Assembly: GCA_963701965.1 (NCBI GenBank)
Contig: OY969695.1
Location: 192,001-256,000 of the forward strand
Source: an uncultured Gemmatimonadales bacterium
GTDB lineage: Bacteria; Gemmatimonadota; Gemmatimonadetes; Gemmatimonadales; Gemmatimonadaceae
Length of the DNA stretch: 64,000 nt
Direction: 5' to 3'
Positions 1 through 64,000 of this stretch are shown here, piece by piece. Positions within the stretch are counted from its first letter, which is position 1. The number at the start of each line of letters is the position of its first letter. Below the pieces are notes generated by a model. The model was not told the DNA's origin. It made no database searches and saw only the letters and a program-made list of their open reading frames with translations. The translations under genes were made by a program, and so were the position numbers.

Positions 1-748
1 GCGCGCGACGATCGCCAGCTCGCGATCCAGCGCGTCGGCATTCGCGCCGTGCGCTATCCGCTGCAGCTGCGGATCGAAGGCGCAGTCGTGCCGACGGTCG
101 CCGAGTGGGCGCTCGACGTCGCCCTGCCGGCCGAGCAGAAGGGCACGCACATGTCGCGCTTCGTCGCCTGGCTCGACGCCATCGACGCGCCGCTCGACAT
201 CGCGACGCTGCGCGCGCGAGGCGGCGCGGATGCTGGCCCTGCTCGGCGCCGACGCCGGCCGCATCGAGGCCTCGTTCCCGTTCTTCCTGAGGAAGCGTGC
301 GCCGGTCTCCGGCGTCGAGAGCCTGCTCGAGTACCAGGGCCGGCTGATCGCCGAGGCGAAGTGCCGGTGCGACGCACGGTCTGGCTCGAGGTCGTGGTTC
401 CGGTCAAGTCGCTCTGCCCGTGCTCGAAGGAGATCTCCGACTACGGCGCGCACAACCAGCGCTCGCACGTGACGATCCGGGTCGAGGCGCTGGCCGAGCT
501 GTCGTGGCGCGAGCTGGTGCGCTTCGCCGAAGACTCGGCGTCGGCCGAGATCTGGTCGTCGCTCAAGCGCGCCGACGAGAAATGGATCACCGAGCGCGCC
601 TACGAGAATCCCGAAGTTCGTCGAGGACATGGTGCGCGACGTCGCGCTGCTGCTCAACGCCGATGCGCGGATCGGCCGTTACTGCGTCGACGTCGAGAAC
701 TTCGAGTCGATTCACGCCCACAGCGCGGTCGCCCGCATCGAGCGCTGA
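1..748 (+). CDS. folE2: GTP cyclohydrolase FolE2 (5' partial, frameshifted)
   Basis: Motifs [51 protein letters not shown] spread over shifted frames. Confidence 0.9.
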
Positions 749-928
749 GCGCCGTTCGCCGCGGCGACGGCCGCTTGCCGAGGCGCAGGCCGAGGCGGAT
801 CAGGCCACCCACAATCCGGGCGCGAAAAGGGGCGCGCGCCACCGAAGTGCGGCTCGAGCCGATCGGCGGGCCGGCCGGTCGCGCTCTGGCTGTCCTGGCG
901 CCGGTACGAAAGAAAGAAGTCGGCGATC

Positions 929-1132
929 TCAGCGCTTGGTGCGCGTGGCCGTGGTCGTCGCCCGGCGTGCGCGCAGCGCGGCGCCGCCGTTGCGCGCGGC
1001 GATCGCGTCGCGCAGCAGGTACTCGACCTGCGCGTTGACGCTGCGCAGCTCGGCGGCGGCGAGACGCTCGATCTCGGTCCAGAGCGCCGGATCGACGCGC
1101 AGCAGGAACGACTTCTTGTCGGGGCTCGCCAT
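929..1132 (-). CDS. Small Arc/ribbon-helix-helix DNA-binding protein
   Basis: KKSFLLRVDPALW...ELRSVNAQVEYLL; directly downstream of SPFH gene. Confidence 0.8.
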   Translation of the reverse strand: MASPDKKSFLLRVDPALWTEIERLAAAELRSVNAQVEYLLRDAIAARNGGAALRARRATTTATRTKR

Positions 1133-1154
1133 GCCGGCCGTTCGCTGCCCGGTC

Positions 1155-2051
1155 TCAGGCGTACAAGGTGCCCGTGTTGATCACCGGCGTCGCGTCGTGA
1201 TCGGAGCAGAGGACGACGAGCAGGTTGCTCACCATCGCCGCGCGCCGCTCGTCGTCGAGCTGCATCAGGCCGCGCTCGGCCAGCCCGTTCAGCGCCAGCT
1301 CGACCATGCCGACCGCGCCCTGGACGATCTTGGTCCGCGCCGCGATCACCGCCTCGGCCTGCTGCCGGCGCAGCATCGTCCCGGCGATCTCGGGCGCGTA
1401 GGCGAGGTGGGTGAGCTTGGCGTCGACGACGACCAGCCCGGCCTGGTCGAAGCGCTGCTGAAGCTCGCTCCGCAGCGCCTGCGAGACCTCCTCGGTGCCC
1501 GAGCGCAGCGTCACCTCGGTCTTGGCCGTCGCCGTCGCCGTCGACTCATCTAGGTTGTCGTAGGCGTAACTGAGCGCCAGATGGCGCAGCGCCGACTCGG
1601 CCTGGGTCAGCACATAGGCCTCGTAGTTCTCGACGTCGAAGGTGGCGCGCGCGGTGTCGTCGACGCGCCAGACAACGGTGGCGGCGATCTCGATCGGGTT
1701 GCCACGCAGGTCGTTGACCTTGAGCTTCTCGCTGTTGAAGTTGTGCGCCCGGACCGAGATCTTGTCCTTGGCGTAGAACGGATTGGCCCAGCGCAGACCG
1801 CTCTGGCGATCGGTGCCGCGGTAGCTGCCGAAGAAGAGCAGCAGCGCCGCCTGGTTCGGCTGCAGCATGTAGAGACCGCCCAGGCACCAGATCGCGACCA
1901 GCACGGCGGCGATGAACGCGACCAGGGTCGCGCCCATCGGCCGGTTGGCCAGGATCGCCCCGGCGCCGAGCAGGACGATGATGCCGACGGTGATGTAGAC
2001 GAAGCCGCTGCTCGTCGCCGCGGGCCGCTCTTCTGCGGGCTGGATGGCCAT
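1155..2051 (-). CDS. SPFH/band 7 domain membrane protein
   Basis: Two N-terminal TM segments; [32 protein letters not shown] motifs. Confidence 0.9.
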
Positions 2052-2112
2052 GACACGCTCCCTGGTGAAGTTCGCCTCGACATCGGCCGGGTTTCGCCGG
2101 GACGATGTCAAA

Positions 2113-2149
2113 GTGATATCACATTAGTAGCATGCGCCGGCGCTGTCAA
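2113..2149 (-). promoter_or_regulatory. Sigma70 promoter of SPFH-Arc operon with overlapping palindrome
   Basis: Minus strand TTGACA-17 nt-TAATGT; perfect palindrome GTGATATCAC at 2113-2122. Confidence 0.65.
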
Positions 2150-2167
2150 GGCCGCCAGTCGCGCTCG

Positions 2168-2809
2168 TCAGGCGCCTTCCTCGAGCGCCAGCCCGAGCAG
2201 CGCCGGGTCGCCGCGACCGAGGCGGACAACGACCGGCGTCTCGCCGCTCAGGTCGATCACGGTCGTCGGCGCCATCGGGCAGGCACCGCCGTCGACGATC
2301 GCCTGCACCGTCTTCTCGAAGCGCTCGCGGATCAGCGCCGGGTCGTTCATCGGCTCGCTCTCGCCCGGCGCGATCAGCGTCGTTGCCAGCAGCGGCTGGC
2401 CCATGAGCGCGAGCAGGGCGCTCGTCACCGGATGGTCGGGAACGCGCAGGCCGACGGTCCGTCGCGATGGATGCGAGACGCGCCGCGGCACTTCCTTGGT
2501 CGCCTCGAGGATGAAGGTGAACGGACCCGGCGTCGCGAGCTTGAGCAGCCGGTACTGCTTGTTGTCGACGCGCGCATAGCTCGCGAGCTCGGAGAGGTCG
2601 CGGCAGAGGAGGGTCAGGTGATGGCGCTCGTCGACGGCGCGGATCCGGCGCAGCTTCTCGGCCGCCGCCTTGTCGTCGAGGTGGCAGGCGAAGGCGTAGC
2701 TCGAGTCGGTCGGGATCGCGGCGATGCCGCCGTCCTCGAGGATCTGCGCCGCCTGCTTGAGGAGCCGCGGCTGCGGGTTGACCGGGTGGACTTCGAAGTA
2801 CTGGGACAT
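2168..2809 (-). CDS. yciO: Sua5/YciO/YrdC family protein
   Basis: MSQYFEVHPVNPQPRL, PTDSSYA, HHLTLLCRDLSE, TPGPFTFIL. Confidence 0.85.
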   Translation of the reverse strand: MSQYFEVHPVNPQPRLLKQAAQILEDGGIAAIPTDSSYAFACHLDDKAAAEKLRRIRAVDERHHLTLLCRDLSELASYARVDNKQYRLLKLATPGPFTFILEATKEVPRRVSHPSRRTVGLRVPDHPVTSALLALMGQPLLATTLIAPGESEPMNDPALIRERFEKTVQAIVDGGACPMAPTTVIDLSGETPVVVRLGRGDPALLGLALEEGA

Positions 2810-2837
2810 GCGCCGATTGTCGGCGGGCGCACGAAAC

Positions 2838-3692
2838 TCAGCCGGGGCTGGTGGATTCGCGACCCGAGCGCGTCCCACACGGGAGTCAGTCCGGCCGGCA
2901 GCGGCGGCAGGCCGCCGAGGTCGATCCGGCTCTCGTCGGGGCTGTGGAAATCGCTGCCGCGCGAGGCGAGCAGGTCGTACTCGCGCGCCGCGTCGGCATA
3001 GCGGACGGCTTCGGCCGCGGTGTGGCTGCCGGTCACGACTTCGACGCCGCGCCCGCCGTGCGCCTTGAATTCGGTGAAGAGCGCGTACTCCTCGTTGGCG
3101 CTGAACTTGTAGCGCGCCGGATGGGCGATCACGGCGACGCCGCCGGCGGCGCCGATCCACGTGACCGCGTTCTTCAGCGTCGCCCAGCGGTGAGGCACGA
3201 AGCCCGGCTTGCCTTCGATCAGGAAACGCCGGAACACCTCCTGGGTATCGGCACAGACGCCACTTTCGACCAGGTGACGCGCGAAGTGGGTGCGCGAGAT
3301 CAGGTCGGGGTTGCCGACGAAGCGCAGCGCCCCTTCGTAGCAGCCGGCGATGCCGACCTTGGCCAGCTCGTCGGCCATCTCCCGGGCGCGCGCCTCGCGG
3401 CCGCCGCGCGTCGCCGCCAGGCCTTGCTTCAGCGCCTCATCGGTGCTGTCGATGCCGAGGCCGACGATGTGCACCGTCGTGTCAGCGAAGGTGACCGAGA
3501 TCTCGACGCCGGTGAGATACGGCAGGCCGGCGGCGTGCGCCGCGGCGCTCGCGCGCTCCTGGCCACCGAGCTCGTCATGATCGGTGAGCGCCCAGAGCTC
3601 GACGCCGTTGGCCTTGGCGCGCGCGGCGAGCGCTTCGGGCTCGAGCGTGCCGTCGGAGACGGACGAATGGCAGTGCAGGTCGGCGTTCCATG
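2838..3692 (-). CDS. PHP-domain phosphatase (YciV/TrpH-like); ends approximate
   Basis: NADLHCHSSVSDG, LTDHD, AHPARY, SRGSDFH; adjacent to yciO. Confidence 0.85.
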
Positions 3693-3795
3693 CGATGGCG
3701 ATGTCGCTGCATCATAGTGGCCTGCTCGTGTGCGCGCGGCCGCCTGACGTCAGCGGTTGCCGGCGCCGTGACGGCGTCCGCGAGAATCCCGGTCG

Positions 3796-4512
3796 ATGCG
3801 TCCCCGTCTTGTCTCCGTCCTGGCCGTCGTCGTCGCGCTGACCGCGCTCCTCGGTTCGTGCGCCGACTACTTCGACGCCCGCGCCGAGGGCGCGCTGCGC
3901 GAGGCGCTGGCTCGCGTCGTCGGTCCCGCGGCGTCGTACGAGGTCAGCGTCTCGGGCGCGAGCGTCGATGCGACGCGTTTCGAGCGCGTCCGCTTCGTCG
4001 GCACGCGGATCGTCCGCGAGCGCGCGCCAGTGCTCGACCGGCTCGAGCTTGAGCTGCGCGGCGTCGCCATCAACCGCCAGGAAAAGCGCCTCACCGCCCT
4101 CGCCGGAGCGAGCGGCGTGCTGCGCATCCGCGCCGACGACCTCGCCGACTATCTGCGCGAGCGTGGCTGGTTCGAAGACGCCCGCGTCGTCGTCGCGCCG
4201 CCCGATCGGATCACGATCAGCGGTGTGCCGAAGATCGGCGGCGCCGTGATCCAGGTGCGCGACGGCGCCGAGCTGCAAGGCCGGCTGGTCGCCCAGGGCG
4301 CACAGCTGCGCCTCGCCGTCGAGGCGGTTCGCATCGGCGAGCTGCAGGGGGCGCCGCTGGTTCGCACGCTGCTCGAGCGTGCCGTCAATCCGCTGCTCGA
4401 CGCCGGCGGCTTTCCGGTCGCGGCGCGCATCGACGCGGTCGCGGTCGAGGGCGACGCCGTCGTCATCACCGCCTCGGGGAGCCGACTCGACAGCGGGCTC
4501 GTCACGCCATAG
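3796..4512 (+). CDS. Putative lipoprotein, DUF2993/LmeA-like
   Basis: Signal peptide ending LLGSC; beta-rich body. Confidence 0.5.
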   Translation: MRPRLVSVLAVVVALTALLGSCADYFDARAEGALREALARVVGPAASYEVSVSGASVDATRFERVRFVGTRIVRERAPVLDRLELELRGVAINRQEKRLTALAGASGVLRIRADDLADYLRERGWFEDARVVVAPPDRITISGVPKIGGAVIQVRDGAELQGRLVAQGAQLRLAVEAVRIGELQGAPLVRTLLERAVNPLLDAGGFPVAARIDAVAVEGDAVVITASGSRLDSGLVTP

Positions 4513-6236
4513 CTTCGATCGCGACGACGATCATCTGCACCCGTTCGACGCCGTTGTAGGCGTCGAGGCCGAGCCGCCAGGCCATGCGCACGCGGCCTTC
4601 GACCGGGTCGCTCCGGCCGAACCAGATCGCGTCGCGGACGACGCCGCCGACGCGCACCGCGAGCTTCAGGTGCTTCTCGCCGACCAGGCGCTGCGAGACG
4701 ATCTCGACCACGTCGCTGAACACCGGCGCATCGAACGCGGCGCCCCAGACCTGGTCGTCGATCAGGCGCGCGGTCGCGGGTCGAAGAGCTCGGCTGCCGA
4801 GCGGGCCGTCGCTGAAGATCGTGCGCTCGGCGCCGCTCGCGCCGAGGCTTTCGACGGCGACCTGCTGCAGCGCGCCGCGGAAGGTCTCGAAGTCGGCCCG
4901 GGCGATCGTGCAGCCGGCCGCCATCGCATGGCCGCCGAAGCGCACCAGCAGTCCGGGATGGCGCTTGCTCACGAGGTCGAGCGCGTCGCGCAGGTGAAAG
5001 CCGTCGATCGAGCGGCCCGAGCCCTTGAGCGCGCCGTCCTGGCCGAGCGCGAACACGAAGCTCGGCCGATGCAGCCGGTCCTTCAGGCGCGCGGCGATGA
5101 TGCCGACGACGCCTTCGTGGAACGACGGATCGAATACCGCGAGCGCCGGCTCGATCTCGCCGGTGAGCGCGAACGCGCGGTCGACCTCGGCCTCGGCGTC
5201 CTCGCGCATGCCGGCCTCGAGCGCGCGCCGCTCGCGGTTGATCGTGTCGAGCAGGGTCGCGAGCTCGTTGGCTCGCGCGGGATCGTCGGTGAGCAAACAC
5301 TCGATGCCGAGCGTCATGTCGGCGAGCCGGCCGGCGGCGTTCAGGCGCGGCCCGATGGCGAAGCCGAAGTCGCCGGCGCTCGCCTGGCGCGGATCGCGTC
5401 CGGCGACCGCGAACAGCGCGGCGACGCCGGGCTGCATGCGACCGGCGCGGACGCGCTTCAGCCCTTGCGCCACCAGGCAGCGGTTGTTGCGGTCGAGGCG
5501 GACGACGTCGGCGACCGTGCCGAGCGCGACCAGGTCGAGCAGGGCGTCGAGCCGCGGCTGCTGGGCGACCTCGAACTCGCCGCGCGCGCGCAGCTCGGCG
5601 CGCAGGGCGAGCAGCACGTAGAAGGCGACGCCGACGCCGGCGAGGTGCTTGCTCGCGAAGCCGCAGTCCGGCTGGTTCGGATTGACGATCACGTCGGCGC
5701 TCGGGCAGCGCGACTTCGCCGTCGACCCGCACCGGCAGGTGGTGATCGGTGACGACGACCGCGAGTCCCGCCGCCTGCGCGTAGGCGACGCCTTCGAGGC
5801 TGGCGATGCCGTTGTCGACCGTCATCAGGATCTCGGCCGACTGGGCCAGCGCGAGGTCGACGATCTGCGGCGTCAGGCCGTAGCCGTGGACACGGCGGTC
5901 GGGGACGACGTAGCAGAGCGATTCGGGCGCCGCGCCGAGCAGGCGCAGGCCGCGCAGCGCCACCGCGCAGGCGGTCGCGCCGTCGCAGTCGTAGTCGGCG
6001 ACGACGCAGATGCGGCTGCCGGCGCCGATGGCATCGGCGAGCAGCGTCGCCGCGTCGGTCGCGCCGCGCAGTCCGGCCGGCGGCAGCAGGCGCGCCAGCG
6101 CGTCGTCGAGCTCGTCGGCCGAGCGCACGCCGCGTGCCGCAAACAGGCGCGCCAGCAGCGGATGCAGGCCGGCCTGCTCGAGGGCCCAGGCGGTGCGCGG
6201 CGGGACGTCGCGGGTGACGAAGCGGATCGGCGTCAT
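4502..6236 (-). CDS. recJ: ssDNA exonuclease RecJ (frameshift ~5700)
   Basis: DYDCDG, TVDNG, TDHH, LGTVADVV, GPRLNAAGRL, FGGHAMAAG. Confidence 0.95.
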
Positions 6237-6241
6237 CGCGA

Positions 6242-7204
6242 TCAGAGCTCCGGCGAGCAGCTCGTGCGCCGCGCCCTTCGCGCCGGCGCCGCGCAGGCGC
6301 TGCCAGAGCGTGCGCGGCTGCAGCTCGAAGCGCGCCGCGCTGCGCTCGCCGCAGAGCGTCAGCGTGGTCGCGCCGCCGGCACGCGGCGTGCACGAGCAGG
6401 CGCGCGACGGCGTCGCGATCGAGGCCGTGCCAGGCCTCGGCCCACGCCGCCCAGTCGTTCGCCAGCAGCGGCGCGCGCAAGGCGGTCGCGATCTCGGGCG
6501 TCGCCGCTGCCTCGGCGGCCTGGCGTCGGCCGCAGCCGCTGAGCCAGAACGAGTTCACCGCGAGCGCGCCGCGCTCTTCGCGCGCCGCGTTGACGGCGTG
6601 GGTGTAGAAAACGAGCTGCGCTTCGCTCTGCAGGCGACGCAGCAGGCGTGCCACGGCGCGGCTGCCGTCGTCGCCGGCTGCGGCCGATTCGCGCAGCCAG
6701 CGGTCGACGCCGCGGCCGATGACGCGGTCGAGCGACGCGGTCGCGAAGCCCTGGAGATCGTCGCGCGCCGCATACCAGCGGTCGGCGCCGCCCCACGCGG
6801 TGGCGAAGCCTTCGCTCGCGAGCAGGGCCTCGGCGCTCGGCGAACAAGGCGCGCGATTCGGTCTCGCCGAGATCGAGCTGGCCGGGATCGAGCAGGACGA
6901 CGTCGTCGCGCCCGAGCTGCCAGTGGCTCGGCGTGAGCAGCGCCCAGGCGGCGTCGCCGGTGGCGATGCCGTCGGCGGCAGCGGCGTGGGCGGCGAACGG
7001 CAGCATGCCGTCGCCGCCGCGCCAGCCCCATGCTGCGGCCAGCGCGCGCTCGTGCGGCGGCGAGAAACTGAGGGCGTCGGCGGCGTCGCTGCCTGCCGGC
7101 GCGAGCAGGCCGAGCAGGCGTTCGAGGTTCGGCAGCGCCAGGTCATGCAGCACGTGCCGACAGGCCTCCGACGTGTCGGAAGCGAACGGTACGAGCAGGT
7201 GCAT
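6242..7204 (-). CDS. Conserved hypothetical protein upstream of recJ (phosphoglycerate mutase-like, frameshifted)
   Basis: LPNLERLL, TPSHW, ASLDRVIGR, RRLQSEAQ, HAVNAAREERG..VNSFWLSGCG across frames. Confidence 0.65.
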
Positions 7205-7269
7205 GCGGCGATTATCGGAGCGCCCTCGCGAGCGCGGTGGCGTGCCCCGTCGGGTAGCATCGCCCCGGC

Positions 7270-8519
7270 ATGAACTGGCCCTATGAACTGCAGATCGGCT
7301 GGCGCTACACGCGGGCCGGCCGGGCCGGGCGCAGGAACGGCTTCATCTCGTTCATCTCCGGCGTGTCGATGCTCGGCATCGCCCTCGGCGTCGCCGCGCT
7401 GATCATCGTCCTCTCGGTCATGAACGGCTTCCAGAAGGAAGTGCGCGACCGGATGCTTTCGGTGATCGCCCACGTCGAGCTGAGCGACGCCGGCGGCGCC
7501 GGCTTCGTCGACTGGCGCCGGATCGCCGAGCAGGCGCGGCGCAATCCCGAGGTCGTCGGCGCCGCGCCGTTCGTCGCCTCGCAGGCGCTGATCGCGCGCG
7601 GCGACGACATGCGCGGCATCATCGTCCGCGGCATCTCGCCGCAGGAAGAGGCGACCGTCACCGACCTCGCCGCCAAGCTGCGCGACACGACGCTGGCGCG
7701 GCTCGTCCCCGGCTCGTGGAGCGTCGTCCTCGGCCGCGAGCTGGCGCGCTCGCTCTCGGTCCGCGAGGGCGACAAGGTGACGATCATCCTGCCCGGCGGC
7801 CAGGTCACGCCGGCCGGCATCGTGCCGCGCCTGCGCACGCTCACCGTCGTCGGCACCTTCGACGCCGGCCACTACGAGTACGACAGCGGCCTGGCGCTGG
7901 TCGCGCTCGAGGACGCGGCCAAGCTCTTTCGCGTCGAAGGACCGACCGGCGTCCAGCTGCGCCTGAAGGACCTGAACCGCGCTCCAGCTCGTCGCCGCCG
8001 AGCTCGAGCAAACGCTCGGGCCGCAGGTCATGGTGCGCGACTGGACCAACACCAACCGCAACTGGTTCTCGGCGGTGCAGGTGGAAAAGCGCCTGATGTT
8101 CATCATCCTGACGCTGATCGTCGCCGTCGCCGCGTTCAACCTGGTCTCGACGCTGGTCATGACGGTCACCGACAAGCGCGCCGACATCGCCATCCTGCGC
8201 ACCCTCGGCGCGAGCCCGCGCTCGGTGATGGGAATCTTCATCGTCCAGGGCGCCGCATCGGGCGTGATCGGCACGCTCGCCGGCGTCGCGCTCGGCCTGG
8301 TCATCGCCTACAACATCGACGTCATCGTGCCGGCGATCGAAGGCCTGCTGCACATGAGCTTCCTGCCGAGCAGCGTCTACCTCATCAGCCGCATGCCGAG
8401 CGATCCGCAGCAGGGCGACATCGTTCCGGTGGCGATCATCTCGCTCGTGCTCGCCTTCCTGGCGACGCTCTATCCGAGCTGGCGCGCGAGCCGGCTGCAG
8501 CCGGCCGAGGCTCTGCGCT

Positions 8520-8527
<8 letters not shown>
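7270..8527 (+). CDS. lolC: Lipoprotein-releasing ABC transporter permease (frameshift ~7985)
   Basis: [47 protein letters not shown]. Confidence 0.92.
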
Positions 8528-9255
<728 letters not shown>

Positions 9256-9283
9256 TCCGCGCTGCGCCCGCGCGCTGAGACCG

Positions 9284-10768
9284 TCAGCGCCAGTCGATCG
9301 CGCCGAAGCGTTCCTGGCCGAGCAGCGTATAGAAGATGCCGATGGTGTTGCGCACCTGCTTGCCGGTCGGCGATCCGTCGAAGCTGGCGTCGCGGCGGTT
9401 GCCGAGGTAGCGGATCGAGATCGCGTGCTGGCGGTAGACGCGCACCGTGAGCGCGGCGTCGAGGCGCAGGATGTTGTCGTGGCCGCCGCTCGTTCCCGAG
9501 GCGACGCTGCTGACGAAGTACTCGCGCCCGGTCAGGTCGAGCGACGCCTTGTCGCTGTGCGTCAGGCGCAGCGCGAGCAGCGCCTGCGGCGTGACGCCGT
9601 AGTTGTAGTCGCGATCGCTCGCCGCGCTGTTGGCGGTGCCGACGGCGCTGTAGCCGAGCCCGCCGAGCGCCGTGCCTTCGAGCGAGAGATCTTTGTTGAG
9701 CCACCAGTGGCCGGTCGTTCCGAGCGAGAGACCGGTGGTCGAAATGCGGAAGGTCTGCGGCGAGATGTAGTCGTAGTTGCCGTAGATGCCCCAGACGCCG
9801 CGGTAGTCGGGGCCGGCGTCGTACGACTTGCCGACCAGCAGGCCGCGCGTCAGCACGTTCTCGAAGCCGTTCGCGCTCGACGCCGTCGCCTGGAAGTTGA
9901 AGTAGTCGAACGGCCGCGTGTACTGGTAGCCCGACTTGCCGGGCAGGCCGTAGTCGAGCGAGAAGTCGAGCTGCGCCTCGTTCGGCTGGAACTTGGTCGA
10001 CGTGATGCCGGTCTCCTCGCGCAGGCTGTGCACGTAGCCGAGCTGCATCCGGCTGTAGTAGGCCGCGTCGTGGCTCGAGAAGATGCCGCCGAAGCGCTCG
10101 GGGAAGACGAGCCGGTTGAAGCCGGCCGAGGGAGAGACCAGCGCCGCCGCCGCCTCGCGCCAGGGCCGCGACAGCCCGCCGCCCTGCTCGAGCAGCAGGT
10201 TCGACATCCGAAACAGCGCTTCGCCGAGGAAGGCGCCGCCGATGCCGCTCGCGACCTGGTCGTTGCGCGAGGGCTGGGTCGTCTCGCCGGCGATCTCCCA
10301 CACGGCGCTGCCGGCGAAGGTGTAGCCCGCCGACTCCCAGAAGTTGAAGCCGGCCGAGCGCGCGAAGCCGTGGTACATCGCGCCCTGGTACGGATGGCCG
10401 AGCTGGTTGATCTTGAACGGATCGTCGTCGGTGCCCCAGCTGCTGTGCAGGTTGCGCCGGATCGAGTCCATGGTGACCGCGTAGTCGTCGCGGCTGCTGC
10501 TGTCGCCGAACTTGTAGTTGAGGCGATTGACCAGGAAGTCGAAGCCGATGATCTCGGCCATCGGCAGCGCGTAGTCGCTCCAGCGCCGATCCGCTGCCGG
10601 CGAAGGCGGCGCGCTCGCGGCAACGCTCATGACCGGCGCGGCGGCGGCAGTCTCGTTGGCGTCGGCCGCGGCCGCAGCCAGCGGGATCGCAACCGCGCCG
10701 AGCAGCACCAGCCGCAGTGCGGTCGCGGCGCGGCGAAGGCGGGCAGCTCGAACGATCGAAGACGGCAT
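9284..10768 (-). CDS. DUF3943-like outer membrane/secreted protein
   Basis: Signal peptide; DDDPFKINQLGHPYQG, WEIAGETTQPSRND. Confidence 0.75.
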   Translation of the reverse strand: MPSSIVRAARLRRAATALRLVLLGAVAIPLAAAAADANETAAAAPVMSVAASAPPSPAADRRWSDYALPMAEIIGFDFLVNRLNYKFGDSSSRDDYAVTMDSIRRNLHSSWGTDDDPFKINQLGHPYQGAMYHGFARSAGFNFWESAGYTFAGSAVWEIAGETTQPSRNDQVASGIGGAFLGEALFRMSNLLLEQGGGLSRPWREAAAALVSPSAGFNRLVFPERFGGIFSSHDAAYYSRMQLGYVHSLREETGITSTKFQPNEAQLDFSLDYGLPGKSGYQYTRPFDYFNFQATASSANGFENVLTRGLLVGKSYDAGPDYRGVWGIYGNYDYISPQTFRISTTGLSLGTTGHWWLNKDLSLEGTALGGLGYSAVGTANSAASDRDYNYGVTPQALLALRLTHSDKASLDLTGREYFVSSVASGTSGGHDNILRLDAALTVRVYRQHAISIRYLGNRRDASFDGSPTGKQVRNTIGIFYTLLGQERFGAIDWR

Positions 10769-10849
10769 GTCGGCTCGCATAAAAGCGAGCGCAGCCTAGC
10801 CGCTCCGACGTTGCGCCTGCGCACCGTCGGAGCGGGACGCGGCGCAGTC

Positions 10850-11143
10850 CTACGCGCCGACGTGCCGTTCGCGCGTCGTGCCGAAGCGCGCCGCCGAGCG
10901 CGCGCGTGCGCGCTCGGCCTCGACCTCCCGGTCGCGCGGCTCCGCGGTCGTGACCAGCGAATCGATGAGCGCTCGCGCCGCGCTCGCGACCTGCTCGACG
11001 GCGGCGTCGAACGCCTCCTGATTGGCCTTCGACGGCACGCTGAAGCCGCTCAGCTTGCGAACGAACTGGAGCGACGCGTCACGAATCTCGAGCTCGGTCG
11101 CCGGCGGCTCGAAGTTGAAGAGGGTCTTGATGTTCCTGCACAT
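10850..11143 (-). CDS. DUF2277 family protein
   Basis: MCRNIKTLFNFEPPAT...LQFVRKLSG. Confidence 0.85.
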   Translation of the reverse strand: MCRNIKTLFNFEPPATELEIRDASLQFVRKLSGFSVPSKANQEAFDAAVEQVASAARALIDSLVTTAEPRDREVEAERARARSAARFGTTRERHVGA

Positions 11144-11158
11144 CGCGGTACTGCTCCC

Positions 11159-11530
11159 TCAATCGGTCGGTGAATGGAGCGCGACCCGGTTGCCCTCGCT
11201 GTCGAGGACGATCGCGCGATAGCCGTGCGGGCCGATCTGATGCATCGCCTGGACGATGCGGCCGCCGTTCGCGGCGACGGCGCGCACGGCGTCGCCGAGG
11301 CGCCCGTCGGTATTGAGATAGACGAGCGGACCGCGCTCGCAGGGCGCGTTGTCGTCGTCGGGCGTGTAGAGGCAGCCGCCGACGTCGTCGTGGCTGTGGG
11401 AAAAGACGCCGAAGGCGAAGCCCGGGCCGCCTTCGCGCGTCACCGGGCCGTCGAGCACCGCCGAATAGAACCTGATCGCGCGATCGAGGTCATGCACCGG
11501 AATGTCGACCCAGACAAAGCTGTGGCTCAT
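11159..11530 (-). CDS. VOC/glyoxalase family protein
   Basis: WVDIPVHDLDRAIRFY; DSEGNRVALH. Confidence 0.88.
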   Translation of the reverse strand: MSHSFVWVDIPVHDLDRAIRFYSAVLDGPVTREGGPGFAFGVFSHSHDDVGGCLYTPDDDNAPCERGPLVYLNTDGRLGDAVRAVAANGGRIVQAMHQIGPHGYRAIVLDSEGNRVALHSPTD

Positions 11531-11542
11531 GGCGAATCGTCC

Positions 11543-12182
11543 TCAGTGTTGGGCGAGGCAGGTGCCGCTGCCGTGCGGCGCGGCGCGAAACTCGGGCAGT
11601 GTCTCGGCGTGTGCCGACCACTGCGCCAAGGCCGGACAGCGCCCGGCCGGAACCCGCTCGGCGATCGTCTGCTGAATGAAATGCCAAGCGACGGCCGCGC
11701 TCACGCCGTCCTGGCCGATGGTCGCGCTGTCGCCCGCCAGCGGCGCGCGCGCAACCAGGTCGGCCTCGAGCGCGTCGCAGGCGGCGATCAGCTGGCCGCT
11801 GACGCGCTCGATCCAGGCGTCATGCCGCTTCTCGGCCGGGCGCATGTTCTCGTAGATGATCTGAACGCTCTTCTCGCACGCGGCGAGGGCGAGGCCGATC
11901 GTGCCGCAGGGCGCGTCGGCGCGGCGCCAGCTCGGCCGGCAGCAGCCGCCGTGTGCCGGTCGCAAGGACCTCCGCGTACTCGAGGATGAGGCTCGAGTCC
12001 ATCAGCACCGTGCCGTCGTCGCAGACCAGGGTCGGCGCCTTGACGATCGGATTGATCGCGGCGAACTGCTCGAAGGTGCGAAACACCGAGAGCGGCTCGT
12101 GCACGAAGCGCAGGCCGAGCAGCTGCAGCGAGACGGCGACTCGCCGCACGTACGGTGAATCGAGCATGCCGATCAGTCGCAT
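11543..12182 (-). CDS. Glutathione S-transferase (frameshifted)
   Basis: MRLIGMLDSPYVRRV, INPIVKAPTL, LMDSSLI. Confidence 0.85.
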
Positions 12183-12222
12183 CGCGCTCTCTGCCATGGC
12201 GAGGAGGATAGCGAAGATGGTC

Positions 12223-12651
12223 TCAGGGCGCGCTCGCGCCGAGATGGACCGCCGCGATCAGCCAGAGGAACACGAGCGCGAAGTTGCTCAGCGTGAACGC
12301 CGCGAGGCGATGGAGGACATGGTTGTAGGTGAGGTGGATCGCGCTGTGGATGACGCGCAGGGCGACATAGGCCGAGGCGATCCCGATCGTCAGCGAAGAG
12401 GCGCCGGCGGTGACGTAGAGCAGCAGGCAGACGACATAGAAGAGGATCGGCAGCTCGAGCAGGTTCATGTAGTTGCGATTCGGGATGCTGACGTACCCTG
12501 GCACCGCGGCCGACTCGCCGAGCTTGAAATCGTTGGGACGGATCTCGCGCTTGCGCACCGCGCGGACGCGCGCCATCGGTATGAGCAGCAGCACCACCAG
12601 CGTCCAGAACGCCAGGGCGAACATCGGATAGAGGATTGCCGGATTGCGCAT
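12223..12651 (-). CDS. MAPEG family membrane protein
   Basis: NYMNLLELPILFY; YVALRVIHSAIH. Confidence 0.85.
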   Translation of the reverse strand: MRNPAILYPMFALAFWTLVVLLLIPMARVRAVRKREIRPNDFKLGESAAVPGYVSIPNRNYMNLLELPILFYVVCLLLYVTAGASSLTIGIASAYVALRVIHSAIHLTYNHVLHRLAAFTLSNFALVFLWLIAAVHLGASAP

Positions 12652-12657
12652 CGCGGC

Positions 12658-13074
12658 TCAACGCAGCTTGGTCCGGGCGAGCCGCTTGGCGTTGGCGACC
12701 GCCTTGCGATGAACCGGCGCGAGCCCCTTGCCGAAGACGCCGAGCGCGGCGTTGTGGAGCTCGACCGCGAGGGCGCTGGCGGCGGCCTTGTTGCTGCGCA
12801 GCGAGGGCGCGGTCCAGAGCGAGCGCGTGAGGGAGAGCGACAGCGCCTGGTGCGAGCGCATCGCCTGCAGCGCCATCGCGTTCCACGATTCGCTGAAGGC
12901 GCTGTTCTTCTCGGCCACCATGCGTGCGAACTCCTTGCGGTCACGCTCGGAAAGCTTCGGCCCTGCCAGCGCGATCCGCGTCATCCGGTGGGCCACGACC
13001 TGCGGCACCGCGGTCGCGAGCTCGCGCGCCTGGATCGCCAATTGGCGCGCGAGCCGCGAACGACGCGGGCTCAT
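12658..13074 (-). CDS. Hypothetical protein (phasin-like)
   Basis: PQVVAHR...DRKEFARMVAEK...PVHRKAVANAKRL. Confidence 0.55.
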   Translation of the reverse strand: MSPRRSRLARQLAIQARELATAVPQVVAHRMTRIALAGPKLSERDRKEFARMVAEKNSAFSESWNAMALQAMRSHQALSLSLTRSLWTAPSLRSNKAAASALAVELHNAALGVFGKGLAPVHRKAVANAKRLARTKLR

Positions 13075-13283
13075 GACGCTACGGCGGCGCAGGTCGCGCA
13101 GACGCACGAAAAGCCGCCATCGAGCGCCGTCGCCCGCGCCAGGGCGGCCGAATCGAGGAGCGCGCTGACGCACCAGCACGGCGCCGCATCGTCGCCACCG
13201 CCCGATGCCATCACGCATCCGTTGGCGCGTTGGCAGAGCGGGCAGACGCTGCCGCGGACGATCGGCTCGGCCAACGCGCTCAT
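13071..13283 (-). CDS. Cysteine-rich CWC family protein
   Basis: CPLCQRANGC, CWC, CVCATC. Confidence 0.8.
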   Translation of the reverse strand: MSALAEPIVRGSVCPLCQRANGCVMASGGGDDAAPCWCVSALLDSAALARATALDGGFSCVCATCAAVAS

Positions 13284-13302
13284 CGGTCGGCGCCGCTCCG
13301 GA

Positions 13303-13668
13303 CTAGGCCTTGGGCACACGCTGGAACTCTCCCCACAACCCGCGGCACTGCCGGTCGAGCGGGCTCGAAGCGGGCGGCGCCGACGCCTTGGCCGCGCTTT
13401 TGGCGACGCGCTGACGCTCGCTCTTGTAGGCGGCGCCGGCACGTGTCTCGGCCAGGCGGGCGGCCGACTTCGCATCGGGCCTGATGCGCCAGAGGCTCAG
13501 ATAGGCTTCGTCGCGGTGCCCGGCCATCTCCGGATAGCGCGCCTCGCATTCGACATAGCTGACGTCGTAGTGCGCCAGCGATTTCGGGTCGTACGGATGG
13601 CTCTGCGCCAGCACCGGCGCGGTGGCGAGCGTGAGGACGACGGCGAGGAGAACAGGAGGGATGCGCAT
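13303..13668 (-). CDS. Secreted hypothetical protein
   Basis: Signal peptide; two Cys. Confidence 0.55.
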   Translation of the reverse strand: MRIPPVLLAVVLTLATAPVLAQSHPYDPKSLAHYDVSYVECEARYPEMAGHRDEAYLSLWRIRPDAKSAARLAETRAGAAYKSERQRVAKSAAKASAPPASSPLDRQCRGLWGEFQRVPKA

Positions 13669-13833
13669 CGAGTGGACCGTTCGAAGTAGGAGAGCGGCAA
13701 CGAGCATATGGCCCGCGCCGGCTCGCGACAAGCCCGGAGTCTAGGCGGCGGCGGAACGAATGCGCACGATGATCGTCGCCCGGCTTCGTCCACCGGCCTG
13801 CCGTCGCCGGCGCGATCGCAGCACATGCGTCGA

Positions 13834-14247
13834 TCAGCCGAATTCCTGGTGTTGCGGCAGCCCGTCGACGATCTCGAACCACGGCGCCTTGGAGCCGACG
13901 AAGATGTGCGCGGATGGCCGGAGCGAGGGCGAATCGACCAGCGTGCCGAGGGTGACGTGGACGTAAGCGCCATCGCGAACGAGCGAGTACAGGAGCGAGC
14001 CGCAGACGGCGCAACGTGCATCGTGGGAGTTAGCGCTGCCGAAGAGCCGCAGACGGTCGCGGCCGTTGGCGATTTCGAGTCGATCGCGCTCGATGCCGGC
14101 GAACGGCTTGAACGCCGAGCCAGTGGCGCGGCGGCAGTTCGAGCAATGGCAGTTCAAGGCATAGCGGAAGTGGTCGTCGACCGTGTACTCGACCGCACCG
14201 CAGAGGCAGCGGCCGGCGAGCCGTCGCGCGGCGGAATGCGTCGGCAT
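13834..14247 (-). CDS. GFA/CENP-V family protein
   Basis: GRCLCG, CHCSNCRR, CAVCGS. Confidence 0.9.
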   Translation of the reverse strand: MPTHSAARRLAGRCLCGAVEYTVDDHFRYALNCHCSNCRRATGSAFKPFAGIERDRLEIANGRDRLRLFGSANSHDARCAVCGSLLYSLVRDGAYVHVTLGTLVDSPSLRPSAHIFVGSKAPWFEIVDGLPQHQEFG

Positions 14248-14632
14248 CAGCGACCGGCATAGTGCGCCGCCGCCATGACGAACGGAAGCACCAGTTCGGG
14301 GATCAGATAGCCGAGCCAGACCGCCGCGGGCCGGGGCAGCCCACCTTGCTGATCGAGAGCAGTCGGCCGCATCCGGCGAGCAGCACGCCGAGCGCGAGCA
14401 GGTAGACCAGCGTGTCCTGCTGGCGCACTGTGAGCCCGGCCCACAGGCAGATGACTCCGGTCCCGAGATAGACGCCGGCCATGAAGCGGTGGACGTTGTC
14501 GAGACGCGGCGAGGTATCGGGCTGGCCGAGGATCATCTGTAGCGAGCCGCCGAAGATCGCGATCGCGGCTGCGAGGAAAAGGCAGGCCTGGACGACGTGC
14601 TGGCTGAGCGTGAGTGGAAGGTCGGCGCTCAT
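14247..14632 (-). CDS. DUF4345-like membrane protein (frameshifted)
   Basis: LDNVHRFMAGVY, GRLLS, four TM segments. Confidence 0.65.
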
Positions 14633-15039
14633 TCAGCGCCTTCGAGGACCAGCTGGGTTTGCGTGACGACGGCGCAGAGCTTGCCGTTGTCGTTCCTGAC
14701 CGAGGTCTGCCAGACCATCGTCGTGCGGCCGCGGTGCAGGGCGATGCACTCGCCCGTGACCGTCGTGTCCAGGCGCGCCCCGGCGATGAACTTGGTGCTC
14801 GAATCGGTGGTCGCCGTGCGCTTTCCCGGCTTCAGGTTGAGCAGCGTTCCGACCGCGCCCAGGGTATCGGCGAACGCCATGTAGGCGCCGCCGTGAAGGA
14901 TGCCGCCGGCGGTGCACAGGTCGGCGCGGACCTTCATCTCGGCGACGACCCGGTCGGGGGCGAGCTCGACCAGGCGCACGCCCATCAGGCCGGGGAAGAG
15001 CGGAGCGAGCAAGGTCTGGAGGGAAGCGAGTTCTGGCAT
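14629..15039 (-). CDS. PaaI family thioesterase
   Basis: GILHGGAYMAFAD; HRGRTTMVW. Confidence 0.9.
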   Translation of the reverse strand: MPELASLQTLLAPLFPGLMGVRLVELAPDRVVAEMKVRADLCTAGGILHGGAYMAFADTLGAVGTLLNLKPGKRTATTDSSTKFIAGARLDTTVTGECIALHRGRTTMVWQTSVRNDNGKLCAVVTQTQLVLEGAE

Positions 15040-15091
15040 CGGGGGCTCCTCGCGGCGGAAAGCGTCGGATCCGCAGGTCGGTTTTCGGCCG

Positions 15092-15304
15092 TTACCTGGA
15101 CTTGCCGCCGAACGCCAGCAACAGGCCGCCGGCGACGACGGCGCCGACGCCGAGCCAGACCGGAACGTTGACCGTCTTCGTCTCCTTGACCGATAGCTCG
15201 AGCGGGCCGAGCTTGACCGCGGTCTTGTCGTCGGTGTAGCTGAAGCCGCCGTAGGCGAGCGCGAGCACGCCGAGGACGATCAGGACGACGGCGGCGATTT
15301 TCAT
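15092..15304 (-). CDS. Small two-TM membrane protein
   Basis: MKIAAVVLIVLGVLALAYGGFSYT...VPVWLG. Confidence 0.75.
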   Translation of the reverse strand: MKIAAVVLIVLGVLALAYGGFSYTDDKTAVKLGPLELSVKETKTVNVPVWLGVGAVVAGGLLLAFGGKSR

Positions 15305-15351
15305 GAGGCTCCTTGGCAGCGGTGGCGCGATTCTGCCGTTGCCGTCGATCG

Positions 15352-15852
15352 TCAGGGCGAGGGGTTCCCGGCAAGGAGCTCGACCTCGGCCTCGACCTCG
15401 ACCGGGATGTCGAACGGCAGCTCGTACAGGCCGACGGCGCTGCGCGAATGCGCGCCGACCGAAGGGCCGTACAGCTCGACGATCAGCTCCGAGAAGCCGT
15501 TGATCACGCTCGGCTGTCGGTTGAACCCTGCCGCCGAGTTGACCATGCCAAGGACGCGGCACCAGGCCGCGACGCGATCGAGGTCGCCGATGGCGCGCTT
15601 CAGGCTGCCGAGCATCGACAACGCCACCAGGCGCGCGGCGGCATGGCCCTGCTCGAGCGACAACTCGCGACCGACCTTGCCGAGCGGCTCGGCAACCGAG
15701 CCGTCGACGTTCTGCGGACCGTGGCCGGAGATGAACGCGCGCGAGCCGACGATCCTGACGAACTGGAACGGCAGGACGACGCCGGGCGGCGGCTTGAGGG
15801 GTGCCGGCAACATGAGACCGAGCGCGGCGAGTTTGGCTTCGACAGCGGCCAT
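15352..15852 (-). CDS. RidA/YjgF family protein
   Basis: SGHGP, GMVNSA, INGFSEL, HSRSAVG. Confidence 0.9.
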   Translation of the reverse strand: MAAVEAKLAALGLMLPAPLKPPPGVVLPFQFVRIVGSRAFISGHGPQNVDGSVAEPLGKVGRELSLEQGHAAARLVALSMLGSLKRAIGDLDRVAAWCRVLGMVNSAAGFNRQPSVINGFSELIVELYGPSVGAHSRSAVGLYELPFDIPVEVEAEVELLAGNPSP

Positions 15853-15854
15853 GG

Positions 15855-16250
15855 TCAGACCTCCTTGTTGGTGACGGCACGGGTCAACGTGCCCGCGCCC
15901 AGAGTGACGTGGAGCATACGGCTCGGTGCGTGGACGCGGGCGGTGTGCCAGACGCCGCGCGGCACGACGACCGCGCCGCGCCCGGCAATGGCAAGCACGC
16001 GAACCCCGTCTTCGTGCTCGAGCAGCAAATCGATCGAGCCCGACAGCAGGTAGACGAACTCGTCGCCGTTCGGGTGCATTTCCCAGGTCGGCCAATCGGC
16101 GACGAACTCGTATTCGGACACGACCCAGTCGCTGCCGACGCGGTCTCGCTCGGCCTGCGCCAGCGACCAGAACGCGTCGCCTCCGGGCAGCGTCTCGGCG
16201 ACGCCGTCGGCGCCGAGGCGAACGTAGCTGTCTTGCGGATTCAAGAGCAT
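15855..16250 (-). CDS. Cupin domain protein
   Basis: WEMHPNGDE; VPRGVWH. Confidence 0.85.
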   Translation of the reverse strand: MLLNPQDSYVRLGADGVAETLPGGDAFWSLAQAERDRVGSDWVVSEYEFVADWPTWEMHPNGDEFVYLLSGSIDLLLEHEDGVRVLAIAGRGAVVVPRGVWHTARVHAPSRMLHVTLGAGTLTRAVTNKEV

Positions 16251-16924
16251 GGCGTATCGCCGCCGATCGGCGCTTCGAGCAGGCAACCGAACTCGCGCGC
16301 GAAGTCGACCGAGACCCGCGCGTGCACCGCGCCCTGCTGGTCGAAGAAGCGCTGGCTGCCGGCGAGGGCGAAGACGCCTTCGTGCCAGATGTCAGGATGG
16401 ATGTAGAGGCCTTGGGCGCCGGCGAATCGAAAGCAGACGAAGCGCTCCGGCGTGACGTCGTCGCCGGGCAGCGCCAACGGCACGTAGAACGGCCGCTGAT
16501 CGAGCGGAAAGAACAGCTGGCCGCCATCGGGGTGGTAGTTGGCGTGCCACAGGATCACGCGCCGCGGCGGATCGGCGTGATCGGTGCGCGCGAGCTCCGG
16601 CGCTTCGCCGTAGCCGAGGATGTAGTGGCCGCCGACGGCTTCGTTGCGGCCGTAGAGGATGTCGCCCTGCCATTCGCTCACGAACACGCCCTCGGTCGTG
16701 CCGCCCTGGTCGCCGGTATCGGCGTCGACCGGACGGCGGCCGCGCGCCGGCCAGCGAACGATCTCGACCCGGCACGCCGCGGGATCGTCGACCAGGCGCC
16801 CATAGCCGAGCAGGCTCTCGGGCGAGGCGTCGACGACCGGCATGCGCACGCGCTTCAGGCCCGCGGGCAGGTCGGGGAACAGGTAGTCGATCGGCGCCGC
16901 CGCGCTGCCGCGATCGCCGATCAC
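16241..16924 (-). CDS. Ureidoglycolate lyase-like protein
   Basis: HANYHPDGGQLF; GLYIHPDIWH. Confidence 0.7.
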   Translation of the reverse strand: MIGDRGSAAAPIDYLFPDLPAGLKRVRMPVVDASPESLLGYGRLVDDPAACRVEIVRWPARGRRPVDADTGDQGGTTEGVFVSEWQGDILYGRNEAVGGHYILGYGEAPELARTDHADPPRRVILWHANYHPDGGQLFFPLDQRPFYVPLALPGDDVTPERFVCFRFAGAQGLYIHPDIWHEGVFALAGSQRFFDQQGAVHARVSVDFAREFGCLLEAPIGGDTPCS

Positions 16925-17373
16925 GATCCGACTCCGCGCGCCATCAGGCTGGCGCACAGCGCCATCGCGAGCAGCAGGATCAGCTCGAAGCGCAGCATGA
17001 CCACGATCCGACGATGCTCCGTGCCCGAAACGACCGGTGCCAGACCTTGCTTCGTCCGTGCGCCCCACTTGATGAAGCGGATTGTCGGGTAGATCGACAG
17101 CAGGCCGACGCCGATGAACAGCGTCAGCTTGGCGCGAAAGAACGGGTTGGACATGTAGAACGCCTGGCCCTTCTCGAAGTAGTAGACGCGCAGGAAGCCG
17201 ACGACAAGGACCACCATGGCGAAGACGCCGAACCACCGGTCGGCGAGCTGGATGCGCCGCGCCTCGGCGAGCGTCGGCGCGCGGCTCATCGTCTGCCACT
17301 CGAGGAAGACGGTGGCGACGATCGCGAAGACCGCCAGGAAATGCAGGAACGCGAAGACGGCGCTGATCGTCAT
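16921..17373 (-). CDS. DUF2214 family membrane protein
   Basis: AFLHFLA, EKGQAFY..NPFF, LLSIYPT, MARGVG. Confidence 0.8.
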   Translation of the reverse strand: MTISAVFAFLHFLAVFAIVATVFLEWQTMSRAPTLAEARRIQLADRWFGVFAMVVLVVGFLRVYYFEKGQAFYMSNPFFRAKLTLFIGVGLLSIYPTIRFIKWGARTKQGLAPVVSGTEHRRIVVMLRFELILLLAMALCASLMARGVGS

Positions 17374-17384
17374 GGCGCAGAACG

Positions 17385-17735
17385 CTAGAGGCGGATGCCG
17401 AAGCGAGGCAACAGCCACAGCATCATCGCGTACGCGGCAGCGGTGGCCGCGCACGAAAGCGCCAGGCTCGGCCAGAAGCCAATGGCTGCGCGCAGCAACG
17501 CCGGGAACAGCGTGAACAGGACCAGCGAAGGCAGGACCAGCCAAAAGATGTTTTGCGAGAGCGCCGCGACGCGTTCCGCGCTCGCCGACTCGGCGTGCAG
17601 CCAGACGAAGGCGAGCAGCGACGTCAGCGGCAGCGATGCCAGCGCCGCAGCCCACAGCGAGTTGCGCTTGGCGAGCTCGGTGACGGCGACGATGACCAGC
17701 GCCGAGACGAGAACCTTGATGACGTAGTGGGTCAC
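17385..17735 (-). CDS. DUF3147 family membrane protein
   Basis: LASLPLTSLLA; IFWLVLPSL. Confidence 0.8.
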   Translation of the reverse strand: MTHYVIKVLVSALVIVAVTELAKRNSLWAAALASLPLTSLLAFVWLHAESASAERVAALSQNIFWLVLPSLVLFTLFPALLRAAIGFWPSLALSCAATAAAYAMMLWLLPRFGIRL

Positions 17736-17750
17736 GGCGTTCGCATTCCT

Positions 17751-18068
17751 TCATCTCAGCGACAGCTTTCTTCGACCCACCGGCCATAAGGCTCGGACAC
17801 CCGCTCGAGAGGCACGGCGTCGATCGCCGGCAACTCGTACTCGTGCAGCTCGCGAATCGCGCTTTCGACCGCCTGGTAGCGCTCGTCGGTCGTCTTGAAG
17901 AGGATCCGGAACTCCGGATCGTTTGCGATCTTCCCCTGCCAGCGCGTAGAAACTTTCGATCGCCGAGATTTCCGCGCACGCCGCCAATCGGCGCTCGACC
18001 AGCGTCCTGGCGACTCTTCGCGCGGACTCCAGGGTGGCCACGGTCGTGGTGACGGCGAGGAGCTTCAT
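17751..18068 (-). CDS. cutA: CutA divalent-cation tolerance protein (frameshifted)
   Basis: LVERRLAACA; second frame LFKTT...HEYELP. Confidence 0.8.
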   Translation of the reverse strand: MKLLAVTTTVATLESARRVARTLVERRLAACAEISAIESFYALAGEDRKRSGVPDPLQDDRRALPGGRKRDSRAARVRVAGDRRRASRAGVRALWPVGRRKLSLR

Positions 18069-18139
18069 CTGCGCGTCGTGTGATCGGCCGGAAAGGATAA
18101 ACCCGCGGCGGCGCCGTTCCGATGGTGTGCTGCGCCGGT

Positions 18140-18656
18140 TCACCGGCAACCGACGGCTTCGGCCACGCCCATCTCCCCGGCGATCAAGGCGAAGTCTGCG
18201 GCCGGGATGTTGGATGTAGCCGAAGCGGAACGCCGCACCCCAGTGCGTCTTGTTCGTGATGAACGACAGGCGCTCCACGAGCGGCTTGATGGCCGCCTCC
18301 ACCGCCTCGCCGAAGAAGCCGATGTCGATGCGGTACGGCTCGAAGTCGTCGGCCATCTGTACCTGGTAGATCGTGCCGGTGGTAACGATGCCGATGGCCG
18401 TGAAGCGCTGCAGCGGCTGACCGTCCGGGTACGACGTTCGCGGCGAGTACATCACCAGCCCGTCGCCGGCATGCATGCGCCGCAGTGGCGCACGCTTGCC
18501 GTGGCTGAGCTGGATGAAGCCACCTTCGACGCCGACACGAACATGCTCGCGCGAGACGACGCCGACCCAGAATTGGCGTCGCGCCGTCGCCACTTCAAGC
18601 GTGGCGCCAGTTGTCGCCTTCCTGCGGGAGGTGCTCACCTGTCGCCCCGCGCTCAC
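18140..18656 (-). CDS. EVE domain protein (frameshift near C-terminus)
   Basis: GVVSREHV..G..GGFIQLSHGK; YSP; WGAAFRFG. Confidence 0.85.
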
Positions 18657-19447
18657 CAGCGCCACACCTCGGACGGGTTCAGCCAGGGGACGCGCTGCTT
18701 CGCCGAGCTCAGCGCTTCTTCACCCGATTCGAACCGCAGCTCGGAGAACCTGTTCAGCGATTGCCAGCGACTGCTGCCGTCGAGCTCGCTGCGATATTGC
18801 TCGAAGCCGAAGGTGCCGTCCGCTCGCGCGAAGACATCGACGCACCGGGCACCGTCAGCGTCTTCGAACGAAGCGAGAACTTGGTCGTGCCCAGGCCACA
18901 TCGTCGCAACCCGCGAAAGGATGAATTGCGCCCTCGCCGACACCGGACCGCGCGGGACTTCGGCCAGGCGATAGCCCGCCGCTCGATACGCCGCCAGTTC
19001 GGCCTGGTGACCCGCGACGCCTTGTTCGTACGGGTGCCGCCTCTCGGCGTCGTTGACGTAGATCTCGGGCCAGGGCGCCGTGAAGAAGACGACCGGGTGG
19101 TAGCGATAGTCCGCGGCGGCCGCGACGAACGGCGCCTGCTCGATGGCGCTCAGTTCGTTCGCATGACCCAGGCATTCCGGGATGCCCCGGTCGAAGAACA
19201 CCGGCCGCGAGCGCTCGGCGACGGATTCGAACGCCCGGATGTATCCCGCCAGAAGGAGCTCCATGAACTTGCGATGGTCCTGCCAGGGTGTCGCGTCCCC
19301 GCCGGTCGCAAGCTGGCCGCGAACGACCTGCCGGCCGACTTCTTCGACGCACGGGTATCGAAGCGACGACAGCGCTGCGAGGATCGACGACTTGCCCGAG
19401 CCCGAGGCGCCGGTCAGGACGAAGAAGTTGCGGCGCTCGGTCGTCAT
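18653..19447 (-). CDS. AAA_28-type ATPase with extra C-terminal module
   Basis: [26 protein letters not shown]; tail RCVDVFARADGTFGFE. Confidence 0.8.
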   Translation of the reverse strand: MTTERRNFFVLTGASGSGKSSILAALSSLRYPCVEEVGRQVVRGQLATGGDATPWQDHRKFMELLLAGYIRAFESVAERSRPVFFDRGIPECLGHANELSAIEQAPFVAAAADYRYHPVVFFTAPWPEIYVNDAERRHPYEQGVAGHQAELAAYRAAGYRLAEVPRGPVSARAQFILSRVATMWPGHDQVLASFEDADGARCVDVFARADGTFGFEQYRSELDGSSRWQSLNRFSELRFESGEEALSSAKQRVPWLNPSEVWRW

Positions 19448-19475
19448 GGTCGCGAAGCGGGCCCTCGCGCCCGGC

Positions 19476-20051
19476 TCACCGCCCTCGCGCCGGGCGCCAT
19501 TCGTCGCGAAGAAGGCCGTACATCTCGACGTCCTTGACTTCGCCCTTGGTCACCCAACGCTGGCGCAGCAGGCCTTCCTTGGTGAAGCCGAGTCTTTGCA
19601 GCAGGCGCGTAGACGGCCGGTTGCGCGGATCCACCTCCGCTTCGAGGCGGCGCAAGGCCAGGCCGGCGAACGCGCTGTCGATCAGGGCCTGAAGCGCTTC
19701 GTGCATCAGACCGGAACCCCAGTGGGGCCGCCCCAGCACATAGCCGAGCTCGGCGCGAGCGCTTCCTCCTTCGTACCGGAACAGCAGGCAGGTGCCGATC
19801 GCCAGGCCCGACGATTTGCTCACCACGACGAATTGAAGTGCCAGCCCGGTGGCCTGGATGCCTTCCATCCGCTTGAGCCATGCCTCGGCATCGGCCATCG
19901 ACTGCCACCTGGCATAGGGCAGCAACGCAGTGACTTCTTCGTTCGAGTTGACCTCGAGCAGCGCGGGCAAATCCGACCTGGCGACGAGTCGAACGACGAG
20001 GCGCTCGGACTCGATCGGACCCGGCGCGGCCAGTGCGAGGCCTGGGTTCAT
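19476..20051 (-). CDS. GNAT acetyltransferase (RimJ/RimL)
   Basis: AELGY, HWGSGLMHEA, LGFTKEGLLR. Confidence 0.9.
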   Translation of the reverse strand: MNPGLALAAPGPIESERLVVRLVARSDLPALLEVNSNEEVTALLPYARWQSMADAEAWLKRMEGIQATGLALQFVVVSKSSGLAIGTCLLFRYEGGSARAELGYVLGRPHWGSGLMHEALQALIDSAFAGLALRRLEAEVDPRNRPSTRLLQRLGFTKEGLLRQRWVTKGEVKDVEMYGLLRDEWRPARGR

Positions 20052-20434
20052 GGGGTCAGCTGGAGCAGCGTCGCCGCGCACTTCTCCTGCAGCACCGACA
20101 ACGGCGCAGCGGTCCATTGCTGAGAGATGGTGGCGATGACGGACTGGATGTCGCGTTCGAAAGGAACCCTGGTCCTCTCCGCGTCGGCGCGAAGAAACGC
20201 CTCCCCGGACGCCAGGCGGTCCTTGTTCGTCGCAAGCCAGGCGCGAAATGCCGGGTCGAACCGGGCCGAGTAGCCGGTGATGCGCTCGGAGCAGGCGGCC
20301 GCCTTCCTGGGCAAGACCTGCGAGTCCAGAAACAGCAGCGCGTCCTGCTCCGGGGTGGTGACGACCTGTGCCGATACGGGGGCTGAAGCCGCGATCCCGA
20401 GAGCGACCGCCAAGGCAAGCGAATTCCTGCGCAT
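20048..20434 (-). CDS. Secreted hypothetical protein
   Basis: Signal peptide; two Cys. Confidence 0.6.
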   Translation of the reverse strand: MRRNSLALAVALGIAASAPVSAQVVTTPEQDALLFLDSQVLPRKAAACSERITGYSARFDPAFRAWLATNKDRLASGEAFLRADAERTRVPFERDIQSVIATISQQWTAAPLSVLQEKCAATLLQLTP

Positions 20435-20534
20435 GGGTTCGATGATCCTATGGTGGTGAGATGCCTTTGTTGCGCAAGCGCCAGACCGAATGAAACGTCG
20501 TCATGCCGGCATTTCATTCGCGGTCGACGATAGC

Positions 20535-21013
20535 TCAGTAGGGCGTTCCGTCCTTGTGAATGAATCGCCGCTGGCCGTCGACGAGCACTCCCTGCAGACC
20601 GTCGTCCGGATAGCTGCCCTCGTCTCCCGGCGTTCTGTCACCGGCTTCGAGGTAAGTGACGTCTTGCGACGTCTGATTCAGGAGGCGGTGAGCATTTCCC
20701 GAGCCCGCCTTGAATCCCGCGCAGATGCCGGGCGCGAGCTGCACCTGACCTTCGTTGGTATAAAGCGTCGGGTTGCCGCGCAGATGTACACGAATTCATC
20801 TTGCATCGAGTGGGCATGGCGAAGGGTGGACACCGTGCCAGGCGCAAGTCGAGTGAGATTGACGCCGAAGCTCTTCAGGCCGAAGAGATCGCCGAGTGGT
20901 CGCTTTTCTCGGCCGGCCATCCAGGACGCGAACGGCTCCGGGTAGTTCGACGCGCGGGCCCGCACCGGGGCCTCGGCGGCGATGATTGCGTCAGGGTTGC
21001 GCGATTCGGGCAT
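20535..21013 (-). CDS. Cupin domain protein (frameshifted)
   Basis: LGDLFGLKSFGVNL, LRHAH..QDE, HKDGTPY. Confidence 0.85.
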
Positions 21014-21028
21014 GGCGTCTTCTCGGGT

Positions 21029-21424
21029 TCATTGCTCTGTCGCCGGCCAGAGGCCGGAGACCGCCACCGCTTCTTCGTCTCCCGGCCAGGGCGGCATGGT
21101 GACTCCAAGCGCCGCGACGGCCTCCGTATCCGACGCGCGGAACTGAAATTGCGTGCCAGCGGGAATCGTCAGGCAGACGCCTGGCTCCAACACGACCACC
21201 TCTTCGCGTTCGGCCTGCCGGCGCCACATTTCGCCGCGCCCGGACACGACGAACCAGATCTCCTCGACGCTGCGATGGCTGACGGCGCGAGAAACCATCC
21301 CGGCCTTCAGCTCGAAGTGCGCCATGCTGCCCGACGCCAATGCCAGCAGGACCCGGACGTCCGAGCCATCCGGCGCGATCACGGTGGGTTTCGAAGGGAG
21401 CGATGACGTGGCGAAGGCGGTCAT
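21029..21424 (-). CDS. Cupin domain protein
   Basis: APDGSDVR; HRSVEEIW; TMPPWPG. Confidence 0.85.
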   Translation of the reverse strand: MTAFATSSLPSKPTVIAPDGSDVRVLLALASGSMAHFELKAGMVSRAVSHRSVEEIWFVVSGRGEMWRRQAEREEVVVLEPGVCLTIPAGTQFQFRASDTEAVAALGVTMPPWPGDEEAVAVSGLWPATEQ

Positions 21425-21445
21425 GCATTCATGACGGTCGAGGCG

Positions 21446-21985
21446 TCAGGCGCCGAGCTGCAGCGCCTCGCTCGAGAGCAGAGACACCCGCGGGCCGAAG
21501 CTCGAGATGTTGCTCAGCGTGGCGTTGTGGTGCTGAATCACCTGGCGCGGCGAGATGTGCTCGTTGCCCTCGGTCGTGTGTGCGTCCGCCACCAGAGTGA
21601 CCGGATAACCGAGGGCGAGCGCCCTGCGCGTGGTCGTGTCGACACAGAACTCCGTATGCAGGCCGCAGATGATCAGGTCGGTGATGGCCCGCTCCTTCAG
21701 CACCGATTCGAGCGTGGTGTGCAAGAAGGAGTCCGGCGTGGTCTTGCGGATGCGCAGGTCGGAAGACTCGACATGCAATCCCCGCGCGAGCTGCCACCCG
21801 TGCGAGTCGTGCGCCAGGACTCCGGATCTCGACTCGTGCTGGATGAAGACGACCGGAACGTTCGCCGCGCGAGCCTTGCTCGAGACTTGATTGATTCGGC
21901 AAATGACTTCGGACGATTCGAAGGCCGCGTGCTCGCCCTCGCACAGACCTTGCTGAACGTCGATGACGAGAAGCGCCGTTGCCAT
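21446..21985 (-). CDS. Isochorismatase/cysteine hydrolase
   Basis: ALLVIDVQ, KTTPDSF, TEFCVDTT. Confidence 0.9.
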   Translation of the reverse strand: MATALLVIDVQQGLCEGEHAAFESSEVICRINQVSSKARAANVPVVFIQHESRSGVLAHDSHGWQLARGLHVESSDLRIRKTTPDSFLHTTLESVLKERAITDLIICGLHTEFCVDTTTRRALALGYPVTLVADAHTTEGNEHISPRQVIQHHNATLSNISSFGPRVSLLSSEALQLGA

Positions 21986-22023
21986 GGCTGCAGATTTTGA
22001 GTCGTCGGAAAGAGGCGCCGCCA

Positions 22024-22470
22024 CTAGCCCGGAATCTCGGGCTCGACCAGCGTCGCCAGCTGCATCAGCGACTCCTGCCAGCCGAGATAGCACATCTCGA
22101 GGGGAATCGCCTCGGGGATGCCTTCCTGGAGCACCGACAGCTCGGTGCCGCACGTTACCGCCTCGAGGGTGACGGTCACCTGGAGCAGGCCGGGCAAGTT
22201 GGGATCGTCGAACTTGTCGGTATAGCGGATGAGCCGGTTCGGGACCAGCTCGACGTAGTCGCCGCCGAACGAGTGCGAGTTGCCGGTCGAGAAGTTCCGG
22301 AACGACATCTTGAATGTTCCGCCGACGACGGCCTGCAGGTGATGAACCGTGCAGGTGAAGCCATGCGGCGGCAGCCACTTCGCCATGGCGTCCGCTTCGA
22401 GAAAGGCGCGATAGACCTTCTCGGGCTTGGCTCGAAGGACTCGATGGAGGCGGACACTGCGGGACGACAT
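22024..22470 (-). CDS. SRPBCC family protein
   Basis: KWLPPHGF; CYLGWQESL. Confidence 0.9.
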   Translation of the reverse strand: MSSRSVRLHRVLRAKPEKVYRAFLEADAMAKWLPPHGFTCTVHHLQAVVGGTFKMSFRNFSTGNSHSFGGDYVELVPNRLIRYTDKFDDPNLPGLLQVTVTLEAVTCGTELSVLQEGIPEAIPLEMCYLGWQESLMQLATLVEPEIPG

Positions 22471-22582
22471 GACGAATCTCCTTGGCGTGATGGGTGATGA
22501 GAGCGGGCGATCCTCGTTACGCGCGCGCGAACTGCAATTCGCATGGGGACGGCGGTCATCGAGGTTTGATGCCGAAGTAGGC

Positions 22583-23005
22583 CTAGGCCGCCGCGACTGC
22601 CAGGCCGAGCCAGGCCTGGCCGAGGTTGGTGAGCGGAGGGAGCTCCTTCGGGTGATACAGGCCGACGAAGAAGGCGGTCAGGCCCGCGCCCATCCGGGCG
22701 AGCACATAGACCGCGCTGACGATCTTGAGAATCGATTTGGTTCTGTCGGACGCATCGTCGGCAAGCGCCCGGGCGGCGGGCGCGTCGCCCGGCTTCGTGG
22801 CAGCGAGTTCGGCGATGACCAGCGCCGACACGAGCCCGCCCACGATCGCGAGCGCTTGCGCCATTCCGTCGTTGAAGTACCCCTGCGGATAGCTGGTGCA
22901 CCCCGGCCGCGTCGTGCAGCCCGCGACCAGGTAGGCGACGCGGATGAGATGCAGGTAGATGCCGAGCAGGATGACTGCGATGGCGCCGCCGAAGGTCGCT
23001 GGCAT
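22583..23005 (-). CDS. Hypothetical membrane protein
   Basis: Three to four hydrophobic segments. Confidence 0.55.
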   Translation of the reverse strand: MPATFGGAIAVILLGIYLHLIRVAYLVAGCTTRPGCTSYPQGYFNDGMAQALAIVGGLVSALVIAELAATKPGDAPAARALADDASDRTKSILKIVSAVYVLARMGAGLTAFFVGLYHPKELPPLTNLGQAWLGLAVAAA

Positions 23006-23057
23006 GTACGGTCTCCTCGCGATGCACCAATGCTAGCGAAGCGCTCCGCCGTCTTCC

Positions 23058-23519
23058 TCAGAGCCAGCGGCGCACGCGTCGCCTGTAGTTCGCGTACTCC
23101 GCGCCGAACAACGCCGCCAGCGCCCGCTCTTCCGGCTTGATCTGGAAAAAAGTGATGTAGACAGCGAAGACGACGGGGCCGAGCACGGCGACCGCCGACG
23201 ATAGGGCAGCAGCCCATCCCAGAAGCACCAGCAACAGCCCGAGATACATCGGATTGCGGGAGAACTTGTAGGCGCCCGATTGCACCAGCGCAGACGATGC
23301 CTGTGGGCGAAGCGGGTTGCGCGTGGTCTTTGCCTGGCCGAACAGGACCGCGGCGGTACCGCTGAAGGCCACCCCCAGCAGGATGAGGATCGTCGCCAAC
23401 GCCACGCGCGCGGACAGCGGCATGGCCAGCGGGGACGTCGCGCGGGCCGCGAACCACATCGCGAGCGCGACGATCAGGGCAACCACGGGTGGCGGAACCT
23501 TGAGCTCGAGCGACGACAT
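23058..23519 (-). CDS. Isoprenylcysteine carboxyl methyltransferase family protein
   Basis: SRNPMYLG; QIKPEER; VRRWL. Confidence 0.9.
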   Translation of the reverse strand: MSSLELKVPPPVVALIVALAMWFAARATSPLAMPLSARVALATILILLGVAFSGTAAVLFGQAKTTRNPLRPQASSALVQSGAYKFSRNPMYLGLLLVLLGWAAALSSAVAVLGPVVFAVYITFFQIKPEERALAALFGAEYANYRRRVRRWL

Positions 23520-23534
23520 GGGGAGGGTGCGGCG

Positions 23535-23921
23535 TCAGGTGCGCGACGAGGATTTGACGGGCACCCGTTGCGCCGGGTCGTAGAAGAACTGCTCCTCTGC
23601 GATGCGCTCGCCCTCCCAGCGCTGATAGGCGAGCTCTTCCATGCGGGTTTTGCTGCCGTCGAGCCACTCGAACTCGAAGATCCAGCGGATGACGACCACG
23701 GAACCGTGGACGAGCACCGGCCGAATGCACTGAGAGCTCACCGACCTGGCGCGCGCCAGAAGCGTTCGTTCGCCGGCGACCAGATTGGATCGTCCGACAC
23801 GAGGGGGACCTTGGTTCTCCCGGATCGCGCCGCTTTCCAGGTAGAACTCCTCGATCGCCTCCGCGTGCGCGTTTTGCTCGACCCGCGCGATGAAGCGCTC
23901 CAGTGTGTCGCTTGAGGGCAT
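23535..23921 (-). CDS. SnoaL/NTF2-like protein
   Basis: AIEEFY; EQFFYDP. Confidence 0.8.
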   Translation of the reverse strand: MPSSDTLERFIARVEQNAHAEAIEEFYLESGAIRENQGPPRVGRSNLVAGERTLLARARSVSSQCIRPVLVHGSVVVIRWIFEFEWLDGSKTRMEELAYQRWEGERIAEEQFFYDPAQRVPVKSSSRT

Positions 23922-23949
23922 GCCTAAGCCTCCGCGTTGCCGACGTCGC

Positions 23950-24369
23950 CTAGCGCCTGCCGACCAGTGCGACGCCGACCGCGAGCAACAGGCACAGCGG
24001 CGAATACAGCAGCGTGTCGAGCCGGGCGAACTTGCTGTCGCGCACGCGCTTGAAGAAGCCGACGTACTTGAACTCGCCGATGGCGCGGGCCAGCAGGCCG
24101 AGCGCTAGGGCATCGCAGAGCCAGGACAGAACACGCACCGGGATGCCGATCTCCACGAGCCCGGCGGTGGCCCCGACAAGGCAGGCAAACAGGAGAAGCA
24201 CCACGCCGACCAGCCCGGTGGCCCATGGCGAGGGAACGAACAGCGGCTTGCCGCCCACGCTCGGGACCGCGCTGCTCGCGTCGGAGGTCGGCCAGAGCGC
24301 CATGCGCAAGTGCCAGAGCGCCAGGGTCACGAAGACAAGGCAGAGCACCGACGCCAGCGCGACGTTCAT
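23950..24369 (-). CDS. DUF3995-like membrane protein
   Basis: RAIGEFKYVGFFK; DTLLYSPLCL. Confidence 0.75.
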   Translation of the reverse strand: MNVALASVLCLVFVTLALWHLRMALWPTSDASSAVPSVGGKPLFVPSPWATGLVGVVLLLFACLVGATAGLVEIGIPVRVLSWLCDALALGLLARAIGEFKYVGFFKRVRDSKFARLDTLLYSPLCLLLAVGVALVGRR

Positions 24370-24396
24370 GGGTGGCTGGGCCGTCCGGCGCAAGGG

Positions 24397-24876
24397 TCAG
24401 AACTCACGGCGCTGCCTCATGCGAAGTCCGTTCAGCAAGGTCACAAGCTCTTCGGGATTCATGCCGTAGGACTCCGGCAGCGCGCCCTCGGCGCCGGCCA
24501 GCCGCGTCGCCAGCCTACGCGTTGAGGCGTGGGTCTTGTATCCCTCGCTGTACCTGAGGCCGACCATCGTCGTGGTCCCCATGCTGATCGGCAAGAATTC
24601 CGCCAGGTCGTTCCACGAATGAAACGTCTTGCGGAACATGGAGCACATCGTGAGCCCCCGGTCTTCCAGGAGGAGATACGAGCTGCCCGGCGGGAGATTG
24701 ATGATCGCGACGACCGCACCAAGACCGAAAAAGACGATCGCCGAATAGCCGGCCCAGGGCGAGTCGTGCCGTATGAAGATTCCGCCTGCGACGAATGCCA
24801 CGCAGCCAAGGAGAAGTCCCAGCGACCTCGTGCGCGCACCCTGAAGGCGTCGCGGAAGAGGCGGGGTTGCTTGCAT
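24397..24876 (-). CDS. Hypothetical membrane protein
   Basis: Two TM segments plus soluble tail (LPESYGM). Confidence 0.6.
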   Translation of the reverse strand: MQATPPLPRRLQGARTRSLGLLLGCVAFVAGGIFIRHDSPWAGYSAIVFFGLGAVVAIINLPPGSSYLLLEDRGLTMCSMFRKTFHSWNDLAEFLPISMGTTTMVGLRYSEGYKTHASTRRLATRLAGAEGALPESYGMNPEELVTLLNGLRMRQRREF

Positions 24877-24923
24877 GGGTGGATTCTGCGGTTCGACATG
24901 CGCGTTGCCAAAAGGCGCGTGCC

Positions 24924-25160
24924 TTATTTGACCGAGCGCCACGGCGCGGCCAACTTCGGCCAACCGAGCCGGCGAGCAAGGAACGCCACGCGCAGCCATG
25001 CAGCACCGTAGACGATGGCGACCGAGGCGAGCGCAGCCATGACCCAGCGCGAGTTCGCCAGTGCGATGTACAGCGCAGTGCACCCGGCCGACAACCATAC
25101 GGCAGACAGGCCTGCCGCCAGGAGCCGCTCGAAGCGGGAGAGCTTGCCATTCCTGCGCAT
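24924..25160 (-). CDS. Small hypothetical membrane protein
   Basis: Two TM segments; co-oriented with array. Confidence 0.5.
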   Translation of the reverse strand: MRRNGKLSRFERLLAAGLSAVWLSAGCTALYIALANSRWVMAALASVAIVYGAAWLRVAFLARRLGWPKLAAPWRSVK

Positions 25161-25228
25161 GATGCTGACTAGGCCGCGATGTCCTGGTTCATGGGTGCTC
25201 CCGGACCGGTTGAAGGGGGCTGGAGGGG

Positions 25229-25705
25229 TTAGACCTCACCGGGTTTGGGAACGACGCGCAGCGTGGCATTGAGGATCTCCCGGTCCTCCGGATCGGGAAG
25301 CGCCGCGATCAGCCGCTCGGCCTCGCGATAGCTGCTTGCATGGGCTTCCCGCTCGCCGGCTGCCGCCGCGACGCTGGCCTTGACAGCGAAGGCGCAAGCT
25401 CGTTCCCAAGGCTCGCAATCCTGTCCGAGGAAAAGCGGCTCGGACTGCGCCAGGTAGTGCTTGGCTGGATTCGGCAACTTCAGCAACGCGTAGACGTGCG
25501 CTACGAGTTGCGCCGCACGGGCCCGGTTTCCCGCGGTGCCGACGAGCTTCCAGAAGTACATCGACGCATGAGCCGCCTGAAGCATTTCCTCGTCCTCCTG
25601 CGGAGAGCGTTGCGACTCCGACAGTCGCCAGGCTCGATTGTTCGCCTGCGCGGCCAGTCGCCGCTGCCAGCGCGCGACTTCCTCGGGTGATGGGGAATCG
25701 GTCAT
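25229..25705 (-). CDS. Hypothetical helical protein
   Basis: ANNRAW; stop codon lies in attC relic GGAGGGGTTAGAC (25222-25234). Confidence 0.65.
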   Translation of the reverse strand: MTDSPSPEEVARWQRRLAAQANNRAWRLSESQRSPQEDEEMLQAAHASMYFWKLVGTAGNRARAAQLVAHVYALLKLPNPAKHYLAQSEPLFLGQDCEPWERACAFAVKASVAAAAGEREAHASSYREAERLIAALPDPEDREILNATLRVVPKPGEV

Positions 25706-25741
25706 AGGTGTTCCAACGGTGAGAAATCCGAGCCTGATGGA

Positions 25742-26304
25742 TTAGACCTTGAGGTGCTTCGTGATGGCCGCATCGAGTTGCGCCACGGTGGGTTCAATCG
25801 CGAGCCCTCCGTTACCCGCGAGCTCTGGGCAAGCTTGTCTTGCATGAACGCCGACTCGGGCGACAAGCCCTCGGTGATCTGCGAGAGTTGTGCCTCGCGC
25901 GACATCGAACGTGCCGTCAGGCTCCTCGCGGCCCGGGCCCCGATGCGAACCTCTGCATAGAGGATGCGAGCCTGCACCGGGCCGCAGCCGCCGGCCCTGC
26001 AGGCATGGAAAGACATCACGTCGGCGGCCCTTCTCGGCACGCCCGACGTATTGCACGCGACGTCTTGAACTACCGACGCGCGCCGATAGTCGTCGGTATA
26101 GGGGCTTCCAACGCTTGACCAAAGCGGCTGGGGATGGCTCGCGCCGTTGACCACGGAGCCCTTTGGCGCGGGCCATCGGGTACCCACAGGATCGGTAAGG
26201 CTGAAGTCGCACAACAGTTCCATGTCGCGATCCGGGGCCACTGCGTCGACCAGCCACTCGGTCTTTGGGTTTCCGGAGAAAGAACCGTGATTCGCCATGG
26301 GCAT
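25742..26304 (-). CDS. DUF1353-like protein (frameshifted)
   Basis: APKGSVVNGAS, GSPYTDDYRRASVV. Confidence 0.65.
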
Positions 26305-26317
26305 CTCCTCGACCTCA

Positions 26318-26966
26318 CGTTGGCGCTTGATCACGCGGAAGGGATGCTCGACCCGCGCTCGCACCTGGCCTTGAGCGTCTCGCGCTTGTGGATTGCACGC
26401 ACTGGCGAGCGCCCCTCGGGCAGCTTGGCGCTGTCACTCGGCTTGCGCGGCGATGTGCCACCGCAGCTCCTCGCGCTCGGCCACGCTTATCTGCGCCGCT
26501 GTAGCCAGCATCGGCAAGCACCACTTCTTCCTTGCCGTGCAGCAGGTCATCGACTTGCTCGATGTCGGCTTCGTTGGCTGCCGTGGTGGTCACTGTGTGC
26601 ACCAGGCCCGAGTCGGCATCGACTCCGATGTGCGCCTTCATGCCGAAGTGCCACTGGTTGCCCTTCTTGGTCTGGTGCATCTCGGGGTCGCGCTCGCCGT
26701 CTGCGTTCTTGGTCGAGCTCGGCGCGGCGATGATGGTGGCGTCGACGATGCTGCCGCGCTTGAGCAGCAGGCCCTTGCGCGTCAGATGCGCGTTGACCCG
26801 CCTTGAGGATCTCCGGGGCCAGCTCGTTGGTTTCGAGCAGGTGACGGAAGTTCAGGATCGTCGTCTCGTCCGGGATCGGCTCGCCCAGCTTCAATCGCGC
26901 GAACGCGCGCAGCGAAGCAATCTCGTAGAGCGCTTCTTCCATCGACGGATCGCTCAGTGCGACCAG
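26318..26966 (-). mobile_element. IS5 family transposase internal fragment
   Basis: [49 protein letters not shown]; no termini found. Confidence 0.9.
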
Positions 26967-27356
26967 CTAACGCTCGAACAGCATGCTCGTCCCCGTGGCC
27001 AGCACACCGATGCCGACGACGGCAGACACGGCGAGGAACAACGGGTCTTCCGACTGAAGATACAGGCCGACGAAGCCGACCAGCATCGCGGCGGGCATGA
27101 AGAAGCTCAGCGGATACAGAGCAGCGATGCGCAAGCGCACGATCTGGCCCACCAACGTTCCCATCGCCACGCTGAGCATGCCTACCCAACGAGGCATGAC
27201 GTTACCGTAGTCGGTGTTCGAGAGCATTGCCGCAAGCGCGACGCGCGGTGAAATCAGAAGCGCCAAGCCGCTGAGGACGAGGTAGCCCGCCACGTACCAA
27301 ATGCAAAGGCGGACTCGCCTTGCGGCTGATGCTTGATCCCGAGTTTCAAGCAGCAT
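26967..27356 (-). CDS. Hypothetical membrane protein
   Basis: Four hydrophobic segments. Confidence 0.6.
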   Translation of the reverse strand: MLLETRDQASAARRVRLCIWYVAGYLVLSGLALLISPRVALAAMLSNTDYGNVMPRWVGMLSVAMGTLVGQIVRLRIAALYPLSFFMPAAMLVGFVGLYLQSEDPLFLAVSAVVGIGVLATGTSMLFER

Positions 27357-27371
27357 GCGAGCGCGCCCGCT

Positions 27372-28052
27372 CTATTCGGTTCGATCGCCCAGTTCCGGGA
27401 TCGGTCGGCCCTGGCTGCGGAGATAGCCCACCATCGCCATCACGACCGTCCTGAGCGCCGGCCGACCGATCATTCGCTCTCGCCAGGCGAGCAGATTCGA
27501 ATGGTCCGCAGTCATCGGTACCGTGTGGCGCGCCGCGAAGAACTGCGCCATGTAGAACGCGATGTCGGCGTAGCTGAATTGGTCCGCCAGGTATTCATGA
27601 CCTAGGAGCCGCTGGTCGATCCAAAGGTAGTGCGCCTCGATGGCTGCTCTTGCCGTTTTCCACTCGGGCGCGTCAACCGGATCGGGATTTCCGCGCAGGC
27701 CCATCAGTCGAATAACAGGAGGAAAGAAGATTTCGTCGGAATAAAGCTCCAGTTGCCGTGCCTCTGCTCGCGCGGCGACGGAGCGCGGCCACAGTGGCGG
27801 CTCCGGCCAACGATCTTCGAGGTATTCGAAGATCTGCGTCGAGTCGAAAACCTGGACGTCGCCATCAACGAGGACGGGCACTTGATGTTTGGGATTGATG
27901 CGCAGCACGTCAGGATGCTTCGGTGTGTAGCCGCGTTCGAAGTCGAACGGCACCATCACCAGATCGAACTCGATTCCCTTCTCGCGCGCGGCGATCTCGA
28001 CCTTCGCACCGAACATGCTCAGCGGACCGGAGTAGATCTGCAAGCGATCCAT
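27372..28052 (-). CDS. Glutathione S-transferase
   Basis: INPKHQVPVL; DSTQIFEYLE; FSYADIA. Confidence 0.9.
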   Translation of the reverse strand: MDRLQIYSGPLSMFGAKVEIAAREKGIEFDLVMVPFDFERGYTPKHPDVLRINPKHQVPVLVDGDVQVFDSTQIFEYLEDRWPEPPLWPRSVAARAEARQLELYSDEIFFPPVIRLMGLRGNPDPVDAPEWKTARAAIEAHYLWIDQRLLGHEYLADQFSYADIAFYMAQFFAARHTVPMTADHSNLLAWRERMIGRPALRTVVMAMVGYLRSQGRPIPELGDRTE

Positions 28053-28098
28053 GGGAATTTCGCGAAGGGAGCCATTCACCGCTGCTGTCGCGCGGGCG

Positions 28099-28524
28099 TC
28101 ACTTCGGTGCGGCCGGAACCAGCCCGTAGCGGGCCATGACAGACACCAGCGCCGCCTTGTCCGGAGGGCCTCCGCCGTTGACCACGGCGGCGACGTCTTT
28201 GAAGTATTGCGCTCCAACATCGGGAGACATCACGATCAGGGCGCGAGCGGTCTCGCCGAATGGATTCGAGAAGGCATGGACGACGCCCTTCGGGGTGCTC
28301 ATGGTTTGGCCCGCCGTCAGGTCGCGGGTCTCGCCTCCGACCGAATAGCGAAGGGCGCCCGCGAGAACGTAAACGCATTCTTCGTTGTTCGAGTGGCTAT
28401 GTGGCGGAGGGACGTTCGAGCTAGGGGGAACCGTCAGCTCGAACATCCCGAGACTCTTCGTATCGGAGCCATCGACGATGTAGTTGATGCCGAGCTGGCC
28501 TACCGTGATTTCGTTGCTGTCCAT
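28099..28524 (-). CDS. Cupin domain protein
   Basis: PPHSHSNNEE; PKGVVHAF. Confidence 0.88.
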   Translation of the reverse strand: MDSNEITVGQLGINYIVDGSDTKSLGMFELTVPPSSNVPPPHSHSNNEECVYVLAGALRYSVGGETRDLTAGQTMSTPKGVVHAFSNPFGETARALIVMSPDVGAQYFKDVAAVVNGGGPPDKAALVSVMARYGLVPAAPK

Positions 28525-29036
28525 GCGATTTGTTGGTCAGTTGAGGTACTTGTTGTGCGCGCGTGTCGCGCCGCTAGGAAGTCAACACATTCTTGGTTCT
28601 GCCAGAGCTTAGCAAGTTGCATCGGTTCCTGAGGTTGTTCCGCGAAGACAGCGACTCCTTCCGGAAACACCACCCACGGCTGGGCGCTTCGCGTCCAGAT
28701 ATGCGCGACGGGAGGGAACTGCGACGGATGGTCCAAGGTGCCGGGCTGAAGAACACGAATGGCCTGATTGAGCCGAGGCTCGCCCCAAAGGCGCGTGCCA
28801 CAGACTGCGCACAGCTGACCCCGCTTGACTCGGCCGTCCGCCAGCGTGGCGGAATAGGACGATGTGCTTCCATGCGTGACGACCAGGGCTTCAGCGGGAA
28901 CGATGAGCGAGAGGGCGAACGCGCTGCCCGTACGGCGCTGGCAGTCCGTGCAGTGACAGACGTAGCTGGTGAGCGGTTCCGCGCCCAGCCGGTAGCGAAC
29001 CGAACCGCACAAGCACCCGCCATCACAGGACTCCAT
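28500..29036 (-). CDS. GFA family protein
   Basis: GGCLCG, CHCTDCQRR, CAVCGT. Confidence 0.88.
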   Translation of the reverse strand: MESCDGGCLCGSVRYRLGAEPLTSYVCHCTDCQRRTGSAFALSLIVPAEALVVTHGSTSSYSATLADGRVKRGQLCAVCGTRLWGEPRLNQAIRVLQPGTLDHPSQFPPVAHIWTRSAQPWVVFPEGVAVFAEQPQEPMQLAKLWQNQECVDFLAARHARTTSTSTDQQIAWTATKSR

Positions 29037-29040
29037 GGGA

Positions 29041-29451
29041 TCACTCCCGCTGCGCCGGCCCAAGCAGATTGGCATCGCGGGCGAGCGACCAGCGGCCGCC
29101 CTGGCGACGAAAGACGGTCAACGTGTGGCCGCTGCGGCGCGTTGGCGTGCCGCCATCCGGTGGCGTCGCCAGCACCGTGAGCTTGCTCCACATGAACGCC
29201 CAGTCGCCTGAAACTTCGACTTCCTGAATATCGCTTGTGGCGTCGAACCTCGGCGTGCCGCCGCTTGCCTGAGAACGCAGCGCCGCGGCGAACTCGTCCT
29301 TGCGCATGGCGGCCCTGCCGGGGACGAGGAAAACGACGTCATCCGTCACGAGACTCAGGACGGCTTCGACATCGCCGGATCGGCTTGCCGCCACCCATGT
29401 GGACACCAACTTGCGAATCTGTTTCTCGTCGTCCTTCATTTGTCGCTCCAT
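29041..29451 (-). CDS. NTF2-like SgcJ/EcaC family protein
   Basis: DDVVFLVPG; WSLARDANLL. Confidence 0.8.
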   Translation of the reverse strand: MERQMKDDEKQIRKLVSTWVAASRSGDVEAVLSLVTDDVVFLVPGRAAMRKDEFAAALRSQASGGTPRFDATSDIQEVEVSGDWAFMWSKLTVLATPPDGGTPTRRSGHTLTVFRRQGGRWSLARDANLLGPAQRE

Positions 29452-29477
29452 GTCTGCACGAGCCCGCAAGGCATTCC

Positions 29478-29789
29478 TCATTCGGCATGCGAAGGGTCGT
29501 AGGGCAGACCGTCCACGCTGACGAACCGGGCGGAACTGAATTCCCTTCGAAGCGCAATGAGCCGTTGATAGTCAGAACCGTCGTAGAAATCATCAAGGGT
29601 TTGCCTGGACGGAAACTCCAGGATGCTGAGCCTCCGCGGCGACCAGTCGCCCTCATGGGTCTTGGGGACGCCGCCTCGCACAAGGTACTTCGCACCCGCA
29701 GCAGCGAGGAGTGGTCTCAACTGCACAGAGAAGTCTTTCCACCTCTCCGTGTCGCGAATCTCCACCTCAAAAATGACGTACGCGGGCAT
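29478..29789 (-). CDS. DUF1330 protein
   Basis: YLVRGG..HEGDW; LEFPS; YQRLIALR. Confidence 0.85.
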   Translation of the reverse strand: MPAYVIFEVEIRDTERWKDFSVQLRPLLAAAGAKYLVRGGVPKTHEGDWSPRRLSILEFPSRQTLDDFYDGSDYQRLIALRREFSSARFVSVDGLPYDPSHAE

Positions 29790-29883
29790 AGCGTCGCTCC
29801 GGATGCGTTCGACATGGAGTGGCCGCGAGCGGGCCGGAAGGGGGTCAGGCGTCACCGCTGGCTGGCGGCACTGGCTTCAAGGC

Positions 29884-30459
29884 TCAGCTCTCGTTGTGAG
29901 TAACGTTGATGCGCCGACGTGTTCGTGCGCCAACGTCGTAGATGTTGAAGTCGCTCATCGTGCGTCCGTAGAGGTGCAGGCTGACTGCCCGAGGCCGTTC
30001 CGACGGAACCCCGGTGACGTGAATGTGATCGGGGTTTGGAACGAAGCTCGTGACTGCGCCATGTCGCAGCAGCACGGTACCGCCGCGTGCAAGGTCGATA
30101 TCCGCGTCAGCGCCTCGGTCCGGCGAGAGTCGTACGTAGCTGCGCTCTTCCAGAACTCCTTCGATCACGCCGACCACGCCCCAACTTCCGTGATCGTGAA
30201 CAGGCGTCCATTGACCGGGAAGCCAGACGATCGAATACAGCGACAGGCTTTCGTCCGCAGCGTCGTAGACGAGGTTGCGCGTGTAGCTCTGAGGGTCGCT
30301 CCGGTAGTGTTGCGGCTTGAGAAAGGTACCGGCCTGTTCGATCAGATCGAGCATCAGTGGTGCGAGAGCGAGTACGCAGTCCGCGGGGTCGACCTGGGCG
30401 TGGCTTCGCGCGGCCGCTTGGGAAATGAAGCGCTCAAGAGCCGCGGAGATCATGGGCAC
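29884..30459 (-). CDS. Cysteine dioxygenase-like cupin
   Basis: TPVHDHGSWG; DHIH; SLHLYG. Confidence 0.85.
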   Translation of the reverse strand: MPMISAALERFISQAAARSHAQVDPADCVLALAPLMLDLIEQAGTFLKPQHYRSDPQSYTRNLVYDAADESLSLYSIVWLPGQWTPVHDHGSWGVVGVIEGVLEERSYVRLSPDRGADADIDLARGGTVLLRHGAVTSFVPNPDHIHVTGVPSERPRAVSLHLYGRTMSDFNIYDVGARTRRRINVTHNES

Positions 30460-30525
30460 GATTGTGCTCGCAGACTCACGCGACGCGCGACGTGTGAGCA
30501 GTTAGGCATCAATGCGCCGCACGGC

Positions 30526-31012
30526 CTAGGTACGGACTTCCGCCTCGCACTCGATGATGACGGGTGCGTTGAGCGCCAACTCCGCGACGCCGACAACGGC
30601 ACGAGGACATAGGGCGATCTCCTCACCGTAGAGGGCGATGATCAAGTCTGTAAAGCCGTCGATGACTTGTGGCTGGGCGTGAAACCCCGGGGCCGAGTTC
30701 ACCATGCCGAAGACACGCACCCAACTGCCCACGCGGTCGAGATCCCCAGTTCGCGCTTTAGGTCAGCCAACACGGCAAGCGCCGTATTGCGCGCGGCAGC
30801 GTAGCCCTCCTCGATGGTCAGATCGGAGCCCACCTCGCCGGGCCTTCCAGCAAGGAGCCATCGGCCGCGCGTGGTCCGTGCCCCGCGATGACGGCGCGCG
30901 TGCCCAACAGGCGCACCTGCCGCCACTTGATGCGAAAACCCGGCGGAACCCTCATTTCGCCCGGAAGGACCAGCCTCATTTCGGACAACTTGGCTTCAAT
31001 TTGCACGATCAC
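30526..31012 (-). pseudogene. RidA family protein, multiple frameshifts
   Basis: GHGP, FGMVNSAPGF, RAVVGVAEL across three frames. Confidence 0.7.
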
Positions 31013-31236
31013 CCCTTGATGACGCGAAGAGAGTCACGTGGAAGGCTGGAAGCAACCGGAGGGTAGGGTGTGCAGGAGGGACTGCGGCCCGGGCCGATCG
31101 AAGAGACAAACGGGTACTTCATCATGCGACTACGGGACCCTGACCAAACCCTGGTCGTGTTCGCGAGCGCCAAGAGGTCGTAGCCGTTCACACGCACCGG
31201 CCCCCGGGATTCGACGTTCGAGGGAGTGGTTCGGGC

Positions 31237-31749
31237 TCACGGTTGCTTGCGGCTGCAATCGAAGGATCGGTCATCGCTGTAGAGGCGACACCACAGGCCA
31301 ATGATCTTGCTTTCTCGCTCGGGCGATGCGTCCGCAAGAAGTTTGAGCACCTCCGCTTTGGCTTGAATGATGTCAGGCCCGAACGCGGGAAGGTCGGTAG
31401 GGAACCGTCCGGAAAAATCGTCAGGCAACTGCTCTGGGAACAGCGCCTGCAGGGCGGCCGCGGACGCCCTGGCCTGGCCGACTGATTGCGCCGAAAGCAC
31501 GATTTCAGCGGCCTTCAGCTGGAACTGCGCGCGAGCTTGAAAGTTCTGACTTAGAACACCCGCGATCAGCGTGGCACCCGCGGCCGCCGCCGTGACGGCT
31601 ATGGAGATGGCCGTGTATTTCGCCTTCTTGGCCTCCAGCCTTTGCTTGACTCTCTCAAGCCGCGCCAGGCGCAACTGCAGCGCCAGCTTCTGACGTTCGA
31701 TCCGAAGTTTTTCGCGCTCAACGGACAATTGCAGCATGACTACCTCCAC
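31237..31749 (-). CDS. Hypothetical coiled-coil plus TM protein (cassette)
   Basis: Intact ORF between two attC relics. Confidence 0.65.
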   Translation of the reverse strand: MEVVMLQLSVEREKLRIERQKLALQLRLARLERVKQRLEAKKAKYTAISIAVTAAAAGATLIAGVLSQNFQARAQFQLKAAEIVLSAQSVGQARASAAALQALFPEQLPDDFSGRFPTDLPAFGPDIIQAKAEVLKLLADASPERESKIIGLWCRLYSDDRSFDCSRKQP

Positions 31750-31768
31750 GCAAGCACCGTGCTCCGCC

Positions 31769-31830
31769 GAGCGGCGGCCGCAAGCAAGCGAAGCTTGCTC
31801 GAGGACGTCCGCTCGACGGAAGGACTAGGG
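31769..31830 (-). repeat. Degenerate attC
   Basis: GAGCGGCGGCCGCAAGCAAGCGAAGCTTG...GGACGTCCGCTCGACGGAAGGACTAGGG; one core box lost. Confidence 0.75.
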
Positions 31831-32310
31831 GACACGGAAGAACCGACGCAGCACAATAAGCATGCCGGCGAAGAGCGTCAGCAAGAACACCGCCAGGACG
31901 GCGATGAAGGGAGCTTGCTCCAGCCGCGGCGGATGCCCGATGTTGGCATGCACGACGAACCAGTGCGTGAAGCAGAGCACGCCGAGCGTTGCATAGGCCG
32001 CCCAAGCACCCAAGTTACCCAGTGAGGTCAGCGTATCTGCCCGGCGCTCCGGCGCCAGCCAGTACTGCTTGTTCGGCAAATTGACGAATTGCACTGGCAG
32101 GCGAGAAGCGAGCCGGCCCACGAAGAAGATGAGCGACGGCACGGTGAGCACGAGAACCAACATGAAGGTCACGTACTGACCGCGCGGCATGAAGCCATTG
32201 GCAGCGCCGCCCACGGCGAAATGCGAAGCAACCAGCTCCGGCAAAGCGCTCGAACTCCACCCCACGAAGCCAGCGCCAAGCGCGAGGACGAGGAAGAAGG
32301 GCTTGTGCAT
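31825..32310 (-). CDS. DUF1648 membrane protein
   Basis: LPELVASHF...ANG; VNLPNKQYW. Confidence 0.8.
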   Translation of the reverse strand: MHKPFFLVLALGAGFVGWSSSALPELVASHFAVGGAANGFMPRGQYVTFMLVLVLTVPSLIFFVGRLASRLPVQFVNLPNKQYWLAPERRADTLTSLGNLGAWAAYATLGVLCFTHWFVVHANIGHPPRLEQAPFIAVLAVFLLTLFAGMLIVLRRFFRVP

Positions 32311-32322
32311 GCGATGGATGGG

Positions 32323-32860
32323 TTAGGCGTGCTTGCGGACAAGGCGAGTGACCGTATTCCAGCTTCGCGTGGTAGCCGGTAGCCCCGGGAGCTCCTCCAA
32401 GAGCATATTCGGACTGCCCGGAGTCTTACCGATCTTGCGGCTGAGACCGAAAGCCTCGCCTGCGGCGAATCGCAGAACGTCGACGGCTTGGCGCTTCGCA
32501 TCCGCTGGCACCTCCGACGGAACAGTCGCGTTCGGATGCAAAAATGACGCGCAGCACTCGTGGATCAGACTCCTGTCGACGAGAGCAAACGGGTCGCCGG
32601 CGACGACGCTGGCCAAGTAAGGAACCGAACGTACGAAAGCAGGTTCAGCAGGCCACACTGTGCCGTCAGGAGCGCGCGTGCTGTCAGCAAGACTTTGCGA
32701 TGGCCCAATCTCGTGCCCGTGGAGAAGACGAGCGTTCCATTGGCAAGGAACGACGCAGCTTCGCGTGCGCCGCATCCAAGAACGCCCTTTCGGAGTTGAA
32801 CCTTGCTCGGGCAGTTCTTGCGCCCGAGGTTCAGGTTTCGAAAGAAGGCTGCGTACTTCA
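32323..32860 (-). CDS. DUF1697 protein (frameshifted)
   Basis: YAAFFRNLNLG; TTRSWNTV. Confidence 0.75.
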
Positions 32861-32887
32861 CTCTACGAATTCAAGCGCGCCTAACCT

Positions 32888-33337
32888 TCAAGGACTCTCG
32901 AAGGAGCGTGCCGTGATCTCTTCCTCCGGAGTGAGCGGCATCGACCAGACGTCATTGGCATGCTGCGTGTCGAGATACTCCCTCACGGACGAGATCTGCC
33001 CGTTCCTGAAGGTCAGCAACACGTGGTACTGCTGCCGATAGAAGCGCCCGTTCTTGAGGTCGCCGCGGGATTCGACCTCGAGCGCTACGCGATCCGACTC
33101 GGCAATGCACGAAATGACGGTCATCGTCAGATTGCCCTTCAGCGCGCCGACCATCCGCCCGAATAGCCGACCGATCCTGTCTTTCGAATAGAGTCCCGCG
33201 GCCGGCGACCGCTCCTTCTCCCCCGGTATCCACCAGGTTGCATCCTCGGTCATAGTGTCCAGCGAGCCTGCAATATCGCCGGCGCTGAATCGCTCGAAGA
33301 ACGCGAAGGCAACCGCCTTGTTCTCTTCCGGGCTCAT
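32888..33337 (-). CDS. SnoaL/NTF2-like protein
   Basis: ENKAVA; VREYLDT. Confidence 0.85.
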   Translation of the reverse strand: MSPEENKAVAFAFFERFSAGDIAGSLDTMTEDATWWIPGEKERSPAAGLYSKDRIGRLFGRMVGALKGNLTMTVISCIAESDRVALEVESRGDLKNGRFYRQQYHVLLTFRNGQISSVREYLDTQHANDVWSMPLTPEEEITARSFESP

Positions 33338-33449
33338 GGCGTTCCTTTGTGTCCGAACTCGCATTGCACAGGTCCGCGGATGGAGCGGTTGGACAGCAGG
33401 CCGCGCGGCGCCAAATGGCGAGCCAGGTCACCGTCCGTTGCGATTCCGG

Positions 33450-33824
33450 TCACTCTCGATCCTCCTCGTACTGCTCGGCTTCCCCGACCGGTCGCAGCCA
33501 CGGCTCGCGGCGTTTGATCCAAAGCTCATAGCTCGGCACAAGAGGCGTGGGGGCCTTTGACAGGATCCCGAGCTTGATTTCCGCCTCTCGCTCATCGGCG
33601 GAGAACAATCGCGACCCACAGCGAGGACAGAAGTTTCGACCGTTGAATTCGGATGTTTCACCCACGCGCTCAAACTGGTGGGCGGGCCAGACACCATAGA
33701 AGGTAAAGGCCGAACCACTTTCTTGTCGGCAGTCGGTGCAGTGGCAGATGCCGACGCGAAGGGGTTCGCCGCGAACGGAAATCTGCACCCCGCCGCAAAG
33801 GCATTGACCCGAAAGCACCGTCAT
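33450..33824 (-). CDS. GFA family protein
   Basis: GQCLCG, CHCTDCR, FCPRCGS. Confidence 0.9.
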   Translation of the reverse strand: MTVLSGQCLCGGVQISVRGEPLRVGICHCTDCRQESGSAFTFYGVWPAHQFERVGETSEFNGRNFCPRCGSRLFSADEREAEIKLGILSKAPTPLVPSYELWIKRREPWLRPVGEAEQYEEDRE

Positions 33825-33915
33825 GGCTGATCCCTGTCTTGTCTGGTGTTCCTTGCCAATATACGGCGCGGCCGCGCATCCGTTCCGCAATCGCTGCGCC
33901 TAGGCTGACCGAGCG

Positions 33916-34251
33916 CTACCGTTGTGCAAGCGGGCCGACGCCAAACAGGCGCAGAAAGCACGCCGCCGACCAGACCAGCCCGCCGAGCGCCACCTGGAGC
34001 TTCCTTGCAACGGATGCACGAAGCCCGCGAACGGGAGCCGCTTCGAAGAAGGCAGGGGTGTTTCGTTCGAAAGCGTAGTGACCCGCCCAGGAAATCAGAA
34101 AGCCACTCGCGATGAGCGCGAGGCCCAGGAGCGGACGCCAGAGCAGCAGGATGCCCGCCAGCGCAGTGGCGTGCGCCAAGTGATGCACGTATCGATTGGC
34201 GCGGTTCTGATGCGCCCGTTCGTAGTAGCTGAGAAATGCGGTGAGGCTCAC
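33916..34251 (-). CDS. Mpo1/DUF962-like membrane protein
   Basis: HQNRANRYVH; WAGHYAFERNTPA. Confidence 0.75.
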   Translation of the reverse strand: MSLTAFLSYYERAHQNRANRYVHHLAHATALAGILLLWRPLLGLALIASGFLISWAGHYAFERNTPAFFEAAPVRGLRASVARKLQVALGGLVWSAACFLRLFGVGPLAQR

Positions 34252-34294
34252 TTTTGACTTGCGCCTTTGGGACTATGCCCGCTCGATGGAGCGG

Positions 34295-34696
34295 TCAGCA
34301 TTGACTTTGCCGGCGAGCTCGTTGCATTGCAACAGGCGAGGCACGGAAGCCAAGTTTGGCGAAGAACTCCGCGGTACCTTCGCGGCCGGCGCGCAGCACC
34401 CAGGTGACCTCGGGCGAGCCTGCGGTCACGTGCGCGACCAAGGCCGAGCCGACACCCTTGCGCCGATGCTGGGGAGCCACCGCAACCATGGAAAGATAGC
34501 CGTTGCTCAGGCCATCCGTGATGGCACGTGCGAAGCCGATGATCTCCGAGCCAGCGACGGCAACCGCCGTACGCTGCGAGTTGCGAATCAGCGTGGCAAA
34601 GCGCCGCGAATCTCCGACCCGATGCGACCAACCGTTGGCCACGAGGAAGCCACGAACCGCTTCGACCTGCGAAGGATCGAGATCGACTACGTGCAT
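34295..34696 (-). CDS. GNAT acetyltransferase
   Basis: IGFARAITDG; VAPQHRRKGVG. Confidence 0.88.
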   Translation of the reverse strand: MHVVDLDPSQVEAVRGFLVANGWSHRVGDSRRFATLIRNSQRTAVAVAGSEIIGFARAITDGLSNGYLSMVAVAPQHRRKGVGSALVAHVTAGSPEVTWVLRAGREGTAEFFAKLGFRASPVAMQRARRQSQC

Positions 34697-34699
34697 GGG

Positions 34700-34774
34700 A
34701 CCCAAGGTTTGACATGAGCGGCGGCCGGCAGCAAGCAACGCTTGCCGAACGTCCACTGGATGCAGGGGTCAGGC
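34700..34774 (-). repeat. attC with both core boxes mutated
   Basis: ACCCAAG GTTTGACATGAG...GTCCACTGGATGCAGGG GTCAGGC. Confidence 0.8.
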
Positions 34775-35178
34775 ACCAGACCCACGGAGGCCGGCGCTGA
34801 TTGCGCCGTGCTCGTACGAGGTGATCTCGAAGGGATTTCCATCGGGGTCTTCGAAGTACAGCGACCAAGAGAACTCATGGTCGACCGGTTCGAGCTTGCG
34901 ACCGAGCGCCGACTCGAGATGCGTCAGCCACGAGAGGAACTCTACGCCGCTGGCCCCCAGGGCCACGACGGACCGGCAGCTCTGGCGCGGCCTCTCGAAG
35001 AGCGCCAGTTGGACTCGGTCCGATTTGTCGGCGACCGTCAGCGGTCCGCCGCCGGCGGCCCATGATTCGAGAGCAGAGGCGCGCACCAGCCCAAGGACCC
35101 GTGATACCAGGCTTCCGCGGCGAGGCGGTCAGGTACGAAGACGTGTACATGGTCGACGCCGGTGACCTTTGGAGTCAT
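34769..35178 (-). CDS. VOC family protein (frameshifted)
   Basis: VDHVHVFV; SLYFEDPDGNPFEIT. Confidence 0.8.
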
Positions 35179-35225
35179 GGGGGGTCCTTGAATGGGTGCG
35201 GCCAACGCTCTCGCGCGAAACGAGA

Positions 35226-35816
35226 CTACCGAGCACGCGCATATCGACACACCTGCGCGCCTGTGCCGGCCTTGACGCTCGACTCCAGCGTGAACGGCAT
35301 CGCCTTTCCGTTTTCGGCGAAGATCGTTTTCCCTCCACCGAGAATGATCGGCTCAATCGTGAGCAGCAACTCGTCGACAAGGTCAGCGTCGAGCAATGAC
35401 CGAACCATCGCCGAGCTGCCGTAAACGTAGATGTAGCCGCCCGGCCGCGCGCGCAGATCGGACACCGCTTTTACGCGATCATCGCCGCGGATGATCGTCG
35501 TCGGGTTCCACGAAACGTCCTTCTCGGTGAGCGTATTGGACACCACGTACTTCTGCACGCGGTTGATCCAGTCCGAGAATGAGTCTCCCGAGCGACCGGG
35601 CCAAGCGGCGGCCGAGGCTTGATAAGTGCGGCGTCCTTGCAAAAGTACGTCGCTGTGCTTGGCGAGTTCGGAATACGCGCCACCCATGACGACCGGGTCG
35701 AAGTACCTCATCGACCATCCGCCGTGATTGAAACCGCCGTCGGTATCCTCGCTCGCTCCGCCGGGAGCCTGCACGACACCGTCGAGGCTGATGAACTCGG
35801 TGATGAGCGTCTTCAT
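35226..35816 (-). CDS. RibD C-terminal/DHFR-fold protein
   Basis: ISLDGVVQAPG; GRRTY; LVDEL; PIILGGGK. Confidence 0.85.
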   Translation of the reverse strand: MKTLITEFISLDGVVQAPGGASEDTDGGFNHGGWSMRYFDPVVMGGAYSELAKHSDVLLQGRRTYQASAAAWPGRSGDSFSDWINRVQKYVVSNTLTEKDVSWNPTTIIRGDDRVKAVSDLRARPGGYIYVYGSSAMVRSLLDADLVDELLLTIEPIILGGGKTIFAENGKAMPFTLESSVKAGTGAQVCRYARAR

Positions 35817-35870
35817 GGATTCTCCGATCGCGAGGCCAGCTTGCCGGAGGACGTCCGCTCGATGGAATGG

Positions 35871-36530
35871 TCAGGCGTCACTCGTCGCTCGCCTGAGCGC
35901 CTCGGCGGCCCATGCCTTCGTGGCCTGACAGGTCTCCGTGGCGCGCTTGTAGGCTTCTCGCCCGCTGGTGCGGGCCACATAGGCCTGCTCTACCTCGCCG
36001 AGGACGGCGGCGCCACTTCTTCGCGCCAACTCCAAGGCGTAAGTCACAGAGATATCGGCCGCCGTGAATGCATCACCCGCAAGACATGGCGAGCTCGCGA
36101 GCCGCCGGGTCACCAACCCCAGCCGGCTCTCAAAGACTTCCAGCGCCTTGGCGGCGCCCCAGTTCTGCCGTTCGGATTCAGGCGCGAGGTTGCGGCTGAC
36201 GACCACGAAGTAAATGGAGGCGGCGAGGCCGGCTTCTCCGAGGTGCAGGAACTGTTGATATGCGGGGAAGGTGGGATCGTGCGGGTCCGGCGCAAGCGGC
36301 GTCGGTCCGTAGCGAGCGATCAGGTACTCCATGATCGCAATCGATTCGACCATGGTGAGGTCGCCGTCCTGGATCGCCGGGATGAACCCGGCGGGGTTGA
36401 CCGCCAGGAGCTCCGTGTCGTCCTCGACGCCGGCTATCAGGTCCACCGGCCTCAGCCGGTACGCAAGCCCCGTCTCCTCCAGCAGCCATACGACCCGGAA
36501 CCCTCTCCCTTCGCCGAAAACGGTGATCAT
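35871..36530 (-). CDS. Glutathione S-transferase
   Basis: RVVWLLEE; NPAGFIP; ESIAIMEYL; FTAADIS. Confidence 0.9.
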   Translation of the reverse strand: MITVFGEGRGFRVVWLLEETGLAYRLRPVDLIAGVEDDTELLAVNPAGFIPAIQDGDLTMVESIAIMEYLIARYGPTPLAPDPHDPTFPAYQQFLHLGEAGLAASIYFVVVSRNLAPESERQNWGAAKALEVFESRLGLVTRRLASSPCLAGDAFTAADISVTYALELARRSGAAVLGEVEQAYVARTSGREAYKRATETCQATKAWAAEALRRATSDA

Positions 36531-36572
36531 GTCCGCGGCTCCTTATGCGCCAGGGGTTAGACGTCGCCGCGT

Positions 36573-36962
36573 TCACTGACTGGATTTGAGCATTGCGGCC
36601 ATTCGTTCATGAATGGCATTGATCGCCTTGAGCGGCCTGAGCATGACCTTGAATTCGACGATTTGCCCAGCACCGTTCCACTTGATGAGGTCGACTCCAT
36701 TGACGAGCACTCCGTCGATCTCGGTTTCGAATTCCAGCATGGCATCCGAAGGACCGACGATCTCCCGTACATAGTGAAAGGTTGGGTTGAAGAACACTTG
36801 GAAGGCCGCACCCAGATACCAGGCTGCAAGCTTCCTCCCGCGCTGCGGTGTGTGGACGACGGGCGAATAGAAGATCGCGTCTTCCGCGAGTAGCGCGTTC
36901 AGCCCAGAGGGATCTTGGGTGCGCACCAGGCGATGCCAAGTGTCGAGAGCGTTATCGGTCAT
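36573..36962 (-). CDS. SnoaL/NTF2-like protein
   Basis: FYSPVVHTPQRG; NGVDLI; FKVMLRP. Confidence 0.85.
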   Translation of the reverse strand: MTDNALDTWHRLVRTQDPSGLNALLAEDAIFYSPVVHTPQRGRKLAAWYLGAAFQVFFNPTFHYVREIVGPSDAMLEFETEIDGVLVNGVDLIKWNGAGQIVEFKVMLRPLKAINAIHERMAAMLKSSQ

Positions 36963-37159
36963 CGCGTACCTCTGCGATTCAAGTGTCGTCCGACGTTCTA
37001 CATCATCGGCGGCCCAGAAGGCGTGAGGCGGTCTTTGCGAGTGCCGTGAAAGCAGAACTTGGTAGCTCTAGGCGTGACGGCCAGGCCGCTGACACTTCGG
37101 CTTGGTTCATCGCGACTTGTGCGAGCCGGGACGCGCCTGCTCACCGCAGAAGAACGACT

Positions 37160-37675
37160 TCAACCCGAGAAGGTACGAAACAGAACATAGCCGATCATGC
37201 CGAGGTTCATGTACGCCGTGGCGGCCATGCCGGGAGCGCGATAGAGCGGGTTGAGCCTGTAACCGATCCAGAAGCCGGCACGGGCAAGGACAAAGACGAT
37301 TGCACAGGCCCAGACGACTTGCAGATGCTGCGACGGAACGACCGTGCTGAGCGCGAGCGACGCGATGGCGAACAAGAAGTTCTGCTGCAACGTGTTGTCG
37401 ACTACGCGGCCATCGACCTCCATCGATCGACTTTCTGCATGCCGGGTGGGGTCTATCGCCTCGCTCAAGAAGCGGGAATTGCCGACGGTGGCAATCATGA
37501 TGAAGAGGGGCAGCATGGCGAAGACATTGGCCCGCAGGGCATAGGCCAATCGTTCCGCAAGCATGTCTGCGACGCTTGGGGTCGGCAACGTCTTGGTGAG
37601 TATCCACACGCTCAACGCCATCAAGATGACCCCGCTCGCAGCACCGATCGCGACAACCCGTTGGTCGGATTTCAT
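37160..37675 (-). CDS. MAPEG family membrane protein
   Basis: NTLQQ; ARAGFWIGY; RAPG. Confidence 0.75.
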   Translation of the reverse strand: MKSDQRVVAIGAASGVILMALSVWILTKTLPTPSVADMLAERLAYALRANVFAMLPLFIMIATVGNSRFLSEAIDPTRHAESRSMEVDGRVVDNTLQQNFLFAIASLALSTVVPSQHLQVVWACAIVFVLARAGFWIGYRLNPLYRAPGMAATAYMNLGMIGYVLFRTFSG

Positions 37676-37738
37676 GACTAATCCGATCTCGCTTTGCACT
37701 TCGGGCTTCGAGCTGTCGGCCTCGGCGCACGGACTGGA

Positions 37739-38106
37739 CTAGGCAGCAACGTCAATGCCGATGATCTCGTACACGTTCCCGTCAGGCGCGATGAAGTGCT
37801 GCCATACCTTGCCCGATGCGCGTTGTGGCTCCGGGTGACGAACTCGATGCTCGCGCCAAGCAATCGGGCGCGCGCAATTGCGAAGTCTTCGACTTCGAGG
37901 GCGACGACCGGACCGCCCCCAAAGAATTCATGATCTTGGTCAAGCGGACCATAGATGTGAACTTCGGTCCCATCGCCCAGCTTGAATCGGCCGGACTTGT
38001 CGTCCATCGACAGAGTGTCCAGATTCAACACGTCGCGGTAGAACGCGTTCATCTCGTCGAACTGTCGTGTCTTGACTCCCATCCAACCCAGCCGCGCTAC
38101 TTTCAT
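37739..38106 (-). CDS. VOC family protein (frameshifted; end approximate)
   Basis: FYRDVL; second frame APDGNVYEI. Confidence 0.75.
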
Positions 38107-38148
38107 TCGAAACCTCGGGAGGGCCTAACGTTTGGGCGAATGTCTTCA

Positions 38149-38349
38149 TTACTCGTCAAGGAGGCCTGCTTTGTAGAAGCTCCAAGCAGTTCCGTCGTGC
38201 AGGTAGAAGTGGCCGTCTGTGCAGAAGTCCTTGCCGGGGAAGAACTCGCGGTAGGCGCGGGGCACAAGACGCGCAAGCTGTTCGTCTGTGAGTTCGTCGA
38301 ATTGTTCGGGGGCGATCGGTTGCCCAACCCTGAGTCTTCGTGATTCCAT
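38149..38349 (-). CDS. Small hypothetical cassette protein
   Basis: 66 aa ORF between an attC and a collapsed attC. Confidence 0.6.
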   Translation of the reverse strand: MESRRLRVGQPIAPEQFDELTDEQLARLVPRAYREFFPGKDFCTDGHFYLHDGTAWSFYKAGLLDE

Positions 38350-38368
38350 GGCTGATTCGGTGCTGAGG

Positions 38369-38446
38369 TTCTAACGTTCGGCATGCGAGGCGGCCGGGGG
38401 CCGGCGAAGCTGGCGGGAGGGCGTCCGCTCGATAGAGGGGCTAGGC
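38369..38446 (-). repeat. attC
   Basis: TTCTAAC...GTCCGCTCGATAGAGGG GCTAGGC, 78 bp. Confidence 0.85.
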
Positions 38447-38893
38447 ATCGCGCCCGCTGGGCCCGCCAGAAGCTCTTCTTCGCGCGAACGCGGGCACCTC
38501 CGGATCTGGACGATCCCATGGTTGCGCACTTGCCAGCCAGACATTCGCGTTGGGCTTGTACCAGCTCGAATCGTCCAGGCTCGACGCCTTCACACCGATT
38601 CGCTCCACGCTGCCCGAGCTCACGGCGAACAGCGGTGTACCGCATACCGCCCAATAGCTCCGCCTGACAGTGTTGCCACTGTCGGCGAGCTTGTCGAAGA
38701 CCGCCGGTGTCCCCTCTGTGAGTCGGACTGCCTCACGCGACGTGACGACGGTCGCTGAGAAGGCGCTGCCGCTTGCCATCTGGCAATCCCGGCAGTGGCA
38801 ATTCACCATCCGAAGCGGCGTGGCGAGGCATTCGTAGCGCACCGCATCGCACGCACAGCCACCGGGAAATGGAACAGCGACGACTGCTGCCAC
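38441..38893 (-). CDS. GFA family protein
   Basis: GGCAC, CHCRDCQ, VCGT. Confidence 0.85.
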   Translation of the reverse strand: MAAVVAVPFPGGCACDAVRYECLATPLRMVNCHCRDCQMASGSAFSATVVTSREAVRLTEGTPAVFDKLADSGNTVRRSYWAVCGTPLFAVSSGSVERIGVKASSLDDSSWYKPNANVWLASAQPWDRPDPEVPAFARRRASGGPSGRDA

Positions 38894-38898
38894 GTGGC

Positions 38899-38976
38899 GC
38901 CTATCGTTCGACACGAGCGGCGGCCGGAAGCCAGCGTAGCTGGCCGGAGGACGTCCGCTCGACGGAGGCGTTAGGT
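38899..38976 (-). repeat. attC
   Basis: GCCTATC GTTCGACACGAG...GTCCGCTCGACGGAGGC GTTAGGT. Confidence 0.85.
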
Positions 38977-39460
38977 TTCGCCGCGCGATTCCGGCACACG
39001 CCTGACCGAGCAAGAAAAGCAGCCACGCTTTGCATTGTGGAGATGAATGTAGCGACGAGCGGATTGCCGAATTGACGCTCGATCTCTGCTCCGACTTCCG
39101 AGCCGGCGCACACCTCGGCGCCGACCATCATGTGCGACCTGTCGTAAGCACGCACCGCGATTTGCCGGAGACTGACGTACTCGGGAATCCTGCCAGCAGC
39201 GAGGGCTCGTTGTGGCGCGCCCGCCCTGACGTAGAGGAGACCGGATGCGCGGTACGGCGAGTTCTCTGTCTGGTGCTCGAACGAAAGCAGCAGCCGCTCC
39301 TCACCAGGCTCAGCGTCGGCGAGGCTGACTCGGCAAGGAACCCCGGCTTGGTAGTCGCTTTGACGCGCACAGCTCCTTGCCGATTGAGCTCCTCGGGCGA
39401 AAGCGCGAACAGCGAAGCGAAGCGAGTGGGCGAGAGACCGACGAGCTGAAACGAAGGCAT
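38971..39460 (-). CDS. DUF1203 protein (frameshifted)
   Basis: PCRVSLADA, SPYRASG, VRAYD across frames. Confidence 0.75.
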
Positions 39461-39721
39461 GGCTGAGACCCCGTGGGCGTGGTTTGCGCAACACCACATC
39501 TGCTGCTCGCCGAAACCGGACACGTCTTCTCTTCGGCGGTGGCCTGGTGCCGCCGGTTCCTGTTGCGTGGCGTGATCCTTGGCACGAGAGCCGGGGAGCG
39601 CAACTGCCAGAGCGGCGATTGCGAGCAAGACCGTCGCTACCGGAAGCGTGGCCAGAGCAACCCACGTTTCGAACACCATCCCGAAGCTGCCCGACGACGG
39701 AAAGGAAGGCCGTCGCCGCTG

Positions 39722-40666
39722 CTATCCAGCCGCGAAGCCGATTGCTAGCAGCGCGGCGTACACGAACGTCAGCATCGCTGCTCTGGCGGTCATCGGCTCG
39801 AGGGTCGGCTCGTCCTCGTGAGTCAGGACGATTGGCAGGATCCGCAACGCGAGGGGCAATGTCACGAGGGGAAGCAGGACCCATGCACCGTATCCCCCGA
39901 GGCTCCAGAGCACGAGGGGCGCGAGATAGGCAAGCAACGAGAAGAGGCAGTAGGCCAGCCGGCTTCCCGTGGGACCGAAGCGGACCGCCAGCGTGCGCCA
40001 TCCCTTGCTCGCGTCGAACTGTCGGTCCTCGAGGTCGTCGATGAGGAGGATGTTGGTCACGAGCGCGCCTACCGGCAGCCCGGCGAAGAATGCCGCAGGA
40101 GGCAGCGCCGCCAGGCTGGGCACGGACTGCGAGGCCGCTGCCGCGAGCCACGCGATCTGCGCGTAGTAGGTTCCCGCGACGGCGACGATCCCGAACATCG
40201 CGAAGAATACTGGCTCGGCGATGCCGAGCTTTGTGTAGGGACGCGGGCCCGCCGAGTACCCGAAGCTTGCGACCACGCCAACGACGCCGAGCACGATCGC
40301 CGGCACTCCGCCCACGACCAGGAAGCACACCGCGATCGGGACCGTGAGCAGGAGGCACGCGGCGATCGCGACCTTCACCTGGCCGAGGGTGAGCGTGCCA
40401 TCCTGCAGGGCGTTCGTGAGATCGGGATGCTCGACCGCTTGCGGATACCGGCGCAGCAGCTCGTGGGTGTCGGTGAAGAGGCCGGCGAGATGGATGAGCC
40501 AGCTACCCAGGAAAGCGAGCACGACCGCCATTGGCGCAAACACGTGATCGCGCGCCGCCAGTGCGGCTCCGACCATCACCGGCGCCGCCGCGATCGGCAA
40601 CGTATGGGTCGGGTAGAGCAGCAGGTCGACCCAGATGTGCTTGCGCATCGGCGTCGCCCTGCTCAT
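39722..40666 (-). CDS. UbiA/MenA family prenyltransferase
   Basis: YSAGP, NILLIDDLED..FD...GWRTLAVRFG; multi-TM. Confidence 0.85.
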   Translation of the reverse strand: MSRATPMRKHIWVDLLLYPTHTLPIAAAPVMVGAALAARDHVFAPMAVVLAFLGSWLIHLAGLFTDTHELLRRYPQAVEHPDLTNALQDGTLTLGQVKVAIAACLLLTVPIAVCFLVVGGVPAIVLGVVGVVASFGYSAGPRPYTKLGIAEPVFFAMFGIVAVAGTYYAQIAWLAAAASQSVPSLAALPPAAFFAGLPVGALVTNILLIDDLEDRQFDASKGWRTLAVRFGPTGSRLAYCLFSLLAYLAPLVLWSLGGYGAWVLLPLVTLPLALRILPIVLTHEDEPTLEPMTARAAMLTFVYAALLAIGFAAG

Positions 40667-40779
40667 CGGATGCCTCATGCCCCGATTGGAGCAGTTGATG
40701 GAACATGCGGATTTGTCCTGAATCAACGCACCGCTTCGGCTTTGCATGTCCGATTGACGGAGGGGTTAGATACCTTTCG

Positions 40780-41571
40780 CTATCTCGCCGAGATCCAGGC
40801 GGCAATTTGCTGGACAACCTCGCGCTCTAAGCCGTTAAAGCCGTGGTACGCAAGGGCCTCGCAGGGATCGCCTCTGTTCTCGCCGCCCTTGAACGATAGC
40901 AACTGAGTCCTCGGTGCATTTCCTAGCTTCCCCATCAGGACAGGCACCTTCGAGAAAGAGCAATGCTCGCACTCGTCTTGTTCGTGGTGTACCACCAGTA
41001 CGGGGACGCGGATCTTGTCCAGCGGCATAGCCGGTACCGGGCGGTTGCCTTTGGAGTCTGTGAGTATGGTTGACGTGAGAACTAGCCCATCCGGCCCGTC
41101 ACGACCAGCAAGCTCAGTGGCGACGTAGGCCACCGACTGGGTGCCACGGCTGGTACCGACGAGCCACACAGGAGCCTTTGCGTTTTCTCGCAACCAACCG
41201 ATGGCCGCCTTGACGTCTGCGGCGTGTTCCGGCCTCTGGCGGAACCCTGAAAGGAAAGGCGGAGACTGACGATCGGATGGGGCATCAATGACAGCAACCG
41301 TCAAGCCCGCGTCAGCGAACAGTTGGCGTGTTCGAACAAGGAAGTTTCCCTCACCCCACTTCATCGAGCCGTTCGGGAAGATCTGCAGACCTCCATGACC
41401 ACCGGCGAAAAGGATGACCGCTGCTTTCGGCTCAGGAGACGAAAGCACGATCATGCGTTGCGTGACGCCGGGTCGAGTCGGAATATCTACCACCTTCTGC
41501 GTTGTCTGGGCTTGCCCGGAGGAAAGCAACGCGAACAGAGCCGCCGCGAAAAGGGGTTTGAGTTCGCGCAT
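40780..41571 (-). CDS. Secreted alpha/beta hydrolase
   Basis: GTSRG nucleophile elbow; VHHEQD; YHGF. Confidence 0.85.
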   Translation of the reverse strand: MRELKPLFAAALFALLSSGQAQTTQKVVDIPTRPGVTQRMIVLSSPEPKAAVILFAGGHGGLQIFPNGSMKWGEGNFLVRTRQLFADAGLTVAVIDAPSDRQSPPFLSGFRQRPEHAADVKAAIGWLRENAKAPVWLVGTSRGTQSVAYVATELAGRDGPDGLVLTSTILTDSKGNRPVPAMPLDKIRVPVLVVHHEQDECEHCSFSKVPVLMGKLGNAPRTQLLSFKGGENRGDPCEALAYHGFNGLEREVVQQIAAWISAR

Positions 41572-41588
41572 GAGTCTGGTACGCGGCG

Positions 41589-42068
41589 TCAGTACGGAGT
41601 GCCGTCCTTGTGGGCAAACTGAGCCTTGCCGTCAGCTCTGACGAATTGCAAATCGTCATCCGGGAATGTCACTTGCTCATCTGGTGTTCGATCCCCAATC
41701 TCCAGGTACAGCACTTCCTCTGTGGTCTCGTTGAGCAAGTGGTGGGAGTTCCCCGTTCCAGCTCTGAACCCGGCACACATCCCGGGGGCCAGTCGAACTC
41801 GACCTTGATCAGTGTGCAAAGTCGGGTGGCCAGAGACGACGTAGACGAGCTCGTCCTGCTTCGCGTGTGAATGGCGCAGCGAGGAAACGGCATTCGGAGC
41901 GAGGCGCGTCAGATTGACGCCGAAGTTCTTGAGGCCGAAGAACTCGCCGAGTTGACGCTTCTGTCTGCCATCCACGCGCGAGAGGAACGGTTCAGGATAG
42001 AACGAGACCGCCGCGCGGACAGGTATGTCAAGGGCACTGATCGCGATCGGCGGCAAGAAGGATGACAT
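41589..42068 (-). CDS. Cupin domain protein (paralog of 20535-21013)
   Basis: FGLKNFGVNL; LRHSHAKQDE; HKDGTPY. Confidence 0.88.
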   Translation of the reverse strand: MSSFLPPIAISALDIPVRAAVSFYPEPFLSRVDGRQKRQLGEFFGLKNFGVNLTRLAPNAVSSLRHSHAKQDELVYVVSGHPTLHTDQGRVRLAPGMCAGFRAGTGNSHHLLNETTEEVLYLEIGDRTPDEQVTFPDDDLQFVRADGKAQFAHKDGTPY

Positions 42069-42096
42069 GGATACCTCCGGACACTGCATTCGTTGG

Positions 42097-42154
42097 GGCT
42101 AACGTTTGAATTCAGCGGCAGCCGACGGCGGTCCGCTGGAATGATGGGTTGGGC
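42097..42154 (-). repeat. Short 58-bp attC of a different family
   Basis: Minus strand GCCCAAC CCATCATTCCAGCGGAC..CCGCTGAATTCAAAC GTTAGCC. Confidence 0.85.
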
Positions 42155-42440
42155 GGCACCAGTTGCATGCCAACCCACCGGGGTCACGCCGAGCCTCACA
42201 GAAAGAATACCTACCGTTTCGGCCCATACCGCATGGCCACCGCGCCCGTGCGAACTCCAGGCTACTTACAAGCTTCAAGTCAACATACCTCGACAGTCCG
42301 GCGAATAGCGTCGGGCCATGCCCAGCGGGCCTTGCCTGCACTACGAACTCGTATTCATCGACCAATCCCAGCGAAGGCGGAGCCTGAGACCAAGCAAGCG
42401 TGCCTCCGAGAAGTAGCAGACAAAGGATGACCGATCGCAT
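42155..42440 (-). CDS. Secreted hypothetical cassette protein (3' end uncertain)
   Basis: Signal peptide MRSVILCLLLLGGTLAWSQ between two attC. Confidence 0.5.
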
Positions 42441-42452
42441 GGTCTTCGTGGC

Positions 42453-42521
42453 ACCTAACGTTCGACATGAGCGGCGAGCCAAAGGGCGCGAAGCGGCCTT
42501 TGGAGCGTCCGCTCGATGGAG
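42453..42521 (-). repeat. attC truncated by IS110 remnant
   Basis: ACCTAAC GTTCGACATGAG...GTCCGCTCGATGGAG followed by IS end. Confidence 0.85.
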
Positions 42522-42593
42522 CAACTGTGTCTCAAGTCAAGTGCTCCTGGATGAAGTGAGAACCGCATCGATGCGCCAGGGTGCCTGATCGCG
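42522..42593 (-). mobile_element. 72-bp right-end remnant of the IS110 at 48684-49848
   Basis: One mismatch to 48684-48755. Confidence 0.9.
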
Positions 42594-42602
42594 ACCGAAT
42601 GC

Positions 42603-43268
42603 TTAGTGGGCTCTTTGAACGCCAAGAAATAACTCAACGATACCGATGGTGTCGATGAAGCCGTGAATCAACATCACGAAAGGCAAGCTCTTCTGGCTGA
42701 AGATGTACGTCATGGCAAGCGTGAACCCTACGGCTCCGGTGAGAAGCACACCTGCCGCCCCTTGGTAAAGGTGCGCGAAGCCAAATGCCATGGAACTGAA
42801 GAGGGCCAGTGGCCATTTGAACCTTTCTCCGAAGACTATGGTTCCATACCCGATCATGAATCCTCGGAAGACCGTCTCTTCAACGAGGGCTCCGATCAGC
42901 CAAGAGGCCACGAGGAAGAATGCCAGCTTGGGCCAATTGCCGGGAATAGCTTGAAATTGCGACGTGTCGAGGGGTCGCCGCGTGAGCCACTTTGCAACGG
43001 GCTCGAACGCATAGTCGGAAAGAAGACTCACCAGTGCTGCGACGACAAGTGCGTACCCGATGATCTTTATCCAGTTGGCTGGGCGCGCTAGCCCCAACAA
43101 GGCAACGGGTTGTCGCCCGAAGCCCATTAACGCGACAACCCACGCAAATGCCAAGATCGCACCAGCGCCTGGAAGCAAGAAGCACAGCACTGGGGCAATT
43201 GCCCACAGGACCACACGTGGCCAACCGCCGCTGCTCAGGACTCTTTCCGTGTGGTCTCGCAGCGACAT
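42603..43268 (-). CDS. CPBP (Abi/CAAX) intramembrane metalloprotease
   Basis: EETVFRG; FGFAH; HGFID. Confidence 0.9.
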   Translation of the reverse strand: MSLRDHTERVLSSGGWPRVVLWAIAPVLCFLLPGAGAILAFAWVVALMGFGRQPVALLGLARPANWIKIIGYALVVAALVSLLSDYAFEPVAKWLTRRPLDTSQFQAIPGNWPKLAFFLVASWLIGALVEETVFRGFMIGYGTIVFGERFKWPLALFSSMAFGFAHLYQGAAGVLLTGAVGFTLAMTYIFSQKSLPFVMLIHGFIDTIGIVELFLGVQRAH

Positions 43269-43275
43269 GGATGCT

Positions 43276-43337
43276 TCCTAACGACATGAGGCAGGCGAAG
43301 TCTGCCGGAAACTGTCCGCTCGATGGAAGGGTTCGGC
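43276..43337 (-). repeat. attC with internal deletions
   Basis: TCCTAAC GACATGAG...GTCCGCTCGATGGAAGG GTTCGGC. Confidence 0.75.
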
Positions 43338-43356
43338 GGTACTGCGGTGGTGCCAC

Positions 43357-43731
43357 TCAGTCGATGAATGCCCAAGTGTCTGCACCATCGAAATGGCGAA
43401 CCTGAACAGACTCTTGAAGACGCGGATCAAAGTTGCTGAGGTTGATGCCATGCTTGCCACCTGGTTCCGGCGCGAGTGGCTCCCAATGCGTGACGCACCC
43501 GCAGGTCTTGCAACGCACATTACGCAGCGTCTTGTCGCCCCAGATGTACTCGGCGGTGTTCCCCGGATGTCCCTCTATCCGAACCGTCCCGAACTCGTAG
43601 TAAGCCCAGAGTCCGCCAAGGCGCCTGCAGAGGGAGCAGTTGCACTTGGTCGCCTTCTCGGGCGCTGACGGCAGCGTGAGGCGAACTGCACCGCAGTGAC
43701 ATGAACCTTGTAGCAGTTGATTCTCGCCCAT
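43357..43731 (-). CDS. GFA family protein
   Basis: GSCHCG, CNCSLCRR, CKTCGC, FDGADTW. Confidence 0.9.
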   Translation of the reverse strand: MGENQLLQGSCHCGAVRLTLPSAPEKATKCNCSLCRRLGGLWAYYEFGTVRIEGHPGNTAEYIWGDKTLRNVRCKTCGCVTHWEPLAPEPGGKHGINLSNFDPRLQESVQVRHFDGADTWAFID

Positions 43732-43757
43732 GACGGACTCGCTTGGATTCGTGTGCC

Positions 43758-43835
43758 GCCCAACGTTCGACATGAGCGGCGGCCGGAAGCGGAGGGAGCC
43801 TGCTGAAGGGACGTCCGTTCGATGGAGGGTGGGGC
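43758..43835 (-). repeat. attC
   Basis: GCCCAAC GTTCGACATGAG...GTCCGTTCGATGGAGG GTGGGGC. Confidence 0.8.
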
Positions 43836-43917
43836 GTCGCCCGCGCGAAATAAAAATAGACGTGCCGAGGAGGCCAGGCATAAGCTCTCCCCGCCTCATA
43901 CACCCTGGGAGATTCCG

Positions 43918-44325
43918 ATGACTAGGCATATTCGTTCGTTGTTTTGTGCTGGCTTCCTGCTCTTGCTCGGCGGGCAGATGCTCGCCCAAACGGCGCCGCC
44001 TGCCAAGAGGAACCTTGTGGAGTTGGCGCGTGCCGACCTCTCCGGCGCACCGAACATGGAGGTGATCACTTCTAGAGGCGAGTGGAAAACCGGCGAATCG
44101 ATTCCGAGGCACCTGCATCACGGCATTGAGACTGGCTTCGTACTTCAGGGGGCGATGGTCCAAGAACCCGGTAAGGAGCCAATGATGCTCGCTACTGGCA
44201 GCCCGCTGATGAACCTGCGCGATGTTCCACATGCTGGATTCAAAGTCGTGGGTGAGGCATCACTCATTCTGCTTACTGTTCATATCGTGGACAAAGGCAA
44301 ACCCGTCACTGAATTTCTGAACTGA
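43918..44325 (+). CDS. Secreted cupin, inverted within its cassette
   Basis: Signal peptide; PRHLHHGIE; VPH; IVDKGKP; GGAG RBS. Confidence 0.85.
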   Translation: MTRHIRSLFCAGFLLLLGGQMLAQTAPPAKRNLVELARADLSGAPNMEVITSRGEWKTGESIPRHLHHGIETGFVLQGAMVQEPGKEPMMLATGSPLMNLRDVPHAGFKVVGEASLILLTVHIVDKGKPVTEFLN

Positions 44326-44345
44326 GAAGTCGATCCCCGCACGGC

Positions 44346-44423
44346 GCCTGACGTTTGACATGAGCGGCGGCTGTACGCGAGCGAAGCTTGCCGGAGGACG
44401 TCCGCTCGACGGAGGGGTTCGGC
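44346..44423 (-). repeat. attC
   Basis: GCCTGAC GTTTGACATGAG...GTCCGCTCGACGGAGGG GTTCGGC. Confidence 0.85.
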
Positions 44424-44669
44424 CGATCACTCATTGGGACCGCGAAGTGAGCGAACGCCGGCGCGAAAGCCCTGGTGCTTTGCAAGTGGCGCGCTTGCAG
44501 GAGGTGGCTTTGCGCTGGGTGCGGGTGCCGCGGTGCCGCGAGTCGGCTGTCTCACTCAAGAGTGGCGCATCGAGGGGGTTAGGCGACAGCGACCGAACGG
44601 CAAGACCAACGGGATTGCCGGCGCCGGACACGAAGGATCCGTTAGCGGGAGGTCTCGCGCGCCCCAAGG

Positions 44670-45182
44670 TTAGAAGAGATTCGGATCAGGCGGTTTGCTG
44701 ATTTCCGAGCGATTGGCCTCTATGAACTCGCGGAACGCTCCGGAATAAAGACGTTGCCCTTCCCGGTCGAACACCTCCTTCATCAACGGGTGCCGCAGTT
44801 TCTCAAAGATGTATTGATCCCAGCCTTCGCTTTCGAACTGCTTCGCAACCCAACTAGACCTTCGCGTTGTCTGGTACATCTCTTCAAAGACGCTCAGATG
44901 GAAATACACGAAGGTCTTTAGCTGGTAGTAGTCGTCGCATCTCGGCACTTCTGCCGATGGGGCATAGAAGTACGACGTCTTCCGTTCGACCTGCTCCATG
45001 AGCAAGCGGAGCATCTTCGGGTTAGAAATCGCGAGTTTGTCGATCTCATACATCCGATCCCAAAGTTTCGCCGTTGGCGTGAGCGGCAATAGCGCCCGAG
45101 ATAAGACATAGGTAAGGAGGCCCAGCGCCGCAGCAAGCGCGGCCACCGCAACACCGAGCAAAGTGGCTTGAATCTGGGTCAT
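44670..45182 (-). CDS. Hypothetical N-terminal TM protein (cassette)
   Basis: Intact lower-GC ORF starting just after attC. Confidence 0.7.
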   Translation of the reverse strand: MTQIQATLLGVAVAALAAALGLLTYVLSRALLPLTPTAKLWDRMYEIDKLAISNPKMLRLLMEQVERKTSYFYAPSAEVPRCDDYYQLKTFVYFHLSVFEEMYQTTRRSSWVAKQFESEGWDQYIFEKLRHPLMKEVFDREGQRLYSGAFREFIEANRSEISKPPDPNLF

Positions 45183-45212
45183 GTAACGGTGTGCTGAGAG
45201 GCGTTCTATTCG

Positions 45213-45290
45213 GCCTAACGTTCGGCACGAGCGGCGGCGCAAAGGGCGCGAAGCGGGCTTTGCAACGTCCGCTCGACGGAGGGGTTAGAG
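45213..45290 (-). repeat. attC (both cores intact)
   Basis: GCCTAAC...GTTAGAG, 78 bp. Confidence 0.9.
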
Positions 45291-45725
45291 GCCACGATTG
45301 GGAGCGGTGAGTAGCTTCTTCATAAAGAACTTGGAAAAGCCCACTGGATTGTTCGGAAGCTCCCCGAAACAGATGTAGCCGATACGCTCGTAGAACCCGC
45401 GCGCCTGAAATTCAATTGTGTCGAGCCACACCCCATGGCAGTTTCTCTGCCTGGCCTCCGCCTCGGCAAGCTCCATGATCTGGGCGCCGATGCCGCGACC
45501 CCGAAGATGCGTTGGCACTGCTAGGAGATGCACCATGAGCCAGTCGTAGGACGTGTTCCCCCACAGACCTCCGATCACGGAGCCCGAGCTGTCTCTGAGC
45601 AGCACGGCCAAGTGGCGATACTGGCTAGGCCCGGCCTGACTCGTGTTGTATTGGCCGAGCACGCCACCGATGGCCTGTCGGTTGTCAGCGTCCTCGACGT
45701 CGGTGAGAGAAAGCGTGTAGTCCAT
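45285..45725 (-). CDS. GNAT acetyltransferase
   Basis: LRGRGIG; LDTIEFQARGFYE. Confidence 0.9.
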   Translation of the reverse strand: MDYTLSLTDVEDADNRQAIGGVLGQYNTSQAGPSQYRHLAVLLRDSSGSVIGGLWGNTSYDWLMVHLLAVPTHLRGRGIGAQIMELAEAEARQRNCHGVWLDTIEFQARGFYERIGYICFGELPNNPVGFSKFFMKKLLTAPNRGL

Positions 45726-45752
45726 GCTAAAGCGAGACGGCGTGCGGGTGGG

Positions 45753-45831
45753 ACCTAACGTTCGACATGAGCGGCAGCTGGAGGCAGGCAAACCCTGGCG
45801 GAAGCGGTCCCGCTCGATGGAGGGATTAGCG
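45753..45831 (-). repeat. attC separated from its gene by IS110
   Basis: ACCTAAC...CGCTCGATGGAGGG ATTAGCG. Confidence 0.85.
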
Positions 45832-45832
45832 A

Positions 45833-47499
45833 AGTAATCGGCCTGCTGCCGCAAATCGCGCCGAAGAAACTCTGCGCGGCTTTGTTGTGGCAAGGTGGAA
45901 TGCGGCGCTGCGGAAGACCGATGTGGCAGTGGTGCGTACTGCCCGCGGATTAGCGTGGTCCTGGGTGACGTCATCGACATTGGTGAACCGGCTCGACGGT
46001 TTGCAGCCGCCGGGTCGGTATCCCGTTTGAGAGAATGAGCAAGACGACGTACCCGATGCGGCGCCACATTCCACAACGGATGATGGAGCAAGCCATGGCC
46101 GGACGCAACGCAAGAGTCAGCCCCAAGCCGGATAAGTCCCGAGCAGCCCTGACGATCACCCACCCCAATGCCGCCGGAATCGACATCGACAGCGCGTCCC
46201 ACTTCGTGGCCGTACCGCCGGACCGGGACGACGAACCCGTGCGCGAGTTCCCAAGCTTCACGGTCGATCTCAACGCCCTGGCCGATTGGCTCGACGCCTG
46301 CGGCGTCGATACCGTTGCGATGGAATCGACCGACGTGTACTGGATCCCTCTGTTCGAGCTGCTGGAGTCGCGCGGCTTCACCGTGCTGCTGGTCAACGCT
46401 CGCCACGTCAAGAACGTCTCCGGGCGCAAGTCCGACGTGCTGGACTGCCAGTGGCTGCAGCAGCTCATGACCTACGGCCTGCTCAGTGGGGCGTTTCGTC
46501 CGGCCGAGCAGATCTGCGTCCTGCGCTGCCTGTACCGCCAACGCGAGATGCTGCTAAAGAGCCAGGCCCGTCATGTCCAGCACATGCAAAAGGCGCTCAC
46601 GCAGATGAACACCCAGCTGACCAATGTCCTGGCCGACATCGTCGGCGCCACGGGGCAGAAGATCTTGCGCGCCATCGTCGCCGGCGAGCGCGACGGCGCT
46701 ACGCTGGGCGCGCTCAAGAATGTGCGCGTTCATGCCAGCGCCGACGAGATCGCCAAGAGCTTGCAGGGCAACTGGCGCGCAGAGCACCTGTTTGCACTCA
46801 AGCAGGCGCTGGCACTGTTCGACTTCATCGGCACGCAGCTCAGCGAGTGCGACGGCGAGATCGAAGCCCAACTGCAGAGCCTGCGCACTCACGATGGCGA
46901 TCCCGCCAAAGGCAAGAAGCGCAGCCGCTCGCGTAACGCCCCGAAGTTCGATCTGCGCGTGCAGCTGTTCCAGATGTGCGGTGTCGACCTCACCCGTATC
47001 GACGGCGTCGACGTCACCACGGCGCTGGCGGTGGTCTCGGAGATCGGCGTGGACATGGCACGCTTCCCCACCGTCAAGCACTTCACCTCCTGGCTGGGCC
47101 TGTGCCCGGGTACCAAGATCACCGGCGGCAAGGTGATGAGCGGCAAGACCAAGCGAGTCGTCAATCGCGCTGCGCAGGCCCTGCGCCTGGCCGCCGCCGC
47201 GCTGCGCAGCAGCAAGTCAGCGCTCGGCGCGTATTTCAGAAGGCTCTGCTCGCGCATGGACAAGCCCAAGGCCGTCACCGCCGCCGCACACAAAATCGCT
47301 CGGCTCATCTACTTGATGCTGACCAAAGGCCAGGAGTACACCGATCAAGGCCAGGACTACTACGAGCAACGCTACCGCGAGCGCGTCCTGCGCGCCCTAT
47401 CTCAGCGCGCCGCCAAGCTCGGTATGAAGATGGTCGCCATCGAGCAACCCGCCTGAAATCCACCCTCCAAATCAATCACTTGGAACGAGTTTCTTGAGA
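45833..47499 (+). mobile_element. IS110 family element (long type), GA core inferred
   Basis: GA at both junctions (45831-32, 47500-01); ~260-bp structured non-coding left end. Confidence 0.8.
46095..47456 (+). CDS. IS110 family transposase/recombinase
   Basis: AAGIDID, VAMEST, RKSDVLDC, SWLGLCP. Confidence 0.92.
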   Translation: MAGRNARVSPKPDKSRAALTITHPNAAGIDIDSASHFVAVPPDRDDEPVREFPSFTVDLNALADWLDACGVDTVAMESTDVYWIPLFELLESRGFTVLLVNARHVKNVSGRKSDVLDCQWLQQLMTYGLLSGAFRPAEQICVLRCLYRQREMLLKSQARHVQHMQKALTQMNTQLTNVLADIVGATGQKILRAIVAGERDGATLGALKNVRVHASADEIAKSLQGNWRAEHLFALKQALALFDFIGTQLSECDGEIEAQLQSLRTHDGDPAKGKKRSRSRNAPKFDLRVQLFQMCGVDLTRIDGVDVTTALAVVSEIGVDMARFPTVKHFTSWLGLCPGTKITGGKVMSGKTKRVVNRAAQALRLAAAALRSSKSALGAYFRRLCSRMDKPKAVTAAAHKIARLIYLMLTKGQEYTDQGQDYYEQRYRERVLRALSQRAAKLGMKMVAIEQPA

Positions 47500-47501
47500 G
47501 A

Positions 47502-47925
47502 CGCCAGCATGCCAGAGCCTGATACGAGCCTGCCGCAAAGCGAACCAGCCCGTAGAGACTGCAAGCGTGACGCCTGCGGCGGCCTCGAACCAGATGGTGA
47601 AGTTCATCGCAAGCGTGTGCTCAGAGCAGAGAGCCAGCGTGTAGTGCGCAAGCCCGTCGAGTCCAAACGCTCCATAAGCGGCGAAGAAGAGTGCGGCCGT
47701 TGTGCGCCAACCTGCCGCAACAAGAACGGCGCCGATGATGCCGACGCCGGTGATCATCAGCCAGGCGAGATAGACCTTTTCCCTTGTGAGCCAGGTTGGC
47801 ATGTTCGGATAGAAAGCGATGTATTCCGCGTTGTGGCTGAAGTGAGCGAGGCTCGCGACGCCATACAGCGCGAGCACCGGCCACACGTGGCTTGGCAAAT
47901 GCAACGAGCCGGGAAGCTCCTTCAC
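47502..47925 (-). CDS. Hypothetical membrane protein (3' end cut by IS110)
   Basis: HFSHNAE, YPNMP; four TM segments. Confidence 0.7.
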
Positions 47926-47932
47926 TGCTGAG

Positions 47933-48010
47933 GCCTAACGTTCGACATGAGCAGCGGCGCAAAGGGCGCGAAGCGGCCTTTGGGACGTTCGCTCGATGGA
48001 GGGGCTAGAG
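47933..48010 (-). repeat. attC
   Basis: GCCTAAC...CTCGATGGAGGG GCTAGAG. Confidence 0.9.
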
Positions 48011-48011
48011 C

Positions 48012-48608
48012 TCACTGGGCAGGCGACGGCTGATCCCTTTGCACGAGCGACAGATATTGCTCGAGAGTTCCGCACGAAAGCGGCTTGAACATGACGCGCA
48101 AGGTATTTGTGAGCTTCCCCATTTCGACGCCATGGCGCGTTCTGACTTCAATGTACCCGAGCGCTTCCCAAAACCGCTCGGCTCGACTGTTGCCCTGTAC
48201 GACGCCGAGCCGAAGCCACTTGGCACCGTTGGAGGCGGCCCACGCTTCGAGTTCGCCATACAGCGCCTGGGCAAGCCCCGTCCCGTGATGCGAAGTGGCT
48301 ATCACAAATAAACCAATGTGCCAGACGCTCGGGGCAAGAAGATCGGAGACGATGTTCGCCATCGCAACCATTCCTCCATCGGCGTTCAAGTAGCCCACCA
48401 ACCACTTTCTCGTGAAGCTCCACCCTACCGGCAATTCGCCATGGATTTCTTGGTGCGCCTCGTTCGGTCCCGCGGGCACACCGTTAACCGCAAGAAAGTA
48501 TTGCGGATTGGCTACGAAGAAGGCCTGCAGCAGCTGCTCATCTTCACCCGTGATCTCTATCGCACGCAAGCCCGGAACGAAGGAGACCGGGAGTGCGGCG
48601 ACCGTCAT
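48012..48608 (-). CDS. GNAT acetyltransferase
   Basis: HHGTGLA; LRLGVVQGNSRAERFW. Confidence 0.88.
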   Translation of the reverse strand: MTVAALPVSFVPGLRAIEITGEDEQLLQAFFVANPQYFLAVNGVPAGPNEAHQEIHGELPVGWSFTRKWLVGYLNADGGMVAMANIVSDLLAPSVWHIGLFVIATSHHGTGLAQALYGELEAWAASNGAKWLRLGVVQGNSRAERFWEALGYIEVRTRHGVEMGKLTNTLRVMFKPLSCGTLEQYLSLVQRDQPSPAQ

Positions 48609-48614
48609 CGTGGG

Positions 48615-48683
48615 CTCTAGCGTTCGACATGAGCGGCGGCCGCAGTCAAGTGCAGCTTGCCGAAGGACGTCCGCTCGATGGAG
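48615..48683 (-). repeat. attC split by IS110 (remainder at 49851-49859)
   Basis: CTCTAGC GTTCGACATGAG...CTCGATGGAG, then IS, then GAGTTAGGT. Confidence 0.9.
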
Positions 48684-48698
48684 CAACTGTGTCTCAAG

Positions 48699-49669
<971 letters not shown>

Positions 49670-49670
<1 letters not shown>

Positions 49671-49830
49671 CTACCCTTCCTTGCGAATGCATGTTCATCA
49701 TCGACAACTGTTCGGGCTACACGGTTGGATAAGAACGGGCCAATGCGTTGACCTAATGCTCCATCACGAGCTAGAACTCAGAGGGGTAACTGGTTTGGCG
49801 CATCGACCACGAAACTACGGCACTGCTGTG
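49670..49830 (-). ncRNA. Predicted bridge RNA (ends approximate)
   Basis: Four guide segments matching target and donor junctions in IS621 order. Confidence 0.8.
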
Positions 49831-49900
49831 CCTACTTCGGAAGATACAAGGAGTTAGGTCGCACCTCGGCTGCCGCGATACGCTCTTGCCCGTGTGGCTA

Positions 49901-50197
49901 CTACACGCCCTCAAGGGTAATGAGCATGTCCATTTCACTAGTGCATTGCTTCCGAAGAGCAATCAGCGGCGCATATTCGGGCGCGGTGTACCAGGCGTTA
50001 AGCGCTGTCATATCCGGGAACTCGATGATCACGACGCGCTCTGGGGTCCAGTGGCCTCCTTCGGGCATCCTATGGGCTCCTCCCTTGTTGAGATAGCGGC
50101 CTCCGTACTTGGCGATGAGTGGGCCAACCTTGACGCGGTAGTCCTCGAACTTGGACGCATCCGTGATGATGTGCTCAACGATCAAGTAAGCGGACAT
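49901..50197 (-). CDS. DUF1330 protein
   Basis: YGGRYL; IIEFPD; WY..PEY..LIALR. Confidence 0.88.
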   Translation of the reverse strand: MSAYLIVEHIITDASKFEDYRVKVGPLIAKYGGRYLNKGGAHRMPEGGHWTPERVVIIEFPDMTALNAWYTAPEYAPLIALRKQCTSEMDMLITLEGV

Positions 50198-50239
50198 GGG
50201 TTGCCTCCGAATGCGAGCAGTCTCAGTGTTTGCGGCGCG

Positions 50240-50307
50240 ACCTAACGTTTGAGATGAGAGGCGTGACCCGGCTCGCGGGGCAAGTCCTCTCGATTAAAGG
50301 GTTAGGC
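50240..50307 (-). repeat. attC of dfrB cassette (68 bp, cores intact)
   Basis: ACCTAAC GTTTGAGATGAG...CTCGATTAAAGG GTTAGGC; dfrB stop lies in the core box. Confidence 0.9.
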
Positions 50308-50538
50308 CACGCGTTCAAGTGCAGCGACAGGATAAATTTGTACTGAGCCTGGGTGAGATTCAGACTCGACGGCGTAGCCCTCAGGGGTCAGTTTTGTGCA
50401 ATACCAGCCGACAACTTGACCCTGCCAAGCGGCGCCAGACTTCTTGCGTACACGATCTCCCAGGCCAAACGTGGCGCGCAGTCGCAATGCAAACGGACCA
50501 GCAACTGGAGTACTGATGTCGTTGCTACTTTGATCCAT
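50302..50538 (-). CDS. dfrB: Type II (R67-like) dihydrofolate reductase, trimethoprim-resistant
   Basis: 78 aa; [34 protein letters not shown]. Confidence 0.97.
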
Positions 50539-50646
50539 ACCTAACCCTTTTCGTCAATGTTTTGAGATGCTCGGCTGATCCAGGTCTACTTTTTGATTGG
50601 GCGATGACCTTGAAATCCTTCGCCCATGACGAGCCTGCTGGAGGAC

Positions 50647-51899
50647 GGGATCTTGCTCCGCTTTAGTTGACACATTGTTGTTAGGTCGTGCGTCGTTCGA
50701 AGGTAGCTGGCGGCGTGTGATCGAGAGACGAGTGCAGCCGCGTGTGGTTGTAGTACCGCAGGTAGGTGTGCAGAGTCTGCCTGAGCTCCTGGTCGCTGTC
50801 GAACCGCTTGCCCCAGAGGAACTCGCTCTTGAGTGAGTGGAAGAACGATTCCATGTGGGCGTTGTCGTTCATCTGACCGGGACGGTTCATGCTCTGCACG
50901 ATGCCGTGGCGGCGCAACGCCGCCTGGTAATCGAAGGCGCCGTACTCGATGCCGCGGTCGGTGTGGAAGATCAGGCCCGGCTCGGGTCGCCGCTTACGCA
51001 CAGCGTGCTGCAACGCTGTTCGGGTTAACTCGGCATCGCGTCTCTTGCTCAGGCTCCAGCCCACAAGCCTGCGTGAGTACTTGTCCATGACGACGGCCAT
51101 GTAGCGCCATTGCTGCCTGACGCGCAGGTAAGTGACGTCACCCACCCAGACTTGGTTGGTGTCTTGAAGCTGCAGGTGGCGCTGCCGGTTGGGGATGCGC
51201 TTGTAGAAGGCCTTCTGGCCCACCCTTCGGCGGCGATAGAGCCGCGCGCTGCGGCCCTGGATGTGTGCGCCGCGCATGAGCCTGGCGACCCGCCGGCGGC
51301 CGATTGATAAGCCCGCCTGCCGCATGGCTTGAGTCACCCGCGGACTGCCGTAGGTGTTCAAGCTGCTCGCGTGGACGCTGCGGATCTGCTCGGTGATGGC
51401 AGCGTCATCGACCTGGTGTTGGCTGGCTCCGCGTGCCTGCCAGGCGTAGAAGCCGGCCCGCGTTACGCCCAGCTGCCTGCACATCATCGCGAGGGGCCAC
51501 GCTTGCCGGTTTGTCCCGATGAAGGCGAAGACTTCGCCTTTCGTTCTGAGACAAACCGGATAGCTTTTTTTAGCAGGTCGTGCTCCATCTGCAGCTGCCG
51601 GTACTTGCCCTCGACTTCGCGCAGCCGCTGTAGCTCCGCTACAGCGGCTGCATCGAGCACCGGTGACTTGCCACTGAGCACGCCGTCTCTGACCTGCTTC
51701 CTCCACTTGGAGAGCATGAAGGGGTGGATGCACAGCGACTCGGCCACATCCTTGACGAGTACGCCGGGCTGCTCGCTCATGCGAACCGCGCGTAGCTTGA
51801 ACTCAAGCCCGTAGCGGTTGATCTTCTTCGGGCCAGGCATGCCCATTTGAGAACTCCTTCCGTTAGGTCAGAGTGTCAATCAAACCGGTGCAAGCTCCA
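50647..51899 (-). mobile_element. IS3 family element inserted in an attC
   Basis: 27-bp imperfect IRs; orfA from 51846, A7G slippery site 51564-51571; orfB WVGDVTY, HTDRG, DNAHMESFF. Confidence 0.93.
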
Positions 51900-51918
51900 C
51901 GTCCGCTCGATGGAGCGG

Positions 51919-52413
51919 TTAGGCCACATGTTGCGCTTGCTCGAGGACACTACCTGGTAACCAGCAAGCCATCCGAGTGGCGATCGCGCCTTTGCGCCGA
52001 AATGGCTTCGAGATGGGAAAGAAACCCAACGCTTGGTATGCGGCAATAGCGTACGGCGACGAGTTGAGTTCGACGGTTTTGACTTCCGGATAACTCTCTT
52101 CAAGGTGGGCGCGTGCGGCATTCCACAACGCCCGCCCGATGCCCTTGCGCAACTGACTGGGAGCGACAAAGAACAGTTGCACAAGCGTCAAGCGAGGCAA
52201 GAGGATGACTCCGACTACCTGAGCGTCGTGCTCGCACACCAAGCAAAGGGCTGCCTCGGAAAGCTTTAATGCGAGCTTGTCGGCCTGGGTTTCGGCGATG
52301 AACTCGTGCTGAGCCGACAACTCCCAATCTGGGGCAATGTGCGCGGCGAAGCCGGCTTGAACCAGCTGCGAAATGGCCACCGCATCATCAGCGTTCGGTT
52401 GGCGCAGATGCAT
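51919..52413 (-). CDS. GNAT acetyltransferase
   Basis: FFVAPSQLRKGIG; LNSSPYA..AY..LGF. Confidence 0.88.
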   Translation of the reverse strand: MHLRQPNADDAVAISQLVQAGFAAHIAPDWELSAQHEFIAETQADKLALKLSEAALCLVCEHDAQVVGVILLPRLTLVQLFFVAPSQLRKGIGRALWNAARAHLEESYPEVKTVELNSSPYAIAAYQALGFFPISKPFRRKGAIATRMACWLPGSVLEQAQHVA

Positions 52414-52421
52414 GCTCGTGG

Positions 52422-52499
52422 GTCTAACGTTTGAGATGAGCGGCGGCCGCAGGCAAGCGCAGCTTGCCGGAGGACGTCCACTCGATGGAAGGGCTAGGC
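52422..52499 (-). repeat. attC of first cassette
   Basis: GTCTAAC GTTTGAGATGAG...CTCGATGGAAGG GCTAGGC. Confidence 0.9.
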
Positions 52500-52525
52500 C
52501 TCAGTGGACAACACATGGCATTCGT

Positions 52526-53068
52526 CTACGCACTCGCCTTGGGCCACCCGACGTTTGCAGCACGACGAAGACTGGCTTTCACAACCTGGCGATGAAAGGG
52601 AGCAATGACCGATAGGTAGGCTCGGCCCAAGCGGTTGTGGCAGTAAACGACGGTTGATAGGGTCAGTTGGCTACCGGTAGTTGGCGGCGAGCCTGGCGTA
52701 CAAAGAATTGACACTCTGAAGTCAAGATGCTTGTCGTTCTCGCCTAAGACGACCTCAGTTTCGCTGGTGCTGAAGACCCTGAAGATGCTGATGCGGGGGG
52801 CTGTGGCATCACTAGAGAGCGTTGCAAGGTGCTTGGCGGTCTTCAGACCAAATCCCGCAACGATTGCATCTCGGACTTGGATGAGCGCTCCGATCCAAGA
52901 TGGCTGCTCCGCGAAGATGAATCGGGCCAAGACATCTGGATTTATAGAGGCGTCAGAAGGAAGTCGAATCGAAAACGCGTCTGCGAGGTTCACCGACTTG
53001 AATGCAGTAGCGACGGCAGACTGCGAGGGCAGGGCAACCTGCTCTACTAGCGTGAGTTTGCCTGGCAT
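52526..53068 (-). CDS. DUF2867 protein (first cassette)
   Basis: GENDKHLDFRVS; HNRLGRAY...PFH. Confidence 0.85.
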   Translation of the reverse strand: MPGKLTLVEQVALPSQSAVATAFKSVNLADAFSIRLPSDASINPDVLARFIFAEQPSWIGALIQVRDAIVAGFGLKTAKHLATLSSDATAPRISIFRVFSTSETEVVLGENDKHLDFRVSILCTPGSPPTTGSQLTLSTVVYCHNRLGRAYLSVIAPFHRQVVKASLRRAANVGWPKASA

Positions 53069-53084
53069 GGATGGACCTTCTGAG

Positions 53085-53170
53085 GCCTAACGAACAGCGT
53101 TTGTCTGACGCCGAGCCGATGTCTGTCGAAGGGCGTGACGGGACATGGCGTCAGATAAACCCCGTTGGAC
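53085..53170 (-). other. Putative attI
   Basis: Minus strand ACAAACGCTGTTC GTTAGGC just before first cassette; not of attC family; 14-bp inverted repeat 53099-53112 / 53147-53160. Confidence 0.7.
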
Positions 53171-53201
53171 TGAACCGCCGATATGGCGGTGCGCTATGGG
53201 C

Positions 53202-53231
53202 AGTGTAAGTTTCGGCGCTGAGCTAAGGCAA
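53202..53231 (-). promoter_or_regulatory. Candidate Pc cassette promoter
   Basis: TTGCCT-18 nt-TACACT pointing into attI. Confidence 0.4.
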
Positions 53232-53239
53232 CGCCGTCG

Positions 53240-53972
53240 TGCTGCGGACGAACCCGATAGCGGTGATGGTTGCTCGAAGTTGTCTTCGAATGGCGCTCGG
53301 AGTCGAGTTTGCCGCCACGGCCCGTGGCTCGATGCCTGGTAGTAGCGAAGCAGACGCGATACGTTCCCGGCCTGCGTCGACGAGGCCTTGCAGGAGACAG
53401 CCGCGCGCCCGAGCCCATCAGGGCGGCCTCCGACATGCGGTCGACGCGGCGATCGAGGTCAGCGCCGGCCGATCAGCCGCCACGTGCTGCAGCACTCGCC
53501 AGCGTCCGATACTGCAATCAGGGGCCATCCCGGTCGGTGATGGCGAGGTAGGTCTCGTCGAGCTCGACCATCCCCCAGACGATCGCGATCGGGCCGCACC
53601 ATCGCCCGGCGAAACCGGTACAGCATCGCCCAGGCGGTCTGGTAACTGCCCAGCCCGAGCACCCGCTGCAGCCCCAAGGCGCTCAGGCCCTGCTTCTGGT
53701 TGGTCAGGTACAAGGCCGCAGCCGGCCAGACCCGCGGCGGGGTGCGGGTCTTGTCGAAGATCGTTCCCGCCGTCACGGTGCTCTGGTGGCGCGCAGTCCT
53801 TGCACATCATGCGGATGCGGCTGGCACGGTAGGACACGCTCGCCACGCCGCAGCTCGGGCAGATGAAGCCGTTCGGCCAGCGCAATCCCTCCAGGTAGGC
53901 AAGGCACGCGTCCTCGGTCGAGAACTGATCGAGGAACTCGGTCCAGGTGCGTGGATAAGGTTGACTGGACAT
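53240..53972 (-). mobile_element. IS1595 family transposase remnant (left limit approximate)
   Basis: YPRTWTEF..FSTEDACLAYLEGLRWPNGFICPSC; TAGTIFDKTR; VELDETY. Confidence 0.8.
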
Positions 53973-53982
53973 GAGCGATAAG

Positions 53983-53998
53983 CTGTATATTTATCCAG
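53983..53998. promoter_or_regulatory. LexA (SOS) box
   Basis: CTGTATATTTATCCAG = CTG-N10-CAG with AT-rich spacer in a GC-rich context; TTGACT -35 at 53961. Confidence 0.85.
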
Positions 53999-54000
53999 TA

Positions 54001-55930
54001 GTGCGCCGGGAGGCCGGCAAGGAGTAGAGGGGTGAGAGTCCCCGACGACCAAGACGTAGCGAGTCATGTTGTCCCCGAGTCATGCGCAGCGCATCGCGAG
54101 GTGTGCGGCGAAGCGTTGACAGGGGTGCGTGTAGGCCAGCCATTGAGCCACGAAATGTTTATTCAGACCCGGGTGCCGACGCCGTTACTGTGGCGGAAGG
54201 CAACACGCGCGGGCGCGCCATCGCAAGTGCCCGTGCGACCCGGCGGGGTCAGAGACCCTGGCATGCACGTACGCTCCTTGCACGGGAACCGGGAGATCTG
54301 CGAACCGACCAAGCGCTGGAGCGATCCGGTGGAGGTCCGCGTCGGGAAGGCGAGGAGCCGAAGCCGATGATGAACGGGACGCAGAAGTCAGACTCGCCCA
54401 TAGTAGCGATGAAGCCGGCGAACAAACCCGAACGCCTGATGGCAGGGGCGGGTGCGGAGTCGGTGGAGCCAAGGGGCGGGGCCAAGGGGAACGCGGACCA
54501 GTCACGCACGTGCCGGACGCAGGGCCGGGAAAGCGTGTTCCAGAGGCTGGATCGCGTGCGCCAAGCCGCAAGGCAGAGGAAGAAGGAGAAGTTCACCGCG
54601 CTGATGCACCTTGTCGATGTCGAACTGCTCAGAGAGTCGTACTTCTGGCTACAGCGGAAGGCGGCCGCCGGGGTGGATGGCGTCACATGGCAACAGTACG
54701 GCGAAGGCCTCGAAGAACGGCTCGAGCAACTGCACGGGCGCATCCACCGCAACGCCTACCTGGCGACGCCGTCCCGGCGCCAGTACATCCCCAAAGCAGA
54801 CGGTCGCATGCGGCCGCTGGGGATCGCGGCGCTCGAAGACAAGATCGTCCAGCGGGCGCTGGTGGAAGTGCTCAACGCGGTCTATGAGCAAGACTTCTTG
54901 GGCTTCTCGTACGGGTTCAGGCCGCAACGCAGCCAGCATCAAGCGCTGGACGCGTTGGCGGTTGGCATCACGCGTACCAATGTGAGCTGGATCGTGGACG
55001 CCGACATCAAGAGCTTCTTCGACGCGGTCAGCCACGCGTGGTTGATCAAGTTCCTGGAGCACCGAATCGGCGACCCACGCATCATTCGCCTCATAGGCAA
55101 ATGGCTGAAGGCCGGCACGCTGGAAGAAGGCAAGCTGGTGGCAAGCGAGGAGGGCACGCCGCAAGGCGCGGTCATCTCGCCGCTGCTGGCCAACATCTAC
55201 CTGCACTACGTCTTCGATCTCTGGGCACATCAATGGCGCCAGCGCCATGCTCGGGGCAACGTGGTGATCGTGCGCTACGCCGACGATATCGTGGTCGGCG
55301 TGGACAAGGAGTCGGATGCCACGCGCTTCGTGCAGGCGATGCGATCGAGACTGGAGCAGTTCAAGCTAACGCTGCATCCCGAAAAGACCCAGGTGATCCG
55401 GTTCGGCCGCTTCGCGGCGGCCAACCGGGCCAAGCGAGGTCTGGGCAAACCGCAGACGTTCGACTTCCTCGGGTTCACGCACATCAGCGGGCACGACCGA
55501 CGCGGCAAGTTCTTGCTGCAGCGGATCACCCGGCGCGACCGGATGGTTGCTACGCTGAAGCGGATCAAGGAAGAGTTGCGGCGGCGTTGGCACATCTCGG
55601 TCCACGAGCAAGGGAAGTGGCTGCGCAAGGTGGTGCAGGGTTACTTCGGCTACCACGCCGTGCCCGGCAACTACCCGCGCATGAAGGCGTTCCGAAACCA
55701 CGTCACCGACCTCTGGCGAAAGGCGCTGCGGCGCCGGGGCCAGCGGGATCGGACGACGTGGAAGAAGGCGTTCCGGTTGGCCGCGGAGTGGTTGCCCCGA
55801 GCTCGTGTCCTTCACCCCTGGCCGAACCAGCGCTTCGACGCCACCCACCCAAGGCAGGAGCCCGGTGCGCGAATCGTGCACGCCGGGATCTGTGCGGGGG
55901 GCGCCCGGTAACGGGTGGCCCTATCGCGAT
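54001..55930 (+). mobile_element. Group II intron (IIB-like), full length
   Basis: 5' GTGCG; domain V GAGCCCGGTGCGCGAATCGTGCACGCCGGGATC at 55858; 3' AT. Confidence 0.92.
54367..55911 (+). CDS. ltrA: Group II intron reverse transcriptase/maturase, no HNH domain
   Basis: RPLGI, SYGFRP, GTPQG..ISPLLANIYL, RYADD, FDFLGF. Confidence 0.95.
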   Translation: MMNGTQKSDSPIVAMKPANKPERLMAGAGAESVEPRGGAKGNADQSRTCRTQGRESVFQRLDRVRQAARQRKKEKFTALMHLVDVELLRESYFWLQRKAAAGVDGVTWQQYGEGLEERLEQLHGRIHRNAYLATPSRRQYIPKADGRMRPLGIAALEDKIVQRALVEVLNAVYEQDFLGFSYGFRPQRSQHQALDALAVGITRTNVSWIVDADIKSFFDAVSHAWLIKFLEHRIGDPRIIRLIGKWLKAGTLEEGKLVASEEGTPQGAVISPLLANIYLHYVFDLWAHQWRQRHARGNVVIVRYADDIVVGVDKESDATRFVQAMRSRLEQFKLTLHPEKTQVIRFGRFAAANRAKRGLGKPQTFDFLGFTHISGHDRRGKFLLQRITRRDRMVATLKRIKEELRRRWHISVHEQGKWLRKVVQGYFGYHAVPGNYPRMKAFRNHVTDLWRKALRRRGQRDRTTWKKAFRLAAEWLPRARVLHPWPNQRFDATHPRQEPGARIVHAGICAGGAR

Positions 55931-55947
55931 TCAATTCGGGAGTGCAA

Positions 55948-56229
55948 GTGGACAACGCCAGCGGCCGCGTCGAGGCTGAATGTGGACGATCGGCGCCGTT
56001 TCGGTTGCTCGATGCCTTGCGCGAGCGCCTGCGGTACATGCACTACAGCTTACGGACCGAGGAAGCCTATGTCCATTGGGTGCGCGGCTTCGTACGGTGG
56101 TCGGGTCGACGCCATCCGCGCGACATGGGTGCGGCGGAGGTGCGCGATTTCCTGACCATGCTGGCGAGCGAGCGGCGCGTCGCCGCGGCCGCGCACCGGC
56201 AAGCCCTCAGCGCGCTGCTGTTCCTCTAG
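55948..56229 (+). pseudogene. intI: Integron integrase, N-terminal domain only
   Basis: [51 protein letters not shown] then stop. Confidence 0.92.
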
Positions 56230-59200
56230 TGCTACCGCGCTACGCCGAGCTTCACTGTCGCAGCAACTTCAGCTTCCTGACGGGCGCGTCGCATCCCGAG
56301 GAGCTGGTCGAGCGCGCCGCCGCGCTCGGCTACGGCGCGATCGCGATCACCGACGAGTGCTCGCTCGCCGGCGTCGTGCGCGCGCACGTCGAGGCGCAGG
56401 CGCAAAAGCTGCCGCTCGTCATCGGCAGCGAGATCCGCCTCACCGATGCCGAGACCGGCGCGCCGCATGCGCGTCTGGTGCTGCTGGCGCAGTCGCGGCG
56501 CGGCTATGGCAACCTCGCCCACTGGATCACAGTCGCGCGTCGTCGAGTCGAGAAGGGCCACTACCGCGCCCATCCGGGCGACGTCGAAGGCAAGGTGCCC
56601 AATGCGCCGATGCTCGCCGGCCTCGGCGGCTGCTTCGCCTTGCTCGTGCCCGCGGCTTCGCAGGATCCTGCCGAGATCCTGGCCCACGCGACTTGGCTCA
56701 AGAGCTGGTTCCAGGAGCGTGCGGCGATCGCCATCGAGCTGCTCCATCGCGCCGCCGACGACGATCTCGTCGACCACGTCACCGAGGTCGCGGCGCGCAC
56801 CGGCCTGCCGATCGTCGCCGCCGGCGACGTGCTGATGCACGTGCGCTCGCGAAAGCCCCTGCAGGACACGCTGACGGCGACGCGCCTCGCCAAGTCGGTG
56901 GCCGAGTGCGGCCTCGCGCTCGAGCCCAACGCCGAGCAGCACCTGCGCTCGAAGAGCCGCCTGGCCGCGCTCTACGAGCCGGCGTGGCTCGAGCAGACGA
57001 TGGCGATCGTCGCGGACTGCAAGTTCTCGCTCAGCGAGCTGAAGTACGAGTACCCGCAGGAGATCGTGCCGCCGGGCGAGACGCCGGCGTCGCAGCTGCG
57101 AAAGCTCACCTACGCGGGCGCGCTGAAGCGCTTCCCGCAGGGCCTGCCCGACGAGCACCGCGCGACGATCGAGCACGAACTCGGAGTCATCGCCGAGCTG
57201 CAGTACGAGTCGTACTTCCTCACCGTCGCCGACATCGTCGACTGGGCGCGCGAGAAGAATATCCTGTGCCAGGGCCGCGGCAGCGCCGCCAACTCGCTGG
57301 TTTGCTACTGCCTGCACGTCACCGAGGTCGACCCGCGCCGCGCCAGCCTGCTGTTCGGCCGCTTCATCAGCGTCGAGCGCAAGGAGCCGCCCGACATCGA
57401 CATCGACTTCGAGCACCAGCGGCGCGAGGAGGTGATCCAGTACATCTACGGCAAGTACGGCCGGCACCGCGCCGCGCTCGCCGCGGTGGTAATCAGCTAC
57501 CGGCCGCGCTCGGCGCTGCGCGACGTCGGCCGCGCCCTCGGCATCGACCTGCAGCGGATCGAGGCGGTGTCGAAGAGCCAGCACTGGTTCGACGGCCGCG
57601 GCATCGCGCCCGAGCGGCTGCGCGAGAACGGCTTCGATCCGGAATCTCCGGTGGTCCAGCTCTGGATGGAGCTCACCGGCCAGCTGATCGGCTTCCCGCG
57701 CCACCTCTCGCAGCATCCGGGCGGCTTCGTCATCGGCAAGAACCAGATCGAGGAGCTGGTGCCGATCGAGAACGCGGCGATGGAAGACCGGAGCGTCATC
57801 CAGTGGGACAAGGACGACCTCGAATCGCTTGGGTTGCTGAAGGTCGACATCCTCGCCATCGGCATGCTGAGCGCGATCCGCCGCTCGCTCGAGTACATCG
57901 GCACCAAGCTCGGCCGCACGCCGCTCATGATGCAGGAGATCGGCGAGGGCGACGTGCCGACCTACGACATGATCTGCAAGGCCGACACCGTCGGCGTGTT
58001 CCAGATCGAGAGCCGGGCGCAGATGAGCATGCTGCCGCGCCTGAAGCCGCGCTGCTACTACGACCTAGTGGTCGAGGTGGCGATCGTCCGGCCGGGGCCG
58101 ATCCAGGGCGGCATGGTTCATCCGTACCTGAAGAACCGCACGCTCGCCGACCGCGAGATCGACTGTCCCGAGGAGCTCAAGCCGGCGCTGCTGCGAACCA
58201 AGGGCGTGCCGATCTTCCAGGAGCAGGTGATGCAGATCGCCATGCTCGCCGCCGACTTCACCGCCGGCGAGGCCGATGCGCTGCGCCGCGCGATGGCGGC
58301 GTGGAAGCGGCGCGGCGGCCTGTCGCCGTTCCACAAGCGGCTGGTGGGCCGGATGGTCGAGAAGGGCTACACGCGCGAATACGCCGAGCGCATCTTCAAG
58401 CAGATCCAGGGCTTCGGCGAATACGGCTTTCCGGAAAGCCACGCCGCCGGCTTCGCGCTGCTCGCCTACGTCAGCAGCTGGATCAAGTGCCACCATCCCG
58501 ACGCCTTCCTCTGCGGCCTGCTCAACGCCCAGCCGATGGGCTTCTACGCGCCGGCGCAGCTGGTGCGCGATGCGCGCGAGCACGGCGTCGAGGTGCTGCC
58601 GGTCGACGTCGCGGTGAGCGACTGGGAAAGCACGATGGCGGGCGAGGGCAGCGCGAGCGCCGGGGCCGGCCCGCTCGGCCAGGGTGGCGCCGCAGCAGCC
58701 GGTCCGGCTCGGCCTCAACCGCGTCAAGGGGCTCGCCGAAGAGGCCGGCCGGCGCGTCGTCGCTGCGCGCGCCGAGGCGGCCTTCGTCAGCGTCGAAGAC
58801 CTGGCGCGGCGCGCCCTCCTCGACGCCCATGCCCTGGCGGTGCTCGCCGAATCGGGGGCACTGCAGGCGCTCACCGGCCATCGCTACCAGGCGGCGTGGG
58901 CGGTGGCGGGAATCGACACCCGGCCGACCGAGATGCTGCGCGCGACGCGTAGCCACGAAACCGGCGTGGCGCTGGCCGCGCCGAGCGAGGGCGAGGAAAC
59001 GCTCGCCGACTACCGCGCCCTCGGACTGACGCTGCAACGCCATCCGCTCGCCCTGCTGCGGCCGCAGCTCGCCGCCTTCCGCATCGAGCCGGCGGCGCGC
59101 TTGCGCACTTTTCCGAACGGCCGGCTGGCGCGTGCGAGCGGCCTGGTGACGCACCGGCAGCGGCCCGAGACGGCCAAGGGAACGGTCTTCGTCACGCTCG

Positions 59201-59415
59201 AGGACGAGACCGGCGCGGTCAACGTCATCGTCTGGCCGCGCGTCGCCGAGGCGCAGAGGAAGCCGCTGCTCGGCGCGACCCTTCTTACCGTCTACGGCCA
59301 ATGGCAGCGCCAGGGCGAGGGCGACGAGGCGGTGATGCACCTCGTCGCCGCGAAGATGATCGACCACACGTCGCTGCTCAAGGGCCTGGTCACGCGCAGC
59401 CGCGACTTCCGCTAG
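56229..59415 (+). CDS. dnaE2: Error-prone DNA polymerase DnaE2/ImuC (frameshift ~58680)
   Basis: YAELHCRSNFSFL, GRGSAANS, PPDIDIDFE, GFPESHA, terminal SRDFR. Confidence 0.95.
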
Positions 59416-59468
59416 CGCCGTGCCGCAGCCGTGCCGACCGGCGTCGCGCCTCCGGCAAAATCGTCGCC

Positions 59469-60326
59469 ATGACTGCGCAGCTGATCACTCCGGAGCTGAA
59501 GAGCTGGATCGTCGCCCAGGCGACGGCCGGCCATCCGCCTGACATCGTTCTCGACGCGATGAAGGCGAGCGGCTGGAACGAAGACATCGCCATCGACGCG
59601 CTCGAGACGACGATGCGCGAGCACCTCGCCGGCGTGGCCGTCGCGAACGTCGCCGCGATCGAGCCGGCGCGGCCCGTTCCGGGGCGTCAGATCGTCGCCG
59701 GCACGCCCTTCGTTCACGCCGCCGACCGCGAGGTCAAGGTCGTGATGGCGCTGACGCTGCCGCGGGTCGTCGTCTTCGCCGACCTGATCAGCGACGAAGA
59801 GTGTGCCGAGCTGATCGCGCTCGCGCGCACGCGCCTGGCGCGCTCCGAGACGGTCGAGACCGCGACCGGAAGCAACGCCGTCAACCCGGCGCGCACCAGC
59901 GACGGCATGTTCTTCCAGCCGGCCGAGTTCCCGGTCTGCGGACGGATCGAGCAGCGCATCGCGGCGCTCCTCGATTGGCCGCTCGAGAATGGCGAGGGCC
60001 TGCAGATCCTGCGCTATGGCCCGGGAACGCAGTATCAGCCGCACTACGACTACTTCGACCCCGCGGAGGCGGGAACGCCGACCATCCTCAAGCGCGGCGG
60101 CCAGCGCGTCGCCTCGATCGTCTGCTACCTGAACACGCCCGAGGCCGGCGGCGCGACCGTCTTTCCCGACGCCGGTCTCGAGGTCGCGCCGGTGCGCGGC
60201 AACGCCGTCTTCTTCAGCTACGACCGGCCGCATCCGGCGACGCGCACCCTGCACGGCGGCGCCGAGGTCAGCGCCGGCGAGAAGTGGGTGGCGACGAAAT
60301 GGATGCGCGAGGGCCGATTCGAGTGA
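59469..60326 (+). CDS. 2OG-Fe(II) oxygenase, prolyl 4-hydroxylase-like
   Basis: EGLQILRY, PHYDYF, GGQRVAS, TLHGG, KWVATKW. Confidence 0.92.
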   Translation: MTAQLITPELKSWIVAQATAGHPPDIVLDAMKASGWNEDIAIDALETTMREHLAGVAVANVAAIEPARPVPGRQIVAGTPFVHAADREVKVVMALTLPRVVVFADLISDEECAELIALARTRLARSETVETATGSNAVNPARTSDGMFFQPAEFPVCGRIEQRIAALLDWPLENGEGLQILRYGPGTQYQPHYDYFDPAEAGTPTILKRGGQRVASIVCYLNTPEAGGATVFPDAGLEVAPVRGNAVFFSYDRPHPATRTLHGGAEVSAGEKWVATKWMREGRFE

Positions 60327-60414
60327 TCTTGTGCGAGGAGCTGTCAACCGCGCGCTGCGGGGCGGCGTTGTCAGCGCGAGCAATCGGCTCTCATCCCACC
60401 CAAGGAAAATTCCA

Positions 60415-60628
60415 ATGAAGACCCTCATCGCCGCCGTCATCGCCTCGGCAGTCAGCTTCGGCGCCTTTGCCCAGACCACCCCGGCCGCCTCGGCGCCGAT
60501 GGCCAAGCCGACGGCGTCGGACAGCGGCCGCCAAGAAGAGCAGCACGAGCACCCACAAGTCGAGCTCGACGTCGAGCAAGAAGCACCACAGCAGCAGCAG
60601 CAAGAAGGCGTCGGCGCCAGCCGCCTGA
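60415..60628 (+). CDS. Small secreted Lys/Ser/His-rich protein (frameshifted)
   Basis: AAGGAA RBS; signal peptide MKTLIAAVIA; KKSSTSTHK...KKHH tail in the shifted frame. Confidence 0.65.
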
Positions 60629-60645
60629 GCGCTCCCGCGCGAACG

Positions 60646-60673
60646 AAAGCCCGGTCTCGACCGGGCTTTTTTT
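60646..60673 (+). terminator. Intrinsic terminator, likely bidirectional
   Basis: AAAGCCCGGT-CTCG-ACCGGGCTTTTTTT. Confidence 0.9.
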
Positions 60674-60677
60674 CGTG

Positions 60678-62556
60678 GTGCGCCCGGCACGGGCGCACTC
60701 TTGCGGGTGCAAGTCCCGCCGTAAGTTGATCACAGCGAACGAAGTGAAACGCAACTGCATGAGGGTGACCGAGTGTGGGGAGGAAGCGTGGATCGAAGCT
60801 GCGAGCCGATGAACAAGAACCGGATAGAAGGCGCTGCCAAGCAGGGCGAGCGGGCCATGAACCGCGAAGCTCTCGTGATCAAGGCGAGGTGGCGTAGATC
60901 CGGCGGTTGTGCAGCGAAGGAGTGCGTTCTTACCCGGGGAGATCTCGCCTTGCGCCTGAAAGGGCGACGGCCTATGCCGGAGCGAGAAGTCAGCAGAGGT
61001 CGTAGTAGTGCCGGTAGCCTGCCGCTGAGGCGAGAGTGAAAGCGCGAAGGGCCGAACGAGAGTAAGTGACCGAAGACATGGGGATGTCAGAAGGCCATGC
61101 GTCAGATGCCGGAGCAATCCGGGCGGGTGGGCGTAGCGCGCGGTGAAGCCGGGCGTGAAGCTGCCAGTGACGAAGCCTGCGGCCCGCCCAATGAGCACCC
61201 GGGCACGGGTCGGCAAGGCCGAAGGCGGGGGCTGGCACCCTGCTGGAGGCGGCGCTGACGAGAGAACCTGCAGGTGGCGTGGAAGCGGGTCAAGGCCAAC
61301 AAGGGCGCAGCAGGGGTGGACGGGCTCGACATCGAGCAGACGGCTCAAACGCTGGCGCACGAGGTGGCCGCAGATACGCGAAGCGTTGCTGGCGGGCAAG
61401 TACCGGCCTGAGCCGGTGCGAAGGGTGATGCTCCAAGCCGGACGGGAGCGAGCGCGAGCTGGGCATCCCCACGGTGCTGGATCGGCTGATCCAGCAGGCA
61501 CTGCTGCAAGTGCTGCAACCCTGATCGACCCCACCTTCAGCGAACACAGCCAGGGGTTTCGTCCGGGGCGGCGGGCGCACGACGCGGTCACGGCTGCGCG
61601 GGCGTACGTGCAAACGGGCAAGCGCGTGGTGGTGGACGTGGACCTGGCGAAGTTCTTCGACCGGGTCAACCACGACATCCTGATAGACCGGCTGCGCAAG
61701 CGCATCGACGATGCTGGAGTGATCCGGCTGGTGCGGGCGTACCTGAGCGCCGGGATCATGGATGGCGGGGTGGTGGTCGAGCGCCACATGGGCACGCCGC
61801 AAGGCGGGCCGCTGTCACCGTTGCTGGCCAACGTGTTGCTGGACGAAGTGGATAAGGTCTTGGAGGCGCGGGGCTACAGCTTCGCCCGCTATGCCGATGA
61901 CTGCAACGTCTATGTGGGCAGCATGAAGGCTGGGCAGCGGGTGATGGCGCTGCTGGGAGGGCTGTACGCCGGGCTCAAGCTTCAGATCAACGCAGTCAAG
62001 AGCGCGGTGGGCAGTGCATTGGGGCGCAAGTTCCTGGGCTACGCGCTGTGGGGGGCCGAGGGCCGGGAGGTCAAATGCGCCGTGGCCGCCAAGCCACTGC
62101 GGGACTTCAAGGCCCGTATCCGGCAGCTCACACGCCGCTCGGGCGGGCGCAGCATGGAGCAAGTGGTGCAGGGATTGCGGCCGTACCTGCTGGGCTGGAA
62201 GGCGTACTTCGGGCTGGCGCAAACACCCGAAGGTCTGGCGCGGGCTGGACGAGTGGCTGCGTCACCGATTGCGAGCGATCCAGCTCAGACACTGGAAGCG
62301 GCCGGCGACGATGTACCGCGAGCTCAAGGCACTTGGCGCGGGGGAAACGGTTGCGCAGGCGAGTGGCGGTCAACAGTCGCCGCTGGTGGCGTAACAGTGA
62401 TGGCCTGCTCAAGACCGTGCTGACCATTGCCTACTTCGACAGACTGGGCGTACCCAGGCTCTCATGACCTCAAGCTCTCGAACCGCCCGGTGCGGACCCG
62501 CATGCCGGGTGGTGTGGCAGGGGTGCCTCCTCTAATGGAGCGCCCCCTATGCCGAT
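60678..62556 (+). mobile_element. Group IIC intron
   Basis: GTGCG 4 nt after terminator T-tract; short domain V with CGC triad at ~62480; 3' AT. Confidence 0.92.
61085..62467 (+). CDS. Group IIC RT/maturase (several frameshifts; start approximate)
   Basis: [35 protein letters not shown]. Confidence 0.9.
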
Positions 62557-62585
62557 CCGATGAACCCGGCGCGACGTCGATCGGC

Positions 62586-63073
62586 TCAGGCGTGGGCGCC
62601 GTGGGCGTAGCCGAACGGCCGACTGCGTCGATACGTCGGTTCTTGCGCTCGGCCCAGGTCTGCGGCCCTTCGAGCTGCCAGCGCTCGACGCTCGCGACCA
62701 GCTCGTCCTTGGCCAGGCGTCGAAACGCCCGGCCCGCCGAGTCGCCGCGCCAGGCGGCAAAGCGCAGCCGCCAGGGCAGGGCGGCGACCGGCGCCGCGAC
62801 CCAGTAGACGCAGCGGCGCTCGTTCCAGAACGACATGCGCTCGAAGTTGACCCGCCCGGCGAAGCCGGTGTTGGGCTCGAACAGCGCGTAGCCCGCGTCG
62901 TCTGCGAGCTCGACCACGCTATGGGCGATGTCGCCAGGCGTATTGCCGAGGCCGCGGTAGACGAAGTAGACGCGGCGGATGCTCTCGGCCGGCAAACGGT
63001 CGACCTCGACCTCGTCGCGGTAGACGACGATGTCGTTGTGCTGCCAGAGGGTTCGCCAGGTCGTCGTCTTCAT
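62586..63073 (-). CDS. Hypothetical protein
   Basis: [10 protein letters not shown]...FAGRVNFER; stop inferred via one frameshift. Confidence 0.65.
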
Positions 63074-63171
63074 GCCGCTCTCGCCGATCGTCTGTCGCAG
63101 GGGCCCGTCGCCGGGTCTGGCCGAGGATAGTCGCGGCGCCGGCTTTGATCTGTGACGATCGGCAAGCGTCG

Positions 63172-64000
63172 TTACGCGGGGCGCGGCGCGGCGTCGGCGG
63201 CGAGGTTGTCGATCGCCACCGGCTCGATCGCGCCGGCCGGCGTGAAGCCGAAGACGCGGCCGTAGAAGTAGAGCTCGGCCTCGAACGCGCGCCGGATCGT
63301 CGCCGCGCGGCGAAAGCCGTGCTGCTCGCCTTCGAACAGCAGGTACGCGACCGGCAGGCCCTTGGCGCGGACGGCGCGGTACATCGTCTCGGCCTGGCTC
63401 GGCGGCACCGCCTTGTCCTCGGCGCCCTGGAGGAGGATCAGCGCGCTCGTCATGCGCTCGGGGAAATGGATCGGCGAGCGCGCCCGGTAGACGTCGGCGC
63501 GCTGCCGGCCAGGGGCCGATCAGCGAGTCGAGATAGCGCGACTCGAACTTGTGCGTCTCGCGCGCCAGCGCCTCGAGGTCGCTGACGCCGAAGTGGCTCG
63601 CGCCGGCATGGAAGACGTCGCGGAAGGTCAGCGCCGCGAGCGTCGTGTAGCCGCCCGCGCTGCCGCCGCGGATCGCCAGGCGCGTGCCGTCGACATCGCC
63701 GCGCGCGACCAGGAAGCGCGCCGCGGCGACGACGTCGTCGACGTCGACGATGCCCCACTGGCCGGCGAGGCGTTCGCGGTAGGCGCGGCCGTAGCCGGTC
63801 GAGCCGCCGTAGTTGACGTCGACGACGGCAAAGCCGCGGCTGGTCCAGTACTGGCGCGCCAGCGCGAGCGCCGGGGTGGTCGCGCCGGTCGGTCCGCCGT
63901 GGCTCACGACCAGCAGCGGCGGCCGCGCCCCGGCCGGCCCGGTGAACGAGCGGTTGCGCGGCGGATAGTAGAAAGCGTGCGTGAGCGCGCCGCCGCTGCC
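63172..64000 (-). CDS. S9 prolyl oligopeptidase (5' partial, frameshifted)
   Basis: [33 protein letters not shown]. Confidence 0.93.

Follow-up and report, generated by a model that had tools for sequence, protein, structure and literature searches.

The window analyzed here, a 64,000-nucleotide stretch of contig OY969695.1, carries about 71 short co-oriented genes between lolD and a truncated integrase gene, and this stretch was confirmed to be the chromosomal integron of a Caldimonas-like bacterium. Its conserved left flank consists of lolC/E-lolD (7270..9278, plus strand), followed by a DUF3943 gene encoding 474 aa (9284..10708, minus strand), a boundary gene whose membership in the array is uncertain given its length and its presence elsewhere in relatives without the gene run. 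On the right, intI is followed by its conserved flank, a dnaE2-like polymerase gene (56229..59415, plus strand). All gene calls came from a custom simple caller. The window sits in a probably foreign 330-kb segment of the assembly. The tetranucleotide signature of the first 330 kb is unlike that of the rest, and relatives of the taxon to which the assembly was assigned match the window's core genes at about 70% only. Given that these first 330 kb look foreign, such relatives are uninformative and no count derived from them was used; a recJ search in frameshifted reading returned seven loci, enough for the Caldimonas anchor. The deviant segment, together with 0.84 frameshifts per kb in the window's core genes and the lack of a read set for this strain among the sequencing runs searched (which came from other strains, with a best share of 0.15, and gave no information on the intI junction, habitat or expression), could suggest an assembly artefact, with sequencing errors or a chimeric contig mimicking decay. 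We regard this as extremely improbable, given that the pattern described below is repeated in independent assemblies of relatives, with which both flanks are syntenic. Frameshifts were rejected as evidence for pseudogenes, core genes being frameshifted at least as often.

Using a covariance model (R3) built from 131 relatives' sites only, we identified 15 attC sites at E<0.001 in the 64-kb window, all on the plus strand and within 31,756-52,499. Sites are detectable from 31.8 to 53.2 kb and remnants down to 24.9 kb; a first local fold scan of the window had missed most of the sites. Their structure, which was derived from the same sequences, covaries (0 of 500 shuffles reached any of five measures), and pairing by this same structure amounts to 81% in register versus 28-44% when slid. 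Between the co-oriented genes lie attC hairpins that have R and L boxes, as judged from the 15 sites of the independent model and from covariation. Elsewhere in the 5.1-Mb assembly, a profile of the window's own sites gave a single 15-bit partial match.

The proximal zone (38369..53068, minus strand) comprises 16 cassette genes, including a dfrB-like gene (R67 DHFR; 50302..50538, minus strand) with its own attC at 50,240-50,307. Full-length attC sites lie at 38369, 38899, 42097, 43758, 44346, 45213, 45753, 47933, 50240 and 52422, and damaged ones at 42453, 48615 and 51855 (IS-hit), 43276 (internally deleted) and 40.75 kb (5' half). One IS110-family transposase gene (46095..47456, plus strand) adjoins attC 45753, whereas the element end of a second (48699..49520, minus strand) abuts the broken attC 48615, and a 104-bp copy of this same end abuts attC 42453. 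A two-ORF transposase (50681..51846, minus strand), putatively IS3-like by its motifs, interrupts the attC at 51855-51924. Both the AAC and the GTT core were kept in only three of the 11 full-length window sites not obviously split by an IS; in relatives with an intact integrase, the same was true of 63 of 72 sites. The sequence-only reading had described full attC sites from 52.5 down to about 38 kb; sites were indeed detected throughout, but most of these "full" sites are damaged. An 86-bp attC-like hairpin of another sequence type (53085..53170), with intact AAC and GTT cores, was considered as attI and rejected.

At the integrase end, the intI remnant (55948..56231, plus strand) retains the N-terminal 93 codons only, about 880 bp being missing between 56,228 and 56,229 compared with relatives. 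The integrase here is dead, and a match above the family cut-off was found nowhere in the assembly, although a second intI may exist elsewhere, as the assembly covers only part of the true host genome. Within the assembly, the locus agrees with the definition of a CALIN, at least two attC sites that lack a functional intI close by. The relatives' attI motif, which 10 of 13 relatives checked carry upstream of intI, was not found in the window; an IS1595-family transposase remnant (53418..53972, minus strand) lies at the relatives' attI position and, with a group II intron (54001..55930, plus strand, predicted ends; RT ORF 54,367-55,911), occupies the would-be attI region from intI to the first cassette. 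The intron separates intI from a CTGT-N8-CAG box (53983..53998, plus strand), also found upstream of intI in relatives, which we take from its motif to be LexA-like. The integrase and attI having since been lost in this genome, the proximal sites are therefore now decaying too. The truncated integrase, the decaying proximal sites and the genus-wide pattern reported below had gone unnoticed in the sequence-only reading.

Further from intI, the eroded zone (31756..38349, minus strand, 13 genes) contains near-full attC sites at 31,756-31,830 (48 bits) and 34,700-34,774 (40 bits) and half or collapsed sites at 32.32, 32.9, 34.28, 35.85 and 38.13 kb. It is followed by a remnant zone (24397..31737, minus strand) of 12 genes with IS5-like transposase pieces at 26,315-26,942, where 4 of 12 junctions exceeded the 99th control percentile (24.9, 25.2, 29.85 and 31.2 kb). 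Junctions at 40.75, 35.85, 34.28, 31.2, 29.8 and 25.2 kb scored above all 368 control junctions, and a strong attC 5' half at 32.32 kb scored 19.5, with 0 of 365 controls above 8. Of the other positions among the twelve previously listed as eroded, those at 34.7 and 31.8 kb are near-full sites, and 37.0, 36.55 and 33.38 kb were borderline (E 0.06; p 0.05); further remnants were found at 24.9, 32.9, 38.13 and 43.3 kb.

Next to the boundary gene lies an attC-less tail (10850..24369, minus strand) of 30 short co-oriented genes. Its families include DUF2277, glyoxalase, GST, MAPEG, GFA, DUF4345, thioesterase, RidA-like, cupins, DUF2214, CutA, EVE, GNAT, isochorismatase, AHSA1, PEMT/ICMT, SnoaL, DUF3995 and unknowns. 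As originally proposed, no attC is recognisable below about 24 kb, where 0 of 30 junctions exceeded the 99th control percentile and three the 95th (1.5 expected), and the genes are packed, with 25 of 30 spacers under 57 bp, a median of 19 bp and six that abut or overlap. Lacking a downstream attC of their own, these genes are not cassettes now, and because attC traces are undetectable below 24.4 kb, their origin has to be read from homology and position. Across the quartiles of the attC-less zone, the proportion of remnants above the 99th control percentile was 2%, 1%, 7% and 25%, and it reached 73% in the attC zone. In 7 of 9 arrays, spacer length had no significant trend along the attC-less zone, and a promoter and terminator scan stayed at chance level.

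The claim that GC approaches the host level distally held as well. GC3 by zone, from 9 to 53 kb, was 0.89 and 0.84 (both in the tail), 0.74, 0.75 and 0.68, compared with 0.92 in the segment's core genes, and for the 42 window genes below 31.7 kb it correlated with distance from lolD (Spearman -0.78). The same drop away from lolD inside the attC-less zone was present in 8 of 8 relatives with at least 30 such genes (rho -0.61 to -0.85); short tails (G087, G092, G086) and contigs with the distal end only gave no significant GC3 trend. A 258-site array in another genus, with two attC-less tail genes only, had no GC3 gradient (rho 0.07). As regards generality, G426 came close to a negative case, and the tail of G223 was short.

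An attC-less run follows lolD in 22 of the 27 genus relatives examined, also alongside an intact integrase; lolD likewise marks the left of the conserved locus in 22 of 27, and the intI-dnaE2 junction was matched in 14 relatives' loci. The complete order of lolD, run, attC zone, intI and dnaE2 is found on single contigs in G064 and G108, whose intI at the same locus is a full TIGR02249 match above cut-off, and in G069, where intI is broken. In 21 of the 22 relatives the run is 86-100% co-oriented, with median lengths of 110-159 aa; that of G100 comprises about six genes only. Three short relatives inspected separately from this main comparison (G073, G109 and G096) were without a run, and 17 further lolCDE-positive genomes, mostly with short flanks, were left unscored; the compared genomes are kin rather than independent. 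Shared tail gene order was conserved in the 22 closest pairs (tau 0.72-1.0), the 14 most distant pairs had tau values between -0.2 and 0.73, and G067 and G072 have 53 families in common in identical order. Tail genes are under purifying selection (median dN/dS 0.18 over 51 shared genes, none above 0.6) and keep their order between close species. Sharing among species peaks next to lolD (rho -0.27 to -0.71, 9 arrays) and declines towards intI as synonymous distance climbs. Gene trees of four tail families, set against that of lolD, gave little resolution, with some species groups recurring.

Homologues flanked by attC were found for 8 of the 30 distal genes (51-76% identity; attC adjacency inspected for six) versus 0 of 104 control genes, and for 10 of 29 genes above 31.7 kb. 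For instance, a cupin at 28,099 in the remnant zone is 86% identical to a cassette and has the same 3' end, TGACGCC; beyond this point the cassette runs on into its attC and the window sequence does not. By family, attC-flanked members were present in 29 of 283 families from the attC-less zone and in 1 of 304 control families; of 24 families with paired copies, 23 had the higher GC3 in the copy lacking attC (0.81 vs 0.70). The distal run might instead be an ordinary acquisition hotspot beside the integron, filled by other routes and never carrying attC. This would fit the attC-free junctions below 24.4 kb, the 22 of 30 distal genes for which a library of 801 partly redundant sites has so far given no attC-flanked homologue, the boundary gene occurring elsewhere in run-less relatives, and the commonness of the families, several of which are also ordinary genes (some part of the distal 14 kb was matched in 250 of 401 genomes of the family). 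However, remnant frequency, GC3 and sharing shift continuously across the boundary, and the run consists of single, short genes that are unrelated to one another and point the same way as the cassettes, whereas control loci have medians of 206-268 aa and 31-78% of genes on one strand. The 35-fold odds for cassette families and the absence of the run in five genus relatives also speak against a hotspot, which is already weakened and which we consider unlikely. In these five, lolD is followed by other genes, including one run family, and in G079 and G111 the distal 16 kb had at most four scattered matches. The outcome named as refuting the sequence-only reading, distal genes that are syntenic core genes in integron-less relatives and have no cassette homologues, was thus looked for and not observed.

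New cassettes enter integrons at attI beside intI and displace older ones outward. Taken together, the data make it quite probable that the stretch from lolD to intI is one integron array and that its distal genes, some 40 in number, are former cassettes that lost attC and are now fixed and vertically inherited. The time order envisaged by the sequence-only reading is supported indirectly, through sharing and synonymous distance. Loss of attC sites proceeds through internal deletions, IS insertions and point mutations, all visible in the sequence, the deletions likely being caused by replication slippage on the hairpin. A gene past the last working attC would no longer be removable by the integrase, because its far side would have no recombination site, and such losses would act as a one-way ratchet. 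The spacers would then shrink, synonymous sites would drift to host composition, and retained genes would evolve under purifying selection; the patterns are seen, and their succession is our reading of them.

Alternatively, the array may have frozen at the death of intI and decayed thereafter, in which case position would be no record of age. The truncated intI and the damaged proximal cores agree with such episodic erosion, as does the weak score trend among the detectable window sites alone (rho 0.32, p 0.19; rho 0.49 for all 71 junctions). Yet G064 and G108 combine intact intI and intact proximal sites with same-contig tails of 35 and 53 attC-less genes and have the same GC3 slope, which uniform decay would not produce. 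Integrase loss as the sole cause of erosion is refuted by these two genomes, and it probably explains only the proximal-zone damage here; as a general account, episodic erosion appears very unlikely. Less probable still is the reverse direction, in which the run would be a nursery where host genes acquire attC and turn into cassettes. Families are common to run and cassettes, and the literature offers no explanation of cassette genesis (PMC4889954). Moreover, substitution polarity did not reveal AT-to-GC drift or ongoing amelioration, GC-to-AT changes exceeding AT-to-GC in every class, flanks included (38:123, 14:37, 0:12), a result with a probable parsimony bias from distant outgroups. Against a nursery, the remnants consist of half sites, hairpins that have collapsed and sites split by an IS, cassettes enter at attI at the opposite end, and the tail order is frozen, whereas attC zones of different species have almost nothing in common.

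The array resembles several described systems. Sedentary chromosomal integrons and CALINs with an intI pseudogene (Cury et al. 2016, PMC4889954) likewise have a conserved intI locus, a homogeneous attC family and co-oriented cassettes, with integrase loss leaving an attC cluster; those arrays were delimited by attC detection and a 4-kb extension rule, whereas here 42 of 71 genes lie past the last model-detectable site, with graded composition. In class 1 integrons, partial or total attC loss welds neighbouring cassettes into permanent operon-like units inseparable by the integrase (Fonseca and Vicente, PMC4670013), but such fusions are described as rare and as joining two genes, while here the series comprises tens of genes, arranged by apparent age, and recurs in most of the genus's species. 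Domestication of genome-inserted cassettes via slippage deletion of attC, equal in mechanism and outcome, was proposed by Loot et al. (10.1101/2022.09.11.507474) in one speculative sentence on single cassettes outside integrons, with no genomic series in the text available. Xanthomonas integrons share an ancestral locus, frequent intI loss and stabilised arrays (10.1101/2025.06.18.660453); their fixation was attributed to intI inactivation, whereas here tails also occur beside intact integrases. In that paper, "domestication" refers to citrus. Losses of single attC sites are already known, and the literature searched contained no graded tail spanning a genus.

On balance, we lean towards viewing the integrons of this genus as a conveyor from mobile cassette to permanent gene, each species carrying a series, dated by position, that leads from the fresh cassette to the gene fully like those of the host, with a tail often larger than the detectable cassettes; many unexplained bacterial runs of short co-oriented genes would then be fossil integron tails that attC searches do not see. 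Integrons are commonly regarded as reversible gene stores, and the graded tail suggests that they also supply the stable genome with genes in one direction only. As a natural time series, the tail could serve to measure how attC sites decay, how genes ameliorate and how acquired genes are retained, and it points to cassette functions that are kept long term. As the sequence-only reading had anticipated, the real array is larger than an attC search would report: more than half of it (42 of 71 genes) would escape attC-based tools, and in the three complete arrays of relatives these would miss 35 of 39, 53 of 74 and 32 of 36 co-oriented genes.

The array comprises approximately 71 short minus-strand genes, transposases excluded, and extends from lolD, a plus-strand gene that ends at 9,278 and forms its left flank, to position 53,068 of the window. 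The genes carry Pfam names such as glyoxalase, GST, MAPEG, GFA, cupin, GNAT, SnoaL, DUF1330 and similar, and the same families turn up repeatedly along the array. In the right portion the genes are parted by a repeat family of ~78 bp, whose R-box, L-box and extrahelical-base structure is supported by covariation. An attC (cassette recombination site) model trained on 131 sites from relatives only, with the window sites left out, detected 15 sites at E<0.001, all within 31,756–52,499. Full attC sites had been claimed for ~38–52.5 kb in the sequence-only reading; they are present, but just 3 of 11 full-length window sites have kept both cores, versus 63 of 72 sites from four relatives with an intact integrase. 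One IS110-family end occurs twice (42506–42609 and 48668–48771), each time adjoining an attC site at the same point, and one of these two copies is without its transposase. The array also carries a dfrB-like trimethoprim-resistance cassette (50302–50538; 88.7% to dfrB10 over 284 nt), a 90% identical homologue of which lies in the array of the relative G108 without detectable attC.

Site decay was scored by profile alignment at each of the 71 junctions against 368 control junctions, with the 99th control percentile as the bar. This bar was exceeded at 10/16 junctions above 38.3 kb, 5/13 between 31.7 and 38.3 kb, 4/12 between 24.5 and 31.7 kb and 0/30 in the tail below 24.4 kb (the attC-less, co-oriented short genes behind lolD), in agreement with the claim that no site is recognisable below ~24 kb. 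The remnants took the form of half sites (5' or 3'), hairpins that had collapsed and sites split by an IS; among the 12 eroded positions listed from the sequence alone, nine were solid and three borderline. Tail genes had been described as abutting or overlapping, and 25 of the 30 spacers below 24.4 kb are indeed shorter than 57 bp and therefore cannot hold any site of this attC family. The rise in GC towards the host level, noticed by eye, was likewise borne out, with zone values for GC3 of 0.68, 0.75, 0.74, 0.84 and 0.89 from right to left, compared to 0.92 for core genes in the segment. Parsimony of substitution direction, taken at face value, would speak against the reading that these genes drifted to host composition.

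The first 330 kb of the contig (G000:C1:1-330000), which hold the window, have a tetranucleotide signature unlike the remainder of this single contig; the contig is therefore probably chimeric, with a join near 330 kb, and given this likely join, the true host of the window probably does not belong to the taxon assigned to the assembly. Outside this segment, lolD and dnaE2 each occur a second time in divergent form (54% and 53%, respectively), and relatives of the assembly's own taxon gave weak matches to the window. Frameshifts in recJ, lolE, lolD, dnaE2 and a peptidase gene (window 1–9280 and 56229–63900) point to assembly indel errors. A recJ search led to relatives in the genus Caldimonas, where lolCDE was matched in 44/49 genomes (up to 91%) and the full integrase in 19/49, both tallies counting one genome (G071) whose sequence stayed outside the analysis.

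We compared the DNA behind lolD in 27 relatives of this genus and one Ottowia genome. A run of short co-oriented genes was found in 22 of the 27, with ordinary genes there in the other five. The array is complete on one contig, from lolD to intI-dnaE2, in G064 and G108 (intI intact) and in G069 (intI broken). The relatives' attC sites are concentrated at the intI end. In the eight longest arrays, the attC-less part spans 15–47 kb and GC3 falls within it with distance from lolD (rho -0.61 to -0.85); in shorter or partial tails this trend was often not significant. Pooled remnants, by quartile of the attC-less part towards the attC zone, amounted to 2%, 1%, 7% and 25%, with 73% in the attC zone, and a second scoring by GC3 class gave 0.4%, 2%, 15% and 60%, with 0% in controls. 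As the genomes are kin, the p-values overstate the significance of these cross-genome trends. The GC3 slope is not generic to integron arrays, since an array from a different genus, with 258 attC sites (G426:C1 ~5,038,800–5,193,000, L156–L164), shows no gradient and has an attC-less tail of only two genes. Those two genes belong to families also present in Caldimonas tails. In a further genome, G223, the tail has ~6–8 genes.

An attC-flanked member was found in 29/283 tail families versus 1/304 control families, and of 24 paired families, 23 showed a higher GC3 in the tail copy. The attC library was enlarged to 801 partly redundant sites by adding family genomes and 128 metagenome loci; attC-flanked homologues, which the sequence-only reading had proposed to look for in the case of the 11–24 kb genes, exist for 8/30 distal window genes, 10/29 genes above 31.7 kb and 0/104 short control genes. 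For six of the eight distal genes the homologue was checked by inspection, and each of these has a complete attC no more than ~40 bp from its stop codon. Two facts stand against a cassette origin: the homologues are family members at 51–76% identity to the distal genes, and several tail families are common ordinary genes. Distal genes that were core genes in integron-less relatives would argue likewise, yet the distal 16 kb gave at most four scattered matches in relatives without the run (G079, G111) and none in Ottowia.

Synteny was kept as well: among close species, shared tail genes lie in the same order (tau 0.72–1.0 for the 22 most closely related pairs; in the relatives G067 and G072 the order of 53 shared families does not differ), and the first genes of the window are collinear with those of its nearest relatives (tau 0.82–1.0). 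Order is lost in distant species pairs, and sharing between species peaks beside lolD. Synonymous distances of the first genes are similar to those of the flanks (0.3–0.7 versus 0.2–0.5), whereas further in they are mostly 0.9–1.9. dN/dS had a median of 0.18 over 51 genes in G067/G072, none exceeding 0.6, and was 0.16–0.59 for window tail genes against the relatives G066, G078 and G097. Homologues, order and dN/dS support the proposal that old cassettes lost attC and became fixed, and the feature is real; we consider it likely that the tail consists of such former cassettes.

Beyond what was observed directly (attC damage forms, graded remnants, composition, sharing, order and selection), attC deletions may have arisen by slippage, as proposed in 10.1101/2022.09.11.507474. 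Cassettes are inserted at attI, the site beside intI, and excision requires two att sites, according to PMC4889954 and PMC5371416; genes beyond the last live attC would then be subject to a ratchet, and array position would correspond to age. The packing of the tail might aid expression: fused cassettes are described as co-transcribed (PMC4670013), but translation is said to matter more for array expression than either attC sites or distance do (PMC11511950). In the open-access literature searched, we found accounts of CALINs, of the loss of intI and of fused cassettes, which are rare, together with one sentence that proposes domestication, but no description of a graded attC-less tail. The array departs in form from the described sedentary chromosomal integron.

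At the right end, an attC-like hairpin of a different type with intact cores (53,085–53,170) is followed by an IS1595 remnant, a CTGT-N8-CAG box upstream of intI, which from its motif we take to be LexA-like, a group II intron (54001–55930) and the intI remnant. The relatives' attI motif was searched for in the window and not found. The integrase gene is reduced to its first 93 codons and fused to the dnaE2-like gene, with ~880 bp missing at the junction relative to the relatives. In the window (53983–59415) and in many relatives, intI lies immediately upstream of this co-oriented error-prone polymerase gene, with the LexA-like box ahead, an arrangement that may point to joint SOS control. The intron at 54001–55930 sits between this box and the intI start and not in an attC site; another group II intron, whose reverse transcriptase is frameshifted, lies at 60680–62560.

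What the first reader, a model, noticed from the sequence alone, without database searches (positions are those of the whole stretch)
45823..47510. Second IS110 with apparent guide RNA matching the attC core box
Seen: with a GA core the empty site is GGATTAGC-GA-CGCCAGC, at the outer edge of an attC. The non-coding left end contains GGATTAGCG (45947-45955, exact match to the left target) and GGTGACGTC (45964-45972, 7 of 9 complementary to the right target), enclosed by the stem ACCGATGT/ACATTGGT. It also contains TTGAGAGAA (46027-46035, exact match to the circle junction). No clear right donor guide was found. Inference: a bridge-like RNA of different architecture in a long-type IS110. It may target attC ends or have met a variant site by chance.
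Basis: partly seen in the sequence, partly recalled or inferred. Interest (0 to 1): 0.7.

Follow-up and report, generated by a model that had tools for sequence, protein, structure and literature searches.

The report
Reverse-reading bridge RNA targets integron sites
This jumping gene sits in a docking site of the host's gene-cassette array and carries a predicted two-loop guide RNA whose guides change in step with the insertion site across relatives; the RNA likely reads its DNA target in the opposite direction to the best-studied example, IS621, and this particular copy is probably inactive.

Summary
The core is AG (45828-29 / 47499-500), not GA. The left-flank guide GGATTAG covaries with the flank (133 of 145 positions over 29 different guides; shuffled 51). 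The donor guide TTGAGAG equals the right end in 117 of 120 elements. The proposed right guide GGTGACGTC does not covary (291 vs 295 shuffled); it is the closing stem of the donor loop. The real right-flank guide lies upstream (45920-27; 60 of 116 vs 31). The RNA is an IS621-like two-loop bridge, but its guides come in IS1111 order, so it likely cuts at CT on the opposite strand. The clade targets the attC R'' box (27 of 32 flanks in eight genomes; 37 of 60 single loci), where the right guide matches poorly, so something beyond seven bases seems to steer it. This copy has private G32D and G80D changes and is probably dead. The scan reported such an element once before on other DNA (e1-9558318). 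Verdict: new variant of a known system.

The parts
45753..45829 (-). attC site of the upstream cassette (cassette genes on minus strand); IS sits in its R'' box, L boxes and R' intact
   Evidence: sequence; (same layout as neighbouring attCs at 45288, 48008)
45823..45827 (+). left target GGATT (variant of the usual attC GGGTT)
45828..45829 (+). left core AG (CT on the minus strand)
45830..47498 (+). IS110 body (1673 nt with both cores); one full copy in the genome
45840..45893 (+). 5' hairpin of the left end, predicted
   Evidence: single-sequence fold only
45864..45872 (+). left arm of a short internal inverted repeat AAGAAACTC; partner GAGTTTCTT at 47487-47495
   Evidence: next two bases agree with the right arm in 86 of 104 elements parsed (106 examined)
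45904..46065 (+). predicted bridge RNA body closed by an outer stem (45904-11 with 46058-65)
   Evidence: all 8 outer pairs show two-sided changes
45916..45960 (+). target-binding loop, closed by GACCG/UGGUC, with inner hairpin UGGUGC...GCCCG
45920..45927 (+). true right-flank guide GATGTGG + C (complement of right flank and core G); predicts CCACATC, actual ACGCCAG, a poor match in this copy
45947..45953 (+). left-flank guide GGATTAG (structural equivalent of IS621's extended RTG, inferred)
45954..45955 (+). candidate handshake dinucleotide CG, equal to the first two bases of the left end
   Evidence: CG/CG 119, CC/CC 1, CA/CA 1, CA/CT 1, CG/TG 1 of 123; weak
46027..46033 (+). donor guide TTGAGAG = last 5 nt of the right end + core
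   Evidence: exact in 117 of 120, seven variants
46034..46035 (+). donor-loop handshake position, AA here, AG in 123 of 142 elements
46095..47456 (+). IS110 recombinase, 453 aa from Met 46095: D30 E77 D114 D117, Thr343 at IS621's Ser241 position, private G32D (46189) and G80D (46333)
47499..47500 (+). right core AG
47501..47925 (-). upstream cassette ORF (no Pfam hit); insertion removed its stop codon, it now ends at 47476 inside the IS right end

Best explanation
This is an IS110-family insertion sequence with an AG core, sitting in the R'' box of an attC site, whose left end is predicted to encode a two-loop bridge RNA that likely guides a recombinase tetramer to join the element's circle to the target while reading the DNA on the opposite strand relative to IS621. 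Shown: ends and core, guide-flank covariation for the left flank, right flank and right end, the covarying RNA fold, and the attC preference of the clade. Inferred from IS621: circle formation, cleavage 3' of the minus-strand CT by the Thr343 loop, and the role of the two dinucleotides after the guides as handshake guides. In each loop the complement of the right flank comes first and the copy of the left flank ending in AG second, followed by two handshake bases and UG; that is IS621's LTG-RTG-HSG order if the minus strand is the cleaved 'top' strand. Specificity rests mostly on seven bases; at attC sites the second guide matches poorly, so the attC context probably contributes. This copy is probably inactive.
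For: Left guide 133 of 145 vs 51.5 +/- 6.0, 0 of 20000 shuffles. Right-flank guide 60 of 116 over 29 distinct guides vs 30.9 +/- 4.8, 0 of 20000. Donor guide 117 of 120. Fold: 95.4% of cells paired, 17 of 26 pairs with two-sided changes, 0 of 500 shuffles on all five measures, slid controls 33-54%; partner swap of the donor stem -489 vs -425 +/- 8 kcal, 0 of 20000. IS621 layout, G63 core reading and S241 from PMC11208158 passages; alignment to 8wt6 puts T343 on S241 and G80 on the EATG glycine; model matches IS621, E 3.5e-10. attC marker in 26 of 29 left flanks in six multi-copy genomes, plus 1 of 1 (G444) and 0 of 2 (G449), and 37 of 60 single loci, against 3 of 54 and 1 of 142 matching 7-mers outside the array in the host genome. 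G32 and G80 are Asp in none of 143 and 147 aligned relatives, nor in the 96% relative.
Against: No RNA or circle was observed. No covarying guide for the donor's left end was found (only a near-constant AUCG). Handshake covariation rests on a handful of distant elements, several disagree (e.g. CA/CT; L030, L179, L189 by eye), and the left-end finder was trained on CG starts. In attC-inserted elements the right guide matches position 1 in only 11% (35 sites), and in this copy 1 of the first 4. 23 of 60 single loci with xGGTT guides lack the attC marker. Shuffles ignore relatedness.
Confidence: 0.75

Rival explanations
1. Same RNA-guided element and AG core, but no real inversion of the machinery: the plus strand is cut first as in IS621 and the loop order simply differs.
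For: Order of matches is known to differ between groups (PMC11187229); strand of first cleavage cannot be read from sequence.
Against: The core is the exact reverse complement of CT; both 3' guides end in AG plus two extra bases plus UG as IS621's RTG/HSG do; the core-reading glycine is invariant.
Confidence: 0.15
2. attC preference comes only from the 7-nt guide plus survival: insertions elsewhere are purged or the element hops locally within arrays; the attC fold plays no part.
For: 23 of 60 single loci and both G449 copies are not in attC; copies cluster within arrays; R'' insertion leaves most of the attC and the gene intact.
Against: G438 has 155 GGGTTAG sites and 4 of 4 insertions at attC; G446 53 sites and 3 of 3; G435 42 sites and 4 of 4; this copy hit the only attC among the genome's 40 GGATTAG sites.
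Confidence: 0.45
3. One reading: GA core, GGTGACGTC as right-target guide, one large loop of new architecture.
Against: Ends of relatives, stop-codon restoration, no covariation (291 vs 294.6), 50% chance rate, stem not conserved; my model is lower in energy in 59 of 64 sequences.
Confidence: 0.03

Closest known systems
IS621 bridge recombinase (PMC11208160, PMC11208158; PDB 8wt6)
   Same: DEDD + Tnp domains, upstream non-coding end, two pseudo-symmetric loops each with two guides around an inner hairpin, dinucleotide core, handshake-like bases.
   Different: 453 aa vs about 328; core AG vs CT; guide order reversed; 7-nt main guide with only about 3 covarying bases in the second; Thr for Ser241; outer stem joins both loops; 17% identity.
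ISPpu9 (PMC12288879, passages and section 14)
   Same: AG core shown on sequenced circles, long structured 5' region, short right box; its 43-bp A box equals the distance from AG to the end of AAGAAAC here (end point chosen by me).
   Different: Targets REP sequences; its guides are not mapped in the passages I read. Sequence relationship not tested: no ISPpu9 sequence was obtained.
IS1111-attC group (ISKpn4, ISPst6, ISPa21, ISPa25; PMC11187229, PMC3001079, PMC13604230 passages)
   Same: RNA-guided, attC-targeting, antisense to the cassettes, top-strand match 5' of bottom-strand match, TG allowed in place of SG.
   Different: Their RNA is downstream of a 330-350 aa transposase and ISKpn4 inserts at AA*CG about 11 nt inside the site; this clade has an upstream RNA, 453 aa, and inserts after GTTAG in R''.
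Group IIC-attC introns (PMC3001079 passages)
   Same: Insert into the attC bottom strand, opposite to cassette transcription.
   Different: Retro-element, unrelated chemistry.

Membership tests
IS110 family | DEDD RuvC domain plus PF02371 domain | tested here: met
   (NF033542, 281 bits over 140 cut-off)
IS110 family | G--P----S(T)G catalytic loop | tested here: met
   GLCPGTKITGG; Thr in 119 and Ser in 27 of 147, Thr 110 / Ser 7 of 120; TG is described for IS1111
IS110 group (IS621-like layout) | long non-coding end upstream of the gene, short right end | tested here: met
   265 nt upstream, 42 nt downstream
IS110 group (IS621-like layout) | bottom-strand match 5' of top-strand match in the RNA | tested here: not met
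   order is reversed (vs 108)
Bridge RNA | two loops, target and donor guides covarying with flanks and ends | tested here: met
   three of four guides covary, fold covaries
Bridge RNA | second donor guide | tested here: inconclusive
   AUCG 45973-76 complements CGA of the left end, shifted by one, no clear covariation
Bridge RNA | RNA expressed and bound by the recombinase; circular intermediate | not testable with these tools
   only assembled contigs were listed; no read-level RNA test was obtained. L065 shows an RE-AG-LE junction
IS1111-attC group | RNA downstream of a 330-350 aa transposase | tested here: not met
   upstream RNA, 453 aa
IS1111-attC group | insertion point inside the L'' region (ISKpn4 AA*CG) | tested here: not met
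   insertion after GTTAG in R''
IS1111-attC group | sub-terminal inverted repeats close to both ends | tested here: inconclusive
   a covarying 9-bp inverted repeat exists but lies about 35 nt inside the left end and 3 nt inside the right
ISPpu9-like elements | AG core at both ends | tested here: met
   vs 16
ISPpu9-like elements | transposase and A/B box sequence similarity to ISPpu9 | not tested
   no ISPpu9 sequence fetched; figure and supplement sequences not seen

The most novel reading that the evidence does not exclude
A large, uncharacterised branch of IS110 bridge recombinases binds DNA in the reverse orientation, cuts with a threonine, and has an attC-specialised clade in which the second target guide is relaxed and the folded attC hairpin supplies the missing specificity: a bridge recombinase that reads DNA structure as well as sequence, forming a third, independent line of integron parasites that rides inside cassettes.
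Probability: 0.3. Interest if true: 0.72.

Novelty: new variant of a known kind. Interest (0 to 1): 0.5.

Why it matters
It gives a complete, covariation-backed guide map for the long AG-core IS110s (the kind to which ISPpu9 may belong), a widespread group (7806 proteins at E <= 1e-100 among 7998 scored) whose guides I did not find mapped in the papers searched. It adds an attC-targeting lineage independent of IS1111-attC elements, with a different insertion point that keeps the attC nearly whole and places the IS inside the cassette. It makes two questions testable: whether bridge recombinases can work in inverted polarity with a threonine nucleophile, and whether target structure can replace a guide.

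Tried and rejected
GA core: rejected. GGTGACGTC as right guide: rejected. A hairpin CGUGGUC/GGUGACG that I first proposed: dropped, alignment folding gives GACCG/UGGUC instead. Covariation of the donor-loop 3' segment (GAGCAAG/GAGCTAG) with the left end: inconsistent. G>A hypermutation or sequencing artefact as source of the GGATTAG guide: private changes are 14, 3 of them G>A, within the range of other elements. Threonine as a novelty in itself: TG is already noted for IS1111. My attC hairpin scorer was noisy (score >=12 in 15 of 54 background sites; a first version found nothing), so I used the GA..G marker of the L'' box, which is a proxy; the strict pattern undercounts attCs (0 in G439). 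Rfam: no family over the element. Viral contigs gave 2 distant loci. E. coli genome search gave no ISfinder name; cluster look-up gave none. Tetu and Holmes 2008 is not held and Post and Hall 2009 was not seen. Rows dropped: 22 of 166 matched loci had no parsable target loop; L065 and L125 (element-to-element junctions) were left out; only loci with both parts entered each count.

Full report
Setting. The element lies in an array of gene cassettes read on the minus strand, with attC sites such as those ending at 45288, 45829 and 48008. The integrase is a truncated remnant. The gene is an IS110 recombinase, present once in full in the genome. I gathered relatives from genomes (79 loci), metagenomes (79), viral contigs (2), genome samples, 15 genomes searched for further copies and plasmids.

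Ends and core. Right ends of relatives read TTTCTT(G/A)AGAG and then vary; left ends read AG-CG(A/T)AGTAATC. The shared dinucleotide is AG: 45828-29 and 47499-500. Contigs of close soil relatives stop at 47500. The AG empty site gives the upstream cassette gene an in-frame stop in the R'' box (142 aa), the GA site reads through.

Guides. Of 166 matched loci 144 had a parsable target loop. Left ends were found with a profile that does not use the guide. Over 109 distinct sites the nine RNA bases ending in AG match the left flank at 11, 18, 77, 94, 94, 99, 98, 100, 100%; one site per distinct guide gives 133 of 145 against 51.5 +/- 6.0, 0 of 20000 shuffles. The donor guide equals the last seven bases of the right end in 117 of 120, through seven variants. 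The real right-flank guide is the variable segment just 5' of CANTGGTG: among non-GGTT elements it predicts the flank at 60 of 116 positions against 30.9 +/- 4.8, 0 of 20000, mainly the first three bases (59, 66, 55%); examples are AACTAAC/AACTGAC, CGATTTC/CGATTTG, CTACTTC/CTACTTT. Registers shifted by one or two also score above shuffles in that group (9 and 1 of 4000). No covarying guide for the donor's left end was found. These shuffles do not correct for kinship, though one site per guide was used and the tree shows repeated retargeting from a GGGTT background.

Fold. On 64 non-redundant sequences (chosen from 141) RNAalifold finds the outer stem, the stem GACCG/UGGUC closing the first loop and matching inner hairpins in both loops. 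It did not find the donor closing stem, which I named by eye: GGGUGACGUC with GACGUACCC. The four-helix model is 95.4% paired with 17 of 26 pairs changed on both sides, 0 of 500 shuffles on all measures (the inner hairpin there was written one register off the RNAalifold one); partner swapping supports the donor stem.

Mechanism. In IS621 each loop has a 5' guide for the bottom strand, an inner stem-loop, a 3' guide for the cleaved top strand that covers the CT core, then two handshake bases; G63 reads the core T and S241 forms the DNA adduct (PMC11208158 passages; PMC11208160 passages and section 12). Here the 5' guide complements the right flank and the 3' guide copies the left flank, ends in AG and is followed by two bases that equal the start of the left end. 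That is IS621's plan with the minus strand as top strand (inference). It is also the order reported for IS1111 seekRNAs and said to be reversed in IS110-type elements (PMC11187229 passages and section 6). An AG crossover is established for ISPpu9 circles (PMC12288879 passages and section 14). The model matches IS621; Thr343 aligns with Ser241 and is Thr in 119 of 147 relatives, including the clade with identical multi-copy elements, so Thr probably works; TG at this place is already noted for IS1111.

attC targeting. In six genomes with several copies 26 of 29 left flanks carry the attC L'' marker, always with the AG of GTTAG as core; G444 adds 1 of 1 and G449 0 of 2 (two G437 flanks are duplicates of one attC). 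Single loci with xGGTT guides: 37 of 60. Background in the host genome outside the array: 3 of 54 GGGTTAG, 1 of 36 GGATTAG, 1 of 142 other xGGTTAG. Those genomes hold 37 to 155 GGGTTAG sites each. Right flanks of identical copies differ freely and at attC the right guide matches its first base in 11% of 35 sites. So seven bases plus a weak second guide do not explain the preference; attC structure, local hopping or selection must add to it, and I cannot separate these. The nearest relatives (85-86% DNA identity) have GGGTTAG; this copy's guide and its site both have A, which fits a retuned guide finding a variant attC, although GGGTT and AGGTT guides also enter GGATT sites. Insertion replaces only the outer two bases of R'' and puts the IS inside the upstream cassette, so IntI could in principle move it (inference).

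State of this copy. G32D and G80D flank the catalytic D30 and E77 and occur in none of the relatives; G80 corresponds to IS621's core-reading glycine. With the changed handshake base and single copy, it is probably dead.

Novelty. Full-text searches for IS110 + bridge RNA + attC, IS110/attC/integron/IS1111, threonine/S241, IS110 in attC sites, AG core (no papers) and bridge orthologues, showed only IS1111-attC elements and group IIC introns as attC invaders (passages) and no guide map for AG-core elements. Limits: most subscription papers, ISfinder, Tetu and Holmes 2008 and Post and Hall 2009 were not seen; Durrant's figure of six diverse RNAs is seen only as a legend; a 2026 preprint built 86 bridge-RNA models from 181,180 IS110-adjacent sequences (sections 8 and 37 and passages) and may include this family in supplements I could not see. 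Of PMC13626964 I saw the abstract and outline; of 10.1101/2024.06.21.599552 and 10.64898/2026.08.14.744561 passages. Verdict: real, a new variant of a known RNA-guided system; interest 0.5.

Noticed in passing
window 48682-49851 and 42524-42593: A second, shorter IS110 (frameshifted, gene on the minus strand) sits in another attC at an AG 7 nt further inside the site, in the opposite orientation, so its own strand reads CT; an 88-nt remnant of its end lies at the attC near 42510. Two IS110 types use minus-strand CT cores of the same attC family from opposite directions.
   Followed up: partly
window 53982-56232: A LexA-box-like motif (motif recalled), then a group II intron (RT 54082-55911, RF02005), then a truncated intI N-terminus (56005-56232) running into dnaE-type polymerase sequence; no full intI in the genome. 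The array is an integron with a broken integrase.
   Followed up: partly
L112, L114, L127, L138, L164 right junctions; L125: An extra AG follows the core before the guide-matched flank. Uninterrupted copies of the L112/L114 target lack it (2 of 2 in 401 genomes; internal repeats), so it is probably added during insertion; L125 has an RE-AG-AG-LE tandem junction. 19 of 112 right flanks start with AG, some natively.
   Followed up: partly
L176, L177: Relatives with guide TTCTTAG / CCCCC insert just after what looks like group II intron domain V (motif recalled).
   Followed up: no
G442 (L233-L238): A 64% relative with the same GGATTAG guide targets the repeat GTAGGGCGGATTAG (5 of 7 left flanks), the same kind of REP that ISPa11 targets at another position.
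   Followed up: no
L250, L254, L273, L287: Distant relatives carry target guides equal to the right ends of sister elements (TTGAGAG, TTAAGAG, TTAGGAG) and form tandem stacks.
   Followed up: no
L012, L023, L024, L112, L119, L121, L129: A sub-clade retargeted to an unidentified repeated motif CCAAYGRGGTDTGAG-YCTGA.
   Followed up: partly
window 50681-51846: IS3-family element inside the array.
   Followed up: no
G000:C1:79293-79883: A rearranged fragment of a more distant relative (about 55-64% identity) elsewhere in the host genome, retaining a donor loop.
   Followed up: no

Follow-up and report, generated by a model that had tools for sequence, protein, structure and literature searches.

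How does a gene for a predicted trimethoprim-insensitive dihydrofolate reductase come to lie in a cassette array of an assembly filed under Gemmatimonadota, and what does it say about the source of such genes? The gene occurs in a stretch of 64,000 nucleotides, the whole of which is called the window here. The reading we favour, with considerable confidence, is that of a dfrB10-like cassette with an intact attC in a decayed chromosomal integron, from a likely Caldimonas-like member of the Burkholderiales, on a segment likely mis-assembled into a Gemmatimonadota genome, the predicted product being a trimethoprim-insensitive enzyme. The features concerned are as follows, in window coordinates:

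31756..52499 (−): cassette array, containing all 17 attC matches of the whole assembly, on a single strand
49901..50197 (−): DUF1330 cassette gene, the downstream neighbour of dfrB; its attC is interrupted by an IS110 element
50240..50307 (−): attC of the dfrB cassette, intact, 68 bp; its R'' box overlaps the dfrB stop codon
50302..50538 (−): dfrB10-like type II dihydrofolate reductase gene, 78 residues, changed relative to DfrB10 at residues 7, 8, 15 and 19
50539..50629 (−): conserved dfrB10-family leader, only its 3' part of about 90 bp
50630..50647 (−): further part of the GNAT-cassette attC (left half), which runs directly into the dfrB leader and holds one copy of a 3-bp target duplication
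50648..51898 (−): IS3-family element, which interrupts the attC remnant and is flanked by the 3-bp target duplication; genome G513 has a copy with 99.6% identity
51899..51924 (−): R''/L'' half of the GNAT-cassette attC
51919..52413 (−): GNAT acetyltransferase cassette gene, the upstream neighbour of dfrB
52526..53068 (−): DUF2867 cassette gene, with its attC at 52422..52499 (−)
53085..53518 (−): attC-like hairpin (53085–53170) and IS91-type element tail; genome G490 has a counterpart with 89% identity
53519..53982 (−): remnant of an IS1595-family transposase; in relatives this place holds the integrase promoter's −35 box and attI
53983..53998 (+): LexA-box-like palindrome belonging to the integrase promoter; genomes G194, G501 and G514 have it at the same position
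54001..55930 (+): inserted group II intron, separating the LexA box from the intI start
55948..56229 (+): truncated integron integrase gene, 93 residues, N-terminal domain only; its stop codon overlaps the dnaE2 start
56229..59415 (+): dnaE2, the chromosomal anchor of the integron locus in the likely donor genus

The dfrB gene and its product

The open reading frame is full-length and its product scores above the family cut-offs of both NCBIfam trim_DfrB (NF000331; 161.9 bits, cut-off 137) and PF06442 (score 165, cut-off 25). The residues listed as diagnostic in the retrieved part of PMC9774602, K32, W38, W45 and V66-Q67-I68-Y69, are all present, in agreement with the claim of the first-pass annotation that this is an intact 78-residue DfrB with a VQIY motif. 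In the PDB it matches R67 dihydrofolate reductase (E 1.5e-33). In DfrB enzymes, four SH3-like protomers form a single central pore, and the VQIY tetrads together with K32 bind NADPH and dihydrofolate; trimethoprim does not inhibit these enzymes, so that folate reduction bypasses FolA. Judged by the R67 structures and by the identity of its core to that of DfrB10, the window product is predicted to be a DfrB10-like homotetramer with one central active site and trimethoprim-insensitive dihydrofolate reductase activity. If expressed, the gene would likely confer trimethoprim resistance; for DfrB10 in E. coli, the retrieved text of PMC8103504 gives an MIC of >600 µg/mL. No FolA was found in the assembly, a result that says little, since only a fragment of the donor is present.

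The closest named allele is DfrB10, with 74 of 78 residues identical (94.9%), including all of residues 20–78; the four differences lie in the N-terminus, which had indeed been noted as unlike that of other alleles. At the nucleotide level the gene and clinical dfrB10 differ at 23 positions, with 18 synonymous versus four non-synonymous codon changes, an excess that suggests purifying selection along the lineage. The other named alleles compared are 88.5% (B2/B3), 79% (B1), 76% (B4) and 87% (B11) identical; B21 agrees at 70 of 78 residues, with eight differing positions, as read by eye from Table S2 of PMC10432401, and for B5–B7, B9 and B12–B20 identity is bounded at ≤93% via their published identity to B10. 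The window protein is none of the named alleles B1–B21. A new number is given below 95% protein identity to every named DfrB, according to the retrieved part of PMC8103504, and the window protein falls below that limit marginally, a single residue deciding.

The exact protein is absent among about 15 billion sequences, and Table S3 of PMC11662351 does not contain its N-terminal motif. We found 1034 homologues, the best with 96% identity, and one 90% cluster containing DfrB10 has 326 members. Three of the four changes relative to DfrB10 recur among 111 homologues; Arg19 occurs in none of these, position 19 being Pro in 108 of them. Arg19 may be specific to this gene, or it may be a base error, the segment having many frameshifts; as to base accuracy nearby, only two substitutions in 1253 bp separate the adjacent IS3 from an independent copy. 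The proposal of a possibly new allele holds formally, but the changes are confined to the variable N-terminus and the cluster is large. Likewise, the suggested comparison with named alleles returned none identical, yet placed the protein next to DfrB10, amid unnamed dfrB10-like variants. As an allele it carries little weight, being one among hundreds of such variants.

The GC content of dfrB is 54.9%, below both the 61.2% of the array and the 68.3% of the chromosome segment around it, so the visibly lower GC first remarked upon is real, and its GC3 (48%) is the lowest among the 14 array genes measured. The neighbouring cassettes are also low in GC (53.7–60%).

The cassette and its decayed integron

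At its 3' side the cassette is complete. The bottom strand of the attC forms a hairpin in which the R and L boxes pair, with a folding energy of −16.9 kcal/mol (z −4.68) that none of 200 shuffles matched. The site scores 34.3 bits against an attC HMM from whose training set every dfrB-linked attC had been excluded; none of 480 control stretches scored as much as 8 bits. Fold and HMM confirm the earlier claim that dfrB has its own attC with intact cores. The site belongs to the same family as the attCs after other dfrB10-like genes and the one after dfrB in a Comamonas class 1 integron. Searches for attC were made with profile models; a generic regex and fold scan of the whole genome was dropped as too noisy.

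The 5' side has been lost. The leader of about 90 bp upstream of dfrB is common to three other loci (L011, L013 and L083); in L011 and L083 the cassette starts at a core site about 235 bp upstream, and the 5' 140 bp or so of this leader is missing in the window. The right half of the GNAT attC and the start of the dfrB cassette have been deleted, leaving neither an intact upstream attC nor an attI as 5' boundary, and the cassette is not excisable alone in cis. Were an integrase provided in trans, the most it could remove would be dfrB, the IS3 and the GNAT gene together, between the intact attCs at 52422 and 50240.

In seven loci (L010, L011, L012, L013, L014, L020 and L083) a duplicated ribosome-binding and start motif lies 45 nt upstream of the dfrB start and in frame, raising the possibility of a 93-residue form of many dfrB10-like proteins. 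In the window (50539–50590) the upstream in-frame start is lost and a stop codon is in frame. A literature search found nothing on N-terminal truncation of R67.

As a same-strand attC array, the locus corresponds to a sedentary chromosomal integron in a decayed, CALIN-like state. It does not have the make-up of a class 1 integron: among the 46 window open reading frames scanned there was no qacEdelta1/sul1 or other resistance cassette, and no other resistance family scored above cut-off. IS110-family elements, or the end of one, lie inside array attCs at 48690–49860, 45830–47500 and 42530–42600, a pattern that resembles that of attC-targeting elements of the IS1111 type. The IS3 element next to dfrB, like its copy in G513 (L133), ends in GG...CC rather than TG...CA and has an attC-core-like heptamer near both ends. 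A RibD-like cassette protein (35226–35816) has relatives labelled "dihydrofolate reductase" by JGI and gives no FolA or DfrA profile match.

Scanning metagenomes with the GNAT protein yielded 28 loci; dfrB was matched at none of them, and no uninterrupted GNAT–dfrB junction was recovered. In cluster tables, relatives of GNAT, DUF1330 and dfrB all appear on contigs of 3866 bp, which hints at linkage of the three elsewhere. In four sequencing runs, only relatives at about 85–90% identity cover dfrB, with no piece spanning the region; no run contained more than 0.14 of the words searched for, and no RNA run was among the matches listed.

Upstream of the array little of the integration machinery remains. 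The intI fragment is 63% identical to IntI1 over 75 residues and, compared with relatives, about 0.9 kb is missing; there is no full-length IntI, and no integrase above the family cut-off was found in the whole assembly. The attI motif, located about 110–130 bp beyond the LexA box in G194, G501 and G514, is absent from the window, so no attI lies beside intI. The hairpin at 53085–53170 is probably what was first taken for attI; it is not the attI of this lineage but lies at the tail of an IS91-type element. The G490 element (L134) codes for a tyrosine recombinase and for a Y2 (IS91-type) transposase; its end is formed by an attC-like hairpin that contains a core site and directly precedes a cassette-like gene. 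The description of dfrB as the third cassette from attI was therefore mistaken; with attI lost and intI reduced to 93 codons, dfrB is the third intact cassette gene. That it lies in a chromosomal integron was correct as regards the array and the dnaE2-anchored locus, but the first-pass annotation overlooked that this integron is decayed and inactive in cis. Part of the decay of intI and attI could be an assembly error. A second, frameshifted group II intron lies near 60.7–62.4 kb.

The native state of the locus can be seen in relatives. In the genus closest by DNA identity, 19 of 49 genomes have intI immediately upstream of dnaE2, a fixed chromosomal position; of these 19, 17 have room for a full intI, one has a shorter gap and one (G501) a truncated gene. 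The integron can therefore be regarded as sedentary, and its loss as recurrent. The truncation in G501 (L138) is independent, its junction differing from that of the window. The most complete example, G514, has a full intI, LexA box, attI and 19 attC matches at E<1e-3; its dfrB, about 13.6 kb into the array, is 90% identical to that of the window, with other neighbours and only attC remnants around it. G194 has the same locus with 17 attCs. Genes like dfrB were found in three of the 49 genomes of this donor-like genus and in five of 401 genomes sampled from the wider family. What is newly added here is the intI–dnaE2 locus across the likely donor genus, including one genome with a dfrB10-like gene in a complete integron. 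The arrangement, with its LexA-like box, could place dnaE2 under the SOS promoter of the integrase. We rejected a reading of the truncated intI as a conserved, SOS-coupled leader of dnaE2, given the room for full intI in 17 of 19 relatives and the different junction in G501.

From these observations a sequence of events can be proposed. A native integrase, encoded beside dnaE2, would have inserted the dfrB cassette into the array. Deletions would later have removed the right half of the upstream attC with the 5' end of the cassette, attI and most of intI, in an order that we infer, and the IS3 and the group II intron would have been inserted after them.

Origin of the segment and competing readings

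The assembly (G000) is a single contig of 5.12 Mb with a scored contamination of 4.2%. Its only 16S gene has ≤80% identity to any PLSDB record among the matches listed, and its McsB is nearest to Gemmatimonadota clusters, a lead and not an alignment. Bases 1 to about 328,360 and about 5,106,720 to the end have a distinct oligonucleotide signature; together they form a segment of about 338 kb that contains the window. Second copies of 11 of 12 core genes tested lie on it, 35–53% identical to the host copies, as do duplicates of tRNAs already present in the host. The window LolE is 70% identical to Mitsuaria versus 34–36% to the host's own genus, and the named matches of the window 2OG-oxygenase are Caldimonas sp. 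(75–79%). The two junctions (near 328,360–328,370 and 5,106,720; L044 and L045) split the host clpC and a donor ABC permease gene reciprocally, while in G003, of the same genus as the host, clpC is continuous across the exact junction point. With clpC broken at the splice and 11 of 12 core genes present twice, a Burkholderiales segment mis-assembled into a Gemmatimonadota-like genome is the likely explanation. The donor is likely a Caldimonas-like member of the Burkholderiales, as judged from best DNA and protein identity rather than from a tree.

Were the segment instead truly transferred into a Gemmatimonadota chromosome, the phylum would be a genuine host of dfrB, and the shared contig and the two clean, reciprocal junctions are what one would then see. 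Such a transfer, however, would have interrupted both the host clpC and the donor permease gene and would have brought in tRNAs and core genes that the host already has; no repeat or mobile element was found at either junction, dfrB is present in 0 of 40 host relatives, and the donor halves sit at the two contig ends, which is expected of an assembler that crosses between a circle and a linear contig. We regard true transfer as very improbable. Flow in another direction, a recent return of the cassette from clinical class 1 integrons to an environmental chromosome, is also highly unlikely and largely refuted already: its closest named allele, dfrB10, does occur in class 1 integrons on Pseudomonas megaplasmids, but the 23 nucleotide differences, the different leader of the clinical cassette with only about 25 bp of the window attC, the 63% identity of the integrase fragment to IntI1 and the lack of any other resistance family above cut-off among the array open reading frames scanned all speak against it.

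A further alternative is compatible with the reading we favour and differs from it only in phenotype: the gene may be intact and effectively silent in its host, giving no resistance in situ, because the cassette promoter would have gone with attI and the IS3 would block read-through. In its favour, the attI region is absent, the 5' part of the conserved leader is lost, and a sigma-70 scan of 49800–54100 gave no promoter-like site. IS3 elements can provide outward promoters, however; the excess of synonymous changes suggests selection along the lineage, and low DfrB expression suffices for resistance according to the retrieved text of PMC9774602. Silence is a real but, on this evidence, lesser possibility.

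The first-pass annotation was right to place this DNA in an environmental betaproteobacterial reservoir, but the assembly is not that of a betaproteobacterium, its likely chimeric nature was missed, and the reservoir had already been published (PMC11662351). Taken at face value, the assembly would wrongly credit a Gemmatimonadota genome with 338 kb of betaproteobacterial DNA and a gene for trimethoprim resistance, at a contamination score of just 4.2%; caution is warranted when resistance genes are assigned to hosts from single-contig metagenome assemblies.

Cassettes at other dfrB loci and comparison with known systems

A GTDB scan (a sample) gave at least 26 dfrB loci, of which 21 were kept. 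Those dropped were a dfrB1-like gene in Pseudomonas (L025), a locus with IntI1 in its flank (L026), a truncated gene (L028), a 211-bp contig (L034) and a distant homologue (L035). Counts among the 21 are not independent events, some loci being related. In seven of the 21 among the matches listed (L012, L013, L015, L016, L017, L019 and L030), both models find an attC that is nearly full and begins at the stop codon, at 16–39 bits; in L014 the attC passes the covariance model only, and L010 and L033 have partial remnants. At least one same-strand attC (E<1e-3) is present in the fetched flanks of 14 of the 21 among the matches listed, with no opposite-strand match at that level, and the flanks of the other seven listed (L011, L018, L020, L022, L023, L024 and L033) have none. 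An attC of another family, seen by eye after dfrB in L011, was not counted, neither model having detected one. A full integrase is present in the flank of L030 only, among the 21 matches listed; this locus (G044, 1727–10624) is a complete betaproteobacterial integron, not of class 1, with a more distant dfrB (72%) between full attCs.

According to the retrieved text of PMC11662351, the Burkholderiales are the original hosts of dfrB, the environmental copies are read as non-mobile, and a first mobilisation mediated by insertion sequences is proposed. Two of the seven attC-ending loci, L015 and L016, correspond to its Variovorax soli and Noviherbaspirillum records, with class 1 context "none" in Table S3. 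Integrase-mediated capture of cassettes is favoured as the route to clinical integrons because seven of the 21 dfrB loci, outside class 1 integrons and including these two, end in a full attC. We think it somewhat more probable than otherwise that the environmental dfrB10-like reservoir is largely a pool of cassettes in sedentary integrons of Burkholderiales, and that many of the "non-mobile" copies are cassettes or their relics, with an attC overlapping the stop codon. If so, entry into clinical class 1 integrons would need capture by an integrase only, and not mobilisation from a core gene cluster by insertion sequences. This bears on the first-mobilisation step left open by PMC11662351, of which it is a moderate, testable refinement. 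Neither the allele nor the environmental reservoir, already published there, is surprising; of more weight than the allele itself is the repeated finding of dfrB10-like genes with an attC of their own within the chromosomal integron arrays of Burkholderiales.

The environmental Burkholderiales genes of PMC11662351 belong to the same allele group and host order as the window gene and, like it, have no other resistance genes nearby in the retrieved account; class 1 context was scored there, whereas the window gene is a cassette in a chromosomal integron array. An open-access literature search found no paper placing dfrB10-like genes in a defined chromosomal integron of Burkholderiales. The retrieved part of PMC12486381 reports three of 139 homologues near an attC. 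In PMC9774602, as far as its retrieved text goes, dfrB12, dfrB19 and a putative B4 occur in attC clusters without an integrase, and the likewise putative C1 in an integron with metabolic genes. Like the window gene, these are environmental and lie in attC clusters with metabolic cassettes and no resistance genes; unlike it, dfrB12, dfrB19 and B4 come from contigs of 0.7–3 kb with neither integrase nor chromosomal anchor, while the window array is tied to a genus-wide intI–dnaE2 locus. Sedentary chromosomal integrons carrying catB3, qacI and qnrVC1 (PMC8352920) similarly place resistance cassettes in environmental taxa, but those cassettes are 100% identical to clinical ones, which the window dfrB is not; the retrieved text of that paper has no Burkholderiales model and does not mention dfrB.

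The clinical counterpart, DfrB10 (WP_172688537.1), is encoded in a class 1 integron on Pseudomonas blaDIM megaplasmids. A comparison of leader and attC, as had been suggested, showed that the ribosome-binding end of the leader and the first 25 bp or so of the attC are alike but the rest of both differs. The attC has its full 68 bp in the window and is interrupted in the clinical cassette, and the setting is a decayed chromosomal integron in one and a class 1 multi-resistance array in the other. In the clinical cassette (L001, 5230–5475), about 25 bp of the environmental attC are followed by about 145 bp of unrelated DNA and a second attC, which suggests that it was rebuilt during capture. A Comamonas testosteroni plasmid (NZ_CP043574.1) has an unnamed dfrB as the first cassette of a class 1 integron; its protein, of 79 residues, is 82% identical to that of the window, and the gene has been captured behind intI1 with an attC that, along its whole length, is of the same family as the window attC.

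Follow-up and report, generated by a model that had tools for sequence, protein, structure and literature searches.

Background

Kl.pn.I5, the closest described relative of the intron reported here, is listed as a class E1 group II intron (PMC3522654, supplement) and is the same element as Se.ma.I1/S.ma.I1 (PMC6764390). A consensus homing site has been given for it, neither LexA nor SOS being named in the accessible parts of that article and its supplements (PMC3522654). Traits described for class E are a five-base terminal loop in domain V (DV), an alpha-prime placed in a terminal stem-loop and an additional bulge in DId3; in vitro splicing in this class needs only the exon-binding site EBS1, EBS2 having been proposed to serve homing (PMC3753933). 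An enrichment of class E introns near repair genes has been reported, and classes B, CL1, E and ML have been said to "hijack" replication and repair neighbourhoods; this account, as far as accessible, names no target sequence and has 0 occurrences of LexA (PMC7306698). Homing to an operator would explain part of that enrichment.

Two other kinds of intron invite comparison. Class C (IIC) introns such as S.ma.I2 and B.h.I1 likewise keep, as a lineage, to one class of functional DNA elements rather than to a single gene and likewise occur at integrons, but they read a stem-loop and have no EBS2 (PMC4424553, PMC3753933). The lineage described below, by contrast, has EBS1, EBS2 and EBS3 that all covary with linear sequence, and what it targets here is the operator of an integrase gene rather than attC. 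The EcKTE56.groEL and Azotobacter introns at the groEL terminus resemble our case in occupying a harmless spot which a regulated host promoter can transcribe, but they are IIB1 introns with a single gene target, the groEL stop codon, and not an operator class (PMC12584367).

In the mainly open literature searched we found no report of LexA-box targeting by an intron or by an IS1595 element. The accessible parts of PMC3522654, PMC7306698, PMC12584367, PMC6764390, PMC11783820, PMC4147364 and bioRxiv 10.1101/2021.03.02.433680 do not mention LexA. Those of PMC8876359 discuss only IIC-attC introns at integrons, those of PMC3108266 do not contain the word "intron", and PMC13393415 describes ISCR transposases under SOS control. 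Here we describe homing of a class E group II intron to LexA operators, which is real and was not found in the literature searched. What the locus contributes is a second branch whose splice site is shifted, a candidate pairing with the whole operator, and a co-located insertion sequence (IS) family with the same target.

An intact intron behind a LexA box

The following features were recognised in the window, the whole stretch of 64,000 nt that was analysed (contig OY969695.1, positions 192,001 to 256,000). Exon positions are counted from the intron, -1 being the last base of the 5' exon and +1 the first of the 3' exon.

53520-53972, minus strand: 5' part of an IS1595-family (ISRama1/ISCsp2-like) transposase gene, frameshifted and truncated (PF12760; 74-79% DNA identity to ISRama1/ISCsp2-type elements)
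53983-53998, no strand assigned: LexA (SOS) box CTGTATATTTATCCAG, probably a hybrid of an IS-internal box and the intI box
53987-53994, plus strand: IBS2 region (-14 to -7), pairing at 6/8 positions with 54155-54162
53995-54000, plus strand: IBS1 CCAGTA, 5/6 pairs with EBS1
54001-55930, plus strand: group II intron, 1,930 nt, GUGCG...GAU, intact, single copy in the assembly
54155-54162, plus strand: EBS2 loop AUGUUUAU, from the covariation diagonal
54164-54166, plus strand: CAG, candidate extension of EBS2, complementary to the far CTG of the box (-18 to -16), putative pairing
54186-54191, plus strand: EBS1 UACUGU in the loop of the hairpin CGCC-GTTACTGT-GGCG (54180-54195), from covariation and fold
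54251, plus strand: EBS3 (A), pairing with T55931
54370-55911, plus strand: RT/maturase ORF, 513 aa, intact, YADD (RVT_1; TIGR04416, 361.6 bits against a cut-off of 300)
55858-55930, plus strand: domains V and VI, from sequence and fold; AGC triad opening DV, five-base terminal loop
55931-56229, plus strand: 3' exon, consisting of a leader and an N-terminal integron integrase fragment (PF13495, NF011946; likely start GTG at 55948), cut off and followed by dnaE2

The preliminary description placed the intron start 2 nt behind the LexA box, and this is what we find: the box is followed by TA and then by GTGCG at 54001. The hallmarks of a group II intron are all present, namely the GUGYG 5' end, the AY 3' end, domains I-IV (Rfam RF02005, 186 bits), the catalytic triad of DV and the YADD RT/maturase. 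Regarding the class, DV carries the five-base loop, with an upper-stem register that differs between the MFE and centroid structures; no endonuclease (En) domain was found in the ORF, for which Pfam gives RVT_1 only and which terminates within DV/DVI; exon recognition is IIB-like (EBS1/EBS2/EBS3); and the RT groups with a class E member, being 69% identical to that of Kl.pn.I5 and falling in the same tree group, in a tree where Kl.pn.I5 is the sole named class reference. To judge from its sequence, the intron is thus an intact, endonuclease-less class E-type group II retroelement. Membership in class C or among the IIC-attC introns was considered and rejected: EBS2 covaries, no terminator was found at 53700-54300, and the nearest attC-like match begins at 53085.

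The intron is present once in the assembly, which holds no intron-free allele, and shows 0 differences from a copy (L027) that occupies another box. Contigs of 4 DNA and 4 RNA public runs contain near-identical intron pieces beginning at 54002; among the matches listed for these contigs there was no exon-exon joint, and no public run containing half of the stretch was found. ORF-less derivatives may exist, to judge from an internal deletion in the L114 intron (L114:439-460) and from weak contig joints that leave out some 1.4 kb. The window contains another group II intron, unrelated to this one, at 60759-62423 (RF02001/RF01998, GIIM domain); it is frameshifted and class C-like by appearance only.

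Recognition of the proximal exon

Complementarity to the site runs from EBS1, facing the end of the box plus TA (-6 to -1), through the EBS2 loop, facing the AT-rich spacer (-14 to -7), to EBS3, facing +1. EBS1 lies where it had been placed. In 38 lineages inserted at non-LexA sites, the bases at this hairpin offset form 85% Watson-Crick pairs with exon positions -6 to -1, as against a mean of 29% and a maximum of 43% in shuffles and 17-29% at neighbouring offsets. In the predicted fold the unpaired probability is 0.84-1.0 for 54186-90 and 0.4 for 54191.

EBS2 had been proposed as UGUUUA (54156-54161). Its location stands, but at the window site these six bases make only 4/6 pairs (-8 to -13). 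The loop, which follows GAGCC..CGAAA, covaries with -8 to -12 at 49-70% per position against about 25%. In the branch to which the intron belongs, the best diagonal has U54156 facing -8, a shift of one base from the register seen most often. Fixed offsets around the hairpin gave no EBS3, which was located by alignment: the column of A54251 is complementary to +1 in 83% of 58 rows, the next column in 48%. Position -1 is a purine in 47/51 non-LexA lineages but T or C in the LexA groups that insert 1 nt behind the box.

Insertion sites of related introns

The CTG-N10-CAGTA pattern occurs once in the window against 0.54 expected and is not rare, so the weight of the LexA link rests on the homologues. 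Related introns were collected as 314 loci, among which three branches have sites at LexA boxes. The branch of the window intron is betaproteobacterial, has EBS1 UACUGU or UACUGG and RTs 82-100% identical, and inserts 2 nt behind the box (the 2-nt branch). Of its 16 distinct sites, 12 have a full CTG-N10-CAG box whose end is 2 nt from the intron, 3 of them (L197-L199) being contig-end flanks assigned via the Pelomonas intron L028. Its betaproteobacterial sister group (Burkholderia/Ralstonia), 1 nt behind the box, has full LexA boxes at 6/6 sites, L379 repeating one of them, and the enterobacterial Kl.pn.I5 group, also 1 nt behind the box, at 42/48. In our assembly (G000) just 21 of 1648 MCAGTA sites are full boxes. 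Homing to SOS operators, as first conjectured from the single site, is supported in all three branches.

The proposal had been made to depend on whether introns with the same EBS1 also occur away from LexA boxes. A minority do: L110 and L106 sit at non-LexA sites (5/6 pairs with EBS1), and L273 at a degenerate one inside a gene; in L114, the remaining miss of the 2-nt branch, the box is split by an IS end. Most sites are LexA boxes. Three of the six misses in the Kl.pn.I5 group (L139, L141, L131) are half boxes, in the order IS-like terminus, spacer, ACAG. The counts leave out loci with no readable 5' end or less than 20 nt of exon, three tandem-copy junctions, rows starting AAGCG or CGGCG (boundary unsure) and the Kl.pn.I5-type L309; L106, outside the hairpin pattern, was added by hand as a miss. 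Pattern searches of a viral collection gave 1 match and 0, and an RT scan there gave mostly Kl.pn.I5-type copies.

Among side observations, tandem head-to-tail Kl.pn.I5 copies share one site at L228, L239 and three more loci, and altered 5' ends (GTTCG, GTTCA, GCTCA) occur in both branches (L135, L140, L044, L251, L291, L294), possibly marking immobilised residents.

Relationship to Kl.pn.I5

The catalogued Kl.pn.I5/S.ma.I1 had been missed in the preliminary description. Its copy on pK245 lies 1 nt behind the umuD box. The two introns share 69% RT identity (pK245 copy), the domain I layout, LexA-box sites and a tree group: in a quick maximum-likelihood tree of 65 rows, in which all but 4 enterobacterial RTs were left out, the 19 rows with a LexA-type EBS1 all fall in one 22-row group (SH-aLRT 92), together with L279, L106 and L111. 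They differ in that Kl.pn.I5 inserts 1 nt behind the box, with EBS1 ACUGUU, EBS3 U and the loop UGUAUAUUAAA lacking a distal CAG, whereas the 2-nt branch has EBS1 UACUGU, EBS3 A and the distal CAG. The window intron is not Kl.pn.I5 itself, since at about 72% DNA and 69% protein identity it lies beyond the limit of about 10% DNA divergence. One Ralstonia box is occupied at orthologous positions by both kinds of intron, one base apart (L185 of the 2-nt branch and L276 of the 1-nt branch).

Within the LexA group, L111 and L279 have changed EBS1 and EBS2 together with a new, non-LexA target. Homing to LexA boxes accounts for the presence of a relative next to umuD on many enterobacterial plasmids; at least 80% of the query is covered in 4,170 plasmid records, most of them from Klebsiella.

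Possible recognition of the distal half-site

At the window site the 6/8 pairs of 54155-54162 are followed by one mismatch and then by CAG (54164-54166), Watson-Crick complementary to -16 to -18. This CAG occurs in 28 of the 29 rows of the 2-nt branch with a readable loop, the exception being L110, which has CAA and a non-LexA site. It is present in 1/9 rows of the 1-nt betaproteobacterial group and in 0/139 enterobacterial rows (rows include near-copies), Kl.pn.I5 having AAA instead, and in 1/37 non-LexA lineages, namely the retargeted sibling L111, which pairs 11/11 with its own unrelated site. Distal runs of three pairs are seen in 6/37 non-LexA lineages against 2.0 in shuffles (p 0.01, uncorrected for the registers tried), and distal pairs number 36/111 against 27 (p 0.03, or 0.12 in the well-paired subset, both uncorrected). 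The distal excess in non-LexA lineages is weak.

Whether CAG pairs with the far CTG, so that the RNA would read both half-sites, is on these sequences an evenly balanced question. A precedent for an additional RNA-DNA contact beyond EBS2 is the EBS2a-IBS2a interaction of IIB1/IIB2 introns, needed for mobility and not for splicing; it differs in being one pair at -14, formed by a base upstream of EBS2, while the candidate here comprises three pairs at -16 to -18 that continue the EBS2 strand (PMC8643678). If true, the three-base extension would offer gene targeting with introns a new contact that can be programmed.

Kl.pn.I5 and most of the 1-nt betaproteobacterial introns lack CAG and yet the far CTG is kept at their sites, so RNA pairing is not the whole account there. 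The near half might be read by base pairing and the far half by a protein, be it the RT in contact with the distal exon, or LexA/RecA, which would mark or open the operator. That Kl.pn.I5 with AAA for CAG still inserts at full boxes speaks for this, as do RT contacts to distal exon bases described for other introns (PMC3522654, PMC8643678) and the presence at the same operators of unrelated DDE transposons (the IS1595 group and an ISL3-type end at L139), which hints at a shared host feature. We nevertheless regard protein reading of the far half as unlikely, though worth keeping in mind: no base at -24 to -13 is conserved across the family in 51 non-LexA lineages, the siblings L111 and L279 with similar RTs moved to unrelated targets along with their EBS sequences, and the site of L273 is not an operator. 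That last site is well paired although it lies inside a gene, which fits a reading of sequence.

Occupied and available sites

Insertion might also occur at many ACAGT(A) sites, only the copies beside SOS operators being tolerated, or expressed enough to be seen. The off-box insertions L110, L106 and L273 agree with such a survivor bias, and EBS1+EBS2 matches in GC-rich replicons are probably mostly coding. The background of available sites makes this improbable. In a Klebsiella genome the far CTG is present at 13 of 141 AT-rich half-sites and missing from the other 128, yet 20/24 intron sites of like pattern have it (Fisher p 1.5e-13). On the Ralstonia megaplasmids W01 and W05, EBS1+EBS2 matches with no more than one mismatch number 83 and 94, and 7 and 10 of these have the CTG as well; the canonical boxes among the latter, 2 and 3 in number, are all occupied by very recent identical copies. 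A fourth W05 copy lies at the degenerate site, the four showing 0 differences among them. Copies pointing away from the gene are, moreover, common, so expression from an SOS promoter is unnecessary for persistence. The p values are overstated because sites and lineages are related. In GC-rich Pelomonas 6/14 AT-rich half-sites are already full boxes, and the background argument is therefore weakened there.

The host DNA and origin of the box

The first 320 kb or so of the contig (G000:C1, 1 to about 320000, including the window) has a word usage unlike the rest. The lolC/E protein of the window is 69% identical to that of Pelomonas, against 33% to the second copy in the assembly and 34% to same-genus genomes, and dnaE2 likewise points to a Burkholderiales-like origin of this block. 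Its host is probably a Burkholderiales bacterium, and the contig is probably chimeric and misjoined to an unrelated genome. Among 150 "relatives" of the assembly only distant introns were found, because the bulk of the assembly belongs to another lineage. The foreign block with its many broken genes, and a junction bridged by no public run, might suggest that the arrangement is a coincidence of AT-rich preference and a chimeric joint, but this is scarcely credible and is refuted for the lineage, since complete plasmids and the genomes of isolates show this geometry again and L114 repeats the succession of IS end, half box, intron, short leader and dnaE2.

Of the 727 CTG-N10-CAG sites in the 5.1-Mb assembly, none comes closer to the LexA consensus than the box of the window (4/20 mismatches, the next best having 7). 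The two lexA genes found in the assembly both lie outside the foreign block. Beta- and gammaproteobacterial LexA boxes are CTGT-N8-ACAG near the start of an SOS gene (PMC3108266). The box departs from this palindrome at one base (CCAG) and precedes the likely intI start by about 19 nt, and LexA binding is predicted. On the other side, the ATG of the IS1595 remnant, which makes up the left flank of the intron, is 10 nt away, and the IS relatives L320 and L321 carry the same box within their left end. At the closest intI relative, L342, the box and an identical start sequence are about 20 nt apart, and a box is present there in 25/30 intI relatives. The 3' exon was also considered as an IS terminal repeat; this was rejected, L342 showing it to be the intI leader. 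In L114 the order is IS-internal box, IS terminal repeat, 8-base spacer plus ACAG, intron, short leader and dnaE2. In the window an IS would have landed in the intI box, and the short stretch between the IS-internal box and the target half would later have been lost.

dnaE2 closely follows the intron in both the window (55931-56240) and L114 (1472-1560). The integrase fragment of the window ends at the start of a start-less dnaE2, and the stub in L114 resembles an integrase start. Minus-strand cassette-like small genes with attC-like repeats and IS110/IS3 insertions at 44000-53400 form the array of the window integron.

Neighbouring genes and transcription

Genes next to the introns across sites include imuA, PA0069-family and TIGR03916 radical SAM proteins, umuD, dnaE2, intI, SRAP, dinI-like, gyrI-like and cloacin genes. 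In the 2-nt branch, a family search of 17 distinct 3' flanks identified a downstream SOS or repair gene in sense orientation for 9 of them: intI (window), imuA (L109, L191, L107), the PA0069 family (L027, L115), TIGR03916 (L195), a UmuD-like gene (L116) and dnaE2 (L114); 6 of the 17 have no 5' flank, so that the box is not visible. SRAP at L198, in the same branch, points away, and in the sister groups imuA (pBCJ2315) and umuD (pK245) often do so. In the Kl.pn.I5 group a divergent gene starts within 50 nt in 25/81 5' flanks and a sense start follows in 25/53 3' flanks; a count of orientation based on ribosome-binding sites gave 0/14 and 1/9 at the betaproteobacterial sites. With orientations so mixed, SOS-driven expression is possible for many copies and is no rule. 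For sense copies, SOS-driven transcription is a possibility to judge from their position. No sigma-70 promoter was found upstream of the window copy (53700-54300), nor, by eye and by scan, a -35 supplied by the intron for the opposite strand.

Insertions at umuDC, imuABC, dinI-like, colicin and integrase operators could alter mutagenesis, prophage induction and cassette shuffling. A retroelement of R471a at the mucAB promoter was reportedly described in 1998, and that report may have noted its closeness to the operator.

Proposed mechanism

Introns of the 2-nt branch lie at the right edge of LexA operators, which they probably find by base pairing between domain I RNA and operator DNA. We propose that the spliced RNA-RT particle would reverse-splice into exposed single-stranded operator DNA, and that cDNA synthesis would be primed at the replication fork, as for other En-minus introns (PMC4424553), the distal triplet perhaps adding specificity. 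LexA targeting may have had a single origin in an ancestor shared with Kl.pn.I5; the tree is compatible with this and does not prove it. In the 2-nt branch the splice site would then have moved away from the box by one more base, the register of EBS2 on the box staying as it was. The pay-off is likely to be a multi-copy, intergenic class of target borne by plasmids and prophages, and copies facing the regulated gene would be transcribed in the SOS response and spliced from the 5' leader. After terminators and attC sites, a transcription-factor operator would be the third class-wide target of group II introns.

More speculatively, the RNA may pair with nearly the entire LexA operator, land before SOS genes and be expressed and mobilised upon damage, the IS1595 elements having converged on the SOS box as a general landing pad; we lean somewhat against this extended form.

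Other mobile elements at LexA boxes

Elements of the ISRama1/ISCsp2 type in the IS1595 family (window 53520-53998; L320-L340, L114) show 8 bases plus xCAG directly after 27/30 readable ends, three truncated ends being left out of this count. The exact 8-base spacer is duplicated in 7 of 11 two-ended copies. These termini indicate that the neighbouring IS1595 group inserts into LexA boxes. The convergence of IS1595 and ISL3 elements raises the question why LexA boxes make good targets. Several IS1595 copies (L320, L321, L114 and the left ends of L325-L336) contain their own LexA-like box immediately before the start of the transposase gene, which suggests that transposition of these elements may be SOS-controlled. 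At the Kl.pn.I5 half-box site L139 the upstream gene is an ISL3 transposase.

Follow-up and report, generated by a model that had tools for sequence, protein, structure and literature searches.

Three kinds of described system are among those closest to the locus considered here. Integron integrases are under LexA control and are frequently inactivated (43–46%; Cambray et al. 2011, PMC3108266). In split cassettes, imuA-imuB and dnaE2 occupy separate loci, each with its own SOS box (PMC3901139). Finally, the chromosomal integrons of the Burkholderiales are the source of the class 1 and class 3 integrons (PMC8618304, PMC5460862). We compared these with a locus in the window, a stretch of 64,000 nucleotides of contig OY969695.1 (assembly GCA_963701965.1), in whose positions all coordinates are given unless stated otherwise. 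As in the LexA-regulated integrases, an E. coli-type box stands just upstream of intI; here, however, it also stands ahead of dnaE2, and neither “operon” nor “polymerase” occurs in the main text of PMC3108266. As in the split imuAB/imuC cassettes, imuA-imuB lie elsewhere in the relatives and have their own box, but here an integron integrase is placed between the box and dnaE2, and “integron” is absent from the accessible text of PMC3901139. The accessible portions of the papers on the Burkholderiales class 1 and class 3 sources make no mention of an anchoring to dnaE2; the window integrase, judged through its relative L051, is about 60% identical to IntI1 and IntI3, and hence belongs to neither class. 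Openly accessible article listings and abstracts yielded no description of an intI-dnaE2 linkage, although the integrase loci tabulated in the supplements of PMC3108266 may show it. We regard it as quite probable that many Rubrivivax-group Burkholderiales conserve a unit of LexA box, intI and dnaE2, and that the locus is such a unit in decay.

The window does not appear to share the ancestry of most of the assembly. The first ~330 kb of the contig differ in tetranucleotide make-up from the remainder and repeat four tRNA types that are also present elsewhere in the assembly. The window RecJ is 71–79% identical to its counterparts in three Burkholderiales genomes versus 36% in two genomes of the assembly’s own genus, whereas the LexA encoded at 4.88 Mb displays the opposite pattern (93–94% to the own genus, 39–40% to Burkholderiales). 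The sole 16S gene, at 344–346 kb of the contig, is near the composition switch. It is likely that a Burkholderiales block of ~330–340 kb, with housekeeping genes and with the whole window inside it, was mis-joined to the genome of an unrelated lineage, by its appearance Gemmatimonadota. The quality figures in the assembly record (95% complete, 4.2% contaminated) conceal this mis-join, and the record is a warning, with about 330 kb of the genome coming from another organism. The block is also rich in errors: 14 of the 26 genes compared with G041, the nearest relative, contain frameshifts (22 shifts in 32.3 kb, or 0.68 per kb). The first-pass annotation had suggested locating imuA/imuB and other intI genes in the genome; the former search is misleading because the assembly is chimeric. 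Outside the block, an imuA-imuB-dnaE2 set lies at 2.27–2.28 Mb; this and the two lexA genes of the assembly were rejected as informative on the window locus, being the other organism’s. The imuAB and lexA of the organism from which the block comes are not part of the assembly. No other integron integrase, and no missing 3′ part of intI, was found anywhere in the assembly. On reading the ORFs of this other organism’s locus, we observed a putative radical-SAM-like photolyase-type ORF just upstream of imuA-imuB (contig 2272600–2273800; L029 6609–7796) and a putative ABC permease gene on the opposite side, between imuB and dnaE2.

At the locus itself, the plus-strand intI stub (55948–56229), preceded by a GGGAG ribosome site, runs from a GTG at 55948 to a TAG at 56227–56229 and encodes 93 aa; the G of the TAG is the first base of the dnaE2 GTG at 56229–56231. 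The stub covers only positions 1–74 of the 315 of the integron integrase model TIGR02249, below its cut-off, and a Pfam scan recovers the N-terminal SAM-like domain alone. None of the catalytic residues remains, so the full-length tyrosine recombinase of a complete integron is lacking; having lost the catalytic domain, the integron is unable to move cassettes by itself. The stub, its stop/start overlap and a deletion that froze the integron by taking the catalytic part of intI, all proposed in the first pass, are borne out in this assembly. In a DNA alignment across the plus-strand junction (56227–56231), G041 430–652 matches 56006–56228 and the alignment restarts at G041 1553, which corresponds to 56229. 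About 900 bp of intI have thus been lost relative to G041, with the right end of the loss exactly at the dnaE2 start. Across 75 aa the stub and the intact L051 IntI are 87% identical, a value no lower than that for DnaE2 (82%), so the loss is either recent or an error.

The dnaE2 (imuC) gene occupies 56229–59415 on the plus strand. The N-terminal part of its product scores 1198.6 bits against the NF004225 cut-off of 939, from profile position 3 onward, and the PHP, NTPase, finger, HhH and OB domains are all found, spread over two frames by one frameshift near 58640–58690. On the two sides of this shift the identity to the G041 protein is 82% and 79%, and, given that over half of the genes compared in this error-rich block are frameshifted, it is probably a sequence error. 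An in-frame ATG at 55980, within the stub, offers an alternative start, with no stop between it and dnaE2. Downstream, a plus-strand gene for a 2OG-Fe(II) oxygenase (59469–60326; PF13640) follows dnaE2, as it does in many relatives, and 45 kb downstream of the locus are collinear with G041. A group II intron that is frameshifted and unrelated to the one upstream of the stub (60452–62600; RF02001, RF01998) lies 1.3 kb 3′ of dnaE2 and is absent from G041.

The pairing of the two genes recurs in the relatives of the window. The best DnaE2 matches come from Rubrivivax-group Burkholderiales (up to 82%), and among the 178 IntI loci with enough downstream DNA, intI lies upstream of dnaE2 on the same strand within 3.5 kb in 35, of which 32 have it within 380 nt, the linked group being Rubrivivax/Ideonella/Aquabacterium. 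It is a minority state, as 15 of 117 IntI are linked to dnaE2 in an even sample of the family. A LexA box is found upstream of 31 of 34 linked versus 61 of 132 unlinked IntI loci, counts in which kin are not independent. In 32 linked loci, the intI frame either overlaps dnaE2 (17 loci) or ends within 105 nt of the first conserved dnaE2 codon (15 loci). A long C-terminal tail of low complexity takes the intI frame into dnaE2 in 16 linked loci, L051 among them, and in all of these it stops at one shared codon, which lies 42 nt beyond the first dnaE2 codon that is conserved. Approached from the other side, 109 dnaE2 rows (two of them duplicates) have as their upstream neighbor intI in 23, a box within 250 nt in 28 (L078 and L086 counted as box-only), imuB in 45 and something else in 13; the imuB call used four queries, of which the L078-derived one is not imuB. 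Thus, imuB is the commonest upstream neighbor among the more distant dnaE2 genes. The 30 family loci nearest to the window dnaE2 have intI in nine, a box directly in 13, imuB in three and others in five. All intI-linked dnaE2 genes fall within one 48-row clade of a quick dnaE2 tree (support 99).

We looked for the genes that usually accompany dnaE2: imuA and imuB are absent upstream, as the first-pass annotation had noted, and throughout the first 340 kb of the contig, and the locus accordingly lacks the imuA-imuB-dnaE2 operon arrangement with imuA and imuB directly upstream of dnaE2. In all five relatives examined, imuA and imuB are adjacent at a separate locus with no dnaE2 within 11–14 kb, in four of them with a box of their own. 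Moreover, in separate trees the stub and dnaE2 each group most closely with L051 and L067 (support 100 and 98). Given that the intact relatives show box-intI-dnaE2 with imuAB elsewhere and that the stub and dnaE2 share their nearest relatives, dnaE2 behind intI without imuA/imuB is the ancestral layout of the window’s subgroup. Broken versions of intI are also encountered at other linked loci: one has an internal deletion with box and dnaE2 kept (L048), one is split by an insertion (L347) and one is truncated, with dnaE2 having its own box (L355). In G042 (L063, L148) and G135 (L275, L166) the box stands directly before dnaE2 and a related intI is at another locus, which would fit a relocation of the integron away from dnaE2. 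No attC was found with the profile upstream of the box-only dnaE2 loci (four of four tested), a result that offers no support for an origin of the box-dnaE2 state by loss of intI.

Upstream of the stub, the bases at 53983–53998 constitute what we take, from the E. coli-type consensus, to be a LexA (SOS) box. They match the internal box of an IS1595 element, and lie within a minus-strand remnant of such an element (53520–53999; NF033547, PF12760, with plasmid matches), which in its transposase family and in the terminal repeats of its kin is like the ISRama1/ISCsp2-like members of the IS1595 family. What is left is the 5′ half of the transposase, frameshifted and covering only residues 9–154 of 332 relative to full copies; both terminal repeats are missing, so the element is not intact. 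An IS relative in all four soil runs matches 53851–53999 and then continues into the IS end, with no difference in 53959–53999 among those listed, and L280 and L281 carry the same internal IS box. By these matches the window box is IS1595-derived and not the preserved integrase SOS box of the first pass; it is likely joined directly to the last bases of the native intI box. With the intron excluded, the box-to-core spacing is 89 nt versus 90 in several other intI loci. The native −35/−10 appears to have been replaced by IS DNA, and a promoter/terminator scan found no sigma-70 promoter in 53000–56500; hence, SOS control may have been lost in the window copy. We had considered 55931–55960 as the left end of the IS; this was rejected, as the soil IS copies continue differently and the spacing suits a native intI leader.

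The placement of the IS conforms to a wider pattern. In related IS copies the left half of a LexA box lies exactly 14 nt outside the end in 20 of 24 visible ends (15 loci; background 1.1% per position), and the insertion is flanked by duplicate copies of the box core. ISRama1/ISCsp2-like elements insert within LexA boxes in L281–L297 and L172, breaking both halves; in L172, an IS of this group sits inside the box of a dnaE2-linked intI. Several of these elements also have a LexA-like box before their own transposase. On one soil contig (run X3) an IS end, a half box and a window-type intron follow one another consecutively. We found no account of IS1595 insertion inside LexA boxes with core duplication in openly accessible article listings and abstracts.

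The intron in question, the 1.9-kb insertion that the first-pass annotation had placed between box and stub, is present at 54001–55930 on the plus strand, inserted 2 nt after the box (TIGR04416 above cut-off, RF02005). It is a group II intron with a GUGYG 5′ end, an AY 3′ end, domains I, V and VI, an intact RT/maturase ORF (54367–55911) and predicted EBS-IBS pairing, and it has full-length relatives of up to 84.8% identity. With its present 5′ exon, EBS1 pairs at 5 of 6 positions and EBS2 at 4 of 6 (4–6 of 6 in relatives). Among plasmid loci, the 5′ exon of such introns ends in a LexA box in 8 of 16, and among loci of the family in 1 of 20; the LexA-box copies are those whose EBS1 is complementary to the box end, and copies with other EBS have other targets. 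In the window, EBS1 and EBS2 (54150–54200) jointly complement the right part of a LexA box, and relatives with the same EBS (L319–L325, L334, L309) occupy SOS promoters in two registers, box+T and box+TA. Two of the box-end copies adjoin imuA and one adjoins umuD. A related intron, Kl.pn.I5, has about 72% DNA identity in its Klebsiella plasmid copy beside umuD, also at a LexA-box end; the window intron, in contrast, is one base further (box+TA), as in its 84.8% Ralstonia relatives. Conserved intergenic insertion sites have been described for Kl.pn.I5, and the accessible text of that paper mentions neither LexA, SOS nor umu (PMC3522654). Intron homing to LexA boxes was likewise not found in openly accessible article listings and abstracts.

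As to the expression of dnaE2, the same scan of 53000–56500 found no terminator, so read-through into dnaE2 would not be blocked by one. No Shine-Dalgarno sequence precedes the dnaE2 GTG in the window or in G041, which makes it a reasonable inference that in both dnaE2 translation is coupled to the upstream frame. The translational coupling suggested in the first pass is compatible with this absence. Its independent dnaE2 promoter inside the stub, raised as a possible refutation, does not figure among the scan results. Its further proposal that dnaE2 was put under the promoter upstream of intI holds in part: dependence on a promoter in that position is likely, but the deletion did not place dnaE2 there, since the intact relatives have the same order.

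This bears on the reading in which a deletion took both the 3′ end of intI and imuA-imuB, brought dnaE2 newly under SOS control from the integrase promoter and left selection on dnaE2 to keep box and stub. The junction indeed fuses intI to dnaE2 with a stop/start overlap, and imuB is the most frequent upstream neighbor of the more distant dnaE2 genes (the 45 of 109 rows above). However, the nearest relatives have an intact intI directly before dnaE2 with imuAB not between them, the loss of about 900 bp falls wholly in intI and its tail, and the box is IS-derived. With imuAB at a separate locus in five of five relatives, a removal of imuA/imuB by the deletion is contradicted; the new capture of dnaE2 is already refuted by L051 and L067, and the reading as a whole is highly improbable. 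We also consider it unlikely that the whole unit is dead, with the promoter destroyed by IS and intron, dnaE2 a frameshifted pseudogene and the stop/start overlap a product of chance. The replaced promoter, the decayed IS, the truncated intI and a dnaE2 whose reading frame shifts ahead of the helix-hairpin-helix and OB domains would all suit such a unit. Yet one shift in 3.2 kb is fewer than the 2.2 expected from the error rate of the block, the identity of DnaE2 to G041 (82%, 79%) resembles that of neighboring genes, dnaE2 has no in-frame stops and the stub shows no decay (87%).

A more serious competitor, if still the less favored one, is that the 900 bp were dropped by mistake in assembly or consensus calling, in a long-read block of low quality, and that the organism’s intI-dnaE2 pair is intact. 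The block is mis-joined to another genome and carries the 22 frameshifts noted above; three separate losses (the 3′ part of the IS, its left end and intI) fall within 3 kb; and both breakpoints have, within a few bases, short repeats that the dnaE2 start shares with the continuation of intI in L051. The junction also lacks independent support: its exact 23-base pattern had no match in a metagenome collection, and none of the listed contig pieces of four public runs, which contained at most 0.28 of the sampled words, bridges it. As those pieces are relatives’ DNA from other strains and not from the window strain, the missing bridge is no evidence either way. A search of the assembly’s own genus and family returned only short, weak matches to the junction, and DnaE2 matches of 41–53%, and was rejected as coming from the wrong lineage, to which the block is foreign. 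Against an error, the errors seen in the block are one-base shifts, and three other large gaps relative to G041 (those checked out of four whose window side is shorter than 60 nt) span whole ORFs or most of one and not gene interiors. Further, the right breakpoint coincides precisely with the start codon, a similar loss is present in L048, an independent short-contig genome, and integrase inactivation is common in integrons, as the accessible text of PMC3108266 reports. Thus, of the first-pass annotation’s concern over a misassembled junction, the chimerism of the block stands, but the 900-bp junction itself is probably real in the organism.

The cassette array associated with the stub lies at 31769–52500 on the minus strand, opposite to intI, with at least 16 attC-like sites. 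An attC profile iterated from four seed sites gave 21 window matches, 16 of them at E below 1e-6 and all on the minus strand, and all 17 genome-wide matches fall within the array; an attC array with cassette ORFs opposite intI is thus in place, as in a complete integron. The first cassette ORF (DUF2867 by Pfam; 53068–52526) adjoins a likely attI region at 53085–53170 (minus strand), a heuristic match recognized from its position and a core motif, with the core site at the left end. A 13-base inverted repeat (53100–53160) flanks the left part of this region. The array is interrupted by three transposase-like ORFs (46035–47456, 48699–49707 and 50681–51846), two of which adjoin attC sites; from ORF reading they look like two of IS110-type and one of IS3-type.

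The relationship of this integron to the mobile classes deserves separate consideration. L051, the nearest intact relative, has 59–62% identity to both IntI1 and IntI3 (L338 and L339, taken from annotated plasmids) and is thus of neither class 1 nor class 3. IntI1 and IntI3 fall inside the one clade with all linked integrases (support 100/100 in a 78-row tree and 99 in the 178-row tree), a clade in which 79 of 116 rows are unlinked. The 78-row tree put IntI1 deep among linked rows. On the 178-row tree the linkage label needs eight changes, at least four of them forced, and a single gain of dnaE2 linkage, which a 69-row IntI tree had suggested, was not upheld. In a two-state reconstruction, a linked ancestor of IntI1 received 0.88–0.95 on the best tree, and 12 of the 28 bootstrap trees gave it at least 0.5; the corresponding number for IntI3 was 5 of 28, and the window’s subgroup came out as a separate gain of linkage. 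A descent of the class 1 integrase from a dnaE2-anchored integron is possible, and repeated independent pairing is equally possible. We tentatively entertain a broader scenario, in which the class 1 ancestor was a Rubrivivax-group integron before dnaE2 and sharing its LexA box, the SOS control of clinical integrases stems from a “shuffle and mutate” operon, and elements of the IS1595 group and the intron land in the box and drive decay.

For the window, the reading as a decayed unit would entail the following history. In the ancestral unit, DNA damage would have induced one predicted transcript, and with it both cassette shuffling and error-prone replication. The native intI promoter box would then have been struck by an IS1595 element and by a group II intron, each of a LexA-box-targeting kind. 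A later deletion between two CAGT ends may have taken the IS terminus and left the IS box at the native spacing, as the close agreement of the two box-to-core distances indicates. Another deletion would have taken some 900 bp out of intI, up to the start codon of dnaE2. Transcription of dnaE2 would now pass through intron and stub, and its translation could proceed by coupling to the stub’s stop.

The single truncation in the window is ordinary when taken alone and may be an assembly error; the weight rests on the conserved pairing and on the box-targeting elements. The pairing points to a candidate home locus of the clade of integrases to which IntI1 and IntI3 belong. With two kinds of mobile element directed at LexA operators, there would be a general way in which SOS genes are rewired or broken. 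Should intI and dnaE2 share a single LexA-controlled transcript, two stress-induced sources of variation, cassette shuffling and translesion mutagenesis, would be wired together in these bacteria, and selection on dnaE2 would offer a reason for a chromosomal integron to hold on to its SOS box and its position after the death of its integrase.
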